From: Eledone cirrhosa
Taxonomy: Eukaryota
Direction of reading: 5' to 3'
DNA: 64,000 bases
NCBI GenBank assembly: GCA_964016885.1
Contig: OZ024741.1
Location: 239,258,001-239,322,000 of the forward strand
Shown: positions 1 to 64,000 of the stretch, one piece after another
Layout of the letters: the number at the start of each line of letters is the position of its first letter
Position numbering within the stretch: the first letter of the stretch is position 1
The notes under the pieces: model-generated
Seen by the model: the letters and a program-made list of their open reading frames with translations, nothing else
The model's database searches: none
What the model was told of the DNA's origin: nothing
Program-made: the position numbers and the translations under genes

Positions 1-116
1 ATCTGAGTTCAAATCCCGCCGAGGTTGACTTTGCCTTTCATCCTTACGGGGTCGATAAAATAAAGTACCAGTAATGCACTGGGTAATTGCTGGCCTTGTG
101 CCTAAAGTAGAAACAA
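1..116 (+). mobile_element. tRNA-related SINE (partial); dispersed family with further copies near 2110-2270, 5985-6175(-), 12955-13165, 15715-15795, 16975-17160, 19580-19710(-), 25905-26030
   Basis: B-box-like GAGTTCAAATCCC followed by the conserved core GACTTTGCCTTTCATCC..GGGGTCGATAAAATAAAGTACCAG, recurring in both orientations across the window. Confidence 0.75.
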
Positions 117-524
117 TTAACTTAATACTTAATTTCTAAGATATAACACTATATCTAAATACAGGCAGCTGTTGCCACTACAGAACATGAAATAAGAACA
201 CTATATACATCCACAAACATTCCAATTACTCTCCAGCTGTAATTAGGTTGAATAAGTAAGACAGTCTTCGATTTATATTTGGAAAAGGATATCTTCAGCA
301 AACCTTCCCCCTATTATAATGATACACAGGTGGGTCACCACACCAGAGGAAAATCTTTAAGAGAAAGGTAACCTGGTTTAATCCATCATATAATTAGATG
401 TTACCATAACAATACTTCCACTTGCACATGTGGGTTATTGTGATGTAAGGGACGCTATACAGTCCAAGCTTATGGTCATCAAGGGCATTAACTCCACTTA
501 GCTTGTCAGATCCAAAGGCTATGA

Positions 525-870
525 CTTTTGAAATATTAGGATATTACTATTTCGAAATATTAAGATATGTTCAATTTGAGAGTCATTTAATAAAATTTCA
601 AGATTGCCTCATTACTGTTCAAAATATTTGGTAATGTCTTATCTGGAGTACCCTTAAAAGTATGAAAGAATATCCTATTTGTGGGTCATATAAATATTTT
701 TTTAAAGTCAGCTCAAATAGGATATTACCATTTCAAAATAATATGTAATATCCTATTTGAGAATTACTTGAATTTTTTTAATGCACCTCAAATATATTAC
801 AATTTCGAAATATTAGGTAATATCCTATTTGAGCGTTACATTTTTTTTAAAGGCACTTCAAATATGATAT
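525..870. repeat. degenerate tandem repeat (core TTCGAAATATTAGGTAATATCCTATTTGAG)
   Basis: motif recurs about five times at irregular spacing. Confidence 0.5.
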
Positions 871-1231
871 GTATTTGTGAAGTAACAAAAAATAGCAGTT
901 CAATTCCCAACCAAAGCAACCTAAAATGTCAGGGGAGTAAGTCTAAATAAATACTTATAGATATGACTCAGTATATTTATGTAGTACTGATATTCTATGA
1001 ATTCCCACCTATTCAGGTTGTGCAGTGTAAGTATAGTCATTCCTTATCCCCAAGTCATTCGATCTATGTAATGTGTTAACAGAATACATGTCAAACTGGC
1101 ACATTCAATCAGTATACTATGGTAAGGTGGTACAGCTGGCTAGAAACAACTGATGGTAATAAAGTTGTCAATACCAAAATGCTGTTATAGAGAACACAAT
1201 ACAATGTGAGGTCAGTTATTTCATGAATACA

Positions 1232-1721
1232 TCTATATATATAAAGTTGTAGTTCCTGTCTGTTCACAAACTCCTCTTATGGTTTTGGAGATAGACCCCC
1301 ATAACTATATATATTCTGAAACTACATTGCTCAGGGTACTTAGATAAGTATATTTCATTTTAATCAAAGGATTCCCCTGGGGCACAAACCCCTGCTGAAA
1401 ACTTTTTCCCTTCGATTTATATGAAATTTAAACCATAGGTAAATGACAAGATATGATGCCTATTCACAAAAGTTTTGAATTGATATTTTGAAAAAAATTA
1501 TTTACAAGAGACAAAATAAGAATAAGATTTAATAATGTAATTTTGATTTGATATATTACAAAAAATAATGTTTTCCAATTTTTCATGCATTACATTTTAC
1601 ATTGAGTAATATTGAAATGCAGAGTTTTTCTCCATAAATTATATCACTGATTTAAAATCAATCATCATTTTCTTACAAAAAAAATGTGTGAAACGCAGCA
1701 AGGCGCGGGTAATTCGGCTAG
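1232..1721 (+). mobile_element. non-autonomous Helitron-like element
   Basis: begins TC (TCTATATATATAAAG) after an A and ends CTAG before a T; GC-rich subterminal motif CGCAGCAAGGCGCGGG shortly before the end. Confidence 0.7.
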
Positions 1722-1819
1722 TTATTTCAATAAAGCTCTAGACCAACCCAGGGAGCTAAACTGTTAAACATTAATTTCATCCATTTCAGACTTTCATATT
1801 TGTTATTTACCTCAATAAA

Positions 1820-2035
1820 CCACCACACTACTACCAGTACCACCACACTACTAGCAGCACCACTACACTACTACCAGCATCACCACACTACTACCAGCAC
1901 CACCGCACTACTACCAGCGCCATTACACTACTACTACCAGCACAATATTACTACCCTACTACAAGTCCCACCACCACACTACTACTACTACCAGCACCTC
2001 TGTCACACTGCTACAGCACCCCTACCAAATCACTG
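1820..2035. repeat. degenerate (CAC/CTA)n trinucleotide repeat
   Basis: low-complexity CACCACACTACTAC tract. Confidence 0.85.
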
Positions 2036-2719
2036 ATAGTAATAACATTGAAATAAAATTATTAATAACGGATGTTGTAGTTATAAAGAACACAATACAA
2101 TATGAAGCTAGTTATAGTGTCAACAGTATCGTTAGAACGTCAGAATGTTTTGTGATATTCTTTCCAGATATCTGTGCTCTCTAGGTTCAAATCTCACTGA
2201 GATCAACTTGGCTTTTCATCCTTTCGAGGTCAATAATAAAAAAAAAAAGTGTCAATCTAGTACTGGGGCCAATTCTTCTATATCCCTTTCACACTTCTTT
2301 CTCATTTCTTTTCTAGAAGAAATCAGCTGTGTTCAGACCTGGAGAGGGGATGGGCTCCATCAGGTTTAAAATACTTTATGTAACTACAGTGCTCCTAGGA
2401 CTATGCCAGGAGTTAGAGATCCATACATACACATATAATGTCAACATGCCAGGAAATACAGTTTCTTTACACGCAAAAACACCACCTTATTCTAAAAATA
2501 TATCCAACAAAAACCAAGTAGTGTACCAGTTTATCAGGACAATCCCCTTCACTGTGCAACACTCACTACACAACCACAAGCTAGATAACTGAACCCATCG
2601 AAGAAGGGGTCAGTCAAACAGTTTATCCATTTCAGAGCTTTATCTACTTTAACTATTTACCTCAGTAAACTGTCTTAGCAATGACTAAACCAAGAATCAT
2701 TACAAGGTTCTATTTTTTG

Positions 2720-3225
2720 CAGCATCACCTTACACTATCACAACACCACATCAATATACTATCACAGCACCACCATAAACTATTACACTACCACATTACT
2801 ACAACAGTACAATATCACAGCAGCACCACCACCACAATACTACAACATTACACTATAAATGCACCACCAACACATAATTTATTGCTACATTATCACAGCA
2901 CCACCATCCACACTACAACACCACTACACTATCACAGCACAATCATCCACACTGTAGTGGCGGCGGCGATAGTGTAATGGTGGAAGCAGTGCAGCAGTGG
3001 TGGTGGTGGTAATAGCATGTGGTCTGGCATTGCAGTAGTGTTTAGCAGAACAGATTGGTGCTGTAATAGTGTGGTGTTGGTTGTAGTGTAGTTTGTTGTA
3101 TGTGCTGGTGGTGTTACTAGTAATGTGGCGGTTGTAGTGTGTAGTGGTGTTACTAGTAGTGTGGCAGTTGAATTGGTTGTAGTGTGTAGTGGTGTTGCAG
3201 TAATGTGGTAGTACTTGTTGTTTGT
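2720..3225. repeat. degenerate trinucleotide repeat; a CAC/ACT-rich half is followed by a GTG/TAG-rich half (inverted arrangement)
   Basis: strand composition flips near 2955. Confidence 0.75.
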
Positions 3226-4096
3226 TGTTTAACCTAAACTCTCCTTTAATTCAACAGACCTATGATCAGGTCTTTTTATTTAGAAATACTATATTCAGTG
3301 TGTTCTTATAATGAGTGTGATTTGAGAGAGATTTGCTAGTTATTTCTAGCAGGGCGAGCGGCTCCATAAAGACTCAAGCTTATTGGTTCAAGTTAATGGT
3401 GTTGTGTGCAGCAGTATGGTGGCTTTGATAGTCATGATGATGGTAATGGTGTGCTGGATTGTATAGAGGTAATATGATGGTGGTACTAATAATGGTGGTA
3501 GTGATTATGGTATGATGATGATGATGCTGGTTATGTGAAACAATGTATATACATAAATATACTTCTACAAATAATAAAGTAATGTACATGAGTGATATAG
3601 GTAATATTATGTTTAAAGCATTTTATATTACATAGAACTACATATTTGGTAATATGTAACGGTACGTGTGTGTGTGTATACATACATACATACATACATA
3701 CATACATACATACACACACTCGTGTGTAGTCCTGGGAATGGACAGCACAATACGGGTATATGTATATACCCGTATGATACTGTATTTTTGTATTAAGCAT
3801 CCCCTGTAGACCTAACCAAAAGTGCAACAAAGAGACATATATGAGAAAAAAATGTTTAGCGACCACACCACCATCTTTAGTCTACACCTTCACACCACCC
3901 TTTTCACTAGACATGCAGTAAAATACCATCACAAACATCCCATTCTGGAGCAAAACTACTGAAATTATTTAATTAAATATATATATTATGATATTCACTT
4001 GTTTACTCTCTTAAAATCCTTTTGTGAAACCATGTGCTTAGTCTCGCCATTGTCAAACAATATTTATATGTAAATACAAAAGAAAAACAAACTTAC

Positions 4097-4465
4097 TTTT
4101 ATTAGAGAAACGGTGTTGTTATCTGTGACATGTTGACTATCATTGAATGTCCACTGTAATCAATAGCTATGTGTGTGACTGCTGAATTAGTGTGACAATG
4201 TCTTCATGTTGATGGATAAACGATACAGATAGACAAACAGTCGAACTACCTTCCCAACCCTCTCCTTACTTTGATATCCGTCTTGTTTATCAAGTGCGTG
4301 CCTCTTTCTCTCAGTTTGCTGTAGTTATGGGGGAAACATCATCTCTGCCCCTACCACACGTACACACATTCAGCCTCTGACACATACATAAACGTTCACA
4401 CAGCAGTCAGCCTGTCACATACATACATACACAACAGTCAGCCTGTAACACTAACAGTTAGCCTT
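4097..4465 (-). promoter_or_regulatory. divergent protocadherin leader (5'UTR) exon, no ectodomain exon in the window
   Basis: shares TCCATCAACATGAAG.CATTGTCACAC and GGCTAACTGTTAGTG with the other leader blocks; GTAAG donors at 4096 and ~4269; no clear TATATAA. Confidence 0.55.
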
Positions 4466-6490
4466 TGACCCAGCAAAATATTACTACTGCTTACGGAATA
4501 TTTAAATCTCTAAACAGCACCTTCACTTTGGTTTCAATTTCATCCGGCAATTGATTAAATACTATCTAGTCTAGAAGATTAGGAGAAACTCCGTCACCTT
4601 AAAAGTCAAATCAAATTAAATATAAATTCAATAATACTTGACCTAATTTTTCTAAAATTCTTTTATTTATTTTTTTAAATAGAAAAAACTTTAAGAAATA
4701 TTAGTTCTGTTGATCGTGTGTACTTCTGTAATATTGATTGTTTACATAGACATGGAACTGAGTAGGATGTTTCAGATCAGTAGAAAGTGGGGTTGTTTGT
4801 ATATGTTTTATCTAAGAGATAAAGAACCGACTAAACCTCCGTGTAGTCGCTCGACTTGCTAGAAATAGCAACCAATTCTCCCTCATTTTACACACACACT
4901 ACCGTCGTAAGAGAAAAATGGAAGGACACTATGCAGGGGCGGTGGAAGCATTTAGGAATTAGGAGAGGGGGGGGTTAGTTGTAGTGATTAGTTTAGCTGT
5001 TATCAAATATCAACGAAGATGTAAAAAACTTCGATATGCAATAAACATAACATGTATATAAATTGTAGCGCATATACAAATAGATGTATGTTTTGATAGT
5101 TTGGGGAGAAAAATATGATTATTGGGGGGAGCCATGTCCCACCCCCTGTATGTCATTCACAAGCTGAAGGGATTTTATAAGTGGTACTCCTGGACTGCCA
5201 AGGGACAATGAGAAGAGGCCCGATGGTCTTACTGCTTGCTATTGGGCTAGAGGCAGTCGCCTCATACAGGACGTCACTGTTAGGGGATTATTTCGCTCCT
5301 CACGCCCTAGAGGTGCGACGAACGTGGATGAGAGAGTGTTATCACTATCAGTAGCCGTGCAATATCAATAAACTACATCTTGCAGTATGTGACATTCGAT
5401 ACATTAGGACATTAGAAATAGCTGGACCGCTGATGATGAAGTTTTTGTCACTATTTCCTTTATGAAATATCAGATGCTCGTGAGCGTGCTTGGATATTCC
5501 AGTGTCCTTAGCCTCGGTATCACCCGCAGCAATGCCGTGAATGTCTTGGCTTTACCTAAAGAAATTTCTGAGAGGAAACAGGCATATTCTTATAGAGTGT
5601 AAACGAGTGTGAACTTCTTTATTTTTCTATGATTTATTTCTTTTGTAAATTGTGTTTATACCAGTAAGGATAGAAGTAAAATTATACACATTAGATGATG
5701 GGAATCAAAACTGTGTCCTAAATCTGTTTTGGAGATTGTAAAGATAACCAATCCCAAGATATGCTTCTATATCTTATAAGAAGGTTTAAAATGTAGTTAT
5801 CCTTTTGGATATTATATATCCAATTAATTACAGGTGCGTTAAGTATCACTGTTATATACTGTATTACTGAATATATCTATAGATAATGTTTTAGCCAGCA
5901 CTGTATGTTAGGCTGATGTATGTATGTATGGACTGTAGCTCCTGGTGGAGTCGTAGGGGTGCTATTGTCACATATGGCGTCTTGGGCATTTTAACCTGGC
6001 TCCGCCCATCCCTCTCCATATCCGAACACAGCCGATTTCTTCCCCAAAGACAGAGACCGGGGTATAGAAGAAGAATTAGTACTAGACTGATACTTTTTTT
6101 TACCGATCCCCAAAGGATGATAGGCAAAGTTGCCCTCGGCTCAGACAGCAGAAATGAATATTGCAAAGTATTTTACCCATTCTAACGAACCTGATAGACA
6201 TACACCCTCCCAAAACACTAAACCCAAACCTTTTCTACTCACCAGTTTGAATTTTGAAGGTAACTAGACTTTTTTTTTTCTTTTTCTATTAAATTATGGA
6301 GGTCTTCGGGTTTATCATCGCTAGCAAATCAATAATCACCCGTGGCCTTTTCTTTAATTTTCCCCAAAATGAAGCGAACTTTGATATTTTTCTTTTGAAA
6401 ATATTCCTTAATTGTTGTTTGTAGAAAATGTTGTGTTATTGTGATTCCTTGTAAATAAAGTGTTGTGGTCCTTACGCATATAGCTTATGC

Positions 6491-6759
6491 CAATGGTTTC
6501 AAACTCAAAAACTCAAAATGGTCCTGGGGGAGAGGCAAAGCTGGCCTAACGTTACATTAGATGGGGGTGGGGTGGGGCAATTATAATACTAATCAGCAAT
6601 GCAGTTGATAAGCTGTTATTTATTTATTTTCATCTAAATGAATACACAAAATGTAGGTGGACAGATTTTTTGTTTAAAATTTCCCTTAATTAATCACGAA
6701 AATTGTTCTACCGCGGGCCATAGAAAAGTAGTTTGTGGGCCGCGTGTTTGAGACAGCTG
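6491..6759. mobile_element. hAT-like MITE (degenerate)
   Basis: imperfect terminal inverted repeats CAATGGTTTCAAAC / GTTTGAGACAGCTG with subterminal GCGGGCC motifs; TSD decayed. Confidence 0.45.
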
Positions 6760-7280
6760 GTTTATTGCGTAACATAATCATGAGCGTTTTACATTTTATC
6801 AGACATTCAAAAGTAAGAGACTTTGCCTTTGCAGCTTTTCAGAAATATACCTGCCCCTTTCTCCTAGGCTGAGAACTTGCTGACTTATATCGTATAGTTA
6901 CTCATGTTCTTAGCCTTACTTCACTTGTATCTAAATGCCATATGTAAATAAATATAACATGAATAGGAAGACGTGTGGTGAAGCCGTCAGCATGCGAAGT
7001 AAATTGACAAGAACGAATAGAAGATAAGATGAAACCATACCTAATAAGAGGGAGGGTATACATGTTATATACAAACACACACTCATTGAACCATCACAAA
7101 ACTAAGAAGTTAAAGGTAATAAAAATATAAAGAAATGAAGAGATAACATCATATACACACATACTAGTGTATATACAGATACACATATATAAAAACACTC
7201 GTCTATGCATAAACATGCATCAAAACTAGCCCCGCTGTTACATAGCAATAACACACTAACACGAGTCCTTAGCACATAGA

Positions 7281-7316
<36 letters not shown>

Positions 7317-8561
7317 CATACACTAAGCCGGTACAAACTGTATGTTAGTCAAATATATTGAGAAACCAGGGAAAATATCACTAGAGTTTAATTAACAATT
7401 TTCTTACTAATGAAATAATAAATTCATAAAGTATGTGTTGTTGTTTAGCCCAATGGCGTTCGAGCTGTGATGATTACCTTCTTTTTGTATATCAAGTAAT
7501 ACATTATTCATCCCTTTAAGACGGCAGGGGGAGATTTGGCTGCTGTTACCAGCAGGTTTAATAGAAGCTTCCTCCAATGTTATAGTGAAAGTCAAATCAA
7601 TCGACTATACTATCCCTCACAACACACAGAGCTCAAATTCCTATATATCATTCAACATTATAACCATTTTTCCTGTTACTGTTTTTCTTAAGCAGCATGC
7701 CAAACCTACGATAAAAAAAAACCCATTACAAATGTACGTGACCAATCGGTTTTTTTCTTTTTCAGCATTTGTTGGCCTATATTATCCATTGCGTTTCTCC
7801 TTTAAAGTAGTGGAGTGTGTGGTTAGAAGGATATCTAGCATTCCGAACAACCACATAGGAGTTCCTGGTTCGCTCCGTTTCTTAGAAATTGGATGCTGAT
7901 AGGAAGAATGACTTCGCTAATAGCTAATGAGTAATAATGAGCGAAGGGTTCGAATTTGCATTAAAATACTAAATGCCTGCACTTCTAAAAGGGCTAGATT
8001 GATTTTCCCGTAGAATCAATGAACTATTAAAGCAATTTTAATCATGCGAAAACCTATCTGCTACATACACACACACACTTAGCGACTCTGCGCAACTAAC
8101 TCCGAGCGTATCTCACCTAATATAATAAATACATTATATCTTATTAATAAGTATCTTTAAATTCAACAATTAAAACAATTGTACTACTGAAAAAAAGAAA
8201 GAAAAGCTGAATACTAATGGTAGAATCGACTCAATGGGAGGGGGGCATATAAAATAAACAAAAACCAAGTAATTATCGCTTATATATAAATCATTTGAAA
8301 ACTGATCTCCGTGAAACTGGCAAAATCTGTAAAGCGGCCGATAAAATGTCCGCAGCATTTATTCAAGGCCTTTTACGTTCAAATAAAATAAACTACTATT
8401 GAAATACTGAAGCTATTTAATATTCCCATAAAAGCATTCGAGATGTGAATGGTATTGTGACGGATCATAATGAGGAAACATCAAATTCTATTAAAAAGCC
8501 ATTAACTCTACTTCATAGATCAATTTTTTTTTCTTGTTTGTAAATGAAATGCGCGTGTGTG

Positions 8562-8612
<51 letters not shown>

Positions 8613-9101
8613 AACAGAAATAACAACACAATCGGTACAGTATATGGAAGGAATAGATTAGGTTAACGCTTGAAATAGCAGGAAGAGGGTCTTAATGTTT
8701 CGGACGCTAGTCCTTCATCAGAAGAAAGAATGAGAAATAAGATAGATTGAAGGGACGGGCGGGTTGGAATTGGAAAAAAATGTCTTTAGATAAAAATAAC
8801 AGGTCCATTCATGTTGACATATACACATATATGTGTGTGTGTGTGTGTGTGCACGTGCTTTTGTATAATCTTCAATATATGTAAATATATTAGTGTAAGT
8901 TAGGTTTTATGTACATTGTGTGCGTGTGCGAGCGCATCTATAGGGGTGGGGAGAGGACGGTGAGTATATTATATGTACGCGTAAATAAAGACTATACTGT
9001 AACAATATAATTTCTATCCTGATACAAAATAGTTCAACCGTGCCGCACCATGAATTAAATCGTTTCACCAACTGTCTAAACACAACGCATGTTTCTAATT
9101 A

Positions 9102-9237
9102 CCGTATTTCCCGGCGTCGAAGACGCTACTTTTTTCCTAAAATAAGTCTCAAAAATCTACCATGTGTCCCAAAGGCCGAAGGTTGTTTATTTTTTTTTGT
9201 CTAAATTAGGGTGCGTCCTCGAGGACGGGAAATACGG
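9102..9237. mobile_element. Tc1/mariner-pogo type MITE
   Basis: TIR CCGTATTTCCCG..CGAAGACGC / GCGTCCTCG..CGGGAAATACGG with TA on both sides. Confidence 0.8.
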
Positions 9238-9449
9238 TATACACAGACACACACAATGGTAAACGGTTTTATACAAACATACACACACATACATACGTAC
9301 ACAGCTAAATTAGTTTATTATAATGATATAGGTAATCAATAAACCATCGTAAAGTATACACATCCTCTTGCAAACATACATTGTCAATACAGCAACACAA
9401 GCGAATGCCCGTTATCTATTTCCACGCGTGTGCGCGAGTTTGTTTGCTT

Positions 9450-9532
<83 letters not shown>

Positions 9533-9546
9533 TAGATAGATAGATA
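9450..9546. repeat. (CA)n(TA)n(TAGA)n compound microsatellite
   Basis: direct inspection. Confidence 0.95.
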
Positions 9547-11069
9547 CGAATATAACGACATTCACATCTGTTTTGATGGTTGTGTTTGAGTGTGTGGAGG
9601 GTGCAGTGACAAAGTATATGTGGTGTATATGAGAGAGAGAGAGAGAGAGATTAGTGTTATTTAGTTCATATGATGGAGTTAGTCATATATTTGGAATGTG
9701 AGTTCCACGGAACTCTCAGACACATGTGTAACTTCCACAGTTGGTGGAGTAGTGTCGGTCGCCGGTAATAATATAATGGAGAGTGTACGTGGTCGCTATC
9801 TGTTAGAAATAGCAGCCAAATCCACCTCAAATCATATTCTACTGTCTTAGAAAAAGACTACAAAAGAGAAAAGAGAGGATAGACCCAATAGTTCACAGGC
9901 ACATACTTAAAACCACTTAAGAGAAGGGAGGAAAACAGACATTAGCCTTCTGTATTAATTTAATATAGAACAGGATTCAAACTTAGTAATCCTGATATCA
10001 TTGGCTCCATGACACTTTGGGAAAGTATCTTTTGCAATAACACTGGATTGACTGAAACCTTGAGTTAATTGGCCAGATGTAAGCCTGTCAGATGATCCAA
10101 TATAGTAATACAGTGTCATGTTGATTCTGCTCAAGAATTACGTTATGGGTACAATCTATATGGAATACTCAACCATTTACATCTTTATCGTTTATCCACG
10201 CTCGCATGTCAAAATACATTTTTTCCATGGACATTACAATCAGATAATTTGTGGCATTGTTTATTTTTTCACAAGTAGAGCCAATTCGTTTTTATTTTTT
10301 ATTCTCTCTCTCCTACTAATAAGTTTGCTGTCAGTTTACATGTAATTCTGAGAAAGTTTCATTAATAATTAAATAAAATTAAATAATTTTATTGATAAAT
10401 ATCACTAACACTGGTTAACTTTTAATCCTCGGCAAATGCTGTATTGAAGGCATATGTACATGCTGCATTTTGATCAAAAGTATATGGGAAGAAAGTTCAC
10501 ATCCAGAACTTTCAATTGATATATAATTGTCCATGGAGAAAATGTATTTTTGCATGAAAATTATGAAATAAAAAGTGGATTATTGCGTGGTCAAACTGTA
10601 CTTGACACCCCTTTTCGGAGCTCTACTGTGATACCTAATATCATTATCATCATCATTTTTACATTGACTTTTCCATGTTGAAAATGTTTTACAGCCAGAT
10701 GCCCTTTCTGACACTCACTCCCTTAGTCACTTCTTACAGCACACAGGGATATGATGTACATATTCTAAACCATATATATATATCAACAAACATAGCTTTA
10801 TTAAAGATTGGTGAAGAAACCAATTATGTATTCCATCCATACAATAGGTTATGTACAAATATAGGAATAATATTAAAGCCCAAAGAGGTGAATTGCCAGA
10901 ATCATTAGAGTACTGAATATGTAGTGTTCATTCTTGCTCTCTACACTAACTGGCTATAGTCAGATAATATACAGAACTGTAATTGATAAATATTTTCCAT
11001 TAGTAAAATTTGCTGTCAACTTGGGAAACTCTAACAATATATATCATAGGATACAACAAGTATCCTACT

Positions 11070-11520
11070 GTTATAAAGTGGTAGTATTGGTTTCACAATA
11101 AAAAGCACCCAGTTCACCCTATAAGGTGGTAGTGCAGGTGCCACCAAATCCACCCTACTGGTGCCACAATAAAATGTTCCCAGCCCACTCTGTAAAGTGG
11201 TAGTGCTGATGCCCTGATAAAATACACCCAGTCCACCTTGTAAAGTGGTAGTACTGATGCCAATAAAAAGCATTCGGTCTACCCTGTAAAGTTGGTAGTG
11301 CTGGTGCCATGACAAAGCACTCAGTGCTGGCGTTATGATAAGATGCTCTCGGTACACACTGAAAAGTGGTTGGTGTTAAAAATGGCATCCACCCATAGAA
11401 ACCAAACTAAATACATATCGTATGGGAAGACATGGTCACCAGATCTGTCTAGCCTCAATATATGACAACTCCTCTAACCTATGTAAGCATGGCAAATAAA
11501 ATTTAAACAGTGCTGATGAT
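11070..11520 (+). mobile_element. retroelement 3'-end family carrying the ~48-bp AAAAGCACCCAG..CTGTAAAGTGG tandem unit (old copy)
   Basis: about six degenerate units followed by GGCATCCA..CATAGAAACC and a TGATGAT tail, as at 24935-25822. Confidence 0.65.
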
Positions 11521-11614
11521 ATATTTGATTATTTTTGATGTTTTGAAAATTCTATATTCTTTATTTGATGTTATTGATGATAATTAAAAGCATCATAGTA
11601 GAAAGGGATATTAA

Positions 11615-11820
11615 CCCTTTCAATACCCAAACTGCTTGAAACTACCTCTAGTTCTATGATACAGAACGGTCTATATTTATCTGAAAAAATTTCATCATAA
11701 TTTTATGTAAGTACTTTTGTTAAGTCATGTTCCAAACCCAAGCTTAATAATGAAAAAGTTATTTCACTAATTTTCAAAGTATAGGCAATGTCTTTAAGTA
11801 GAAATATAGTAACAAAAGGG
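11615..11820. mobile_element. piggyBac-like MITE
   Basis: TTAA|CCCTTT ... AAAGGG|TTAA termini with TTAA target duplication. Confidence 0.7.
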
Positions 11821-12004
11821 TTAAAGCAAGGTACAGACTATGTAAGAAGGCAATTGTAGCTCTGTATTAATGCAAAATATAAACAAATGTAGCAAAGTTG
11901 CAAAAGCAGCAACAAAAAAATACTAACATTCATAAAGATAATCAATTCTACTTTTTGTATCAGTATAAATAGAATCATATATAAATAGAATACCTTCACA
12001 ACAA

Positions 12005-12340
12005 GGATAAAGACCCCCTACAGTCACAAATGACCATAGAATTTGCACCTAGAAAATTCCCCTCCATGGCACAAGTCCAGGCAAGGTTGTGGAAGACCAG
12101 CAGTCACCCATGCATACCAGCCTCCCCTCTTCATGCCACTGATGTTGTCCAAAGGAAAGGCAATGGTCAATACAGCTTGGCACCAGTGACATCACAACTC
12201 CTTTTTACAGCTGAGTAAACTGGAACAATGTGAAATAAAGTGTCTTGCTCAAGAACACAATGCATCACCCAGTTCAAGAATCAAACTCACAACCCCCCGA
12301 TTGCAAACCCAATGCTCTAACCACTAAACCATGTGCCCAC
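12005..12340 (-). mobile_element. tRNA-derived SINE, second family (another copy at ~21035-21320)
   Basis: minus strand starts with A-box-like TGGTTTAGTGGTTAGAGC and a B-box-like segment; body (GGAAGACCAGCAGTCACCCATGC, CCAAGGGAAAGG) is shared with the 21.0-21.3 kb copy. Confidence 0.7.
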
Positions 12341-12670
12341 ACACAACATTCAGGAAATTGATCATCATATCATAGTAATTATTAGAAAATCTAAGAAAAA
12401 TGTAATGTATGTATAGCTACAGTTTTTAACTAAGTCATACAGTATAAAAGGAACAAATGTAAATACATTTTTGTTATTCTCTGTATACACAGAAAAACAC
12501 AAGAATTTGACTTTACACATTTCACAGCTAGTTTAGTGTTCGTCTAAAGACAAATACTTTTATCATTCTGCCTATGAAGAGAATGTATAACAAAATGGTA
12601 TACACTGGTCAAGCACAAACCAGAACTTAAATGATTATGGTTAATTATGTTAAGTAATTTAGCATCGTAC

Positions 12671-12769
12671 CTGACATTTCTCCTGTCTTCTGCCCTTGCT
12701 CACTTGTCTTGTAACAGGTAAATAAGTCACTGACAGTTACATAAGTTTCTTTCACTACTGTATTTTCTG
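12671..12769 (-). pseudogene. degenerate or divergent homologue of the protocadherin first cytoplasmic exon
   Basis: acceptor TTTGACAG|CAGAAA and donor ATGTCAG|GTAC mirror the functional exon (TTTTACAG|CAGAAA ... ATGTCAG|GTAG); TCYKTSEQ aligns with TSCKSSGQ; 99 nt instead of 154. Confidence 0.55.
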
Positions 12770-13229
12770 CTGTCAAATGAAAATGAATTCCCAAGTTAAA
12801 TTGAAACAACAACAAAAAAGTTTGAGGTGTTGTGTTGTGATATTTTATTACTGTGTTTCTAATGAAAGACACTGCCTATGATTTTCAAATAATTTTGAAA
12901 ATAATCAAGAACTTAAGAGATTTAGTATAATAACTAACTCATTATTTATCTGGTGTGAGGGCAGTGGATTGGCAGAATCAGAGCATTAGACAAATGCTTA
13001 GCAATATTTGTTCCAGCTCTTTATTTAATGAGTTCAACTCAACCTTTTGCCTTCCATCCTTCAGAGATTGATAAAAAAGTTCCAATCAAGAATTAAGGTC
13101 AATATAATCAACTTTGCCCTCCCCATAAATTGCTGGCCTTGTGCCTAAATTAGAAATTGTTAGATGTTTTTTTTAAATAAATATATACACTTAAAAAATT
13201 TTGAAGTGAAACAAAACAAGAGTACTTAC

Positions 13230-13630
13230 ATTTGCTGTGTGTAAAATCCTTTGTTATAAACTGTAAGTTGGTCCCAATGTTCTTTTGTTAATGGTTGTCT
13301 GTGTCACTGCTGCTATGGTGTGACAATGGCTTCATGTTGATGGAATAGTGTTGGTAGCGAGTCAGTGGGAACCAACAGTTCCTCTCAGTCTTGTGTATGT
13401 GTGATGTTTATGGAATATATATATTTATATACACACACACACACATATGTATATATGTGTGTGTGTGTGTGTGTGTAAGAGATAAGGGAGGTGCTTACTC
13501 CAGGTTCACTCAGGTAGGTGTGGTGTTCCCCTCAAAGAAGAGAGAAAAAGGGAGATAGTGACAAGATAGAATATTAGCTACACTAACTCAGCCATAAATC
13601 TATATAATACCAATGTCTCATGTAGAGAGA
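13230..13630 (-). promoter_or_regulatory. orphan protocadherin promoter and leader exon
   Basis: high identity to the leader blocks of A-E; TTATATAG at 13600-13607; GTAAG donor at 13229. Confidence 0.75.
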
Positions 13631-14052
13631 CATAAAAATAATTTTGAAAGAGAGAGTATATATTAGTAAAACTAAAGCTGATTTGTGTATAATAAATTGC
13701 TAACTAAGGAATTAATAGAGTGTATAAGACAATAGGTGCTATATATATGTCTGACCTAAATCTGTTATGGAATAATAAATAATAGACTGAAATATAAACA
13801 AACTCCACAAAGTCTTCATACTTTAAACATTCATATTTTCTTTTATTTTCATAAACCAAATATCGCAGTCTTTTTATAAATGAAAGTTTCCAAAAATTGT
13901 CATTAACATTTGCTGATTTAATCTTTTCAAACAATGTCCATAAATATTTTCCTTATTTCGTTTTACATTAAAACTTTTTTTAATATATGAAGGAAACACT
14001 TAACATAGAAATACTCATTATAATTCTCACATAAGTGACATATAATATTACT

Positions 14053-14119
14053 GAACACACACACACATACATATATGTGTGTGTGTGTGTGTGTGTATAT
14101 ATACAAATATATACAAATA

Positions 14120-14169
<50 letters not shown>

Positions 14170-14212
14170 CATATATATATATACATATATATATATATAC
14201 ATATATATATAC

Positions 14213-14259
<47 letters not shown>

Positions 14260-14524
14260 CATATATATACATATATATATATATACATATATACATATAC
14301 ATATATATATACATATATATATACATATATATATATACATATATATATATACATATATATATATACATATATATATATACATATACATATATACATATAT
14401 ATATACATATATATATATACATATATATACATATATATATATATACATATATATACATATATATACATATATATACATATATATATATACATATATACAC
14501 ATATATATATATATACATATATAC

Positions 14525-14575
<51 letters not shown>

Positions 14576-14594
14576 CATATATATATACATATAC

Positions 14595-14659
<65 letters not shown>

Positions 14660-14660
14660 C

Positions 14661-14717
<57 letters not shown>

Positions 14718-14718
14718 C

Positions 14719-14769
<51 letters not shown>

Positions 14770-15121
14770 AATATATATATATACAAATATATATATACAT
14801 ATACAAATATATATATACATATACAAATATATATATACATATACAAATATATATATACATATACAAATATATATACATATTATTATTACTATTATAATAA
14901 TAATAATAATTAAGCTCTGTTGCATACATAGAGCACTCTTTTTTCCTGGACTTTTCCGATGGAATTACTTCATTTATATATATACATATACAAATATATA
15001 TATATATACAAATATATATATATATACAAATATATATATATATACATATACAAATATATATATATATACATATACAAATATATATATATATACATATACA
15101 AATATATATATATATACATAT

Positions 15122-15198
<77 letters not shown>

Positions 15199-15285
15199 AA
15201 TATATATATATATATATACAAATATATATATATATATATGCAAATATATATATATATATATACAAATATATATATATATATATAT

Positions 15286-15320
<35 letters not shown>
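14053..15320. repeat. long (TA)n/TACA/TACAAA compound microsatellite
   Basis: about 1.25 kb of almost pure TA with periodic C, interrupted at ~14880-14975. Confidence 0.97.
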
Positions 15321-15325
<5 letters not shown>

Positions 15326-15391
15326 CAGAAAAACTGAAGCAACAAGTTAATAACATTTAGTATTGAATGTTTGTTAATAAGTTGTAGATTA

Positions 15392-15513
15392 TCAGATTAT
15401 GTTTGCATCAAGCATTGATAGTATCTGTCTTTGTGGGATGGGGTTTATGTATTTTCTTGATAATAAAGTTTCTCATAGTTGAATGGTATAGTGGTGTTGT
15501 GAACTGGAACCTC
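15392..15513 (-). pseudogene. degenerate protocadherin terminal exon
   Basis: acceptor TTTCAG; 122 nt to TGA, the same length as in B-F; phase-1 reading [39 protein letters not shown] aligns with ..YVKPPERQLPSTPDVIVS*; one internal stop. Confidence 0.65.
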
Positions 15514-16269
15514 CTGAAATGTAAACAACACTAAAATTCAAGAAAATGTTATATAATTTAAACTTCAATGTAAAGATATATATACAGTGCTTTTTCTATC
15601 TAAAATAATAGAGATGATAATATTCTCTATATGGTATTTCACAGTCTAGTGGAGTTTTCATTTGAGACTTAGTTATAGCTGTAGTAGGCAAAAGCCTTGA
15701 AGTATTTGTTAGGTCTCAGTGCTCTCAGTACAAATCTTGGCTAATTCATCTTTGCCTTTATCCTTCCAGGGGTTAATAAAATAAAGTACCAGTCCAGAGA
15801 GGTGGATTGGTGAAATTATTGGGCATTGGACAAGATGCCTGTGTTTATTCTGCCTCTGTGTTTTCTAAGATCAAAATCATGCAGTGGTCTACATAGGTGG
15901 TGGACTTAGTCTGTTGACTGATTTAATGCAAGTAGCAGAGTCCACTCTCTTGCAAACATTTGGGATAGGTCTCTGGTTTGAGGATGCTTTCCTCCAACCA
16001 GTCTGAAAACAGCAAAAAAAAAAAAAAGAGGTGTTAGTGGAGTAGATGGAAGTTTGCCAATACTGGCTTAGTTTTTTATACCTCTTATGTCAGTACTACC
16101 TGAGGCTTAATAAAGCTCAGCTGGTTTGTGCTGAGAATACCTGGAATAGGCTTATGAAACCCCACTGCTTGACTTCTAAATGCTGAGTTAATTTTTGGTC
16201 TGTGTTGAGAAAGAAGGAAGGATAGAACATGAGGCTAGCAACCTTACCTCCATTATTAAAAGGGTAGTG

Positions 16270-16970
16270 GGGTGTCAGGGAGGGGCATGTACCTCTGTAG
16301 GGAGGGCTAGCCATGCCATTTTCAGGACCGCTCGTCCTGCATTGGGTCCCACCTGATACTCAGCTCTCACCTGTAGAGAGAAGCTGTAGCATGCGACAGC
16401 GGCCACACCCCAGTAAACCGCCTTGGCTGGCAGGCCGAACCAGGTTGAGGGTAGCCGGACGGGTCTGAAACCCCCCGGTGAGTTAGATAGGGGATTCCTG
16501 CCCCTGCATGCGAAGACTGGACCCGGCGGAGTGAGTCGGGGAGGACAACATCGTCCCAACGGTCATGAAGGCGGCGACAGCAAGCGGTATGGAACACTAG
16601 GGCAAGGCAAGGCACTAGAGACGTCGTGGCCATCCACTGCAGCCAAGGAAGTACCTGGTCGTGACGGTCCTCCGCACCACCGGATTCTGGCTTCTGCGGC
16701 CGAGTGATTGGGTCCTTCAATATGCACTGGCCCTCCCATTATAAACCTTTCCCCGCACAGGTTTCTTCTTTAGCGTGCACTCCCACAGCACTGATGGAGG
16801 TAACAGGTGGAGGTAACCTCTGGGAGTTGCCAGTCTGACTCCGGTCTCTTCCCCTGCCCCCACTGTCACCAGACCTGCAAGTCAAGGATCGGCCTCCACA
16901 GCCACCTTCGTGCCCACGGCAGACGGGAACAACAATAAAGAAGATGTCATCATCGTTTACGATGGACAAC
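16270..16970 (-). mobile_element. GC-rich retroelement fragment, possibly the 5' region of an RTE-type LINE
   Basis: abrupt GC- and CpG-rich island in AT-rich DNA, beginning GTCCATCGTAAACGATGATGAC on the minus strand; no intact ORF; family assignment from resemblance only. Confidence 0.4.
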
Positions 16971-17368
16971 CAAGAAGGATTGGTAGTATCGGTAGAGGGC
17001 TGGATGCCATGTATTGCAGCAGAGTTACAGCTCTTTACAGTCTGAATTCAAATCCCACCGAGATTAACTTTGCCTTTCATCCTTACAGGGGTCGATAAAA
17101 TAAAGTACCAGTAATGTACTAGGATAATTGCTGGCCTTGTGCCAAAAGTAGAAACTATTATTAAAAGATTTCTACAAAAACCACAAACAAATTCAATCTA
17201 TTTGTTGCCCAATATTCCAAAGGAACCAAAGGAGGTGAAAGTTATGTTATATATAAATGTTGATCATAATAATAAAAAAAATAATGAATTACTTTGTGCT
17301 ACGGGCCTGTATCAGCATAACTGACCAATGGTACAAACAACAAAGTAAAATTAAATGTAGATACTTAC

Positions 17369-17705
17369 AGTGACTGTGTGTAAAATCCTGTTATAAACTG
17401 TGAGTTGGTCCCAATGTTCTGTTAATGGTTGTCTGTGTCACTGCTGCTATGGTGTGACAATGGCTTCATGTTGATGGAATAGTGTTGGTAGTGAGTCAGT
17501 GGGAACCAGCAGTTCCTCTCAGTCTTCTGTGTATGTGTGATGTTTACTGAGTGTGAGTGTATACATGTGTGTGTGATACTTACTCCAGCCTCAATCGGAC
17601 TAGATGATGTGTTTCCCCACACAGAGAGAAGACAATATCAGCTCCACTAACAGTTAGCCATAATATGTCTATATAATACCAACATGTTTGATGTAGAGAG
17701 ACTGA
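17369..17705 (-). promoter_or_regulatory. orphan protocadherin promoter and leader exon directly downstream of gene A
   Basis: TTATATAG at 17669-17676, Inr-like TTAGT about 27 nt downstream, GTAAGT donor at 17368; near-identical to the leaders of A-E. Confidence 0.75.
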
Positions 17706-18062
17706 CACACAAATAGTCAATTTTGAAAGGAGATTTTATATTAATAAAATATTACTGATGTTGATTATATTAATATCATTAATCAGTTAAGATGTGTTTG
17801 GTTGGGTTTTGTTATAGAAGCTAAAAAGAAACAAATTCTTTACATGCTATCAATTCTACTTTTTGAAGCCAAGATTTTGGCATTGAAGACAGTTTTATAA
17901 GAATTTACATTTGTTGTAAAACAATTTCATCAGATTTATAATTTAGAAGGATTTTATCAAATTTCTTTGAAAAGTACATTGTTGATTCACATTTTCTCTT
18001 ACTGTTTTGTGAAAATTATTTGTTAGGGTAAGAAGAGATTGGTTTGTGGTGTTCTCTTAGAA

Positions 18063-18181
18063 TTAGCTGACTATTACATCTGGTGTTGAAGGTAACTGTC
18101 TCTCTGGAGGTTTCACATATCTGTCTTGGTAATGGTCTCTCTCATTGTTGCTTGAAACATCAGGTGTGACCCTATATAATC
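18063..18181 (-). CDS. protocadherin A terminal coding exon (GLYRVTPDVSSNNERDHYQDRYVKPPERQLPSTPDVIVS*)
   Basis: acceptor ATTTTAG, open in phase 1 to TAA, homologous to the terminal exons of B-F. Confidence 0.8.
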
Positions 18182-19149
18182 CTAAAATATGTAGAAATAC
18201 AAAGAAACTGCAATAAACATACAAGCATTAGGTATTTTCCATACATACAATACAATATACAATACCTTTTAAAAAATGGGATCGTAAAATAATATCATTG
18301 ATTAAATCGACCCAATACTTGACTGATACTGATATTATCGACCCAAGATGATCAGTAGTCTAATTGTTTGATCAATCGAACAGCTTATTCATGAAATTAA
18401 CATGTAAGTGGCTGAGCATTCCACAGACACGTGTACCCATAACGTAATTCTCGGGGAGATTCAACTTGACACACTGTGATAGCTGGCCCTGAATTACAGA
18501 TACAGTTCATTCAATGTGCTTCTAAATAGTTGCCATCTTCCTACTCTCACTGACAAGGCATGGGTCAACCCAGGGATATGGTAAATGACACTTACCATGC
18601 AGTGGGATCACACCCAGGGCTTAATAGTTGCTGCTGCTTCTGCTACTATTATGCCTACAATATGCAGACACTTCAGTTCAAAAAATGAAAGTAAATTATA
18701 TGAGCTCCATACTAAAGTAGATTAAAGTAAACCATCCAAAATGTAAACAACACTTTTTAGTTATTTCTGATCCAGCAGACTAAAGACATTACACTATTGT
18801 CCATCCAGTATTTTATTGAGATATCGTGTATCTAAGACTACATTATCCAATGTGTCCTTCTTTCTTTAAATGGTATAAAATGATTTAAAGGAGATTTGGC
18901 TACTATTTCTAACTGGTCAAGCGACTAGATAGAGGCTACCTTATTGGCTCATGGTAGTAGTAGTTGATATAGTCTATAGCAATGTTTCACTGTCATAACT
19001 GTAAATGTCAACAATGATGATGATGAATTAGTTACAAGAAAGAAGCCAGAAGTCTTCTGTAATCAAGAGACAAACTGCTTTGATTAGGAAAATTGTCAGG
19101 AACCCAAGATGCACTACATTTGTATGTAACATATACAAATAATTCAACA

Positions 19150-19370
19150 GATGCCTGGCTTGGTTTTCTACAGCTAACGCCAACTACCTTACAGGATGAA
19201 CAGGGTGGTTTCTGTTGTGACACCAGTACAACTACCTTTGTTGGTGGATTGAGAGCTTTTTGTCATGGCACCAGTATGACCTCCTTACCAAGTGGACTGG
19301 GTACTTTTTGTTATGGCACCAGTATGACCACTTCACTAGATGGACTAGGTGCTTTTTTTATCATGACATA
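19150..19370 (-). repeat. degenerate copies of the ~48-bp-family tandem unit
   Basis: GGTGGACTGGGTGCTTTT-like motif repeated about five times. Confidence 0.55.
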
Positions 19371-20144
19371 AATATAATCTATGCATTTGTACACATTCTT
19401 ATTTTAAAAACCTGTAACTCCTAGTGGAGCCATAGGAGCAATTTAGTGATATATGGTGTTTCTTGGACATTTTAAACTTGGTTGAGCCCATCCCTCTCCA
19501 GGATTGAGAACAGTTGATTTCTTCCAGAGAAGAAGAGAGAGTGAAAGAGATGTAGTAAGAAAGAGAAAAAGAGGAATTGATCTCAGTACTGGACTAATAT
19601 TCTATTGACCTCAAAAGGATGAAAGATAAAGTTAATCTTGGAAGGATTAGAACATGGAAAGCTGGAATGAATACCACAAAGCACTATCTGATGTCTAAAC
19701 AGCTTTGCTAATTTGTTGCCTATACACATATATATGGTCAAATATGTAAATATATGTACATGGGCATACATCTGTTAGCGTGTTAGAAATAGATAGAAGG
19801 AAGAAAGGGAAATCAATGCTACTAAATCCTACTTTAATTTTTATGTGTAAAAATTTATGATGGAATAAAGAGCACGATGACTATTAATGACAGAAAATTG
19901 GGGGAAGGAGCAAGTTGTAGGAACAATTTGAAGTTAATGAACCAAAAATGTTGAAATGGTAGATAATGATACATATATTGCTGTTGGTAATGATTATGAT
20001 ATTGAAAATAAGTGATAATACATACATTACTATTAACACATTGACAGTGTGTGCTGGGTGCTTTTTGCCGTGTCTTTTACATGTCCACTTTACAGTGTGA
20101 GTGCTTTTGATATGGGAAGGAATAACTACCGCCAGTAGTCATCA

Positions 20145-20550
20145 TTATCATACTCTATACATTATGTCCCTCGTATGTATCGCCTCTATCATCATCATCA
20201 CAATCATTATGACACACATAAACCTCATCCCGACTACCACCACCAGAAGCACCAACATTATTATTCAAAGCTACAACCACGACCAACACTTAACATCCAA
20301 AGCTACCAACAACACCATCAATATTATAATCCAAAGCTGCCACCACCATCACTACCATTATTATTACCATCCATAGCTACCACCACCTCCACTACCATCA
20401 TTGTCATCCAAAGCTACCACCACCACCATTAATATCATCCAAAGCTACAACACAATCATCACCATTATCATCCAAAATTATCCACACCACTACCACTGCT
20501 ACCAACATGATAATCATCCCAAGCTATCACCACCAACAACAACCACGGCA
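20145..20550. repeat. (CAT/CAC)n-rich degenerate tandem repeat with ATCCAAAGCTACCAC units
   Basis: direct inspection. Confidence 0.8.
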
Positions 20551-20680
20551 AAATTATCAGCTCCAGAAAATATTTAAACTCAACAGAATGCACTGCTGGT
20601 GTGTGGTGTCATATATGAGGTCTCATCGGTCAGTCTCCACATTATAAACAACAGCACATCACAAGAATTAATCACCCTAC

Positions 20681-20834
20681 CTGACATTGCTGGTATTTCT
20701 TCATACTGTCTACTTGACCTCTCACTCCAGCACTGTCCACTACTCTTACAACTGGTCAATGTATCAGTAGGAAAGTTAAAAGATGGTCTGTTGTCTCCAT
20801 AAGATGTCACCTCTATAGGTTGACTATATTTCTG
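20681..20834 (-). CDS. protocadherin A first cytoplasmic exon (QKYSQP...RQYEEIPAMS)
   Basis: TTTTACAG acceptor, GTAGG donor, 154 nt, phase 0 to 1, conserved in six copies. Confidence 0.85.
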
Positions 20835-21395
20835 CTGTAAAATAAAGTTAATATTAAAAACTTTATACAATATTTATGTTATTTATAGCTGACAGTTATA
20901 TCTGGTATAAAACAATAACAAAAACTTTTCGTGGAATAACTATTGAGTGACATAGGTTATATTTTACAATGTCAATCAGACAGATTAATGAAAAGGAGGC
21001 CTCATTTTCATTGTAGCTGGCCATGGGTTTGCACCTACAAAGGTACTCTCTGAGGTACAAGCCTAGACAAGTTATTTTTGTGGAAGACCAGCAGTCACCC
21101 ATCCATGCTAGTCTCCCCTCTCCGTACAAGCAAAGTTGTCCAAGGGAAAGGTCAAGACCAATACAGTCGAGCACCAGTGATGTTGCAATTCATTTTTACC
21201 AATTGAGTGTACTGGGGCAATGTGAAATAAGATGTCTTGCTTAAGGGTACAATATGCCTGATCCAGGAATCAAACGCACTACCTCATGATTGAGAATCCA
21301 ACACTAACCAATAAGCCACACACTATCATAAAGAAACACATTTATAGTAAAATCACATATTCAAGGTTGCTTACAAAATAATAAATAGAACTTAC

Positions 21396-23744
21396 CTTCA
21401 TAGATTTTTGAAGAGATCTGTTCATTGTTGATGTCTTCCAGTCTTCAGGATAGTAATGGCTTCTAGACTGACTATATCTGTCTGATATCTCTCCTCGATT
21501 ACCTGACATCACAGATACACTGTTGTTACCTTGATAGATCAACTGTCTCATCTCATTACGACATTGGTATGCCTGTTTCTCTTCTGTTGTTCTAGCTGAG
21601 TTATTTCTAACATTGTTACATCTCACAATACACAATGTTATAGAAACCACAATAGCTATAGATACTATCACAGCTGCTACTACAATGATAATCAACAATG
21701 TTGCATCTATTGTGTTATCAGTTGATACAGGGACAGCTGTGAACATTGGTGATGTCTTGTTACTAACAGTCAGTGTTAAAGAGACACTAGTTGTTGCTGA
21801 CAGAACTGGAGTACCACTGTCTTTCACAACAAACTCCAGTTGATATGATCCAGCATCATTTTGGTAAACTGTGCGAGAGTAAGATAAGACACCAGTGAAT
21901 GAGTCCAGTTTAAATAATTGTTTTTCATTACCTGAAAGGATTTCATACCTGAGAAAAGCATTCATGTGACTGTCTATATCAGAGGCTTTCAGAAGTGTGA
22001 TGTCATTCTTACTTTGTGGATGATAGTGGACATCAAGAGTGAAAGGGTCAACACTAGGAAATGTAAAATATGGAGCATTATCATTTTTATCTAATACTTC
22101 CACTTCAACATTCACTGTGTTATTTAGAGATGGTGTTCCATTGTCTTTGACTAAAACCTCAAAGTCATAGAAATCTCTGTGTTCTCTGTCTAAAGACTGG
22201 TTTGTTGAAATAAAGCCAGAGTTGATAATCTGGAATGGTAGACGATATTTGTGTTTATTTCTCAGATAATAACTTAATTCACCTCCCTTACCAACATCTG
22301 GGTCTGTAGCATTGATAAAACCAATAGGGAAATTAGCTTTGTCATTCTCATAGGTAAGGAACTTGAATGTATCTTTGGTAAAGTGTGGTTTTACATCATT
22401 CACATCTAACACTTGTATTGAGAGATCTTTATCAGTTTTGAGAGGAGGTAATCCTTTATCTTGACAGGAGACAGTGAAGTGATAATGTTCCTGTGTCTCT
22501 CTGTCTACTGCTTTCTTTAGAACTATTTTATATTCTTTAGATCCCATTGACTGTAGTTTGAAGGTATCGTGTTTGATATTACAGCTGACCTCTCCATTGT
22601 GTCCAACATCATTGTCAGTGACCATCACATAAGCAATGAAACTACCAACTTTGATATCTTCCAGAATGGTAGCTGTGTTGTGATTTGGTGTAGAAATAAA
22701 GTTGACATCAATATTTGGAGGATTGTTCTGTTGGTTGATAACATTTACCATAACAGTTGCTATGGCACTGAGTGGTGGACTGCCTCCATCTCTGGCTTCA
22801 ACATATAATTTAAATGATTTCTTTTTTTCCAAATCAGAATGTTTAGTCAAGAAAAGCTCCCCAGAATCTTTATCTATTATGAAATTACGTTTTGCTTCAG
22901 TTGATGTTGAGAGACTGAAATGATAAAAGATTTTACCATTTTCTCCAATATCAGAGTCTTTTGCCAACATGACAATAATTGGTATATTTCTTTTGTGGTT
23001 ATTTTGTATGGAGACATTGTATGTCTTCTCAGAAAATATTGGTCTATTATCATTCTCATCTTTGACAGTAATGTGTACAGTTAAGACACCTTGTTTGGGT
23101 GGATTTCCTCCATCTTTAGCTATCACTTCTATGTCATAACTGTCTTTTATCTCTCTATCTAACTTCTCATCTAATATAATTTCAAGGGAGGATACACCAT
23201 CAGCTCTTTGAAATGTAGACAAAGAAAATTGTTGGTTACTACCTTTTAATTCATAATTTACTAGTCTGTTCTGTAAACCAACATCATCATCAATTGCATT
23301 GGGTATTGATCGTTTTGTCCCCTTGCCCTCAGTTTCATAAAAATCTAAATTAATTTCTTCAACAGGAAACTCAGGTGTATGGTCATTGATGTCTTCTATC
23401 ATTACCTTAATCTTTAATATCTTTATAAATTTCTTTGCTCTATGAACTGCTACCTTAATTGTGCGAAAACATTCTTTCTCAAAACTACACAGAGACTCAG
23501 CATCCAGTGTTTGTGTAGTATATATCTTTCCATTACTGGTCACATTAAATAGCTGTGTCCCCTTCTGTTGTAACTGACTAAATGATAATAATGCAATGTC
23601 CTGTAACTGTGAATCAGCAGTGATGTCTCCTATATTGATAATACGACTGTTTTCTTCTTCCACATGGTAAACAATGTCTTCTTTAGAGAGTGAATAGTGA
23701 AGTAGAGACAGTAATATCCATATCTTTATTAAGACCATCTTCAT
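21396..23744 (-). CDS. Pcdh: protocadherin A large exon (signal peptide, EC1-6, TM, juxtamembrane); spliced protein ~873 aa
   Basis: DxNDN/LDRE/DxD cadherin motifs, C-X5-C in EC1, hydrophobic TM; AAG|GTAAGT donor at 21395; acceptor 28 nt upstream of ATG (exon starts 23772). Confidence 0.95.
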
Positions 23745-24934
23745 TAGTAGGATTAGGTATCAGTTAATCAGCCTGTAAATAAAAAAGGAAAACTATGATT
23801 CAGGTGACAAGAAACAATTATATAGTGTTGGTAAAATATAGAAATATGAAGTCATACAAGACACAATATTTTTTTCTGTTGTTTGGCATGAGGATATGAC
23901 TGCAGCTATCAATTTCATGTGATCTTTGAGATGAGACACATTATGTCATCAGGAAATCCTGAGAGTTAATGTTTTGAGAAGAAATGACAGACCATATCGG
24001 CTAGTGTGGGTTCTCAGAGGCAACAAACAGTAGAAGAACCGTCATATATATCGAACAGAATTACAGATATCTCATGTAGCCAGATTCTGAAGCGGTGGTA
24101 AACAACAGCATTCGAACTGTGAGGAGCAAATGCAGTAAGAGTCACCTCCAGATCTACATCATCGTGATATAATCTACTTCATTTACATTGGCATGTACAG
24201 TTACATTTTAACAAGTTATAGACCGGAGATTATTTATATACTGTGGTACCACCCGTAATACTGCTATTGCCTTTTTCTGCAGTTGATATTGTTCACGAAC
24301 CTCATATACATATTTTATCCCATGATGTTGATTCATCTGAGATCTTAAACAGTAGAATATTTAAATAATAGTCCTTGATATGATGACACTCACTTAAAAT
24401 ATGTATGATGAAAGAGGGCATCAAATATCACAATCCTTCTGTCTCCGTGACCCTTTTGTTGAAATTTATCCATCATTCACATTTATATTCAATACCACCA
24501 CCCTCTTTGATACCAACCATCAATTTTCACCTATGAAACTCTTATCCTTCAACCACCACCCTCACCACTACACTTTTCTGTAGTTCTCTCCTTAGCTGAC
24601 CATCATGTCAATGTCTCCCAATTTACATTCATATTCTCACCACCACAGATCTCTGTTGGTATCCAACAGTGGAAAGGAATCTTTTTCTATGCAGAGGACA
24701 TGACACAATCTCTAGTGCAACCAGTATATTCAGTTAAGGGATTAGTGTAAGGAAAGGCATCCAGCCATAGAAACCATGCAAAAAATTAGAACATACAAAC
24801 AAGATGTGAATAGAAACTAACTTGAGCCTTAGTGACCCATGCAACCTATACACACATGGAAAACCAATGTAAAAAGATAATGATGATGATGATTTGTTAA
24901 TTCATAAACAACTGAGAAATAGTTTATCTCAATC

Positions 24935-25822
24935 TGTAAAGTGGTGGTGTAGGGGTCACAACAAAAAGCACCCAGCACACACTGTAAAGTGGTCGTGAAG
25001 TGTCACAACAAAAAGCACCAAGCCCTCACTGTAAAGTGGTTGTGTAGGGGTCACGACAAAAAGCACCCAGCCCACATTGTAAAGTGGTCATGTAGGTGTC
25101 ATAACAAAAAGCACCCAGCCCTCACTGTAAAGTGGTTGTGTAGGTGTCACAACAAAAAGCACCAACTCACACTTTAAGGTGATTGTGTAGGTGTCACGAC
25201 AAAAAACACTCAGCCCACACTGTATAGTGGTCACGGAGGAGTCTACACAAAAAGCACCCAGCCCACACTGTAAACTGGTTGTGTAGGTGTCACAACAAAA
25301 AGCACTCAACTCACACTGTAAAGTGGCTATGTAGACGTCATGACAAAAAGCACTCTGTCCACACTGTAAACTGGTTGTGTAGGTGTCACAACAAAAAACA
25401 CTCAGCCTACACTGTATAGTGGTCACAGAGGAGTCTACACGAAAAGCACCCAGCCCACACTGTAAACTGGTTGTGTAGGTGTCACAACAAAAAGCACTCA
25501 AACCACACTGTAAAGTGGCTATGTAGACGTCATGACAAAAAGCACTCAGCCCACACTAAAAGGTGATCATATAGATGTCACAACAAAAGGCATTTACCCC
25601 ACACTGTAAAGTGATCGTGTAGGAGTCACGACAAAAAGCACCCAGCACACACTGTAAATGTGGATGGCGTTATGAAAGGCATCCAGCCATAGAAACCAAG
25701 CCAGAAACAGTCCTATATGAGCAAGACACGGTCACCTGACCTCACTTGCCTCTAATGGGACAACCCGTCTAACCCATGCTAGCGTGGAAAATGGACGTTA
25801 AATGATGATGATGATGATGATA
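24935..25822 (+). mobile_element. retroelement 3'-end family with an internal 48-bp minisatellite (~15 units) and (TGA)n tail
   Basis: unit TGTAAAGTGGTNGTGTAGGTGTCACAACAAAAAGCACCCAGCCCACAC; terminal CAACCCGTCTAACCCATGCTAGCGTGGAAAATGGACGTTAAATGATGATG. Confidence 0.85.
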
Positions 25823-26671
25823 TATATATTTCATTTAAAATTAATAACAATCTATTAAAATGTTATCAACAACACTGTCATCACTTTTTCCTAACTAATT
25901 ACAGTTGAGGTCAAATTTGCCTTTCATCTTTTTGGGAACAGTCAAATAAAGTACCATTTAAGTACTAGGATCGATAATATTGAGTGTTCCCCCTCCCAAA
26001 CCTCTGGTCACACACCTATGTTACAAACAGTCAACATCATCATTCAATAAATTACTTAAAAGAAATAAACATAATTAAAGCAAGGATATATGACACATGA
26101 TCTATAAAAATCTATATTTAAATAAAATAACCCCATTAAACAAGACTAATTAAGAGAATAGTATTGTATAATATGTAAGAAATAGATTTTAAAAATCCTC
26201 CAAATCTGGAATAATGTGAAATATAGAAACAGTTCAATACCACAATACCGTATTGATTATTTCTGTTGACACTAAACCACCATCTTGTCAACTATTCCCC
26301 CTGCTTCACATTAATATAATATAATGATATAATACACATATAGTTACATGTAACTACTATAATGATATGTGACTGTTTTAAATGATATTTAACAACAAAC
26401 ACTCAATATAAGAATATATTCATAACACTATAAAACCTCAAGAACGTCTTGAGGCAATATATTACATATTACCAATATAGATAACATAAAATGGGGTCTA
26501 GAAATTAAGACATATTACCTAGATTTCAATATATTTCACCTTAAATATAATATAGAGAATTTCCATCTTAATATGTCGATTGACATCATTTTATACTAAA
26601 ATATGGCTAAGAAATTCTCTATCTATATTACTTAAATATGATGGAAATATAATATAAATATTCAGACTTAC

Positions 26672-27065
26672 ATTCATTGTGTAAAATCCTTTGTTATAAA
26701 CTGTGAGTTGGTCCCAATATTCTGTTAATGGTTGTCTGTGTCACTGCTGCTATGGTGTGACAATGGCTTCATGTTGATGGAATAGTGTTGGTAGTGAGTC
26801 AGTGGGAACCAGCAGTTCCTCTCAGTCTTTTCTGTGTATGTGTGATGTTTACTGAGTGTGAGTATATGTGTGTGTGTGTGTAAAAGAGAGTGAAGGATGG
26901 GTGATGCTTACTCCAGCCTCACTCAGGCTAGATGATGTGATTCCCTAACAAAGAAGTGATGGAGAAAGAAAGAAAACATTATCAACTCCACTAACAGTCA
27001 GCCATAACCATCATCATCATAGTAATAAGTCTATATAACACCAACATGTCTGATGTAAAGAGACT
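26672..27065 (-). promoter_or_regulatory. promoter and non-coding leader exon of protocadherin A
   Basis: TTATATAG at 27031-27038; GAAT|GTAAGT donor at 26671; the large exon begins with an acceptor, so an upstream exon is required. Confidence 0.75.
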
Positions 27066-27575
27066 GATATAGTAATAACCAATGTTTAAAGGAGATCTTA
27101 AATTAACAAAATATTACTGATGTTGGTCAATATTTTACTAACTAATAATGTTAATATAATATAGACAATTATATTTAAGATCTGACCTAAATATACACCA
27201 AATCTGTAATGGAGGATGTATGAACAAATATTGAAGAAATTCTAGACTTCTCTTAGATATTTATTTTAGTATTAATTTTTAATATAATTTCTTACATATA
27301 ATGTTTTAATAATAATGTTTTAAAAATCAAGATATATATTTTACATATATTCTATGTTAATACTACAGATCTTTCAAATAAATAAAAATCAACATTATTG
27401 AGAATATTCGGGTAAAAATTAGTTCATATATATATAAAAAAACTTGTATAAAACTCCAGTGTGATTATAGAAAATGTAATGTGTGTGTATATTATTGAAA
27501 TTTACATACTTTGTATGTAAAAGTCATATTTAAAATATAGCAGTAAGTGGTCAATATTTAGTAACTGACCAATGG

Positions 27576-27697
27576 TCAGTTAGTAATGACATCTGGTGTT
27601 GAAGGTAACTGTCTCTCTGGAGGTTTCACATATCTATCTTGATATTGTTGTCTATCACTGTTCACAACTGATGTATCATGTTGACTACCATAGATCC
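27576..27697 (-). CDS. protocadherin B terminal coding exon (GIYGSQHDTSVVNSDRQQYQDRYVKPPERQLPSTPDVITN*)
   Basis: CTCTTTTCCAG acceptor, open in phase 1 to TGA. Confidence 0.85.
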
Positions 27698-27870
27698 CTG
27701 GAAAAGAGACAGTTTTAGTGTAGCAATGTTAGAGACAATCACTGTTATCAGAAATACTGTAGTAATGACATACACACAGGACTAATTACACAACACTACA
27801 TAATTACAATTGGTACAATAATTAATAATGAAATAGTGTAATACTAAATGAGAATAGTTAGTCAACATAC

Positions 27871-28024
27871 CTGTCGTTGCTGGTATTTCTTCATACTGTC
27901 TACTTGACCTCTCACTCCAGCACTGTCCACTACTCTTACGACTGGTCAATGTATCAGTCGGATAGTTAGAAGATGGTCTGTTGTCTCCATAAGATGTCAC
28001 CTCTATAGGTTGACTATATTTCTG
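27871..28024 (-). CDS. protocadherin B first cytoplasmic exon
   Basis: 154 nt, AG/GT bounded, in frame. Confidence 0.85.
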
Positions 28025-28209
28025 CTGTAAAATATAAGTTACCAGAATGTAAAGATACGGATTATCAATGACAGTTTTATATCTGATATTGAATAAATTA
28101 CTATAGTTTAGTTCAATAAATACTTCAGTAAAAATATATTTATATATATTTATCTTTGAAAATATTATCTGAACTGGATAATATTAGAATATATTTCCAC
28201 TAAATAGGT

Positions 28210-28705
28210 CAATACCTAGGCACTCCTCCTTCTACATCATCACTACGAGCCTTGACATGGTCAGCTTTCCATAACTGAGGCCTGCTTGCTTTGACAATAG
28301 TGATGGTAAACACCCAGATGGGATAACCATTTTATCATTGAAGAAAAGTAAATCAAGGACACCATGACACCTTCTCTGCATCCAACCATGTCATTTTGGA
28401 AAGATATGCAGGCACGGCTATCTGAAACCCTGAGAAGACAAAGACAGCCAAATATCAGTACTTCACTGACCACTTTTTTTCATACTGGTCACTGCCAAGA
28501 CATCTGGTGTACTTTGAGTCTGAACTGGTGTTTTCCTCCACAAAATAGGAAGGAATACATAACTACCTAAAAAAAGCCATCTGTGAGAGGAAGTGACTGA
28601 TGCAGTGTGTTGCTGGCAATTCTCTGCAGCAATACCTCTGCCATTTTGTCCACAGGGCGCAGCTGAGATATACTGCCTAGACACATGTATAGAGTCTGCC
28701 ACAAT
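28210..28705 (+). mobile_element. decayed non-LTR retrotransposon relic (restriction-like endonuclease region, CRE-like); paralogous copies at ~36815-37315, 45965-46490, 53670-54005, 63785-64000
   Basis: translations resemble the RPDG-x-T...WDxT..DT...RK..KY..L...F..V..ET.G..G motif (clearest at 46081-46390); many stops. Confidence 0.6.
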
Positions 28706-29461
28706 ATTATACACTATTACAAAAATTATATAATTTAACTGAAATTTATTGAATAAAAATATTATTGTCGTAGATATTAAATATTTTTATCAAGGACTAA
28801 TATAGCATATTAATACACACATATGTATTAATATATATTTAAGGTAAATCATTTTACGTTAATCTTTTTCTATGTATCAGAAAAATTATTAGAAGTTTTA
28901 AGATATTCAAGTATATTGATTTCAGTGTGGACTGTGTGGACTGGACGATCTGTGATACCAACATAGCTTTACAGAGAAAAGGTGGTGTTGGGGGGAGTGA
29001 GAGGATTGAGTAGAGGTAGTGGGTTGGGGTGTATATTTGGTTAAGAGGTGCCTACTGACTGTAGGTTTAATTTTGTACGAAAGGGAAGGCGGGTCTCTGT
29101 TTTAGTGCGTAGCACCAATGGTCTTGATCCAGTGACATTGTCTTAGAGAGGTGTAAGTGTGCAAGGTCAGATTTTATCATGTGCCAGGTTTAAAATCTGA
29201 TCTTGCATGGTAGCAAGACATTTTGCTCAACACCCCACACATTGTGTTAAACTACAATCTCCTGTGTTGATTAATTTTGAGTATCTTGAAGATAAAATAC
29301 ATACAAAATATACAACACAAGTCATCATCATCATCATCATTTTATGTCCGCTCTTCCCTGCTTGCGAAATCAGATTTACTTAATTAACAATAATATTTAC
29401 AGAAACAAAACAATTCCAAAATAAAGATTAGTTACCACATAGTTATTAAAATAATACTTAC

Positions 29462-31804
29462 CCTTGTAGATTTCTGAAGAGATCTGTTCATTGTTGATGT
29501 CTTCCAGTCTTCAGGAGAGTAATGACTTCTAGACTGACTATATCTATCAGATATCTCTCCTCGATTATCTGACATCACAGATACACTGTTGTTACCTTGA
29601 TAGATCAACTGTCTCATCTCATTACGACATTGGTATGCCTGTTTCTCTTCTGTTGTTCTAGCTGAGTTATTTCTCACATTGTTACATCTCACAATACACA
29701 ATGTTATAGAAACCACAATAGCTATAGATACTATCACAGCTGCTACTACAATGATAATCAACAATGTTGCATCTATTGTGTTATCAGTTGGTACATGGAC
29801 AGCTGTGAACATTGGTGATGTCTTGTTACTAACAGTCAGTGTTAAAGAGACACTAGTTGTTGCTGACAGAACTGGAGTACCACTGTCTTTCACAACAAAC
29901 TCCAGTTGATATGATCCGGCATCATTTTGGTAAACTGTGCGAGAGTAAGATAAGACACCAGTGAATGAGTCCAGTTTAAATAACTGTCTCTCATTACCTG
30001 AAAGGATTTCATACCTGAGAAAAGCATTCATGTGACTGTCTATATCAGAGGCTTTCAGAAGTGTGATGTCATTCTTACTTTGTGGATGATAGTGGACATC
30101 AAGAGTGAAAGGGTCAACACTAGGAAATGTAAAATATGGAGCATTATCATTTTTATCTAATACTTCCACTTCAACATTTACTGTGTTATTTAGAGATGGT
30201 GTTCCATTGTCTTTGACAAAAACCTCAAAATCATAGAAATCTCTGTGTTCTCTGTCTAAAGATTGGTTTGTTGAAATAAAGCCAGAGTTGATAATCTGGA
30301 ATGGCAGACGATATTGGTGTTTATTTCTCAGATAATAACTTAATTCACCTCCCTTACCAACATCTGGGTCTGTAGCATTGATAAAACCAATAGGGAAATT
30401 AGCTTTGTCATTCTCATAGGTAAGGAACTTGAATATATCTTTGGTAAAGTGTGGTTTTACATCATTCACATCTAACACTTGTATTGAGAGATCTTTATCA
30501 GTTTTGAGAGGAGGTAATCCTTTATCTTGACAGGAGACAGTGAAGTGATAATGTTCCTGTGTCTCTCTGTCTACTGCTTTCTTTAGAACTATTTTATATT
30601 CTTTAGATCCCATTGACTGTAGTTTGAAGGTATCATGTTTAATATTACAGCTGACCTCTCCATTGTGTCCAACATCATTGTCAGTGACCATCACATAAGC
30701 AATGAAACTACCAACTTTGATATCTTCCAGAATGGTAGCTGTGTTGTGATTCTGTGTAGAAATATAGTTGACATCAATATTTGGAGGATTGTTGTGTTGG
30801 TTGATAACATTTACCATAACAGTTGCTATGGCACTGAGTGGTGGACTGCCTCCATCTCTGGCTTCAATATATAATTTAAATGATTTCATCTCATCTAAAT
30901 GATATTCTTTTGCCAAGAATATTTCCCCAGATTTCACATCTATAATGAAATTACTTTTTGATTCTGTTGCTGTTGTTGGGCTGATAAAATAAGAAATTTT
31001 ACCATTTTCTCCAATATCAGAGTCTTTTGCCAACATGATAATAATTGGTATATTTCTTTTCTGTTTATTTTGTATTGAGATATTGTATGTCTTCTCAGAA
31101 AATATTGGTCTGTTATCATTCTCATCTTTGACAGTAATGTGTACAGTTAAGACACCTTGTTTGGGTGGACTTCCTCCATCTTTAGAAATCACTTCTATGT
31201 CATAACTATCTTTTATCTCTCTATCTAACTTCTCATCTAACATAATTTCAAGAAACGATACACCATCAGCTCTTTGAAATGTAGACAAAGAAAACTGATT
31301 GTTACTACCTTTCAATTCATAATTCACTAGTCTGTTTTGTAAACCAACATCATCATCAATTGCATTGGGTATTGATCGTTTTGTCCCTTTGCTTTCAGTT
31401 TCATCAAAGTCTAAATTAATTTCTTCAACAGGAAACTCAGGTGTATGGTCATTGATGTCTTCTATCATTACCTTAATCTTTAATATCTTTATAAATTTCT
31501 CTGCTCTATGAACTGCTACCTTAATTGTACGAGAACATTCTTTCTCAAAACTACACAGAGACTCAGCATCCAGTGTTTGTGTAGTATATATCTTTCCATT
31601 ACTGGTCACATTAAATAGCTGTGTCCCCTTCTGTTGTAACTGACTAAATGATAATAATGCAATGTCCTGTAATTGTGAATCAGCAGTAATATCTCCTATA
31701 TTGATAATACGACTGTTTTCTTCTTTAACATGATAAACAATGTCTTCTTTAGAGAGTGAATAGTGAAGTAGAGACAGTAATATCCATATGTGTATTAAGA
31801 CCAT
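29462..31804 (-). CDS. Pcdh: protocadherin B large exon; spliced protein ~872 aa
   Basis: six EC repeats plus TM; AGG|GTAAGT donor at 29461; exon starts 31838. Confidence 0.95.
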
Positions 31805-32374
31805 CTTTGTTAGTGGAGTTAGTTGTCAGTTAATCAACCTGGAAATAGGAAACATAACTTTCATTTACTTGGTAGAAACCAATAATAGATGAATAGTATT
31901 CAATTAACTAAATTAAACATATTTTATATATTTCTTACTGCTTTATCACCATAATATTCAATATTCTACACAGAAAAAATCATTTAAAGAAACATCATTA
32001 TATTCCTTCTTTTTGTAAATATTTATTTAGAAATCTCAAGCTTCTCATTTTTATATTTTTGCTGTTAATTAACCCTTAATATATACATTATACATGATTT
32101 CACATGGAATATGAATAATTAAATTTTCCTTCTTTTCTGGGATTATTTTGTAATTTGTCGATATTCATTGTAAGATCCTGATTAGAAGATAGCAATGAGT
32201 GATGGCAATATTAACAGAGGGACTTCATACATATGACACTATGATAACCTATGACACTTGAAAGAATTAAAAACTGTAACACTTGGCACTTTCAATATCG
32301 TTCAATGTCAGATATAGAATATTACACTGATTTAATTTAGATCTGGGTATATATTACCTGCAATATCTCTACAC

Positions 32375-33270
32375 TAGCATGGGTTAGACGGGTTGTCCTG
32401 TTGTGGGCAATGCCAGGTCAGGTGACTGTTTCTTGCTCATACAGGACTGATTTTGTCTCGGAGTCTACAGCTGGTGCCCCTCCTAGCACCAACCTCATTT
32501 ACAGTGAGTACTAGGTGCTTTTTTACCATGGTGCCCACACGGTCACATTACAGTGTGGACTGGGTGTTTTTTGTCGTGACACCTACACGACCACTTTACA
32601 GTGGGAGGGGCATCAGGGCATATTGTCTGTATGCTTTAGCTTCGGATTGTACACGTGGGAAGTCGGATTTTCTGTATTACTGCGTAATGCCGAAGGTCTC
32701 GGTCTTGTGTCATCACCTTTGAGAAGTGTAATTGGGGAAGGTCAGCTTTTATCACCTCATTCCAGGTCTTCTTGGGTCACGCCATTCCAAGGCTTCCATC
32801 GACTTTTAGTGCTCTGCACCTTTTTATGCAACTGTCATCCTTCATATGCATCCGATGTCAATACCAATGCAATCTTGTCTCCTGCACACAACATTTGATT
32901 CCTCTTATGCTTAGTCGCTCTCTTAATTCGTTTATGCTTTGCCGTTTGCGTATATTATTATAACACATCCATCGGAGCATGCAAGCTTCATTTCTTTCTA
33001 ATTTACGCAAGTCCAGGGCTCACTACCATGTAACATTGATGTTTGTATGCATGCATCATACAGTCTGCCTTTTATTTTGAGGGAAAAGCTTTTTGTAGCT
33101 AGCAGTGGTAGTAGCTCCCTGAACTTCTTCCATCCTGTTCTTACCCTGGTTACTGTACTTTCAGAACACCCCCTCCGCTGCTAATCTGGTCTCCTAGATA
33201 GCAGAAGCTTTTTTACTGTTTCTACAGAGCCCTCCCAGAATTTGGTAGTTTTTGTTTCCTATTGCTGTTT
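32375..33270 (-). mobile_element. 5'-truncated RTE-like LINE 3' fragment with 48-bp-family units
   Basis: reverse complement of the element at 61075-61667, extended further 5'; decayed RT C-terminal coding sequence. Confidence 0.7.
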
Positions 33271-35261
33271 ACTGTCTCAGTACAACTGCTACATGTAAAG
33301 CCTACATTCCTAGCTAGACTTCCTGAGATCCTACTGACAATAATTGTTATTTATACAGGCACAGAACATTTAGGACTGCATATTTTATTATGTAGAACAG
33401 GTAGAAAGTATCAGCATGTTTTAAGAGAAAGACCAACAGGGCTAGTATTAGAAAAGGCATGTGGCCCTGACATACAATCTAATAAGACATGCCGAAGCCA
33501 TAACAGTAAGGAAAATGAATTTTTTTTTTCAATAGAAATTAAAAATGTATAGGTCCCCTCTCTGGAGAGGGACATTTAGGGAGCTAGATAAAACTGGCTA
33601 TGAATTAGTTACTCTTGGGGTTAGGGGAGTTATGCCTTATAGCAGACATAAAAACAATGATGATACTAATATGACATAATTAAACCTGTTTATTTACAGG
33701 TTTCTTAAGGTATTATCTAGCAAATATTGTCTATAATTGTTATTTATTCAGACAGTGTATCTTGGCTTATATTATCCAATATGTACTTGCTTTTAGGACA
33801 TAATAGGGTGGGGTTTGAGAGAGATTTGACTGTTATTTGAGCAAATCAATTGACCACATAATGGCTCAGATGACACATTGTTACCAGAGATACTTTCCCA
33901 TAATGTCTAACATTTTACATAAAACAGTTAATATAGAGAGAAAATATACAATATACACTATATATGTTTACAGCACACATTTTCCTCAAAATTATGAAGG
34001 GGAAAACTAGCACATGACTTACCTACAGCACCTAATAAAACCTCAATTCAAAATATATTGCATACTATAAAGGTTCCATGTAAAACTGAGTTGCAAGATT
34101 TACCAGTGAGAACTAAATATGTGTATATGGTATATAATAACAAGAAAAACAGGTGTACATTTTGCTACAGTAAATATGTTTCTATATAAATATTATAATA
34201 TTTTAACGGGTTCTCAAATTAGTATTTTACAAGATATTCCTCTATCTGAAACACAGGAATCAGATAAAAGCTAGAATTGCAACACAGTAAAATAAACATA
34301 TTCAATCAATATTCAAACATATTCAAACATATTCAAATCAATAATAACAATAAAACAGAATTGATAAAATAAATTAGTTATAGTATGTATTTATCAACAT
34401 TCTTCAACTATATATAAGATTAATTAGCATCGTTCAATAGAGTATTTTTAAGAAATTGTAAATAAAAACAATGAAATAAAATATTCTATATCATATGAAA
34501 ATAATTTATTTAGATAAATATATTATTTTGTAACTTAATATCTTTAAAGAAATAAAAGCCTTGGTATCAATAAATTTAAATAATATTTATTCTAAAGAAA
34601 TGAATAAGCAAAATTCCATATTTCATTAAAATGGCCTTGTTAAACAAGACTAATTAAGACAATAGTTTCAAATAAATTGTAAGAAATAAATTTTTAAAAT
34701 CACTTAAATCTGGAATAGTGTTAAATTTAGAAAGTTCAATAATATCACAATACTGTATTGATTATTTATGTTGACACTAAACCACCATCTTGTAAACTAT
34801 CCCCCTGTTTCACATTAGTATAATATATTAATAAAACAAACACATTGTTACATATGACTACAATAATGATATGGACAGTTTTAAATGATATTTAACATCA
34901 AACACTTAATATAAAAATATTCACAACACTATAAAACCTCAAGAACGTCTTCAGGAAATATATTACACATTATCAATATAGATAATATATAAAGGTGTCT
35001 AGAAATAAAGTTATGCTACCTAAATTTAAATATATTTCACCAGAAATATAACCATAATTAAATACCTCATTAGAGCAGAACATAAATGTTGAACATATCA
35101 ATGTCTATAGAAAATGTAGAACTGAGAATTTCTATCTTAAAATGTCTACTAACAATTTCTATATATATCATTTTATACTAAAATATGGCTAAATATATTT
35201 TATAAGAGATCCATATCACTTGAATAAGTTGGAAATATAATATAAATATTCATAAACTTAC

Positions 35262-35650
35262 ATTCATTGTGTAAAATCCTTTGTTATAAACTGTGAGTTG
35301 GTCCCAATGTTCTGTTGTTAATGGTTGTCTGTGTCACTGCTGCTATGGTGTGACAATGGCTTCATGTTGATGGAATAGTGTTGGTAGTGAGTCAGTGGGA
35401 ACCAGCAGTTCCTCTCAGTCTTTTCTGTGTATGTGTGATGTTTATTGAGTGTGAGTATGTAAATGTGTGTGTGTGTAAAAGAGAGTGAAGGATGGGTGAT
35501 ACTTACTCCAGCCTCACTCAGACTAGATGTTGTGAGGGAGACAGAGAGAAGACACAATATCAGCTCCACTAATAGTCAGCCAAAACCATCATCATTATCA
35601 TCATAGTAATAAGTCTATATAACACCAACATGTCTGATGTAAAGAGACTG
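35262..35650 (-). promoter_or_regulatory. promoter and leader exon of protocadherin B
   Basis: TTATATAG 35615-35622; donor at 35261. Confidence 0.75.
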
Positions 35651-36181
35651 ATATAGAAATAGACAATGCTTAAAGGAGATCTTAAATTAACAAAATATTA
35701 CTGATGTTGGTCAATATTTTACTAACTAATAATGTTAATATAATATAGACAATTATATTTAAGATCTGACCTAAATATACACCAAATCTGTAATGGAGGA
35801 TGTATGAACAAATATTGAAGAAATTCTAGACTTCTCTTAGATGTTTATTTTAGTATTATTTTTTAATATAATTCCTTACATATAATGTTTTAATAATAAT
35901 GTTCTAAAAATCAAGATATATATTTTAAATATATTCTAAGTTAATCTACAGATATTTCCAATAAAAAAAAAATTCAGAATATTGAGAATATCTGTGTAAA
36001 TATTAGTTCCTATAAAAAAAAAAAACTTGTATAAAACTGCAGCGTGATCATAGAAGTTGTAATGTGTGTGTATATTATTGAAATTGGGGGAGTGAGGAGA
36101 AATTGTTATATTTACTTTGTATGTAAAAGTCATATTTAAAATATAGCAGTAAGTGGTCAATATTTAGTAACTGACCAATGG

Positions 36182-36303
36182 TCAGTTAGTAATGACATCT
36201 GGTGTTGAAGGTAACTGTCTCTCTGGAGGTTTCACATATCTATCTTGATATTGTTGTCTATCACTGTTCACAACTGATGTATCATGTTGACTACCATAGA
36301 TCC
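36182..36303 (-). CDS. protocadherin C terminal coding exon
   Basis: same structure as in B, 122 nt to TGA. Confidence 0.85.
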
Positions 36304-36478
36304 CTGGAAAAGAGACAATCTTTTAGTGTAGCAATGTTAGAGACAATCACTGTTATCAGAAATACTGTAGTAATGACATACACACAGGACTAATTACACC
36401 AAACTACATAATTACAATTGGTACAATAATTAATAATGAAATAGTATAATACTAAATGAGAATAGTTAGTCAACATAC

Positions 36479-36632
36479 CTGTCGTTGCTGGTATTTCTTC
36501 ATACTGTCTACTTGACCTCTCACTCCAGCACTGACCACTACTCTTACGACTGGTCAATGTATCAGTGGGATAGTTAGAAGATGGCTTGTTGTCTCCATAA
36601 GATGTCACCTCTATAGGTTGACTATATTTCTG
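36479..36632 (-). CDS. protocadherin C first cytoplasmic exon
   Basis: 154 nt, AG/GT bounded. Confidence 0.85.
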
Positions 36633-37677
36633 CTGTAAAATATAAGTTACCAGAATGTAAAGATACGGATTATCAATGACAGTGTTATATCTGATATTGA
36701 ATAAATTACTATAGTTTAGTTCAATAAATACTTCAGTAAAAATATATTTATATATATTTATCTTTGAAAATATTATCTGAACTGGATAATATTAGAATAT
36801 ATTTCCACTAAACAGGTCAGTACCTAGGCACTCCTCCTTCTACATCATCACTAGAAGCCTTGACGTGGTCAACTTTCCATAACTGAGGCCTGCTTGCTTT
36901 GACCATAGTGATGGTAAACACCCAGATGGGATAACCATTTTATTATTGAAGAAAAGTAAATCAAGGACACCATGACACCTTCTCTGCATCCAACCATGTC
37001 ATTTTGGAAAGATATGCAGGCACGGCTATCTGAAACCCAGAGAAGACAAAGACAGCCAAATATCAGTACTTCACTGACCACTTCTTTTTCATACTGGTCA
37101 CTGCCAAGACATCTGGTGTACTTTGAGTCTGAACTGGTGTTTTCCTCCACAAAATAGGAAGGAATACATAACTACCTAAAAAAAGCCATCTGTGAGAGGA
37201 AGTGACTGATGCAGTCTATGTTGCTGGCAATTCTCTGCAGCAATACCTCTGCCATTTTGTCCACAGGGCGCAGCTGAGATATACTGCCTAGACACATGTA
37301 TAGAGTCTGCCACAATATTATACACTATTACAAAAATTATATAATTTAACTGAAATTTATTGAATAAAAATATTATTGTCGTAGATATTAAATATTTTTA
37401 TCAAGGACTAATATAGCATATTAATACACACATATGTATTAATATATATTTAAGGTAAATCATTTTACGTTAATCTTTTTCTATGTATCAGAAAAATTAT
37501 TAGAAGTTTTAAGATATTCAAGTATATTGATTTACAAGACTATGATTTATAGGAGTGGATATCATCAGTTATATAAACCCTCACTCCTAATTGGTGTTAA
37601 TTCTACCAACGTTGAGAGGATAGATTGGATTCTGGTTAGAGTTGAACTCTTGACATAATGGGATGTACGCAGAGGTC

Positions 37678-37950
37678 ATCATCATCATCGTTTAATGAAT
37701 GTCTTCCACGCTAGCATGGGTTAGATGGGAATTGTCCCACTTGAGGCAAGATTGATCGGGTGACCATGTCTCGCTCGTATAGGACTGTATCTAGCAGGTT
37801 TTCTACAGCTCGATGCCCTTCCTAACACCAACCACATTTACAGTGTGGACTGGGAGCCTTTTTACCACGTCTCCTACACAACCACTTTACAGTGTGGACT
37901 GGGTGCTTTTTTTCGTGACACCTACACAACCTCTTTAGTGTGGACTGGAA
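37678..37950 (-). mobile_element. retroelement 3'-end family copy with (TGA)n tail and 48-bp-family units
   Basis: reverse complement of the terminal motif at 25640-25822; mostly deleted at the matching site in unit B (~28920). Confidence 0.7.
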
Positions 37951-38468
37951 GATCTGTGATACCAACATAACTTTACAGAGAAAAGGTGGTGTTGGGGGGA
38001 GTGAGAGGATTTAGTAGAGGTAGTGGGTTGGGGTGTATATTTGGTTAAGAGGTGCCTACTGACTGTAGGTTTAATTTTGTACGAAAGGGAAGGCGGGTCT
38101 CTGTTTTAGTGCGTAGCACCAATGGTCTTGATCCAGTGACATTGTCTTAGAGAGGCGTAAGTGTGCAAGTTCAGATTTTATCATGTGCCAGGTTTAAAAT
38201 CTGATCTTGCACGGTAGCAAGACATTTTGCTCAACACCCCACACATTGTGTTAAACTACAATCTCCTGTGTTGATTAATTTTGAGTATCTTGAAGATAAA
38301 ATACAGACAAAATATACAACACAAGTCATCATCATCATCATCATGATTTTATGTCCGCTCTTCCCTTCTTGCGAAATCAGATTTACTTAACTAACAGTAA
38401 TATTTACAGAAACAAAACAATTCCAAAATAAAGATTAGTTACCACATAGTTATTAAAATAATACTCAC

Positions 38469-40817
38469 CCTTGTAGATTTCTGAAGAGATCTGTTCATTG
38501 TTGATGTCTTCCAGTCTTCAGGATAGTAATGGCTTCTAGACTGACTATATCTGTCTGATATCTCTCCTCGATTACCTGACATCACAGATACACTGTTGTT
38601 ACCTTGATAGATCAACTGTCTCATCTCATTACGACATTGGTATGCCTGTTTCTCTTCTGTTGTTCTAGCTGAGTTATTTCTCACATTGTTACATCTCACA
38701 ATACACAATGTTATAGAAACCACAATAGCTATAGATACTATCACAGCTGCTACTACAATGATAATCAACAATGTTGCATCTATTGTGTTATCAGTTGGTA
38801 CATGGACAGCTGTGAACATTGGTGATGTCTTGTTACTAACAGTCAGTGTTAAAGAGAGACTAGTTGTTGCTGACAGAACTGGAGTACCACTGTCTTTCAC
38901 AACAAACTCCAGTTGATATGATCCGGCATCATTTTGGTAAACTGTGCGAGAGTAAGATAAGACACCAGTGAATGAGTCCAGTTTAAATAATTGTCTCTCA
39001 TTACCTGAAAGGATTTCATACCTGAGAAAAGCATTCATGTGACTGTCTATATCAGAGGCTTTCAGAAGTGTGATGTCATTCTTACTTTGTGGATGATAGT
39101 GGACATCAAGAGTGAAAGGGTCAACACTAGGAAATGTAAAATATGGAACATTATCATTTTTATCTAATACTTCCACTTCAACATTCACTGTGTTATTTAG
39201 AGATGGTGTTCCATTGTCTTTGACTAAAACCTCAAAGTCATAGAAATCTCTGTGTTCTCTGTCTAAAGACTGGTTTGTTGAAATAAAACCAGAGTTGATA
39301 ATCTGGAATGGTAGACGATATTGGTGTTTATTTCTCAGATAATAACTTAATTCACCTCCCTTACCAACATCTGGGTCTGTAGCATTGATAAAACCAATAG
39401 GGAAATTAGCTTTGTCATTTTCATAGGTAAGGAACTTGAATGTATCTTTGGTAAAGTGTGGTTTTACATCATTCACATCTAACACTTGTATTGAGAGATC
39501 TTTATCAGTTTTCAGAGAAGGTAATCCTTTATCTTGACAAGAGACAGTAAAGTGATAATGTTCCTGTGTCTCTCTGTCTACTGCTTTCTTTAGAACTATT
39601 TTATATTCTTTAGATCCCATTGACTGTAGTTTGAATGTATCATGTTTGATATTACAGCTGACCTCTCCATTGTGTCCAACATCATTGTCAGTGACCATCA
39701 CATAAGCAATGAAACTACCAACTTTGATATCTTCCAGAATGGTAGCTGTGTTGTGATTCTGTGTAGAAATATAGTTGACATCAATATTTGGAGGATTGTT
39801 CTGTTGGTTGATAACATTTACCATAACAGTTGTTATGGCACTGAGTGGTGGACTGCCTCCATCTCTGGCTTCAATATATAATTTAAATGATTTGATCTCA
39901 TCTAAGTGAGATTCTTTTGCCAAGAATATTTCCCCAGATTTCACATCTATAATGAAATTACTTTTTGATTCTGTTGCTGTTGTTGGGCTAATAAAATAAG
40001 AAATTTTACCATTTTCTCCAATATCAGAGTCTTTTGCCAACATGACAATAATTGGTATATTTCTTTTGTAGTTATTTTGTATGGAGATATTGTATGTCTT
40101 CTCAGAAAATATTGGTCTGTTATCATTCTCATCTTTGACAGTAATGTGTACAGTTAAGAAACCTTGTTTGGGTGGACTTCCTCCATCTTTAGAAATCACT
40201 TCTATGTCATAACTATCTTTTATCTCTCTATCTAACTTCTCATCTAATATAATTTCAAGAAACGATACACCATCAGCTCTTTGAAATGTCGACAAAGAAA
40301 ACTGATTGTTACTACCTTTCAATTCATAATTCACTAGTCTGTTTTGTAAACCAACATCATCATCAATTGCATTGGGTATTGATCGTTTTGTCCCCTTGCC
40401 CTCAGTTTCATCAAAGTCTAAATTAATTTCTTCAACAGGAAACTCAGGTGTATGGTCATTGATGTCTTCTATCATTACCTTAATCTTTAATATCTTTATA
40501 AATTTCTCTGCTCTATGAACTGCTACCTTAATTGTACGAGAACATTCTTTCTCAAAACTACACAGAGACTCAGCATCCAGTGTTTGTGTAGTATATATCT
40601 TTCCATTACTGGTCACATTAAATAGCTGTGTCCCCTTCTGTTGTAACTGACTAAATGATAATAATGCAATGTCCTGTAACTGTGAATCAGCAGTGATGTC
40701 TCCTACATTGATAATACGACTGTTTTCTTCTTTCACATGATAAACAATGTCTTCTTTAGAGAGTGAATAGTGAAGTAGAGACAGTAATATCCATATCTGT
40801 ATTAAGACCATCTTCAT
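38469..40817 (-). CDS. Pcdh: protocadherin C large exon; spliced protein ~874 aa
   Basis: six EC repeats plus TM; AGG|GTGAGT donor at 38468; exon starts 40845. Confidence 0.95.
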
Positions 40818-41383
40818 TAGTAGGATTAGGTATCAGTTAATCAACCTGGAAATAGGAAACATAACTTTCATTTACTTGTAGAAACCAATAATAGATGAAT
40901 AGTATTCAATTAACTAAATTAAACATATTTTATATATTTCTTACTGCTTTATCACCATAATGTTCAATATTCTACACAGAAAAAAATCATTTAAAGAAAC
41001 ATCATTATATTACTTCTTTTTGTAAATATTTATTTAGAAATCTCAAGCTTCTCATTTTTATATTTTTGCTGTTAATTAACCCTTAATATATACATTATAC
41101 ATGATTTCACATGGAATATGAATAATTAAATTTTCCTTCTTTTCTGGGATTATTTTGTAATTTGTCGATATTCATTGTAAGATCCTGATTAGAAGATAGC
41201 AATGAGTGATGGCTATATTAACAGAGGGACTTCATACATATGACACTATGGTAATCTATGACACTTGAAAGAATTAAAAACTGTAATACTTGGCACTTTC
41301 AATAATATCGTTCAATGTCAGATATAGAATATTACACTGATTTAATTTAGATCTAGGTATATATTACCTGCAATGTCTCTACA

Positions 41384-42280
41384 CTAGCATGGGTTAGACG
41401 GGTTGTCCTGTTTTGGGCAATGCCAGGTCAGGTGACTGTTTCTTGCTCATACAGGACTGATTTTGTCTCGGAGTCTACAGCTGGTGCCCCTCCTAGCACC
41501 AACCTCATTTACAGTGAGTACTGGGTGCTTTTTTACCATGGTGCCCACACGGTCACTTTACAGTGTGGACTGGGTGTTTTTTGTCGTGACACCTACACGA
41601 CCACTTTACAGTGGGAGGGGTATGAGGGCATACTGTCTGTATGCTTTAGCTTCGGATTGTACACGTGGGAAGTCGGATTTTCTGTATTATTGCGTAATGC
41701 CAAAGGTCTCGGTCCGGTGTCATCACCTTTGAGAAGTGTAATTGGGGAAGGTCAGCTTTTTCACCTCATTCCAGGTCTTCTTGGGTCACCCCATTCCAAG
41801 GCTTCCATCGACTTTTAGTGCTCTGCACCTTTTTATGCAACTGTCATCCTTCATATGCATCCCATGTCAATACCAATGCAATCTTGTCTCCTGCACACAA
41901 CATTTGATTCCTCTTATGCTTAGTCGCTCTCTTAATTCTTTTATGCTTTGCCGTTTGCGTATATTATTATTATAACACATCCATTGGAGCATGCAAGCTT
42001 CATTTCTTTCTAATTTACGCAAGTCCAGTGCTCACTACCATGTAACATTGATGTTTGCATGCATGCATCATACAGTCTGCCTTTTATTTTGAGGGAAAAG
42101 CTTTTTGTAGCTAGCAGTGGTAGTAGCTCCCTGAACTTCTTCCATCCTGTTCTTACCCTGGTTACTGTACTTTCAGAACACCCCCTCCGCTGCTAATTCG
42201 GTCTCCTAGATAGCAAAAGCTTTCTACTGTTTCTACAGAGCCCTCCCAGAATTTGGTAGTTTTTGTTTCCTATTGCTGTT
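41384..42280 (-). mobile_element. RTE-like LINE 3' fragment, duplicate of 32375-33270
   Basis: same position and near-identical sequence in the duplicated unit. Confidence 0.7.
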
Positions 42281-43345
42281 TACTGTCTCAGTACAACTGC
42301 TACATGTAAAGCCTACATTCCTAGCTAGACTTCCTGAGATCCTACTGACAATAATTGTTATTTATACAGGCACAGAACATTTAGGACTGCATATTTTATT
42401 ATGTAGAACAGGTAGAAAGTATCAGCATGTTTTAAGAGAAAGACCAACAGGGTTAGTATTAGAAAAGGCATGTGGCCCTGACATACAATCTAATAAGACA
42501 TGCCGAAGCCATAACAGTAAGGAAAATGAATTTTTTTTTTCAATAGAAATTAAAAATGTATAGGTCCCCTCTCTGGAGAGGGACATTTAGGGAGCTAGAT
42601 AAAACTGACTATGAATTAGTTACTCTTGGGGTTAGGGGAGTTATGCCTTATGGCAGACATAAAAACAATGATGATACTAATATGACATAATTAAACCTGT
42701 TTATTCACAGGTTTCTTAAGGTATTATCTAGCAAATATTGTCTATAATTGTTATTTACTCAGAGTGTATCTTGGCTTATATCATCCAATATGTACTTGCT
42801 TTTAGGACATAATAGGGTGGGGTTTGAGAGAGATTTGATTGTTATTTGAGCAAATCAATTGACCACATAATGGCTCAGATGACGCATTGTTACCAGAGAT
42901 ACTTTCCCATGTCTAACATTTTACATAAAACATAGTTAATATAGAGAAAATATACAATATACACTATATAATCATGTTTACAGCACATATTTTCCTCAAA
43001 ATTATGAAGGGGAAAACTAGCACATGACTTACGTACAGCACCTAATAAAACCTCAATTCAAAATATATTGCATGCTATAAAGGTTCCATGTAAAACTGAG
43101 TTGCAAGATTTACCAGTGAGAACTAAATATGTGTATATGGTATATAATAACAAGAAAAACAGGTGTACACTTTGCTACAGTAAATATGTTTCTATATAAA
43201 TATTATAATATTTTAACGGGTTCTCAAATTAGTATTTTACAAGATATTCCTCTATCTGAAACACAGGACTCAGATAAAAGATAGAATTGCAACACAGTAA
43301 AATAAACATATTCAATCAATATTCAAACATATTCAAATCAATAAT

Positions 43346-43472
43346 TGTTTCTACTTTAGGCACAAGGCCAGCAAATACCCAGTTCATTACTGGTACTTTA
43401 TTTTATCGACCCTGTAAGGATGAAAGGCAAAGTCAACCTTGGCGGGATTTGAACTCAGATCGTAAAGGGACG
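43346..43472 (-). mobile_element. young truncated SINE insertion with a 16-bp target-site duplication
   Basis: TATTCAAATCAATAAT at 43330-43345 and 43473-43488; empty site in unit B at ~34330-34345. Confidence 0.9.
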
Positions 43473-44428
43473 TATTCAAATCAATAATAACAATAAAACA
43501 GAATTGATAAAATAAATTAGTTATAGTATGTATTTATCAACATTCTTCAACTATATATAAGATTACTTAGCATCGTTCAATATAGTATTTTTAAGAAATT
43601 GTAAATAAAAACAATGAAATAAAATATTCTATATCATATGAAAATAATTTATTTAGATAAATATATTATTTTGTAACTTAATATCTTTAAAGAAATAAAA
43701 GCCTTGGTGTCAATAAATTTAAATAATATTTCTTCTAAAGAAATGAATAAGCAAAATTCCATATTTCATTAAAATGGCCTTGTTAAACAAGACTAATTAA
43801 GACAATAGTTTCAAATAAATTGTAAGAAATAAATTTTTAAAATCACTTAAATCTGGAATAGTGTTAAATTTAGAAAGTTCAATAATATCACAATACTGTA
43901 TTGATTATTTATGTTGACACTAAACCACCATCTTGTAAACTATCCCCCTGTTTCACATTAGTATAATATATTAATAAAACGAACACATTGTTACATATAA
44001 CTACAATTATGATATGGACAGTTTTAAATGATATTTAACATCAACCACTTAATATAAAAATATTCACAACACTATAAAACCTCAAGAACGTCTTCAGGCA
44101 ATATATTACACATTATCAATATAGATAATATATAAAGGTGTCTAGAAATAAAGTTATGCTACCTAAATTTAAATATATTTCACCAGAAATATAATCATAA
44201 TTAAATACCTCATTAGAGCAGAACATAAATGTTGAACATATCAATGTCTATAGAAAATGTAGAACTGATGATTTTCTATCAAAAAATTTCTACTAACAAT
44301 GTCTTAAAATGTCTACTAACAATTTCTATATATATCATTTTATACTAAAATATGGCTGAATATATTTTATAAGAGATCCATATCACTTGAATAAGTTGTA
44401 AATATAATATAAATATTCATAAACTTAC

Positions 44429-44815
44429 ATTCATTGTGTAAAATCCTTTGTTATAAACTGTGAGTTGGTCCCAATGTTCTGTTAATGGTTGACTGTGACA
44501 CTGCTGCTATGGTGTGACAATGGCTTCATGTTGATGGAATAGTGTTGGTAGTGAGTCAGTGGGAACCAGCAGTTCCTCTCAGTCTTTTCTGTGTGTGTGA
44601 TGTTTACTGAGTGTGAGTATATAAATGTGTGTGTGTGTGTAAAAGAGAGTGAAGGATGGGTGATACTTACTCCAGCCTCACTCAGACTAGATGTTGTGAG
44701 GGAGACAGAGAGAAGACACAATATCAGCTCCACTAACAGTCAGCCAAAACCATCATCATTATCATCATAGTAAAAAGTCTATATAACACCAACATGTCTG
44801 ATGTAAAGAGACTGA
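44429..44815 (-). promoter_or_regulatory. promoter and leader exon of protocadherin C
   Basis: TTATATAG 44779-44786; donor at 44428. Confidence 0.75.
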
Positions 44816-45336
44816 TAAATAACCAATGTTTAAAGGAGATCTTAAATTAACAAAATATTACTGATGTTGGTAAATATTTTACTAACTAATAATGTTAATA
44901 TAATATAGACAATTATATTTAAGATCTGACCTAAATATACACCAAATCTGTAATGGGGGATGTATGAACAAATATTGAAGAAATTCTAAACTTCTCTTAG
45001 ATGTTTATTTTAGTATTAATTTTTTATATAATTCCTTACATATGTTTTAATAATAATGCTCTAAAAATCAAGATATATATTTTAAATATATTCTATGTTA
45101 ATACTATAGATATATCAATTTTATTTTAAATCCACAATATTGAGAATATCTGTGTAAATATTAGTTCCTATAAAAAAAAACTTGTATAAAACTCCAGTGT
45201 GATCATAGAAAATATAATGTGTATGTATATTATTGAAATTGGGGGAGTGGGGAGAAATTGTTATATTTACTTTGTATGTAAAAGTCATATTTAAAATATA
45301 GCAGTAAGTGGTCAATATTTAGTAACTGACCAATGG

Positions 45337-45458
45337 TCAGTTAGTAATGACATCTGGTGTTGAAGGTAACTGTCTCTCTGGAGGTTTCACATATCTATCT
45401 TGATATTGTTGTCTATCACTGTTCACAACTGATGTATCATGTTGACTACCATAGATCC
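45337..45458 (-). CDS. protocadherin D terminal coding exon
   Basis: 122 nt to TGA. Confidence 0.85.
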
Positions 45459-45633
45459 CTGGAAAAGAGACAATATTTTAGTGTAGCAATGTTAGAGACA
45501 ATCACTGTTATCAGAAATACTGTAGTAATGACATACACACAGGACTAATTACACAACACTACATAATTACAATTGGTACAATAATTAATAATGAAATAGT
45601 GTAATACTAAATGAGAATAGTTTGTCAACATAC

Positions 45634-45787
45634 CTGTCATTGCTGGTATTTCTTCATACTGTCTACTTGACCTCTCACTCCAGCACTGACCACTACTCTT
45701 ATGACTGGTCAATGTATCAGTGGGATAGTTAAAAGATGGCTTGTTGTCTCCATAAGATGTCACCTCTATAGGTTGACTATATTTCTG
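45634..45787 (-). CDS. protocadherin D first cytoplasmic exon
   Basis: 154 nt, AG/GT bounded. Confidence 0.85.
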
Positions 45788-47295
45788 CTGTAAAATATAA
45801 GTTACCAGAATGTAAAGGTACCAATTATCAATGACATTGTTATATCTGATATTGAATAAATTACTATAGTTTAGTTCAATGAATACTTCAGTAGAAATAT
45901 ATTTATACATTTATCTTTGAAAACGTTATCTCAAATGGATAATATTAGAATATAATATTTCCACTGTGCAAGCAGGTTTCCTAGGCACACTGGTGTGAAC
46001 AGCATCATTAGAAAGTGCCCTGATGTGTCTAGCTTCCCATCATAACAGGGGCCTGCTGACCTTGATCATGGTGATGGCAAGACCACAGATGTGATAACCC
46101 TTTTATGATTTGAGGAAAGTAAATCTCTGATCTAGCATGCCATGTACTGTGATACATTCTTTTCTTCTCACATTGTTCTTTTGATAACAAACCCAGACAC
46201 TACTGCATGGAACTCTAAGAAAAGGAAGACAGCCAAGTACCAGGACTTGACCAAGGACTTCGTTTTCATCCTGGTCACTGTCAAGACATCTGAAATCCTT
46301 GGTCTTTGGACAGTTGTTTTCCTCCACAAAATCGACTGGAATACATCCTGGCTGAGGAAGGAGACCTGTGAAAGGAATTATCTCCTGTAGTGCTGGTTGT
46401 TTCTGCAATGCCTTTGCCATTTTGCTCCCAGGGCACAGCTGAGATATACTGCCTAGACCTATTTATAGATGTATGGAGTCTGCCACTATGTTCTCCTTCT
46501 CCTTACATGTATTATATTTTATTACAAAAATTATATTATTTAATTGAAATTTGTTGAATAAAAACATTGTGGTTGGTATCAAATATTTCTTATTAAGGTC
46601 TAATAAAGTATTCCGCACATGTGTTAATACTTATTTACCATAAATCATTGTGGTAAACATAAATTTCATGCTTGGGATAATTCAAAATGACAATGTATTC
46701 TAAATATATATTGTAAATATAATCAAAGAATGTTCAATGTGAATCTTTTTGTATGTATCAGAAAGATTATCAATAATTTATTAGGAAGTTCAAGATATTC
46801 AGGTATAAACAATACAACCACAAGCCTAAAATTTATAGGGTTGCATATCATCAAGTATATAAACACTGAGTCATAACTAGTATTCATTTTATGAATGTTG
46901 GGAGGATTAATTACAGAATCAGATGTACCCAGAGGTAGCAAGATATTTTGCCTGATATCCCACAGATTCAGTTCAACAACAGTCTCCTAGTGTTGATTAA
47001 TTTTGAGGGTCTTGAAGATAAATTACAGATAAAATGTATGACAGAATTCTCAGAATGAGATGTACCCATAGGTCGCAAGATATTTTACTCGACAAGCCAC
47101 AGATTGTGTTAAACTACAGTCTCCAGTGTTGATTTATTTTGAGTGACTTGAAGATAAATTGTACACAAAATATAAGACACACAATTCTGTATGTAAATTT
47201 TACTAGATTTACTTAACTAACAATAATATGTACAAAAACAAAACAATTCAAAGATAAAGATGTGTTACAAAATAGTTACGTAAAATAACACTTAC

Positions 47296-49638
47296 TCTGG
47301 TTGATTTCTGAAGAGATCTGTTCATTGTTGATGTCTTCCAGTCTTCAGGATAGTAATGGCTTCTAGACTGACTATATCTGTCTGATATATCTCCTCGATT
47401 ACCTGACATCACAGATACACTGTTGTTACCTTGATAGATCAACTGTCTCATCTCATTACGACATTGGTATGCCTGTTTCTCTTCTGTTGTTCTAGCTGAG
47501 TTATTTCTCACATTGTTACATCTCACAATACACAATGTTATAGAAACCACAATAGCTATAGATACTATCACAGCTGCTACTACAATGATAATCAACAATG
47601 TTGCATCTATTGTGTTATCAGTTGGTACATGGACAGCTGTGAACATTGGTGATGTCTTGTTACTAACAGTCAGTGTTAAAGAGACACGAGTTGTTGCTGA
47701 CAGAACTGGAGTACCACTGTCTTTCACAACAAACTCCAGTTGATATGATCCAGCATCATTTTGGTAAACTGTGCGAGAGTAAGATAAGACACCAGTGAAT
47801 GAGTCCAATTTAAATAACTGTCTCTCATTACCTGAAAGGATTTCATACCTGAGAAAAGCATTCATGTGACTGTCTATATCAGAGGCTTTCAGAAGTGTGA
47901 TGTCATTCTTACTTTGTGGATGATAGTGTATATCAAGAGTGAAAGGGTCAACACTAGGAAATGTAAAATATGGAGCATTATCATTTTTATCTAATACTTC
48001 CACTTCAACATTCACTGTGTTATTTAGAGATGGTGTTCCATTGTCTTTGACAAAAACCTCAAAATCATAGAAATCTCTGTGTTCTCTGTCTAAAGACTGG
48101 TTTGTTGAAATAAAGCCAGAGTTGATAATCTGGAATGGTAGATGATATTGGTGTTTATTTCTCAGATAATAACTTAATTCACCTCCCTTACCAACATCTG
48201 GGTCTGTAGCATTGATAAAACCAATAGGGAAATTAGCTTTGTCGTTCTCATAGGTAAGGAACTTGAATGTATCTTTGGTAAAGTGTGGTTTTACATCATT
48301 CACATCTAACACTTGTATTGAGAGATCTTTATCAGTTTTGAGAGGAGGTAATCCTTTATCTTGACAGGAGACAGTAAAGTGATAATGTTCCTGTGTCTCT
48401 CTGTCTACTGCTTTCTTTAGAACTATTTTATATTCCTTAGATCCCATTGACTGTAGTTTGAATGTATCATGTTTGATATTACAGCTGACCTCTCCATTGT
48501 GTCCAACATCATTGTCAGTGACCATCACATAAGCAATGAAACTACCAACTTTGATATCTTCCAGAATGGTAGCTGTGTTGTGATTCTGTGTAGAAATATA
48601 GTTGACATCAATATTTGGAGGATTGTTCTGTTGGTTGATAACATTTACCATAACAGTTGTTATGGCACTGAGTGGTGGGTTGCCATTATCTCTGGCTTCA
48701 ATATATAATTTAAATGATTTCATCTCATCTAAGTGATATTCTTTTGCCAAAAATATTTCTCCAGATTTCACATCTATAATAAAATTATTTTTTGATTCTG
48801 TTGCTGTTGTTGGGCTGATAAAATAAGAAATTTTACCATTTTCTCCAATATCAGAGTCTTTTGCCAACATGACAATAATTGGTATATTTCTTTTGTGGTT
48901 ATTTTGTATGGAGACATTGTATGTCTTCTCAGAAAATATTGGTCTGTTATCATTCTCATCTTTGACAGTAATGTGTACAGTTAAGAAACCTTGTTTGGGT
49001 GGATTTCCTCCATCTTTAGCTATCACTTCTATGTCATAATTATCTTTTATCTCTCTATCTAACTTCCCACCTAACATGATTTCAAGAAATGATACACCAT
49101 CAGCTCTTTGAAATGTAGACAAAGAAAACTGTTGGTTACTTCCTTTCAATTCATAATTCACTAGTCTGTTCTGTAAACCAACATCTTCATCAATTGCATT
49201 GGGTATTGATTTTTTCATACCTTTTCCATCTCCTTCTTCAAATTTTAACTGGATTTCTTCAACAGGAAACTCAGGTGTATGGTCATTGATGTCTTCTATC
49301 ATTACCTTAATCTTTAATATCTTTATAAATTTCTCTGCTCTATGAACTGCTACCTTAATTGTACGAGAACATTCTTTCTCAAAACTACACAGAGACTCAG
49401 CATCCAGTGTTTGTGTAGTATATATCTTTCCATTACTGGTCACATTAAATAGCTGTGTCCCCTTCTGTTGTAACTGACTAAATGATAATAATGCAATGTC
49501 CTGTAACTGTGAATCAGCAGTAATATCTCCTATATTGATAATACGACTGTTTTCTTCTTTCACATGGTAAACAATGTCTTCTTTAGAAAGTGAATAGTGA
49601 AGTAGAGACAGTAATATCCATATCTGTATTAAGACCAT
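47296..49638 (-). CDS. Pcdh: protocadherin D large exon; spliced protein ~872 aa
   Basis: six EC repeats plus TM; AGA|GTAAGT donor at 47295; exon starts 49672. Confidence 0.95.
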
Positions 49639-52115
49639 CTTTGTCAGTGGAGTTAGTTGTCAGTTAATCAATCTGAAAATATGAAACACAATTTTCACTT
49701 ATTTTGTAGAAACCAATAATAGATCAGTGGCATTCAATTAGCAAAATTTATCATGTTAAAATATATTTTAACAGATTTAATGTATTTGTTACAGCTTTAT
49801 TTTCATTAGTCACAATAATATTCAATATTTAACACAGAAAAAATAATTTAAAGAAACATTCCCACCCATTCTAAACATTTATATAGTAATCTGAAGATTC
49901 TTCAGCACCATCACAGTTTAACGTCCATTTTTCCAAGTTAGCATGGTTATTTTTACATCTCTGTTTTTAATTAAGCCTGAGAATATTTGTTAACCACAAT
50001 TTCACAAGAGGTGAGGCAAATTAAATTCCATTTTCGGAAATAATTTATTATGATAGTTTGCTAAACGTTAAATGTCATATCCTGATTAGAAGATATCAGT
50101 GAGTGGTGTTAATGATAAACTATATCACTGGAAAAAATAAAAAACTGTAATACTTGTTAATTGTAATTATTTTGTTCTATGTCAGAAATAGAATACAAAA
50201 TTCAGTTAATTGTAGATATTAGCTTATATTATCTATAAGATATTGTCAATAATTGTCATTCATACAGATATAGAGCATCAAGTACTACATATTTTATAAT
50301 GTAAAACAGGTACAAGATATCAATATATCTTGAGGTGATGAATAGAGTTCATGTTGGAAAGGGTATCTGGCCATAATCCACATCTAAAAATGATTATATC
50401 CAACCCAAACAAGCAAGAAAAAGCAGACATAAACAATGACAATGATTATGGAAGGTATATTAAACTTAATTATTTACAGATATCTTTAGGTATTATCTAC
50501 CAAATATTGTCTCTAATTGTCATTTATTCAGACAATGCATTTAGGCCTACATTAATCAATGTGTACTTACCTTCATAAGACAATAGGGTGGGGTTTAAGA
50601 AAGACTTGACTTATTTCAGCAAATCAAGTCACCACATAAAGGCTTACTCATTGCTTCAATATATGGCACTTTGTTATCAGAGTTACTTTCCCTTATTGCC
50701 TGACATGTTACAAAAAACATTGTTAATATGCTGAGAAGACATAAAATATGCACTACATATTCATATTCACAATTGCACCTTTTTTTCCTCAAAATTATGG
50801 AATGACAAACATACACATCACTTATATACTGACACTAAAAAAACCTCAATTTTAAATATATGGTACATTATAAATGTTGCATGTAAAATAAGGTACAATT
50901 TACGTTTACCTACTCGTGAGAATTATACACAGGTATAGGTTTCGGCCACTATTGGCCCAGGCCTTGTCTAACTTAATTGCACCACCTGGCATATGTATGT
51001 TATATAATTTAAAAAAATAATGTATAACTCACTACAGTAAATATGTGTTTCCATATAGATGTGTTACAATGATATTTTAACAAGGTTTCTCAAATCAGTA
51101 TTTCATATATATATATTTAAAACACAAAGTTCAGAAAACAATGAAATTCACTACAGAAACACAGTGGAAAGTTTTGCTTAATGGAATAGATATCTTAATA
51201 TAAGTAATAACAAAAAAGAATTGACAAAATAAATCAATTATAGTAAATGTTTATCAATATTCTTCAACTCTGTATAAGATTATTTATTGTGGATCAATAA
51301 AAATGATAAAATATAATATAAAATAATATATAATATTGTATTTCACACAGAAAGGAATTGATACAATTTAAGAAATAAATTCCTCAGTGTAAATATATTT
51401 AAATAATTATTTTAAAGAATGAAATAACTGAAATTAAACAAAGATATTAAACAGGATCTATAAAATTATGTATTTAATTAAAATAACCTCATTATACGAG
51501 AGTAGTAAATACAATAGTTTTCTATAAAATGTAAAAAATACATTTAAAAAATCCCCAACTTCTGGAATAATGTGTAATGTAGGAATAGTTCACTAATACC
51601 ACAATACTGTATTGACTATTTAGTTGATACTAAACCACTATCTTGTCAACTGTTCCCACCATTTCACATTAGTATAATATATTAATATAACAAACACATT
51701 GTTACATATGACTACAATAATGATATGAACTGTTTTAAATGATATTTAACATCAAACACTTAATATAAAAATATTCACAACACTATAAAACCTCAAGAAC
51801 GTCTTCAGGCAATATATTACACATTATCAATATAGATAATATATAAAAGTGTCTAGAAATAAAATTATGCTACCTAAATTTAAATATATTTCACCAGAAA
51901 TATAACCATAATTAAATACCTCATTAGAGCAGAACATAAATGTTGAACATATCAATGTCTATAGAAAATGTAGAACTGAGAATTTCTATCTTAAAATGTC
52001 TACTAACAATTTCTATATATATCATTTTATACTAAAATATGGCTAAATATATTTTATAAGAGATCCATATCACTTGAATAAGTTGGAAATATAATATAAA
52101 TATTCATAAACTTAC

Positions 52116-52490
52116 ATTCATTGTGTAAAATCCTTTGTTTTAAACTGTGAGTTGGTCCCAATGTTCTGTTGTTAATGGTTGTCTGTGTCACTGCTGCTAT
52201 GGTGTGACAATGGCTTCATGTTGATGGAATAGTGTTGGTAGTGAGTCAGTGGGAACCAGCAGTTCCTCTCAGTCTTTTCTGTGTGTGTGATGTTTACTGA
52301 GTGTGAGTATATGTGTGTGTGTAAAAGAGAGTGAAGGATGGGTGATGCTTACTCCAGCCTCACTCAAATTGGAAAGAAGAGGGAGACAGAGACAAAGCAC
52401 AATATCAGCTCCACTAATAGTCAGCCATAGCCATCATCATCATAGTAATAAGTCTATATAACACCAACATGTCTGATGTAAAGAGACTGA
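52116..52490 (-). promoter_or_regulatory. promoter and leader exon of protocadherin D
   Basis: TTATATAG 52454-52461; donor at 52115. Confidence 0.75.
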
Positions 52491-53028
52491 CATAGAAATA
52501 ACCAATGTTTAAAGGAGATCTTAAATTAACAAAATATTACTGATGTTGGTAAATATTTTACTAACTAATAATGTTAATATAATATAGACAATTATATTTA
52601 AGATCTATCTGACCTAAATATACACCAAATCTGTAATGGAGGATGTATGAACAAATATTGAAGAAATTCTAGACTTCTCTTAGATGTTTATTTTAGTATT
52701 AATTTTTTAAATAATTCCTTACATATGTTTTAATAATAATGCTCTAAAAATCAAGATATATATTTTAAATATATTCTATGTTAATACTATAGATATATCA
52801 ATTTTATTTTAAATCCACATTATTGAGAATATCTGTGTAAATATTAGTTCATATATATATATATATAAAAAACTTGTATAAAACTCCAGTGTGATTATAG
52901 AAAATGTAATGTGTGTGTATATTATTGAAATTGGGGGAGTGGGGAGAAATTGTTATATTTACTTTGTATGTGAAAGTTATAATTAAAATATAGCAGTAAG
53001 TGGTTAATATTTAGTAACTGACCAATGG

Positions 53029-53150
53029 TCAGTTAGTAATGACATCTGGTGTTGAAGGTAACTGTCTCTCTGGAGGTTTCACATATCTATCTTGATATTG
53101 TTGTCTATCACTGTTCACAACTGATGCATCATGTTGACTACCATAGATCC
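53029..53150 (-). CDS. protocadherin E terminal coding exon
   Basis: 122 nt to TGA. Confidence 0.85.
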
Positions 53151-53323
53151 CTGGAAAAGAGACAATATTTTAGTGTAGCAATGTTAGAGACAATCACTGT
53201 TATCAGAAATACTGTAGTAATGACACACACAGGACTAATTACACCAAACTACATAATTACAATTGGTACAATAATTAATAATGAAATAGTGTAATACTAA
53301 ATGAGAATAGTTTGTCAACATAC

Positions 53324-53477
53324 CTGTCATTGCTGGTATTTCTTCATACTGTCTACTTGACCTTTCACTCCAGCACTGTCCACTGCTCTTACGACTGGTC
53401 AATGTATCAGTGGGATAGTTAGAAGATGGCCTGTTGTCTCCATAAGATGTCACCTCTATAGGTTGACTATATTTCTG
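53324..53477 (-). CDS. protocadherin E first cytoplasmic exon
   Basis: 154 nt, AG/GT bounded. Confidence 0.85.
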
Positions 53478-54693
53478 CTGTAAAATATAAGTTACCAGAA
53501 TGTAAAGATACCAATTATCAATGACAGTGTTATATCTGATATTGAATAATTTATAACAGCTTAGTTCAATGAATACAATGCTTCCATAGATGTCTATTTA
53601 TATATATTTATCTCTAAAAATGTTATCTCAAATCGAGCATATTAGTTAATATTCCACTTAAAAATATAAATCTGGAATGCCAATTGCCGTGACATTCCCT
53701 GCCTCTACTCATCATTTTGATAACTAATCAAGGCATTGCTGTCGGAAACACTGAGAAGAAGAAGATACCAGGACTTGACTGGCCACTTCTTTTTCATGCT
53801 GGTCACTGACAGGATATCTGGTGTACTAATGCTTTCCTCCACAAAGTCAGAAGCAATATATCATGCCTGAAGAAGGAAACCTTTTAGAGGAAATGGCTGA
53901 TGCAGTATGTTGCTTATTGTTCTCTGCAGCAATTATTTTGCTATTTTGTCCACAAGACACCGCTGAGATATACTACATGGACACATGTATGGAGTCTGTT
54001 ACAATATCCTCCTTCCCCTTACATTCATTATATATTATAGCAAACATTATATAATTTAATTGAAATTTATTGAATAAAAATATTATTGTCATAGATATTA
54101 AATATTTTTTTATCAAGGACTAATAAAGCATTCCATACGTATGTGTTAATGCTTATTTAATGTGAAACATTGATGTAAGCATAAATATCATACTTGATAG
54201 ATAATTCAAAATGACAATATATTCCAAAATATAATCAAAGCATGCTTAAAGTGAGTCTTTGTGTGTCAGAAAGATTATTAAAAATGTTTTAGTGTAGCAA
54301 TGTTAGAGACAAGATATTCAAGTATATTGATTTACAAGACTATAATTTGGAGGGGTGGATATCATCTCTTATATAAACACTCTGTCCTAATTAGTGTTTA
54401 TTTTATCAATGTTGGGAGAAATACATTGGATTCTGGTGAGAGTTGAACTCTATACGGAAAGAGATGTACCCACAGGTAGCAAGACATTTTGTCCAACACC
54501 CCACTCACTGTGTTAAACTAGTCTCCTGTGTTAAATTATTTTGAGTGACTTGAAGATAAATTACAGACAAAATGAATGACACAATTCTGTATACAAATTT
54601 TACCAGATTTACTTAACTAACTAATATTTAGAGAAACAAAACAATTCAAAAATAAACATGAGTTACAACATAGTTAAATAAAATAATACTTAC

Positions 54694-57030
54694 CCTAGTT
54701 GATTTCTGAAGAGATCTGTTCATTGTTGATGTCTTCCAGTCTTCAGGATAGTAATGACTTCTAGACTGACTATATCTGTCTGATATCTCTCCTCGATTGC
54801 CTGACATCACAGATACACTGTTGTTACCTTGATAGATCAACTGCCTCATCTCATTACGACATTGGTATGCCTGTTTCTCTTCTGTTGTTCTAGCTGAGTT
54901 ATTTCTTACATTGTTACATCTCACAATACACAATGTTATAGAAACCACAATAGCTATAGATACTATCACAGCTGCTACTACAATGATAATCAACAATGTT
55001 GCATCTATTGTGTTATCAGTTGGTACATGGACAGCTGTGAACATTGGTGATGTCTTGTTACTAACAGTCAGTGTCAAAGAGACACTAGTTGTTGCTGACA
55101 GAACTGGAGTACCACTGTCTTTCACAACAAACTCCAGTTGATATGATCCAGCATCATTTTGGTAAACTGTACGAGAGTAAGATAAGACACCAGTGAATGA
55201 GTCCAGTTTAAATAACTGTCTCTCATTACCTGAAAGGATTTCATACCTGAGAAAAGCATTCATGTGACTGTCTATATCAGAGGCTTTCAGAAGTGTGATG
55301 TCATTCTTACTTTGTGGATGATAGTGGACATCAAGAGTGAAAGGGTCAACACTTGGAAATGTAAAATATGGAACATTATCATTTTTATCTAATACTTCCA
55401 CTTCAACATTCACTGTGTTATTTAGAGATGGTGTTCCATTATCTTTGACTAAAACCTCAAAGTCATAGAAATCTCTGTGTTCTCTGTCTAAAGACTGGTT
55501 TGTTGAAATAAAACCAGAGTTGATAATCTGGAATGGTAGACGATATTGGTGTTTATTTCTCAGATAATAACTTAATTCACCTCCTTTACCAACATCTGGG
55601 TCTGTAGCATTGATAAAACCAATAGGGAAATTAGCTTTGTCATTCTCATAGGTAAGGAACTTGAATGTATCTTTGGTAAAGTGTGGTTTTACATCATTCA
55701 CATCTAACACTTGTATTGAGAGATCTTTATCAGTTTTGAGAGGAGGTAATCCTTTATCTTGACAGGAGACAGTAAAGTGATAATGTTCCTGTGTCTCTCT
55801 GTCTACTGCTTTCTTTAGAACTATTTTATATTCCTTAGATCCCATTGACTGTAGTTTGAATGTATCATGTTTGATATCACAGCTGACCTCTCCATTGTGT
55901 CCAACATCATTGTCAGTGACCATCACATAAGCAATGAAACTACCAACTTTGATATCTTCCAGAATGGTAGCTGTGTTGTGATTCTGTGTAGAAATATAGT
56001 TGACATCAATATTTGGAGGATTGTTCTGTTGGTTGATAACATTTACCATAACAGTTGCTATGGAACTAAGAGGTGGGTTGCCCCCATCTCTGGCCTCTAT
56101 ATACAATTTAAAGAATTTCTTCTTTTCTAAAGCAGAATGTTTGGCTAAGAATATTTCTCCAGTTTTCTGATCAACCTTGAAATTATTTATTGATTCTTTA
56201 GAGGTTAATGAACTGATAAAATAAGAAGTGTTACCATTTTCTCCAATATCAGAGTCTTTTGCCAACATGACAATAAATGGTATATTTCTTTTGTGGTTAT
56301 TTTGTATAGAGATATTGTATGTTTTCTCAGAAAATATTGGTCTGTTATCATTCTCATCTTTGACAGTAATGTGTACAGATAAGACACCTTGTTTGGGTGG
56401 ACTTCCTCCATCTTTAGCTATCACTTCTATGTCATAACTATCTTTTATCTCTCTATCTAACTTCCTATCTAACACAACTTCTAATGAGACCAACCTATCT
56501 GCTATCTGAAATGTAGACAAAGAAAACTGTTGGTTACTTCCTTTCAATTCATAATTTACTAGTCTGTTCTGTAAACCAACATCTTCATCAATGGCATTGG
56601 GAATGGACTTTTTCATACCTTTTCCATCTCCTTCTTCAAATTTTAACTGGATTTCTTCAACAGGAAACTCAGGTGTATGGTCATTGATGTCTTCTATCAT
56701 TACCTTAATCTTTAATATCTTTATAAATTTCTCTGCTCTATGAACTGCTACCTTAATTGTGCGAGAACATTCTTTCTCAAAACTACACAGAGACTCAGCA
56801 TCCAGTGTTTGTGTAGTATATATCTTTCCATTACTGGTCACATTAAATAGCTGTGTCCCCTTCTGTTGTAACTGACTAAATGATAATAATGCAATGTCCT
56901 GTAACTGTGAATCAGCAGTAATATCTCCTATATTGATAATTCGATGGTTTTCTTCTTTCACGTGGTAAACAATGTCTTCTGTAGAATAGTGAAGTAGAGA
57001 CAGTAGTATCCATATCTGTATTAAGACCAT
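54694..57030 (-). CDS. Pcdh: protocadherin E large exon; spliced protein ~870 aa
   Basis: six EC repeats plus TM; AGG|GTAAGT donor at 54693; exon starts 57056; two-codon deletion near the signal-peptide end. Confidence 0.95.
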
Positions 57031-57369
57031 CCTTGTTAGTGGAGTTAGGTGTCAGCCTGTAAATATGAAACATAACTTTCATTTACTTAGGAGAAACCCC
57101 AAAATACACAAATGGTATCCATTGAACTAAATTAACCATTTTAAAGCATTTTAACATGTTTTATATATTGTTATTTTTATTTCACTAACCCCAATAATTA
57201 TATTCTTTCCTATTGTAAATATTTATATAGAAATCTGAAGTTTCTTATTTTTATATTTTTGTTGTTAATTAACCCTTAATATATACATTAAAGACAATTT
57301 CACATAGATTATGAATAATTAAATTCACATTGATGTCTGGAATAATTAACATTTGTAATTTATCAATGT

Positions 57370-59805
57370 CTCTTAAGGAGACTGGAAAGCCAAAATAGGC
57401 CTGGGTGCATATGGCCAATGGGCTGGGAAAGTGTGAAGATTCGGGATTGGAGAAATAAACGATTGTGAACTCACCTAGAATTTCCTAGCACCCACAACCT
57501 GACCCTAACCAACACACTGTTCCCACGCAAGACCTCACGGAGAACAGTAAGCCATGCACCCAATGGCAAGTCTCATAACCAAACTGACATCATCCTTGAT
57601 CTCAAATGTTCAAATCCAGTATCAATAAGGCCATAATTAGGACCTTCCCTGGTGTCAACAGTGATCATGATTTGGTTCTGATGAGACTAAAGCTTAAATT
57701 GAAAATGATCCATAAAAAAGGAGACATGTGTATCATGTTTGATATAGACAAACTAAGAGATCCTAGAGTTGCAGTAATGTTCAAGGTAAACATAGGTGAA
57801 AGGTTTGCTGCCCTCAACCTTCCAAAAGATATTAATTCCTTAACTAACAAGATCAAGGAAGCACTTCATGTAACAGCTTTAGAAGTGCTGGGGAGAAAGA
57901 GAAGGAAAAAGAAACTATAGGTGACATCTTGGACCTATGTGACTTAAGACATGACATGAGGAAGACCAAGCTAACAGACCAGGAAACAACCCACCAATAG
58001 AATGCCATGAATAGGAAATTTAGAAAGAAAATGAGGGAAGACAAAGAGAAGTGGTTATCAGATCAGTGCAAAAACATTGAAGCTGGAATAAAAAAGAGCA
58101 ACAGCAAGGATGCTTATGAAACCATCAAAATAATAATAACAAAAAAAGCAACACACCGCCACTGTCATTGAGGGCAAAACTGGCTTGCTCCTCACAGACA
58201 AGACCAATGTCGTCAAAAGATGGTCTGAGTTTTGCAAAGACATTTATGAACCACAAACTCAGACATGACATAAACATCCTGGATGAACAAAGAAATTGAG
58301 GATACTCCAATTCTCCAGGAAGAAGTCGAAGAGTCAGTACACATACTCAAAGAGTGTAAATCCCCAGAAATCCATAACACTCCATCAGAGCTCCTAGAAC
58401 ATGGAGGGCCAAAACTTATCAAGGCACTGACAGTTACCTGTCAGAAGATAATGCAAACAAAGAAGTGACCCAAGGAGTGGACCCAGTAATTGATGATACC
58501 CATTCCCAGAAGATTCTGCCACGACTACAGAACAATTAGCCTAACTAGCCACCCCAACAAAGTACTGCTAAGCCTTCTTCTTCACAGACTCAAGTTAAAA
58601 GCGGAAGAAATCCTGGCAGAAGGAAGGTAGGATTCAGGCTCAAAAGGAGTACAACAGAGCAAATATTTAACATTAGATTGCTCACTGAGAAATATCTGCA
58701 GCACCAATCTGACCTCTGTCATTACTTTGACTTTAAAAAAAGCCTTTAACCATGTTTGGTGTGAAGGTTTGTGAAAAGTGATGAAAGACTACAACTTTGA
58801 CATCAACCTCATTCAAGTAATTAAAGCACTGTATGACAACTCAATCAGTGCAGTTCTCATGAATAAAAGCATCAAAAAATTCTTCAAGACAACAGTGGGA
58901 GATCAACAAGGATGTCTCCTTTCTCCAGTCCTTTTCAAAATTGTTGGGGAAAACATCATGCAAGAAACACTGCAAGACTTCCACACTTCTATTTCCATTG
59001 GAGGATGGCCCGTTTCCAACCTATGCTTTGCTGATGACATTGACATGCTAAGAAGCTGTGAAGTAGAACTCCAAGAGTTCACTACCGGACTGGATAGAGT
59101 AAGATTCTGGTTAATAGTCATAATCAGAATACAGCAACCAACATCATGCTGAATGGAGAAAGACTTGAAGAAGTGTACACCAAGTACCTTGGATCCACTC
59201 TGACCAAAGACAGCAGATTTCAAAAAAAGATACTGACAAGACTTGGCCTGGCCTGGCCAATTCTGCCATGGTAAAGCTGAATGTCACGGAAAAGCAACTC
59301 CATCAGTTTTCCAATGAAGCTCAAATTATACAAGTCTTTGGTGACTTCGATTCTTTTGTATGGGTGTAAGAGTTGGACTCTCACAGCTGACATGGAACCA
59401 AGAATCCAGGCATTTGAGAACAAGTGCCTCAGAAGGCTGATACACATTCTGTATATGGAGCACAAAACAAACAGCTTTGTCAGGTAGCAAGTTAACAAAT
59501 ATACCAGCAGACAAGAACTACAACTTGCAATGGTGAAAAGATGGAAACTTGCTTGGTATAGTCATGTATCCCGCCACAACCCCTTTTTTAAAAGCATCAT
59601 TCAGGGCACAGTTGAGGGAGGGCAAAAAGAGGCAGACAAAGAAAACCTTGGTTTGGCAGCATCAAAAATTGGACTAGTGACAACACTGAGACCCTTCTAC
59701 ATATGATGGAGAATAGAGACCAGTGGCAACAACTGAGAACGAAAGCATCTAGAGTGGCACCTCAACGACTGGCTGCACCAGTGTGGGAATGTTTTGAATG
59801 AATTA
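57370..59805 (+). mobile_element. decayed RTE-clade LINE (APE endonuclease C-terminal part plus reverse transcriptase) in intron 1 of gene E
   Basis: fragments GDWKAKIG, SDHDLV, YRTISLTSHPNKV, QQGCLLSPVLF, FADDI, LLYGCKSWTL..IQAFENKCLRR; many stops and frameshifts; absent from the matching introns of B-D. Confidence 0.9.
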
Positions 59806-61074
59806 TCAGATCCTGATTACAAGGTATTAACAGGGGGACTTCATACATGTTACATATTGATGAAAGAATTAAAAACTACTACTTGGCACAATAATTTTGT
59901 TCTCTGTCAGGTATAGAATATTAAACTGCATTAGTTATAGATCTGGGTATATATTACCTACAAGATACTGACAATTATTATTTATACAGACAAAGAGCAA
60001 CTAGGACTACATATTTTATTATGTAGAACAGGTACAAAGTATCAGTGTGTTTTAAGAGATGACCACAGGGTTAATGTTGGAAAAGGCCATGACCCACAAT
60101 CTAATAAGTCTTTCCCCAGGCATAACAGTAAGGAGAAACAGACATAGAAACAACGGTGATGCTAATATGACATAATTAAACTTGTTATTTACAGATTTTT
60201 TTTTAGGTATTATTTAGTAAATATTGTCTATAATTGTTATTTACTCAGACATTCCATCCTGGCTTACATTATCTAATGTGCAGTTGCTTTTAGGACATAA
60301 TAGGGTGGGTTTGAGAGAGATTCAACTGATATTTGAGCAAATCAAGTGACCACGTAATGCTCAGATGAAACACTGTTACCAGAGTTACTTTCCTTTAATG
60401 TCTAACATTTTGCATAAAACATAATATACAGAGAAAACATAAAATATATACTAAATAATCATGTTTAATCACATTTTCCTCAAAATTATGACGGGGAAAA
60501 CTAGCACATGACTTATCTACTGCACCTAAAATAACCTAAATTCAAAATACATTGTACACAATAAATGTTCCAAGTAAAATGAAAGTGCAACTGATCTGTC
60601 AGTGAGAATTAAACACAAGTGTATATGGTATATAATAAGAAAAAATGCTGTACACTTAGCTACAGTAAATATGTTTTCATAATGTTATACTATTGAAACT
60701 ATGTTTCTCAAATGTTTTACTAAGTAAAAAAAAACAACATTGAAATCACTGACATAAAGAAGATAAAATAAATGAATTACAGAATTACAGTAAAGATTTG
60801 CCAATATTCTTCACTTATATGTAAGATCACTAAGTGTGGAGCAAATTAACATATTTAAGAAATTTTAAATAAAAATTACAAATTATAATATAAAATAACA
60901 ATACTGTATTAATCACATATACATCATATAATATTCTATTTCATTAAAAAAAAAACCAGTAATGTATTTGAATATATGTTACATTGTAAATGAATGTTTT
61001 AAGAAATAAAAGCCTCAGTATTAATACATTCAAATATTGTTTATTAAAGGAATGAATAAACAAGTGTATCAATA

Positions 61075-61667
61075 TATGATTTGAGAGAGAGACTGAGCAT
61101 AATAGGAATAAAATGCTGTGTGCAGGAGAGGCGGTTGCATTGGTCTGGACATGTGATGCGTATGAAGGATGACAGCTGCATAAAAAGGTGCAGAGCACTA
61201 GAAGTCAGTGGAAACCACGGAGTGGGGAGACCCAAGACCTGGGATGAGGTGATAAAAGCCGACCTTACCCAATTACACCTCTCAAAGGTGATGACACACC
61301 GTGACCTCTGGCGTCACGCTGTAATACAGAGTACCCGACCTCCCATGGGTACAAGCTGAAGCATATAGACAATATGCCCCCACACCCTCCCACTGCAAAG
61401 TGGTCGTGGAGGTGCCACGGCAAAAAAGCACCCAGCCCACACTGTAAAGAGGACATGTAGGCGCCACGGAAAAAAAGCACCCAGCACTCACTGTAAATGA
61501 GGTTGGTGTTAGGAAGGGCATCCAGCTGTAGAAATGAGGCCCAAATCAGTTCCTGTATGAGCAAGACATGGTCAGCTGACCGGACACTGCCCACAACAGG
61601 ACAACCCGTCTAACCCATGCTAGCGTGGAAGAACGGACGTAAAACGGTGATGATGATGATGATGATC
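61075..61667 (+). mobile_element. 5'-truncated RTE-like LINE 3' end with 48-bp-family units and (TGA)n tail
   Basis: VQERRLHWSGHVMRM...GRPKTWDEVIKADL resembles the RT C-terminal RRLRWxGHVxR motif; ends ...GGACGTAAAACGGTGATGATG. Confidence 0.8.
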
Positions 61668-62310
61668 ACTGACAAGATCTATAAGATTTCATGTTTAATT
61701 AAAACAGTTTCATTAAAGACTAATTAAGACAGTAGCTTTGTATAATATGTAAGAAATAGATTTTAAAATCCCTTAAATCTGGAATAATGTGAAATGTAGG
61801 AATATCATTGATTATTTATGTTAACACTAAACCACCATCTTGTCAACTATTCTCCCTGTTTAACAATATTTTGATATATTTGTAAGAACACAGACATTGA
61901 TACATATGACTACAATAATGATATGGACTGTTTTAAATGATATTTAACATCAAACACTTAATATAAAAATATTCACAACACTATAAAACCTCAAGAACGT
62001 CTTCAGGCAATATATTACATATTATCAATATAAATATAAAGGTGTCTAGAAATAAAGTTATGCTACCTAAATTTAAATATATTTCACCAGAAATATAACC
62101 ATAATTAAATACCTCATTAGAGCAGAACATAAATGTTGAACATATCAATGTCTATAGAAAATGTAGAGCTGAGAATTTCTATCTTAAAATGTCTACTAAC
62201 ATAATTTCTATATATATCATTTTATACTAAAATATGGCTAAATATATTTTGTAAGAGATCCATATCATTTGAATAAGTTGGAAATATAATATAAATATTC
62301 ATAAACTTAC

Positions 62311-62685
62311 ATTCATTGTGTAAAGTCCTTTGTTATAAACTGTGAGTTGGTCCCAATGTTCTGTTGTTAATGGTTGTCTGTGTCACTGCTGCTGTGGTGT
62401 GACAATGGCTTCATGTTGATGGAATAGTGTTGGTAGTGAGTCAGTGGGAACCAGCAGTTCCTCTCAGTCTTTTCTGTGTGTGTGATGTTTACTGAGTGTG
62501 AGTATATGTGTGTGTGTAAAAGAGAGTGAAGGATGGGTGATGCTTACTCCAGCCTCACTCAAATTGGAAAGAAGAGGGAGACAGAGACAAAGCACAATAT
62601 CAGCTCCACTAATAGTCAGCCATAACCATCATCATCATAGTAATAAGTCTATATAACACCAACATGTCTGATGTAAAGAGACTGA
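62311..62685 (-). promoter_or_regulatory. promoter and leader exon of protocadherin E
   Basis: TTATATAG 62649-62656; donor at 62310. Confidence 0.75.
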
Positions 62686-63212
62686 TATAGAAATAACCAA
62701 TGTTTAAAGGAGATCTTAAATTAACAAAATATTACTGATGTTGGTAAATATTTTACTAACTAATAATGTTAATATAATATAGACAATTATATTTAAGATC
62801 TATCTGACCTAAATATACACCAAATCTGTAATGGAGGATGTATGAACAAATATTGAAGAAATTCTAGACTTCTCTTAGATGTTTATTTTAGTATTATTTT
62901 TTAATATAATTTCTTACATATAATGTTTTAATAATAATGTTCTAAAAATCAAGACATATATTTTAAATATATTCTTTAGATATTTCAAATTTTAAACAAT
63001 CCATATTATTGAGAATATCTGTGTAAATATTAGTTCATATATATATATAAAAAACTTGTATAAAACTCCAGTGTGATCATAGAAGTTGTAATGCTGTGTG
63101 TATATTATTGAAATTGAGGGAGTGAGGAGAAATTGCACATATTTACTTTCTATGTGAAAGTTATATTTAAAATATAGCAGTAAGTGGTCAATATTTAGGA
63201 ACTGGCCAATGG

Positions 63213-63334
63213 TCAGTTAGTAATGACATCTGGTGTTGAAGGTAACTGTCTCTCTGGAGGTTTCACATATCTATCTTGGTATTGTTGTCTATCATTGTTC
63301 ACAACTGATGTATCATGTTGACTACCATAGATCC
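63213..63334 (-). CDS. protocadherin F terminal coding exon (gene continues beyond the window)
   Basis: 122 nt to TGA. Confidence 0.8.
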
Positions 63335-63507
63335 CTGGAAAAGAGACAATGTTTTAGTGTAGCAATGTTAGAGACAATCACTTATCAGAAATACTGTAGT
63401 AATGACATACACACAGGACTAATTACACCAAACTACATAATTACAATTGGTACAATAATTGATAATGAAATAATATAATATTAAATGAGAGTAGTTTGTC
63501 AACATAC

Positions 63508-63661
63508 CTGTCATTGCTGGTATTTCTTCATACTGTCTACTTGACCTTTCACTCCAGCACTGTCCACTACTCTTATGACTGGTCAATGTATCAGTGGGAT
63601 AGTTAGAAGATGGTCTGTTGTCTCCATAAGATGTCACCTCTATAGGTTGACTATATTTCTG
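63508..63661 (-). CDS. protocadherin F first cytoplasmic exon
   Basis: 154 nt, AG/GT bounded; the large exon presumably lies beyond 64000. Confidence 0.8.
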
Positions 63662-64000
63662 CTGTAAAATATAAGTTACCAGAATGTAAAGATAGCAATT
63701 ATCAATGACAGTGTTATATCTGGTATTGAATAAGTTACTACAGTTTAGTTCACTGAATATAATACCTGTGTAGGAATATATATACAGTGGGATGCCAAGT
63801 GCTGTGACACATTCTATGCTGCTAATCTTGTCACTTTGGTAACAAACACAGACATTGCTGCCAAACACACTGAGAAGCTTGACTGATCACATCTTTTTCA
63901 AGATGGCCTAGACATCCTTGATCTCTGAACTGGTGTTTTCATTCACAAAATATGGAGGTATGTATCCTGTCTGACAAAGGAAACCTGTGAGAGGAAATTG

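Follow-up and report, generated by a model that had tools for sequence, protein, structure and literature searches.

How can leader exons remain almost perfectly preserved at the edge of a protocadherin array when no ectodomain exon follows them and the coding relics nearby are decayed? The window that raises this question, a stretch of 64,000 nucleotides analyzed as a whole, contains five intact octopod protocadherin genes (A-E), arranged as a tandem array on the minus strand. Beyond gene A, the last intact gene in transcription order, the original prediction had described three leaders lacking any ectodomain exon, at 17.4, 13.2, and 4.1 kb, together with two relics of cytoplasmic exons.

The order of an intact unit is leader, 2.4 kb ectodomain and transmembrane (TM) exon, 154-nt exon, and terminal exon, and the five ectodomain exons are interleaved with six first-cytoplasmic and six terminal exons in the window. 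The genes A-E are tandem whole-gene duplicates of the coleoid type with their own cytoplasmic exons, and all five contain open reading frames of about 800 codons, with the six repeats and TM segment in one large exon that define the coleoid clustered protocadherins. In gene A, which served as a reference, we located the leader (26672..27103), the ectodomain and TM exon with six cadherin repeats (21396..23772; six PF00028 stretches in Pfam), the first cytoplasmic exon of 154 nt (20681..20834), and the terminal exon up to the stop codon (18063..18181), all on the minus strand. From there to position 17368 there is no AATAAA or ATTAAA, and of the six intact terminal exons, that of gene A alone lacks such a signal before the next leader; non-canonical polyadenylation hexamers are present at 17967-17740. 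The leader is non-coding, its upstream open reading frame (uORF) closes within the exon, and the introns between leader and ectodomain exon in the intact genes are about 2.4-5.2 kb long (the acceptors of D and E being estimates). The closest annotated proteins, GAB1604110 and GAB1604111 of Argonauta hians and XP_036365290 of Octopus sinensis, are 82% identical to gene A and form one clade with the genes A-E (SH-aLRT 98) in a quick tree of 48 out of 166 proteins plus the five window genes. Among these matches the two species have two and one copies, respectively, versus five in the window, as compared by proteins alone.

The absence of cadherin-repeat sequence from positions 1-17300, as originally claimed, was confirmed by all searches. 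The best tblastn match of the five window proteins to positions 1-21300 had an E-value of 0.07, a set of 120 homologues gave no match below position 17960 at E<=0.05, and 63 further proteins gave only two weak plus-strand matches of 28 amino acids (6565-6648, E 0.04-0.07). A profile of 152 proteins (hmmsearch --max) found no domain in 1-18000 and recovered gene A in the control stretch. Moreover, the gaps between leader and relic are 1,855 and 460 nt, versus 5.8-9.2 kb in the five intact units, so that a 2.4 kb exon cannot fit.

With a profile of the five intact leaders, nhmmer identified the leader copies at 17.4 kb (E 4e-103), 13.2 kb (E 1.9e-81), and 4.1 kb (E 4.2e-11), whose first intron bases are 17368, 13229, and 4096. 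The first two, hereafter the orphan leaders (17369..17705 and 13230..13641, minus strand), retain the TATA-like TTATATAGA at 17676 and 13607, the upstream GGA/GTAAG donor at 17583 and 13498, the main donor at 17368 and 13229, and a 15-codon uORF (17469-17422 and from 13335), all of them features that the original prediction had listed for these two leaders. These signals are kept in both copies even where identity to the live copies is only 82-93%. The cores of the orphan leaders (17526-17369 and 13392-13230) are 97-98% and 96% identical, respectively, to the intact leaders A and B, and the intron downstream shows 69-75% identity. The 17.4 kb core has no substitution in 138 nt relative to the majority of intact leaders and equals any live leader, and the 13.2 kb core has four private substitutions in 141 nt, where intact leaders have 0-2.

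The two predicted relics fared differently. The terminal-exon relic (15392..15513, minus strand) is genuine: it is a frameshifted copy with 64-67% identity to the terminal exons of live genes, in which the acceptor AG is retained, and it has an nhmmer E-value of 0.004. Its score was reached by 0 of 60 shuffles of the region with the gene A query and by 1 of 60 with the gene B query, and its frameshift-aware protein score was 48, against a maximum of 33 in 40 shuffles. The putative first-cytoplasmic-exon relic (12671..12769, minus strand; 99 nt versus 154) has both AG and GT but only borderline homology (E 0.3; score reached by 5/60 and 8/60 shuffles). In a splice-site-anchored test the counts were 8 of 500 for the gene A query and 331 of 500 for the gene B query, and frameshift-aware comparison found no protein-level signal. 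The open 32-codon frame in this segment has the wrong entry phase and no Pfam match, and was treated as a chance occurrence. An origin of the relics from the divergent Argonauta paralogues GAB1604108, 4112, and 4113 was rejected, as these scored 30-34 on the terminal relic versus 47-53 for main-type tails. Short O. bimaculoides models that consist of cytoplasmic exons alone (XP_052828901, A0A0L8G7I9) were also set aside; their exons are intact, and the models may stem from a fragmented assembly. Altogether, the 17.4 and 13.2 kb units are homologous to their parent unit with its order and strand preserved (borderline for the first-cytoplasmic relic) and have lost their coding capacity, as indicated by the missing ectodomain trace, the short gaps, and the frameshifted terminal relic.

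The divergent leader at 4.1 kb (4097..4296, minus strand; donor 4096) is a different case. Its clear homology spans about 4090-4296 and includes a 45-nt block at 87% (4172-4216), its uORF ends after six codons, and no TATA-like match was found in 4090-4800. The 4.1 kb of window to its left lie within the normal first-intron length, and therefore its headlessness is not established. The deletion of ectodomain exons, proposed for all three units, is thus supported for two of them, given the gap sizes and the lack of any trace, and not for the third. For the 4.1 kb leader, a likely role is that of a normal first exon belonging to the neighboring protocadherin left of the window. In Argonauta, GAB1604110 and GAB1604111 are flanked on one side by the main array (4082-4107, some two dozen accession numbers) and on the other by divergent genes (4112-4115), including 4113, for which orthologues exist in three Octopus species. 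By analogy with this accession order, which comes from another genus, we predict a conserved divergent protocadherin left of the window.

The DNA between these remnants is rich in repeats. A very high-copy short interspersed repeat, probably SINE-like, lies at 17033..17163, next to a GC-richer repeat at 16300..16960 with deep cover in sequencing runs X1 and X2 and thin cover in X5, likely a lineage-specific insertion. An (AT)n-type microsatellite block (14040..15330) separates the terminal relic from the second orphan leader. The observed-to-expected CpG ratio is 0.14-0.20 in the array, 0.29 downstream of the 4.1 kb leader, and 0.78 upstream of it, in a CpG-undepleted block (4466..10300) that is likely intergenic spacer or recent insertions. 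The open reading frames 16370-16738 and 7474-7896 had no Pfam match, and among 25 of 205 inverted repeats listed for 4400-11000 there were only microsatellites.

Why, then, are the orphan leaders so well preserved? The original prediction had mentioned gene conversion as a side option; in our analysis it gives the best fit. At four-fold sites gene A differs from B, C, D, and E by only 5 of 158, 6 of 157, 3 of 157, and 7 of 159, respectively, whereas the introns flanking its ectodomain exon align at 70%, with a shuffle baseline of 71%. Synonymous sites are therefore homogenized to 96-98%, the same level as in the orphan cores. The orphan leaders likewise combine a near-identical core with a divergent downstream intron, and the private substitutions of the 13.2 kb core are a further point in favor. 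Since conversion holds synonymous sites at this level among unalignable introns, selection need not be invoked for the leaders, and their near-identity is no proof of function. Terminal exons are weakly homogenized even in live genes (78% between A and B), and a dead terminal exon would thus easily escape conversion. Some observations run counter to this explanation. The 17.4 kb core is as well kept as that of any live leader, and both orphan copies retain all their signals even in the less similar parts. The 154-nt exon is strongly homogenized among live genes (96%), but conversion would have spared its putative relic and not the leader. In addition, the informative sites of seven leaders, with variable columns that are few and mixed, revealed no clear tract of conversion into the orphan copies.

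Taking these results together, we consider it probable that the 17.4 and 13.2 kb loci are two deletion-truncated pseudogene units with leaders kept near-identical by passive conversion, and that the 4.1 kb leader begins the gene that follows. At the edge of the array, deletions, possibly by unequal crossing-over or mediated by repeats, would have taken out 4-5 kb or more of each unit together with its ectodomain exon, a size estimated from comparison with the intact units. The short coding exons would then have decayed, as is apparent for the terminal relic and borderline for the other, while the leader core of about 160 nt may have been repeatedly overwritten from many near-identical live copies. 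Any RNA from the orphan leaders would be non-coding, and read-through from gene A may cover the 17.4 kb copy.

Alternatively, the orphan leaders could have become additional promoters maintained by selection, with splicing across more than 13-17 kb to the following gene's ectodomain exon. A non-coding leader with a closed uORF could join any downstream ectodomain acceptor, every recognizable leader signal is intact, and the 17.4 kb core is conserved like live cores. However, conversion alone can explain the identity, and such transcripts would have to cross the retained relic acceptors and the polyadenylation hexamers at 15849, 13984-13847, and 13029-12849. They would also traverse the 4466-10300 block, and as octopus methylation falls on gene bodies according to the accessible part of PMC9476566, the lack of CpG depletion there gives modest weight against long-standing transcription, although recent insertions could also explain the block. 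From the sequence we regard promoter inheritance as unlikely, and its full form, in which three stacked promoters, including two inherited from dead neighbors with deleted ectodomain exons, would drive the flanking protocadherin, as slightly more doubtful again. The contrast between pristine leaders and old relics would need no conversion if the leaders had headed live genes until lately and were then fused by deletion to remnants of other, older dead units, leaving young pseudo-promoters. Both gaps do contain interspersed repeats as potential deletion seeds, but this scenario requires two fusions as well as old relics that were already in place, and a breakpoint was not located; we find it improbable.

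The remaining alternatives are best weighed against contigs from sequencing runs X1, X2, X4, and X5 (4 of 23), of which X4 appears to be RNA. One X4 contig matches the gene A ectodomain exon up to acceptor 23772, followed by 30 unaligned letters. Another, with no differing letters and four gap letters, spans 17658-18105, from the gene A terminal exon to beyond the TATA-like box, so that an RNA contig over the 17.4 kb promoter is probable. At position 17527, the sole X4 contig counted has a 2-nt insertion that is present in none of the seven window leaders compared. Two exact low-depth X4 contigs lie at 15654-15988; over the terminal relic X4 cover is limited to the edge of the neighboring contig. 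As contigs show presence, not absence, neither this gap in cover nor the insertion was given weight, and the X5 depth of 7.6 in the relic bin, which could be due to repeat edges, was not taken to indicate an orthologous relic. The X4 contigs at 17658-18105 and 15654-15988, and the missing canonical signal after gene A, would suit a functional non-coding RNA, either a decoy transcript or, for the 17.4 kb copy, the 3' UTR of gene A. Such a role nevertheless seems very improbable: a contig over two genes represents no single transcript and no strand, the X4 run is itself only presumed to be RNA, the non-canonical hexamers beyond gene A offer other ends, there is no Rfam match in 1-18200, and read-through would not demonstrate function. 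A loss of ectodomain exons by misassembly near the repeats or the 14-15 kb microsatellite is unlikely, with hardly any probability left to it. Near-identical paralogues and repeats do surround the region, the comparison began at 15360, and no listed contig bridges 16254-17658, but if copies had been collapsed, the cytoplasmic exons should still be intact and not frameshifted relics, and X1 and X2 contigs, possibly from the assembly's own sample, agree without other letters over 15360-16254 (in overlapping pieces) and 17658-18105. No joint or loose end was found at 17368 among those listed (15 of 822; 24 of 4448), both sets being dominated by a high-copy repeat.

Truncated units with converted leaders would fit what the accessible text describes for coleoid sub-arrays, namely head-to-tail, multi-exonic whole-gene duplicates homogenized by conversion, with fragmentary reading frames throughout the squid clusters (PMC9068888, PMC6339937); pseudogene fragments together with conversion were already published there (PMC9068888). 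As far as those sources go, the published fragments are decayed reading frames and no well-kept leader is described, whereas here the ectodomain exon is wholly gone and the non-coding leader is best kept. A search by title and the beginning of the abstract, with subscription papers and supplements mostly outside its scope, found no description of headless leaders in cephalopod protocadherins. The vertebrate alpha and gamma clusters, in the available portion of PMC4978886, likewise have many near-identical tandem promoters, gene loss and degeneration, and conversion that is strongest in C-terminal ectodomains. In contrast to the vertebrate layout, where a promoter heads a coding variable exon joined to shared constant exons, each live gene here carries two cytoplasmic exons of its own, and no coding part belongs to the leaders, orphan ones included.

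On the most probable reading, the case is mostly ordinary birth-and-death where a cephalopod protocadherin array ends, in a small and clean form. It also cautions that, in an array undergoing conversion, an almost perfect promoter copy does not show function, and that reads derived from leaders need private variants before they can be assigned to a single gene. Should the orphan leaders indeed be spliced to the following gene, this would qualify the published view that coleoid protocadherins diversify only by whole-gene duplication: with a frame-free non-coding first exon, deletion of an ectodomain would pass a promoter to the next gene, giving a mirror image of the vertebrate layout, with variable non-coding heads and one coding body, and a natural test of single-promoter choice within an array.

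We found five ORFs of ~800 codons on the minus strand within the window, named genes A-E from left to right, with 93-98% DNA identity among them. Gene A encodes six cadherin repeats. Of the 120 matches listed for it, the best are protocadherins of the octopods Argonauta hians and Octopus sinensis, at 82%, which marks this genome as that of an octopod, one without annotation in the collection searched. Each unit comprises, in order, a leader (a non-coding first exon), an ectodomain/TM exon, a 154-nt exon and a terminal exon. The stretch 62305-63760 holds cytoplasmic exons from a sixth gene, with the gene E leader after them; the ectodomain exon of that gene falls beyond the right edge of the window. 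Sequencing run X4 appears to be an RNA run, as indicated by high depth on exons, zero depth in two bins at 23865-24494, and a contig that reaches the gene A ectodomain acceptor (23772) with 30 letters left over. A spliced exon upstream of the ectodomain exon is thus supported by X4, the leader-to-ectodomain junction itself being an inference. In seven leaders, a stretch of 57-106 nt from GGA/GTAAG to an AG ahead of the conserved core (26911-26829 and equivalents) could be a short intron cutting the leader into two exons. The 48-nt tandem repeat at 24905-25700 belongs to a family dispersed in both orientations, with related copies near 11070-11320, 19180-19360, 20040-20100, 32500, 37830, 41500 and 61400.

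Searching with a profile built from the intact leaders of genes A-E, we recovered all three extra leaders of the original prediction, with donors 17368, 13229 and 4096 (E-values 4e-103, 1.9e-81 and 4.2e-11, respectively). The 17.4 and 13.2 kb copies retain every signal attributed to them, namely both donors (the main one and GGA/GTAAG upstream of it), a 15-codon uORF and the box TTATATAGA, which we call TATA-like as a description of the motif. Their cores carry 0/138 and 4/141 substitutions relative to the intact-leader majority, compared with 0-2 in the five intact leaders, and identity is 96-98% in the core, 78-82% upstream and 69-75% in the downstream intron. Behind these leaders, coding relics follow the donors at 1,855 and 460 nt, versus 5.8-9.2 kb in intact units. 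Two cytoplasmic-exon relics had been proposed. The terminal one (15392-15513) is significant (E 0.004; score reached in 0/60 and 1/60 shuffles), with a protein score of 48 against a maximum of 33 over 40 shuffles, whereas homology of 12671-12769 to the first cytoplasmic exon is borderline (E 0.3): its score was reached by 0/734 local windows but by 5/60 and 8/60 region shuffles, an anchored test gave 8/500 and 331/500, and a protein-level test gave no signal.

The absence of cadherin-repeat sequence at the left end was borne out by the searches made. Left of gene A, the best E-value with the window's own proteins was only 0.07; 120 homologous proteins gave no match below position 17960, and 63 further proteins gave two weak plus-strand matches. 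A 152-protein profile that recovers gene A found no domain in 1-18000. A DNA profile produced one weak match at 18927-18983 (E 0.005), within a gene A intron, and no credible ectodomain match left of it.

The third leader is a different case, and of the three supposed headless leaders only two are supported: the 4.1 kb of window behind the 4.1 kb leader is within the 2.4-5.2 kb span of first introns. In a quick tree of 53 rows, Argonauta GAB1604110/111 and O. sinensis XP_036365290 fall into one clade with genes A-E (SH-aLRT 98). Argonauta accession numbers parallel locus tags in the five records giving both, and we assume that accession order reflects genomic position. By this order, the main array (4082-4107) and the A-E relatives (4110-4111) are followed by divergent genes (4112-4115), of which 4113 has orthologues in O. 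vulgaris, O. sinensis and O. bimaculoides; a divergent gene would therefore be expected left of the window, and the divergent 4.1 kb leader fits such a gene. The block 4466-10300 is not CpG-depleted (o/e 0.78) amid a strongly depleted array (0.14 in 10301-14000, 0.20 in 17000-64000), and the value in 1-4096 is 0.29. Since methylation in octopus is described, in the sections available of PMC9476566, as mainly on gene bodies, this pattern resembles a spacer ahead of a separate gene, although insertions of recent date could also have produced it. A MITE-like element of ~140 nt with terminal inverted repeats of ~14 nt lies at 9100-9240.

Alignment of gene A to gene B yields 67-73% identity in the introns, the 3' UTR and the sequence flanking the exons (shuffle baseline 71%). 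Over the last 1,200 nt of the ectodomain exon, by contrast, gene A differs from B-E at only 3-7 of 157-159 four-fold synonymous sites. Although no protein constraint acts on such sites, they stay 96-98% identical beside baseline-level introns, which points to frequent conversion restricted to homologous exons. A conserved core in diverged surroundings is the shape of the orphan leaders too, so passive conversion, as had been suggested for dead leaders, would suffice to explain their identity; it is unproven, and no conversion tract into leaders was demonstrated. Against it stand the unsubstituted 17.4 kb core, the survival of signals in the less-identical 5' part of the orphan leaders, and the loss of an intact 154-nt exon, which is normally homogenised. 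Gene A (17369-27100) itself looks mosaic: B-E-type in leader and ectodomain, it has a terminal peptide nearer the main octopod subfamily, and neither its introns nor its 3' UTR can be aligned to B-E. An X4 contig at 22930-23772 differs from gene A at 13 positions and from genes B-E at 28-67, with B-E-type letters at 3/3 sites checked; it may represent a paralogue located elsewhere than in the window, or else an allele in which patches have been converted.

Contigs from 4 out of 23 runs were compared over 15360-24800. X1 and X2, DNA-like and from one sample, possibly the assembly's own, match the window without a differing letter across 15360-16254 and across 17658-18105; no contig among those listed spans 16254-17658. 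Loss of ectodomain exons through misassembly is highly improbable. Among the joints and loose ends, the rows listed (15/822 and 24/4448) are filled by a high-copy repeat, and none of these rows lies at donor 17368, whose use may or may not occur. The repeat at 16300-16960, with a summed depth of ~7,000-10,700 in X1/X2 versus 3-14 in X5 (organism B), is likely a lineage-specific transposon burst. One X4 contig over 17658-18105 reaches from the gene A terminal exon past the TATA-like box of the 17.4 kb leader. Gene A is the sole one among six intact terminal exons without AATAAA/ATTAAA before the next leader, although weaker hexamers are present. These observations fit gene A read-through across the 17.4 kb promoter, strand and single-transcript origin being beyond the contig's reach. 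Two exact low-depth X4 contigs lie at 15654-15988. A functional non-coding RNA from the orphan leaders is, on our assessment, very unlikely. A recent deletion joining the leaders to older relics is slightly easier to entertain and still unlikely. Inherited alternative promoters seem unlikely as well, though somewhat less so. The published view, in the sections available of PMC9068888 and PMC6339937, is that coleoids rely on whole-gene duplication, not alternative first exons.

None of the papers listed by our literature searches describes headless leaders of cephalopod protocadherins in its title or the opening of its abstract; supplements of genome papers may hold relevant gene models. The available parts of PMC9699675 and PMC13218726 add nothing on gene structure, and the vertebrate protocadherin layout and domain-biased conversion are described in PMC4978886. 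For coleoid protocadherin arrays, conversion and pseudogene fragments are reported in the sections available of PMC9068888 and PMC6339937. The 17.4 and 13.2 kb leaders mark two real headless units of this array, which we consider more likely than not to be deletion remnants with converted leaders.

Follow-up and report, generated by a model that had tools for sequence, protein, structure and literature searches.

Predicted SH2- and SH3-docking motifs in the cytoplasmic tails of octopod clustered protocadherins

To which intracellular partners do the clustered protocadherins of octopods couple, and do their tails carry a common docking signal? In the available portion of the O. vulgaris paper, intracellular partners are described as unexplored and vertebrate motifs as not found (PMC6339937). 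To address this question, we analysed a 64-kb stretch of the Eledone genome (G000:C2:239258001-239322000), which is referred to throughout as the window. It contains five complete protocadherin genes (A-E) and the tail of a sixth (F), all on the minus strand (Table 1). In each complete gene, a large exon 1 encodes cadherin repeats, the transmembrane helix, and the proximal tail, the 154-nt exon 2 ends with ...RQYEEIPA(M/T)(S/T), and the terminal exon ends with ...DRYVKPPERQLPSTPDV. The initial annotation had proposed a two-motif tail, with YEEIP in the 154-nt exon and RQLPSTP about 35 residues further on in all six genes. Both motifs are indeed present in 6/6 genes, the Tyr of YEEIP and the Arg of RQLPSTP being separated by 35 residues in gene A and by 36 in genes B-F, but a third conserved motif, DRYVKP, had been overlooked. 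Three further open reading frames in the window (25088-25555, 41357-41818, and 13963-15346) lie over repeats, namely a minisatellite-like one rich in Cys and an AT microsatellite, and are probably not genes.

Table 1. Positions of protocadherin exons and predicted tail motifs in the 64-kb window
Feature	Position	Strand	Remarks
Gene A, exon 1 (signal peptide, cadherin repeats, transmembrane helix, proximal tail)	21396..23744	-	ATG at 23744 or 23738
Gene A, exon 2	20681..20834	-	154 nt; AG..GT borders
Gene A, YEEIP, predicted phosphotyrosine SH2 ligand	20691..20705	-	YEEI at 20694-20705; prediction based in part on family conservation
Gene A, terminal coding exon (exon 3)	18063..18181	-	
Gene A, YVKP within DRYVKP, conserved terminal Y-x-K-P motif	18108..18119	-	
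Gene A, RQLPSTP, class I SH3-type ligand motif	18081..18101	-	
Gene B	27576..31804	-	exon 1 29462-31804; exon 2 27871-28024; exon 3 27576-27697
Gene B, motifs	YEEIP 27881-27895; RQLPSTP 27594-27614	-	
Gene C	36182..40817	-	exon 1 38469-40817; exon 2 36479-36632; exon 3 36182-36303
Gene C, motifs	YEEIP 36489-36503; RQLPSTP 36200-36220	-	
Gene D	45337..49638	-	exon 1 47296-49638; exon 2 45634-45787; exon 3 45337-45458
Gene D, motifs	YEEIP 45644-45658; RQLPSTP 45355-45375	-	
Gene E	53029..57030	-	exon 1 54694-57030; exon 2 53324-53477; exon 3 53029-53150
Gene E, motifs	YEEIP 53334-53348; RQLPSTP 53047-53067	-	
Gene F, tail	63213..63661	-	exon 2 63508-63661; exon 3 63213-63334; exon 1 runs past the window edge
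Gene F, motifs	YEEIP 63518-63532; RQLPSTP 63231-63251	-	

The splicing and reading frames on which this tail depends are borne out by processed retrocopies and by annotated octopod proteins with the same tail. In retrocopy L001 (G000:C1:225096917 onward), exons 1, 2, and 3 are fused without introns: 12 nt of the exon-1 end common to seven array genes are followed by an exon 2 that is 92.9% identical to that of gene A, and then by exon 3. The exon 2-exon 3 junction is also preserved in L002. L001, L002, and L003 are three 5'-truncated, pseudogene-like copies of the array tail on other contigs; L002 and L003 read RQLLSTP. The same tail is found in annotated proteins of O. sinensis, O. vulgaris, O. 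bimaculoides, and Argonauta, which are gene models and not direct cDNA, and both motifs are present in 22 of the 23 full-length members of three annotated-protein clusters of the window-gene clade. Among the top 32 matches, the nearest named relatives were Argonauta and Octopus protocadherins, with 85-92% identity over the searched region. Three read runs covering introns contained no splice joint among 15 of 104 joints, and are uninformative on expression. A NAGNAG acceptor (CAG CAG) lies at exon 2 (window 20835-20840) and at the paralogous acceptors, and annotated isoforms differ by one Gln. In many other octopod protocadherins (P0353-P0491), the exon with the tyrosine motif is often skipped in annotated isoforms, which suggests a splicing switch.

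The window genes are part of a larger array, with 45 exon-2 copies and 48 open reading frames of at least 600 amino acids in 423 kb. Its whole genes are arranged head to tail with no shared constant exons, every gene having its own exons 2 and 3; in vertebrate clustered protocadherins, by contrast, variable first exons are joined by splicing to constant exons that they have in common. The arrangement agrees with what is known of coleoid clustered protocadherins, which likewise have cadherin repeats, Cadherin_2 at EC1, and the ectodomain and transmembrane helix in one exon, and for which the available portions of two papers (PMC9068888, PMC6339937) likewise describe head-to-tail, multi-exon sub-arrays, whole-gene duplication, and suggested gene conversion. 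YEEIP is present in 45/45 exon-2 copies of the array and [RK]xLPxxP in 42 of the 44 terminal exons found, the two losses reading RQLATTS and TQLPSTP; the neighbouring paralogue has RQLSLTP (P0031) or KQLSLTQ (P0033). Further tandem protocadherin sub-arrays are located at G000:C2:239.97-240.23 Mb (approximately 30 exon-2 matches) and C7:1.66-1.73 Mb (approximately nine), and their tails have shared types of their own, YEE[IL]PG and YEELPG.

To see how diversity is distributed along these genes, 32 of the 45 were modelled; the other 13 were dropped (exon end unparsed, exon not found, or a 3-nt deletion in exon 2). Over codons 1-320 of the modelled genes, piS was 0.29-0.58 and piN 0.08-0.28, while in the remainder of exon 1 from codon 361 onward the corresponding values were 0.01-0.17 and at most 0.017; piS was 0.14 in exon 2 and 0.15 in exon 3. 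Mean amino-acid identity was 72% over the first 350 codons versus 98% over the rest of exon 1, which supports the proposal that diverse ectodomains share a common tail without sharing exons. The boundary near codon 350 is sharp, with EC1-3 diverse and EC4 to the tail homogenised (window 21396-23744 and paralogues in L005-L040). From this pattern of a diverse 5' half and a near-identical 3' half we infer that gene conversion probably maintains the uniformity of the EC4-to-tail half. Of the 51 columns of exon 2, 43 are invariant across the array; RYVKPPERQLPSTPD is encoded by a single codon per site in 32/32 modelled genes, and exon 3 contains 15 codons with zero synonymous variation in the same 32/32. 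Although the neighbour L004 is diverged elsewhere, a 25-nt patch over its YEEIPAMSG end (L004 1647-1671) matches gene A at 100% identity, and is likely a micro gene conversion.

Because the EC4-to-tail half is homogenised and the RQLPSTP stretch lacks synonymous variation, invariance of the motifs within the array is weak evidence of their function. The "functional constant region" of the initial annotation does exist, but that it is uniform does not mark out the two motifs in particular. The invariance of RQLPSTP, which had been taken as a functional signal, is within the array no greater than that of its flanks and reflects homogenisation at the DNA level. The terminal exon of gene A does differ from those of B-F, yet it is gene A that is near the array majority type, while B-F are a minority variant.

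Chance does not account for the motifs: among the 120 best homologues, which are not independent of one another, YEEI was found in 59 and RxLPxxP in 54, whereas shuffling gave at most 2 and 4. The evidence that bears on their conservation comes from distant octopod paralogues. A set of 164 octopod proteins, 161 of them with a tail, was reduced to 44 clusters at 50% tail identity. YEEI was present in 16/44 tail clusters and Y[ED][EDT][ILV] in 28/44; some motif-negative clusters may be short isoforms, exon 2 being often skipped in annotations. In an unanchored alignment of 42 of the 44 representatives, the motif columns were conserved in 28/34 (Y), 29/35 (E), 23/35 (E), 18/35 (I), and 24/35 (P) rows, with a median column of 0.36. 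YEEIP is thus conserved above its flanks in the family, as the initial annotation's view of the motif demanded. On the ectodomain tree (a quick tree, with many deep forks open), YEEI is scattered over many branches, a distribution that suggests that it was ancestral in octopods. On C2 and C7 of the Eledone genome, 36 diverged exon-2 loci were compared, and 33 of them keep the tyrosine motif, a count that is biased upward, since the queries contained YEEIP. These loci show synonymous and I/L variation at the motif, with only I or L at +3. Judged by these comparisons, YEEIP is of old standing and under selection, and in most cases it is not accompanied by RxLPxxP.

The restriction to I or L at +3 also fits the Yxx-hydrophobic consensus of clathrin-adaptor sorting signals, and in many paralogues the C-terminus is only a few residues away from the motif. 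YEE(I/L) could thus be an unphosphorylated sorting signal that controls surface levels. Such a signal needs neither Glu at +1 nor Pro at +4, however, and both are strongly conserved; YVKP and RQLPSTP would also be left unexplained, and we regard this reading as remote. An ITAM was considered and rejected by eye, the second Tyr lacking YxxL/I.

A D-S-G-H-x-W-S-E block lies 13 to 6 residues before the Tyr in exon 2 of L054 and L078-L089 (SSGQCWSE in the window-gene clade, at window 20715-20741); it may resemble CM1 of vertebrate delta-Pcdh and the DSGxxS degron of beta-TrCP. Tail-directed searches, one of which scored 8000 candidates, revealed no homologous tail outside octopods, all matches being octopod; a search among representatives was dominated by giant cadherins and fused gene models. 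A search of the ESM Atlas returned only a 0.77 match, exon 3 had no PDB match, and no Pfam tail family was matched in seven proteins scanned.

Could conservation instead operate at the nucleotide level, through a GAAGAA splicing enhancer, the donor consensus, or gene conversion, with the peptide motif a by-product? The lack of synonymous changes at 15 exon-3 codons in 32/32 genes and the L004 patch are what such a process would produce. In a donor-context set of 32 loci (two near-duplicates dropped, gene A added), the donor adjoins the motif in 22 and may constrain the Pro codon, and GAA at +2 and CCA at +4 are over-represented. However, GAAGAA is intact in only 17/32 loci (counted by eye), while Tyr, Glu, and I/L persist, and I and L alternate at +3 via several codons. 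The TAT bias equals the background (49 TAT to 0 TAC before G), and the motif is kept in the 10/32 loci whose donor lies at a distance of 10 or 18 nt, the window-gene clade among them, as well as on contig C7. We conclude that a purely nucleotide-level origin is very improbable, though given the residual GAA/CCA bias, there may be a partial contribution of this kind.

The SH3-type motif is distributed differently. A class I [RK]xLPxxP was found in 14/44 tail clusters, and together with the tyrosine motif in one protein in 11/44; in these 11 clusters, the spacings of the relaxed pair were 27-37, 74-133, and -48 to -56 residues. The exact pair of YEEI and RxLPxxP occurred in 1/16 YEEI clusters, i.e., in the window-gene clade only. 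In this co-occurrence scan of octopod tails, YEEIP thus mostly stands alone. Class I motifs appear in three layouts: a terminal RQLPSTP in the window-gene clade, an R[KR]LPPVP with which exon 1 ends, and a terminal KPLPxxP. Downstream of YEEI, class I motifs are absent from the five Eledone YEEI loci for which the terminal exon was found and from every annotated isoform of ten YEEI-only clusters. A downstream KPLPxxP exon was found within 10 kb in six diverged Eledone loci, all of them YEEL or YETL. The best column of the whole alignment was the Pro of the terminal Y-x-K-P (22/23 occupied rows), which takes the form DRYVKP in the window-gene clade, YxKPLPxVP in a long-tail clade, and DTYLEP in another.

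What, then, might bind this tail? YEEI, with Ile or Leu at +3, is the classic Src-family optimum. It is probable that the predicted YEEIP site serves phosphotyrosine-dependent SH2 docking; that a Src-family kinase is a direct binder is slightly favoured, while true bipartite activation of Src is rather doubtful. For the combined reading, in which YEEIP of the shared tail would, when phosphorylated, dock an SH2 protein, most likely a Fyn/Src-like kinase, and YVKP and RQLPSTP would serve, in the window-gene clade only, as a further SH2 site and as an SH3 site, we consider the case evenly balanced. In the proposed course of events, adhesion would cluster the receptors, a tyrosine kinase would phosphorylate YEEIP, and the SH2 domain of the kinase would dock on pYEEIP; in the 45-copy array, RQLPSTP would strengthen docking through the SH3 domain, and approximately 45 recognition specificities would feed one output.

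The Src family is the best single guess because most listed pYEEI binders belong to it, both sites could be engaged by a single protein, and Fyn is bound by vertebrate Pcdh-alpha (CNR) (Kohmura 1998, as cited in the available portion of PMC6339937). The Eledone genome encodes Fyn/Yes/Src-like (C4), Frk-like (C9), and Nck (C1) proteins, and SH2 exons of the Fyn/Yes/Src-like and Frk-like proteins were found; inspection by eye also pointed to SH2 exons of Abl-like and Crk-like type. The presence of these kinases is in keeping with the Src-family reading of the initial annotation, but its argument from invariance in six genes does not stand. Nor is either motif specific to Src. The QYEEIP hexamer of the octopus tail is identical to that of polyomavirus middle T, a viral protein. 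According to the accessible part of one study, the middle T peptide AEPQpYEEIPIY binds the Src SH2 domain at 0.55-0.8 uM, and the same pYEEI peptide is also bound by Nck1, Fer, Brk, and Shc1, with ten SH2 domains bound in that array (PMC3514216); hexamer identity therefore does not name the partner. RxLPxxP is likewise a ligand of RIM-BP and, in the excerpt at hand, of nephrocystin (PMC4380453).

The two motifs might have separate partners, RQLPSTP anchoring the receptor to the presynaptic scaffold RIM-binding protein and YEEIP binding an SH2 protein independently. RQLPSTP is one residue away from the RIM-BP ligand RQLPQTP (PMC10814857, in part), and the ligands listed in the accessible section of another paper include RQLPQVP, RQLPQLP, RRLPPTP, and RKLPEIP (PMC4536467). 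RIM-BP SH3 ligands of RIM, CaV2/Cacophony, and Aplip1 likewise read RQLPxxP or R[RK]LPxxP, and in the portions of the literature available none is reported for a protocadherin. A second octopod clade has RRLPPVP/RKLPPVP, and the tyrosine and SH3 motifs are distributed largely independently, yet the commonest octopod form, KPLP[AK][VL]P, is less like RIM-BP ligands; on balance, we consider separate partners of this kind unlikely. Of 44 matches to a codon pattern for RQLPQxP, most were repeats, and among the five loci translated no RIM or CaV2 exon was recognised.

Dscam acts through Dock, and on this model the octopod tail would recruit an adaptor, Nck/Dock via pYEEIP or Crk/Abl via pYVKP, to remodel actin, Src being only the writer kinase. 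Nck SH3 domains prefer class II ligands, however, which would leave RQLPSTP unexplained, and Ile/Leu at +3 points to the Src family. An adaptor of this type is supported by binding of pYEEI to Nck1 and by the preference of Crk for D-x-pY-x-x-P (both from the accessible part of PMC3514216), by the terminal YxKP Pro described above, and by the Nck orthologue and the Abl-like and Crk-like SH2 exons of the genome. We rate it as less likely still than separate partners.

Docking of a Src-family kinase invites comparison with known systems. FAK contains RALPSIP and YAEI, and in both FAK and p130Cas the SH3 site precedes the SH2 site. In the octopus tail, too, a few tens of residues separate an SH2 tyrosine from a class I SH3 ligand, but the order is reversed, SH2 site then SH3 site, and the pairing is clade-restricted and predicted from sequence; the analogy that had been drawn with these proteins is thus not supported as argued. 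The Src-binding motifs of p130Cas are RPLPSPP and YDYV (PMC8542790, available portion). A further parallel is vertebrate Pcdh-alpha, where diverse ectodomains are likewise carried on one tail linked to a Src-family kinase, a link that is reported there and predicted here. In the accessible part of a review, the vertebrate protocadherin interactors named are Pyk2, FAK, and WAVE.

One deposited sequence raises the possibility of RNA editing at the tyrosine itself. The O. vulgaris protein QBA31128.1 (P0197), which is probably a transcriptome deposit, differs from genome-annotated P0274 at 1/852 residues, the motif Tyr being replaced by Cys. Tyr is present at that position in O. bimaculoides, in Argonauta, and in the Eledone genome (orthologous locus L074). 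The substitution is compatible with A-to-I (A-to-G) editing, which is possible, though as a single post hoc case it could be a polymorphism. One of two other QBA deposits keeps the Tyr, the other belongs to a clade with Cys also in genome-annotated proteins, and no further transcript-type deposits were found in 20 more protein clusters. In a clade other than that of QBA31128.1 (P0237, P0299-P0301), Cys replaces the motif Tyr in genome-annotated proteins of three species. According to the available text of the O. vulgaris paper, protocadherins are said to be edited more extensively (PMC6339937). A constant region maintained by concerted evolution without shared exons could, in the boldest form of the argument, be a Src-family switch (pYEEIP plus an SH3 site), convergent with Pcdh-alpha-Fyn and turned off in neurons by exon-2 skipping and by Tyr-to-Cys A-to-I editing; this is a long shot.

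No description of SH2/SH3 docking motifs in protocadherin tails was found in a full-text literature search; Albertin 2015 or Wang and Ragsdale 2017, outside its reach, may contain one. The available portions of the coleoid protocadherin papers list no such cytoplasmic motif; Styfhals Table S2 gives EC1, EC5, EC6, TM, and PP1 motifs only, with no YEEI or SH3-type motif (PMC6339937), and the supplement alignments, as far as accessible, have no tail motif. The split between EC1-3 and EC4 to the tail is quantified in the present analysis. New here are the short putative SH2- and SH3-docking motifs of a clustered-protocadherin tail, within octopods, and a predicted partner. They provide the first testable lead on signalling by these neural adhesion proteins, with specific residues and a short partner list (the Src family, Nck, Crk/Abl, and RIM-BP) for peptide tests of cephalopod protocadherin signalling, and they raise a testable link to RNA editing. 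They also indicate how a single output could serve many recognition specificities although no exons are shared.

Follow-up and report, generated by a model that had tools for sequence, protein, structure and literature searches.

What keeps two repeats of a protocadherin different from copy to copy when the remainder of a tandem gene array is held almost uniform? The window analyzed here, 64,000 nucleotides of contig OZ024741.1 from Eledone cirrhosa, raises this question with an array of five intact three-exon protocadherin genes of the octopod type, all on the minus strand: A (18063..23738; exons 23738-21396, 20834-20681 and 18181-18063), B (27576..31804; exons 31804-29462, 28024-27871 and 27697-27576), C (36182..40811; exons 40811-38469, 36632-36479 and 36303-36182), D (45337..49638; exons 49638-47296, 45787-45634 and 45458-45337) and E (53029..57030; exons 57030-54694, 53477-53324 and 53150-53029). 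The open reading frames of 797-805 codons, with start codons at 23738, 31804, 40811, 49638 and 57030, respectively, end by reading into intron 1; the real tail is encoded by the two further exons, and the spliced frames are open in all five genes (870-872 amino acids). Splicing was deduced from GT/AG sites and homologues, and splicing across units may occur. A sixth gene, F, contributes exons 2 and 3 (63213..63661, minus strand), its exon 1 lying outside the window. Because each of A-F has separate exons 2 and 3, a shared constant exon downstream of the array is ruled out, and the genes are whole-gene duplicates running in one direction. No protocadherin remnant was found at positions 1-18000, and BLAST detected no common promoter block 5' of all five genes; the 2.3 kb upstream of A do not align to B-E, repeats excepted.

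The encoded proteins fit the six-repeat protocadherin type. A and E match Pfam PF08266 (the N-terminal Cadherin_2) and five stretches of PF00028 and have one membrane segment, and the best matches among solved structures are protocadherins, at 27-33% identity to the vertebrate chains. The 120 matches listed of 1538 are all named Argonauta or Octopus proteins, the best at 82-83%. With octopods as nearest kin among these listed matches and no shared last exons, A-E fit a coleoid protocadherin tandem array; passages of PMC9068888 and PMC9795677 describe coleoid sub-arrays that are likewise multi-exon whole-gene duplicates in the same direction. With vertebrate clustered protocadherins, A-E share the tandem arrangement and the single large exon for six EC repeats and membrane segment. 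However, the vertebrate alpha and gamma genes splice variable first exons to shared constant exons, whereas in the octopod array exons 2 and 3 are separate for every gene; the common tail is therefore kept by conversion, not by splicing.

Among A-E, 61 of 220 alignment columns vary in EC2-3, compared to 25 of 542 elsewhere (codons 20-781; Fisher p=7e-18). Three patches account for 45 variable columns out of 84, leaving 16 of 136 in the rest of EC2-3, counts affected by patch limits that were set after inspecting the alignment. Patch 1 comprises EC2 strand A', the A'-B loop and strand B (minus strand, as are all patches; A 23286..23354, B 31352-31420, C 40359-40427, D 49186-49254, E 56584-56652), patch 2 the EC2 D-E loop and strand E (A 23166..23210, B 31232-31276, C 40239-40283, D 49066-49110, E 56464-56508), and patch 3 EC3 strand C, the C-D helix, strands D/E and the E-F loop (A 22797..22934, B 30863-31000, C 39870-40007, D 48697-48834, E 56095-56232). 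The span of 22800-56660 in the original prediction corresponds to the interval bounded by the patch 3 end in A (22797) and the patch 1 start in E (56652). The motif types it described are all present: the EC2 start is of one type in A, B and C and of another in D and E, the EC2 middle differs in E, and the EC3 core comes in three types (A; B/C/D; E). Its claim that variation is confined to EC2-3 stands as a strong enrichment but not literally, given the 25 variable columns outside and an exon 3 of A that is only 67% identical to that of B-E. Similarly, EC1 is near-invariant in A-E, but its identity drops to 76-85% within other same-species groups. Five such octopod groups nevertheless repeat the domain pattern of A-E: identity is 57-73% in EC2 and 51-70% in EC3; EC4 reaches 92-99% in four of the five, while the remaining group has a diverse EC4 (73%).

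Silent sites are unevenly diverged as well. dS is about fourfold higher in EC2-3 than elsewhere (0.22 versus 0.058) and 0.49-0.54 within the patches; silent-variable codons number 32 of 159 in EC2-3 versus 38 of 517 elsewhere (p=2e-5), and four-fold sites differ among A-E at 9 of 11 positions in patches versus 8 of 204 outside. The islands are 45-140 bp long and flanked by stretches of 97-99% identity. Intron 1 (28025..29461 in B, minus strand) is 16-19% diverged among B/C, D and E and unalignable with that of A, and thus shows the true age of the copies. Intron 2 (27698..27870 in B, minus strand; 173 bp) serves as an internal control for conversion: it is non-coding, yet only 1.2-4.7% diverged among B-F. 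Homogenization ends at exon edges. In the EC4-to-tail protein tree (16 rows), the genes group by species (window 100/100, O. sinensis 99/98, Argonauta 99/97), as they do when the analysis is repeated with 29 rows from the three octopods. Taken together, the high dS of EC2-3, the diverged intron 1 and the species-wise grouping of EC4 to tail show that conversion homogenizes most of each gene, bearing out what had been predicted for the repeats outside EC2-3. Where B and C differ, both states are present in A, D or E at 16 of the 44 positions and, outside EC2-3, at 10 of 27, compared to 5.7% expected (p=1e-6). Conversion overwrites EC4-EC6, the membrane segment and the tail across the whole subfamily in each species, and EC1 in smaller subgroups.

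Could the same picture arise without conversion? The pair of B and C is young (97.6% identity across 5.4 kb, 1.5% divergence in intron 1, 10 residue differences in EC2-3); C is a very recent twin of B, and the two may represent a single specificity or an assembly duplicate. Such a pair, along with the octopod protocadherin burst dated to 8-14 Ma in a passage of PMC9795677, would suit recent duplication under purifying selection, with EC2-3 merely evolving fast. We give this explanation almost no credence, as silent sites and intron 2 are homogenized while intron 1 is not, exon 1 of A is near-identical to that of B-E while its introns cannot be aligned with theirs, the grouping follows species for EC4 to tail but crosses them for EC1-3, and non-uniform dS and conflicting domain trees contradict it. 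Gene A itself is a chimera or carries a wholly converted exon, since its exon 1 fits B-E and its exon 3 and introns do not. It is also very improbable that collapsed or chimeric repeat copies in the assembly mimic identical constant parts and shuffled blocks: B and C might conceivably be two haplotypes placed in tandem, but every pair of A-E has 14-28 silent differences outside EC2-3, homogenization respects exon edges, and Argonauta and O. sinensis show the pattern again, the latter even with the block combination of D.

The per-domain trees, whose congruence together with a uniform dS would have spoken against the original prediction, are in conflict. With domain limits fixed beforehand, the EC2 DNA tree unites D and E (100/99) and rejects A+E (p-AU 0.0007), whereas in the EC3 tree B+C+D are separated from A+E (99/97) and a D+E grouping is rejected (p-AU 0.03), though not over codons 177-341 (p-AU 0.06). 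Mosaicism is therefore real; a recombination test on silent sites alone (22 sites) was not significant (p=0.24). In a tree of patches 2 and 3, E joins Argonauta P0002 (99/96) and monophyly of the window genes is rejected (p-AU 0.0025) on columns picked after inspection; across the whole of EC2-3, monophyly is not rejected (p-AU 0.45), and a protein tree of the N-terminal half of EC2 (48 columns) is mostly unresolved. Between O. sinensis P0021 and P0004, identity is 100% in EC4-6 and 62% in EC1-3; between P0021 and Argonauta P0029, it is 95% and 76%, respectively. The three EC2-EC3 patches escape conversion and keep types that predate the species. Conversion in this array is domain-restricted, and only EC1-3 reveal which genes are orthologous between species. 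Gene conversion has already been suggested for coleoid protocadherins at the whole-gene level (PMC9068888; PMC9795677, in part); the passages of these papers at hand contain no per-domain analysis, and a literature search, incomplete for key papers, found no domain-level report for cephalopod protocadherins.

Which block moves, and in which gene? Among A-E, Argonauta P0002 and O. sinensis P0003, patch 1 occurs in all four type combinations with patch 2 and likewise with patch 3. Across 15 Argonauta paralogues, patch 2 covaries with patch 3 (Mantel r=0.48, p=0.001) and not with the nearer patch 1 (r=0.20, p=0.09) or the two blocks between patches 2 and 3 (r=0.03 and 0.08). The predicted mosaic of blocks is thus real, but the moving block is the EC2 A'-B patch, which has been joined to different D-E-loop/EC3 backgrounds in one or more recombination events. 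The prediction that D joins an E-type EC2 to a B/C-type EC3 fares less well: O. sinensis P0003 carries the same combination, leaving D as a recent recombinant unsupported. Since, in addition, the patch types predate the splits from Argonauta or O. sinensis, the recombinant is not necessarily D and may instead be B/C, E or the Argonauta gene, and the idea that new specificities were made here by conversion is not supported in the form predicted.

A narrow local rise in both silent and replacement divergence, with homogenized flanks on either side, is reminiscent of exon 5 of the red/green opsins, where it has been interpreted as a sign of selection against conversion (PMC3924837, after Teshima and Innan 2008). 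In A-E, both kinds of divergence are locally raised in the patches; flanks grouping by species around a peak grouping across species hold for the patch 2+3 columns and are not significant for the whole of EC2-3. A-E differ from the opsins in having many paralogues, three separate peaks and a functional target assigned by homology. Alternatively, EC2-3, as the least constrained part, may have been the first to diverge and, once too dissimilar for strand pairing, have stayed out of conversion without any selection on binding. We regard this as unlikely, although it has arguments in its favor: dN/dS is 0.32 in EC2 and 0.44 in EC3, pairwise counts show no positive selection in the patches (dN/dS <1), variability is highest in the EC3 E-F loop, from which the calcium motif has been lost, and accumulated substitutions halt conversion (PMC3924837). 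However, conversion tracts anchored in both flanks would be able to span islands of 45-140 bp, patch types keep their amino acids across species (E versus P0002), D and E differ in patch 1 by four silent and no replacement changes, and conversion has spared these domains in separate subfamilies and in vertebrates, too.

The comparison with vertebrates extends to the protein surface. In their clustered alpha, beta and gamma protocadherins, conversion is domain-restricted (Noonan 2004, as cited in a passage of PMC4978886); as in A-E, dS is highest in EC2-EC3 and lowest in EC4-6, EC2-3 is spared, and the EC2 A-B and D-E regions and the EC3 C-D loop are variable. Vertebrate EC2-3 appears unconverted (PMC4978886), whereas block types in A-E have recombined. 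An AlphaFold2 model places the patches on EC2 A'-B and D-E/E and on EC3 C-D, which are among the elements of the vertebrate trans interface (PMC5115871, PMC5001838). By topology, in a mapping by homology and not by contacts, patches 1 and 2 and half of patch 3 match that face, whereas the other half of patch 3 (D-E-EF), where variability peaks, lies outside it, and EC3 F-G, an interface element in vertebrates, varies little in A-E. The predicted recognition surface would thus lie largely, but not entirely, where vertebrates have theirs. The EC3-4 linker differs as well: its six commonest words, which cover 75 of 99 rows, contain neither aspartate, and DRE is absent from EC3. As the usual calcium motifs, canonical in Pcdh19 (PMC5115871), are missing family-wide in these words, the vertebrate dimer geometry may not carry over. 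A literature search on the cephalopod EC3-4 linker returned vertebrate reports only, and a homodimer prediction for EC1-4 of D scored 0.00 in both runs, with the alignment unused, and thus speaks neither for nor against a dimer.

These features leave room for selection toward heterophilic pairing, graded affinities or another ligand, maybe in a different dimer geometry via the calcium-poor linker. The D-E-EF half of patch 3 off the vertebrate face, a patch 1 that recombines freely relative to EC3 where strict EC2:EC3 complementarity might forbid it, and the cross-binding of non-clustered delta-protocadherins within their family (PMC8901172, in part) would all agree with such selection. Still, we hold it to be distinctly improbable, as patches 1 and 2 and the C-D helix match vertebrate elements, and the D-E and C-D loops, which touch in trans in vertebrates, are weakly coupled here. 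We favor, as the moderately probable reading, a tandem octopod array under concerted evolution with a protected EC2-3 island, the patches of which would form the trans face. The patches would escape conversion as the EC2:EC3 face of a vertebrate-like antiparallel trans dimer: a conversion tract erasing them would render two genes redundant or break self-binding and be selected against, while rare tracts from EC1 into the EC2 start would swap patch 1 and create a new surface. The genes would then represent single letters in a putative cell-identity code, with stalk and tail in common.

A more far-reaching version is tentative. Octopods may have independently evolved a modular homophilic barcode on the vertebrate EC2:EC3 face with a calcium-poor EC3-4 hinge, in which conversion replaces constant exons, the coupled EC2 D-E and EC3 C-D loops are an old lock and key, and the EC2 A'-B block is swapped to multiply specificities. 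If so, the published ages of the young octopod burst would in part be conversion dates. Whole-gene distances misdate and misassign these genes, as the identities of O. sinensis P0021 to P0004 and to Argonauta P0029 illustrate; the 8-14 Ma burst of PMC9795677 may be affected if this subfamily corresponds to the beta group described there.

Nothing is known about the adhesion specificity of cephalopod protocadherins (PMC6339937), and the passages of PMC9068888 at hand, which describe their expansion as independent of the vertebrate one, make no functional claim on it. A-E, Argonauta P0002 and O. sinensis P0003 form a natural two-by-two panel, in which the block combinations differ and the background is nearly constant. 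A selection-like footprint on domains and loops shared with vertebrates provides sequence evidence for convergence of the binding surface, beyond that of gene number. It suggests that A-E may carry a cell-recognition code and that octopuses separately reached the vertebrate way of giving nerve cells distinct identities.

The minus strand of the window carries five long open reading frames coding for six-repeat protocadherins (genes A-E), and the best 120 of 1538 database matches are all named as Argonauta or Octopus proteins, with identities of up to 82-83%. Each of these frames runs up to a splice donor, and second and third coding exons are separate for each gene; when the exons are joined according to homology and GT/AG sites, all five coding sequences stay open over 870-872 residues. 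A sixth gene, F, is represented by its last two exons (63.2-63.7 kb). The array has the whole-gene duplication layout described for coleoid protocadherins in excerpts of PMC9068888, unlike the variable-plus-constant layout of vertebrate clustered protocadherins. A pyrimidine tract and AG lie about 25-35 bases 5' of each start codon (e.g. 23770-23785), which suggests a splice acceptor directly ahead of the coding start and hence a non-coding first exon, with the promoters, further upstream. A 190-bp element (91-93% identity) follows each gene on its 3' side, A included (17362-17546, 26666, 35256, 44423, 52110 and 62305), with a solitary extra copy at 13.2 kb (13223-13410). Fifteen copies of a 48-bp tandem repeat stand upstream of A (24934-25663), and shorter arrays of similar period are dispersed near 11179, 19256, 37829, 41508 and 61391; these arrays are probably part of a mobile element. 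A 1.2-kb AT-rich microsatellite (14096-15320) is a source of spurious reading frames, and a 1-kb stretch with 53% GC (16001-17000) is likely a transposon fragment.

Variation among A-E is concentrated in the second and third cadherin repeats: over codons 20-781, EC2-3 has 61 variable columns out of 220 and the other regions have 25 out of 542 (p = 7e-18). Within EC2-3 it gathers in three patches, two in EC2 and one in EC3, whose boundaries we drew post hoc, after data inspection (45 of 84 columns, versus 16 of 136 in the remainder). The motifs and groupings of A-E in the original prediction proved right on re-inspection of the sequence. Identity over EC1-4 is 88.7-97.2%, and the low dN/dS (0.32 in EC2, 0.44 in EC3) points to old differences that were kept, rather than to fast replacement.

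Silent sites follow the same division. Mean dS reaches 0.22 in EC2-3, compared with 0.058 outside it. Where the residue is invariant, the codon still shows silent variation in 32 of 159 cases in EC2-3 and in 38 of 517 outside (p = 2e-5), and between A and E 9 of 11 four-fold sites differ in the patches, against 8 of 204 outside. All ten pairs have a dS of 0.04-0.08 outside EC2-3, despite unalignable introns in A and an intron 1 that, where it can be aligned, diverges by 16-19% among B/C, D and E. The 173-bp intron 2, between two exons, differs by only 1.2-4.7% among B-F, and since it is non-coding, protein constraint is no explanation. Along the B-E units, mismatch is 11-44% upstream and 0-5% over most of exon 1, except for a maximum of about 20% in the patches; past the exon, in intron 1, it climbs once more. 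The likeness outside EC2-3 is thus the product of gene conversion. A divergence peak of this kind is, in excerpts of PMC3924837, a signature of selection against conversion tracts; the main rival is neutral escape, in which local divergence would have blocked pairing.

Conversion in short tracts is still going on. The B and C copies separated very recently (intron 1 difference 1.5%), yet silent divergence in their coding sequence is threefold that of their non-coding sequence (p = 4e-5). Of the 44 positions that distinguish B from C, 16 show both variants among A, D and E; in the portion outside EC2-3 the count is 10 of 27, where 5.7% would be expected (p = 1e-6). The B unit (28934-34327) and the C unit (37938-43337) are 97.6% identical over 5.4 kb, and their 3' flanks differ by 8%; the pair could stem from a single recent unequal crossover close to exon 3, or be two haplotypes assembled in tandem. 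The 43 bases before the start codon of C (40812-40854) match A (23739-23781) at 95%; B, the twin of C, lacks this match. At codons 38-39, too, A and C agree at two silent sites, a likeness that points to a very recent tract between non-neighbours. A itself, at the end of the array (18063-23781), has introns and an upstream region unalignable with those of B-E. Its exon 1 belongs with the B-E clade (EC1 80%, versus 66% to the other clade) and its exon 3 is nearer the other clade (60% versus 39%), so that A may have had a whole exon replaced or be a chimera formed by unequal crossover.

The mosaicism of A-E is borne out by conflicting DNA trees, with domain limits set in advance. EC2 unites D and E (100/99; A+E rejected, p-AU 0.0007), and EC3 unites B, C and D (99/97; D+E rejected, p-AU 0.03). 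A compatibility test gave p = 1e-4 on the 61 informative sites of A-E and p = 0.24 on the 22 silent sites only; of 30 triplet tests, the top four (p = 0.0002 each, before any correction) include D versus B/E and C/E, with the breakpoint close to codon 177. With types labelled by us as T/M for patch 1, R/I for patch 2 and P/S/other for patch 3, A reads T-R-other, B and C T-R-P, D M-R-P and E M-I-S. The O. sinensis protein P0003 reads M-R-P and the Argonauta protein P0002 T-I-S. All four combinations are seen for patches 1 and 2 and for patches 1 and 3, and patches 2 and 3 travel together across these seven sequences. Because the M-R-P of D occurs in another genus, where it may be of convergent origin, the proposal that D freshly joined an E-type EC2 start to a B/C-type EC3 becomes one option among several. 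In 15 Argonauta paralogues (gapped models excluded), compatible sites are clustered (p = 0.0005) and patch 2 follows patch 3 (r = 0.48, p = 0.001); patch 1 follows neither (r = 0.20, p = 0.09 and 0.06). Equal-sized blocks gave 0.36 for patches 2 and 3 versus 0.06 and 0.15. Patch 2 is uncorrelated with the two intervening blocks that separate it from the EC3 C-D loop (0.03, 0.08) and does follow its upstream neighbour (0.61). In so few and related sequences, the coupling of patches 2 and 3 is a weak hint.

Across octopods, we aligned A-E with 38 of the best 120 matches, taking species from the names of matches in a database clustered at 90%, where near-identical paralogues are under-counted. 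EC4-6 identity is 97.5-100% inside a species and 91-96% between species; in EC2 and EC3 it is 62-69% inside Argonauta and inside O. sinensis. The EC4-to-tail tree clusters by species (29 of 43 rows; with 16 rows, supports of 100/100, 99/98 and 99/97), and the EC1, EC2 and EC3 trees unite genes of different species. On the patch 2 and 3 columns E is placed with Argonauta P0002 (99/96), and monophyly of the window genes is rejected (p-AU 0.0025); over the whole of EC2-3 it is not (p-AU 0.45). Grouping all 125 proteins by at least 95% identity in EC5-6 gave six same-species groups of at least three genes, one being A-E. The other five have EC2 at 57-73%, EC3 at 51-70% and EC1 at 76-85%, with EC4 at 92-99% in four of them and at 73% in the fifth. 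In 338 same-species pairs, which are non-independent and were selected on EC5-6, the least identical domain was EC3 in 234, EC2 in 88, EC1 in 16 and EC4 in none. Gaps in P0018, P0028 and P0029 (Argonauta) and P0025 (O. sinensis) start at the EC2 D strand/D-E loop, that is, at patch 2, and may be annotation artefacts or real breaks at the island edge.

In an AlphaFold2 model of EC1-4 of D (99-row alignment, mean pLDDT 84.8, pTM 0.56), patch 1 covers EC2 strand A', the A'-B loop and strand B; patch 2 the EC2 D-E loop and strand E; and patch 3 the EC3 strand C, C-D helix, strands D and E and E-F loop. Excerpts of PMC5115871 place the common vertebrate trans-interface at the EC2 A-B loop, strand B, D-E loop and start of E, and at the EC3 C-D loop, parts of F and G and the F-G loop; those of PMC5001838 single out the EC2 beta4-beta5 and EC3 beta3-beta4 loops, in mutual contact. 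By homology, two and a half patches of the model coincide with trans-interface elements. The D-E-EF half of patch 3 lies outside them and contains the loop where the calcium-binding DRE motif is lost. Around the end of EC3 (22716-22740 in A, the same place in B-E) the usual calcium motifs are missing: EC3 has no DRE and the EC3-4 linker word has no aspartates. This holds for at least 75 of 99 octopod rows, which carry the six commonest forms of that word. This calcium-poor linker, on which our literature search found no cephalopod report, may be a flexible hinge within the presumed binding unit. Mouse isoforms at 92% identity are told apart through five residues (PMC8901172, in excerpt); by that measure A, B/C, D and E differ enough to be discriminated. 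Vertebrate EC1:EC4 contributes too (PMC5106212, in excerpt), and EC1 and EC4 are nearly constant among A-E.

Taken together, the sequences show conversion outside EC2-3, old patch types and at least one block exchange. Selection would act against tracts crossing the patches, since these would set the binding partner; a second rival is selection for non-homophilic interaction. Conversion sparing EC2-3 is already known in vertebrates (PMC4978886, citing Noonan 2004, in excerpt), and whole-gene conversion was suggested earlier for cephalopod protocadherins. In our literature search we found no domain-level analysis of the latter, including in excerpts of PMC6339937, PMC9068888, PMC9795677 and PMC10084454; Albertin 2015, Wang and Ragsdale 2017 and supplements may hold one. 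Domain-restricted conversion in A-E is real and extends the known vertebrate pattern, with a putative function for which the A-E gene set makes a binding assay easy.
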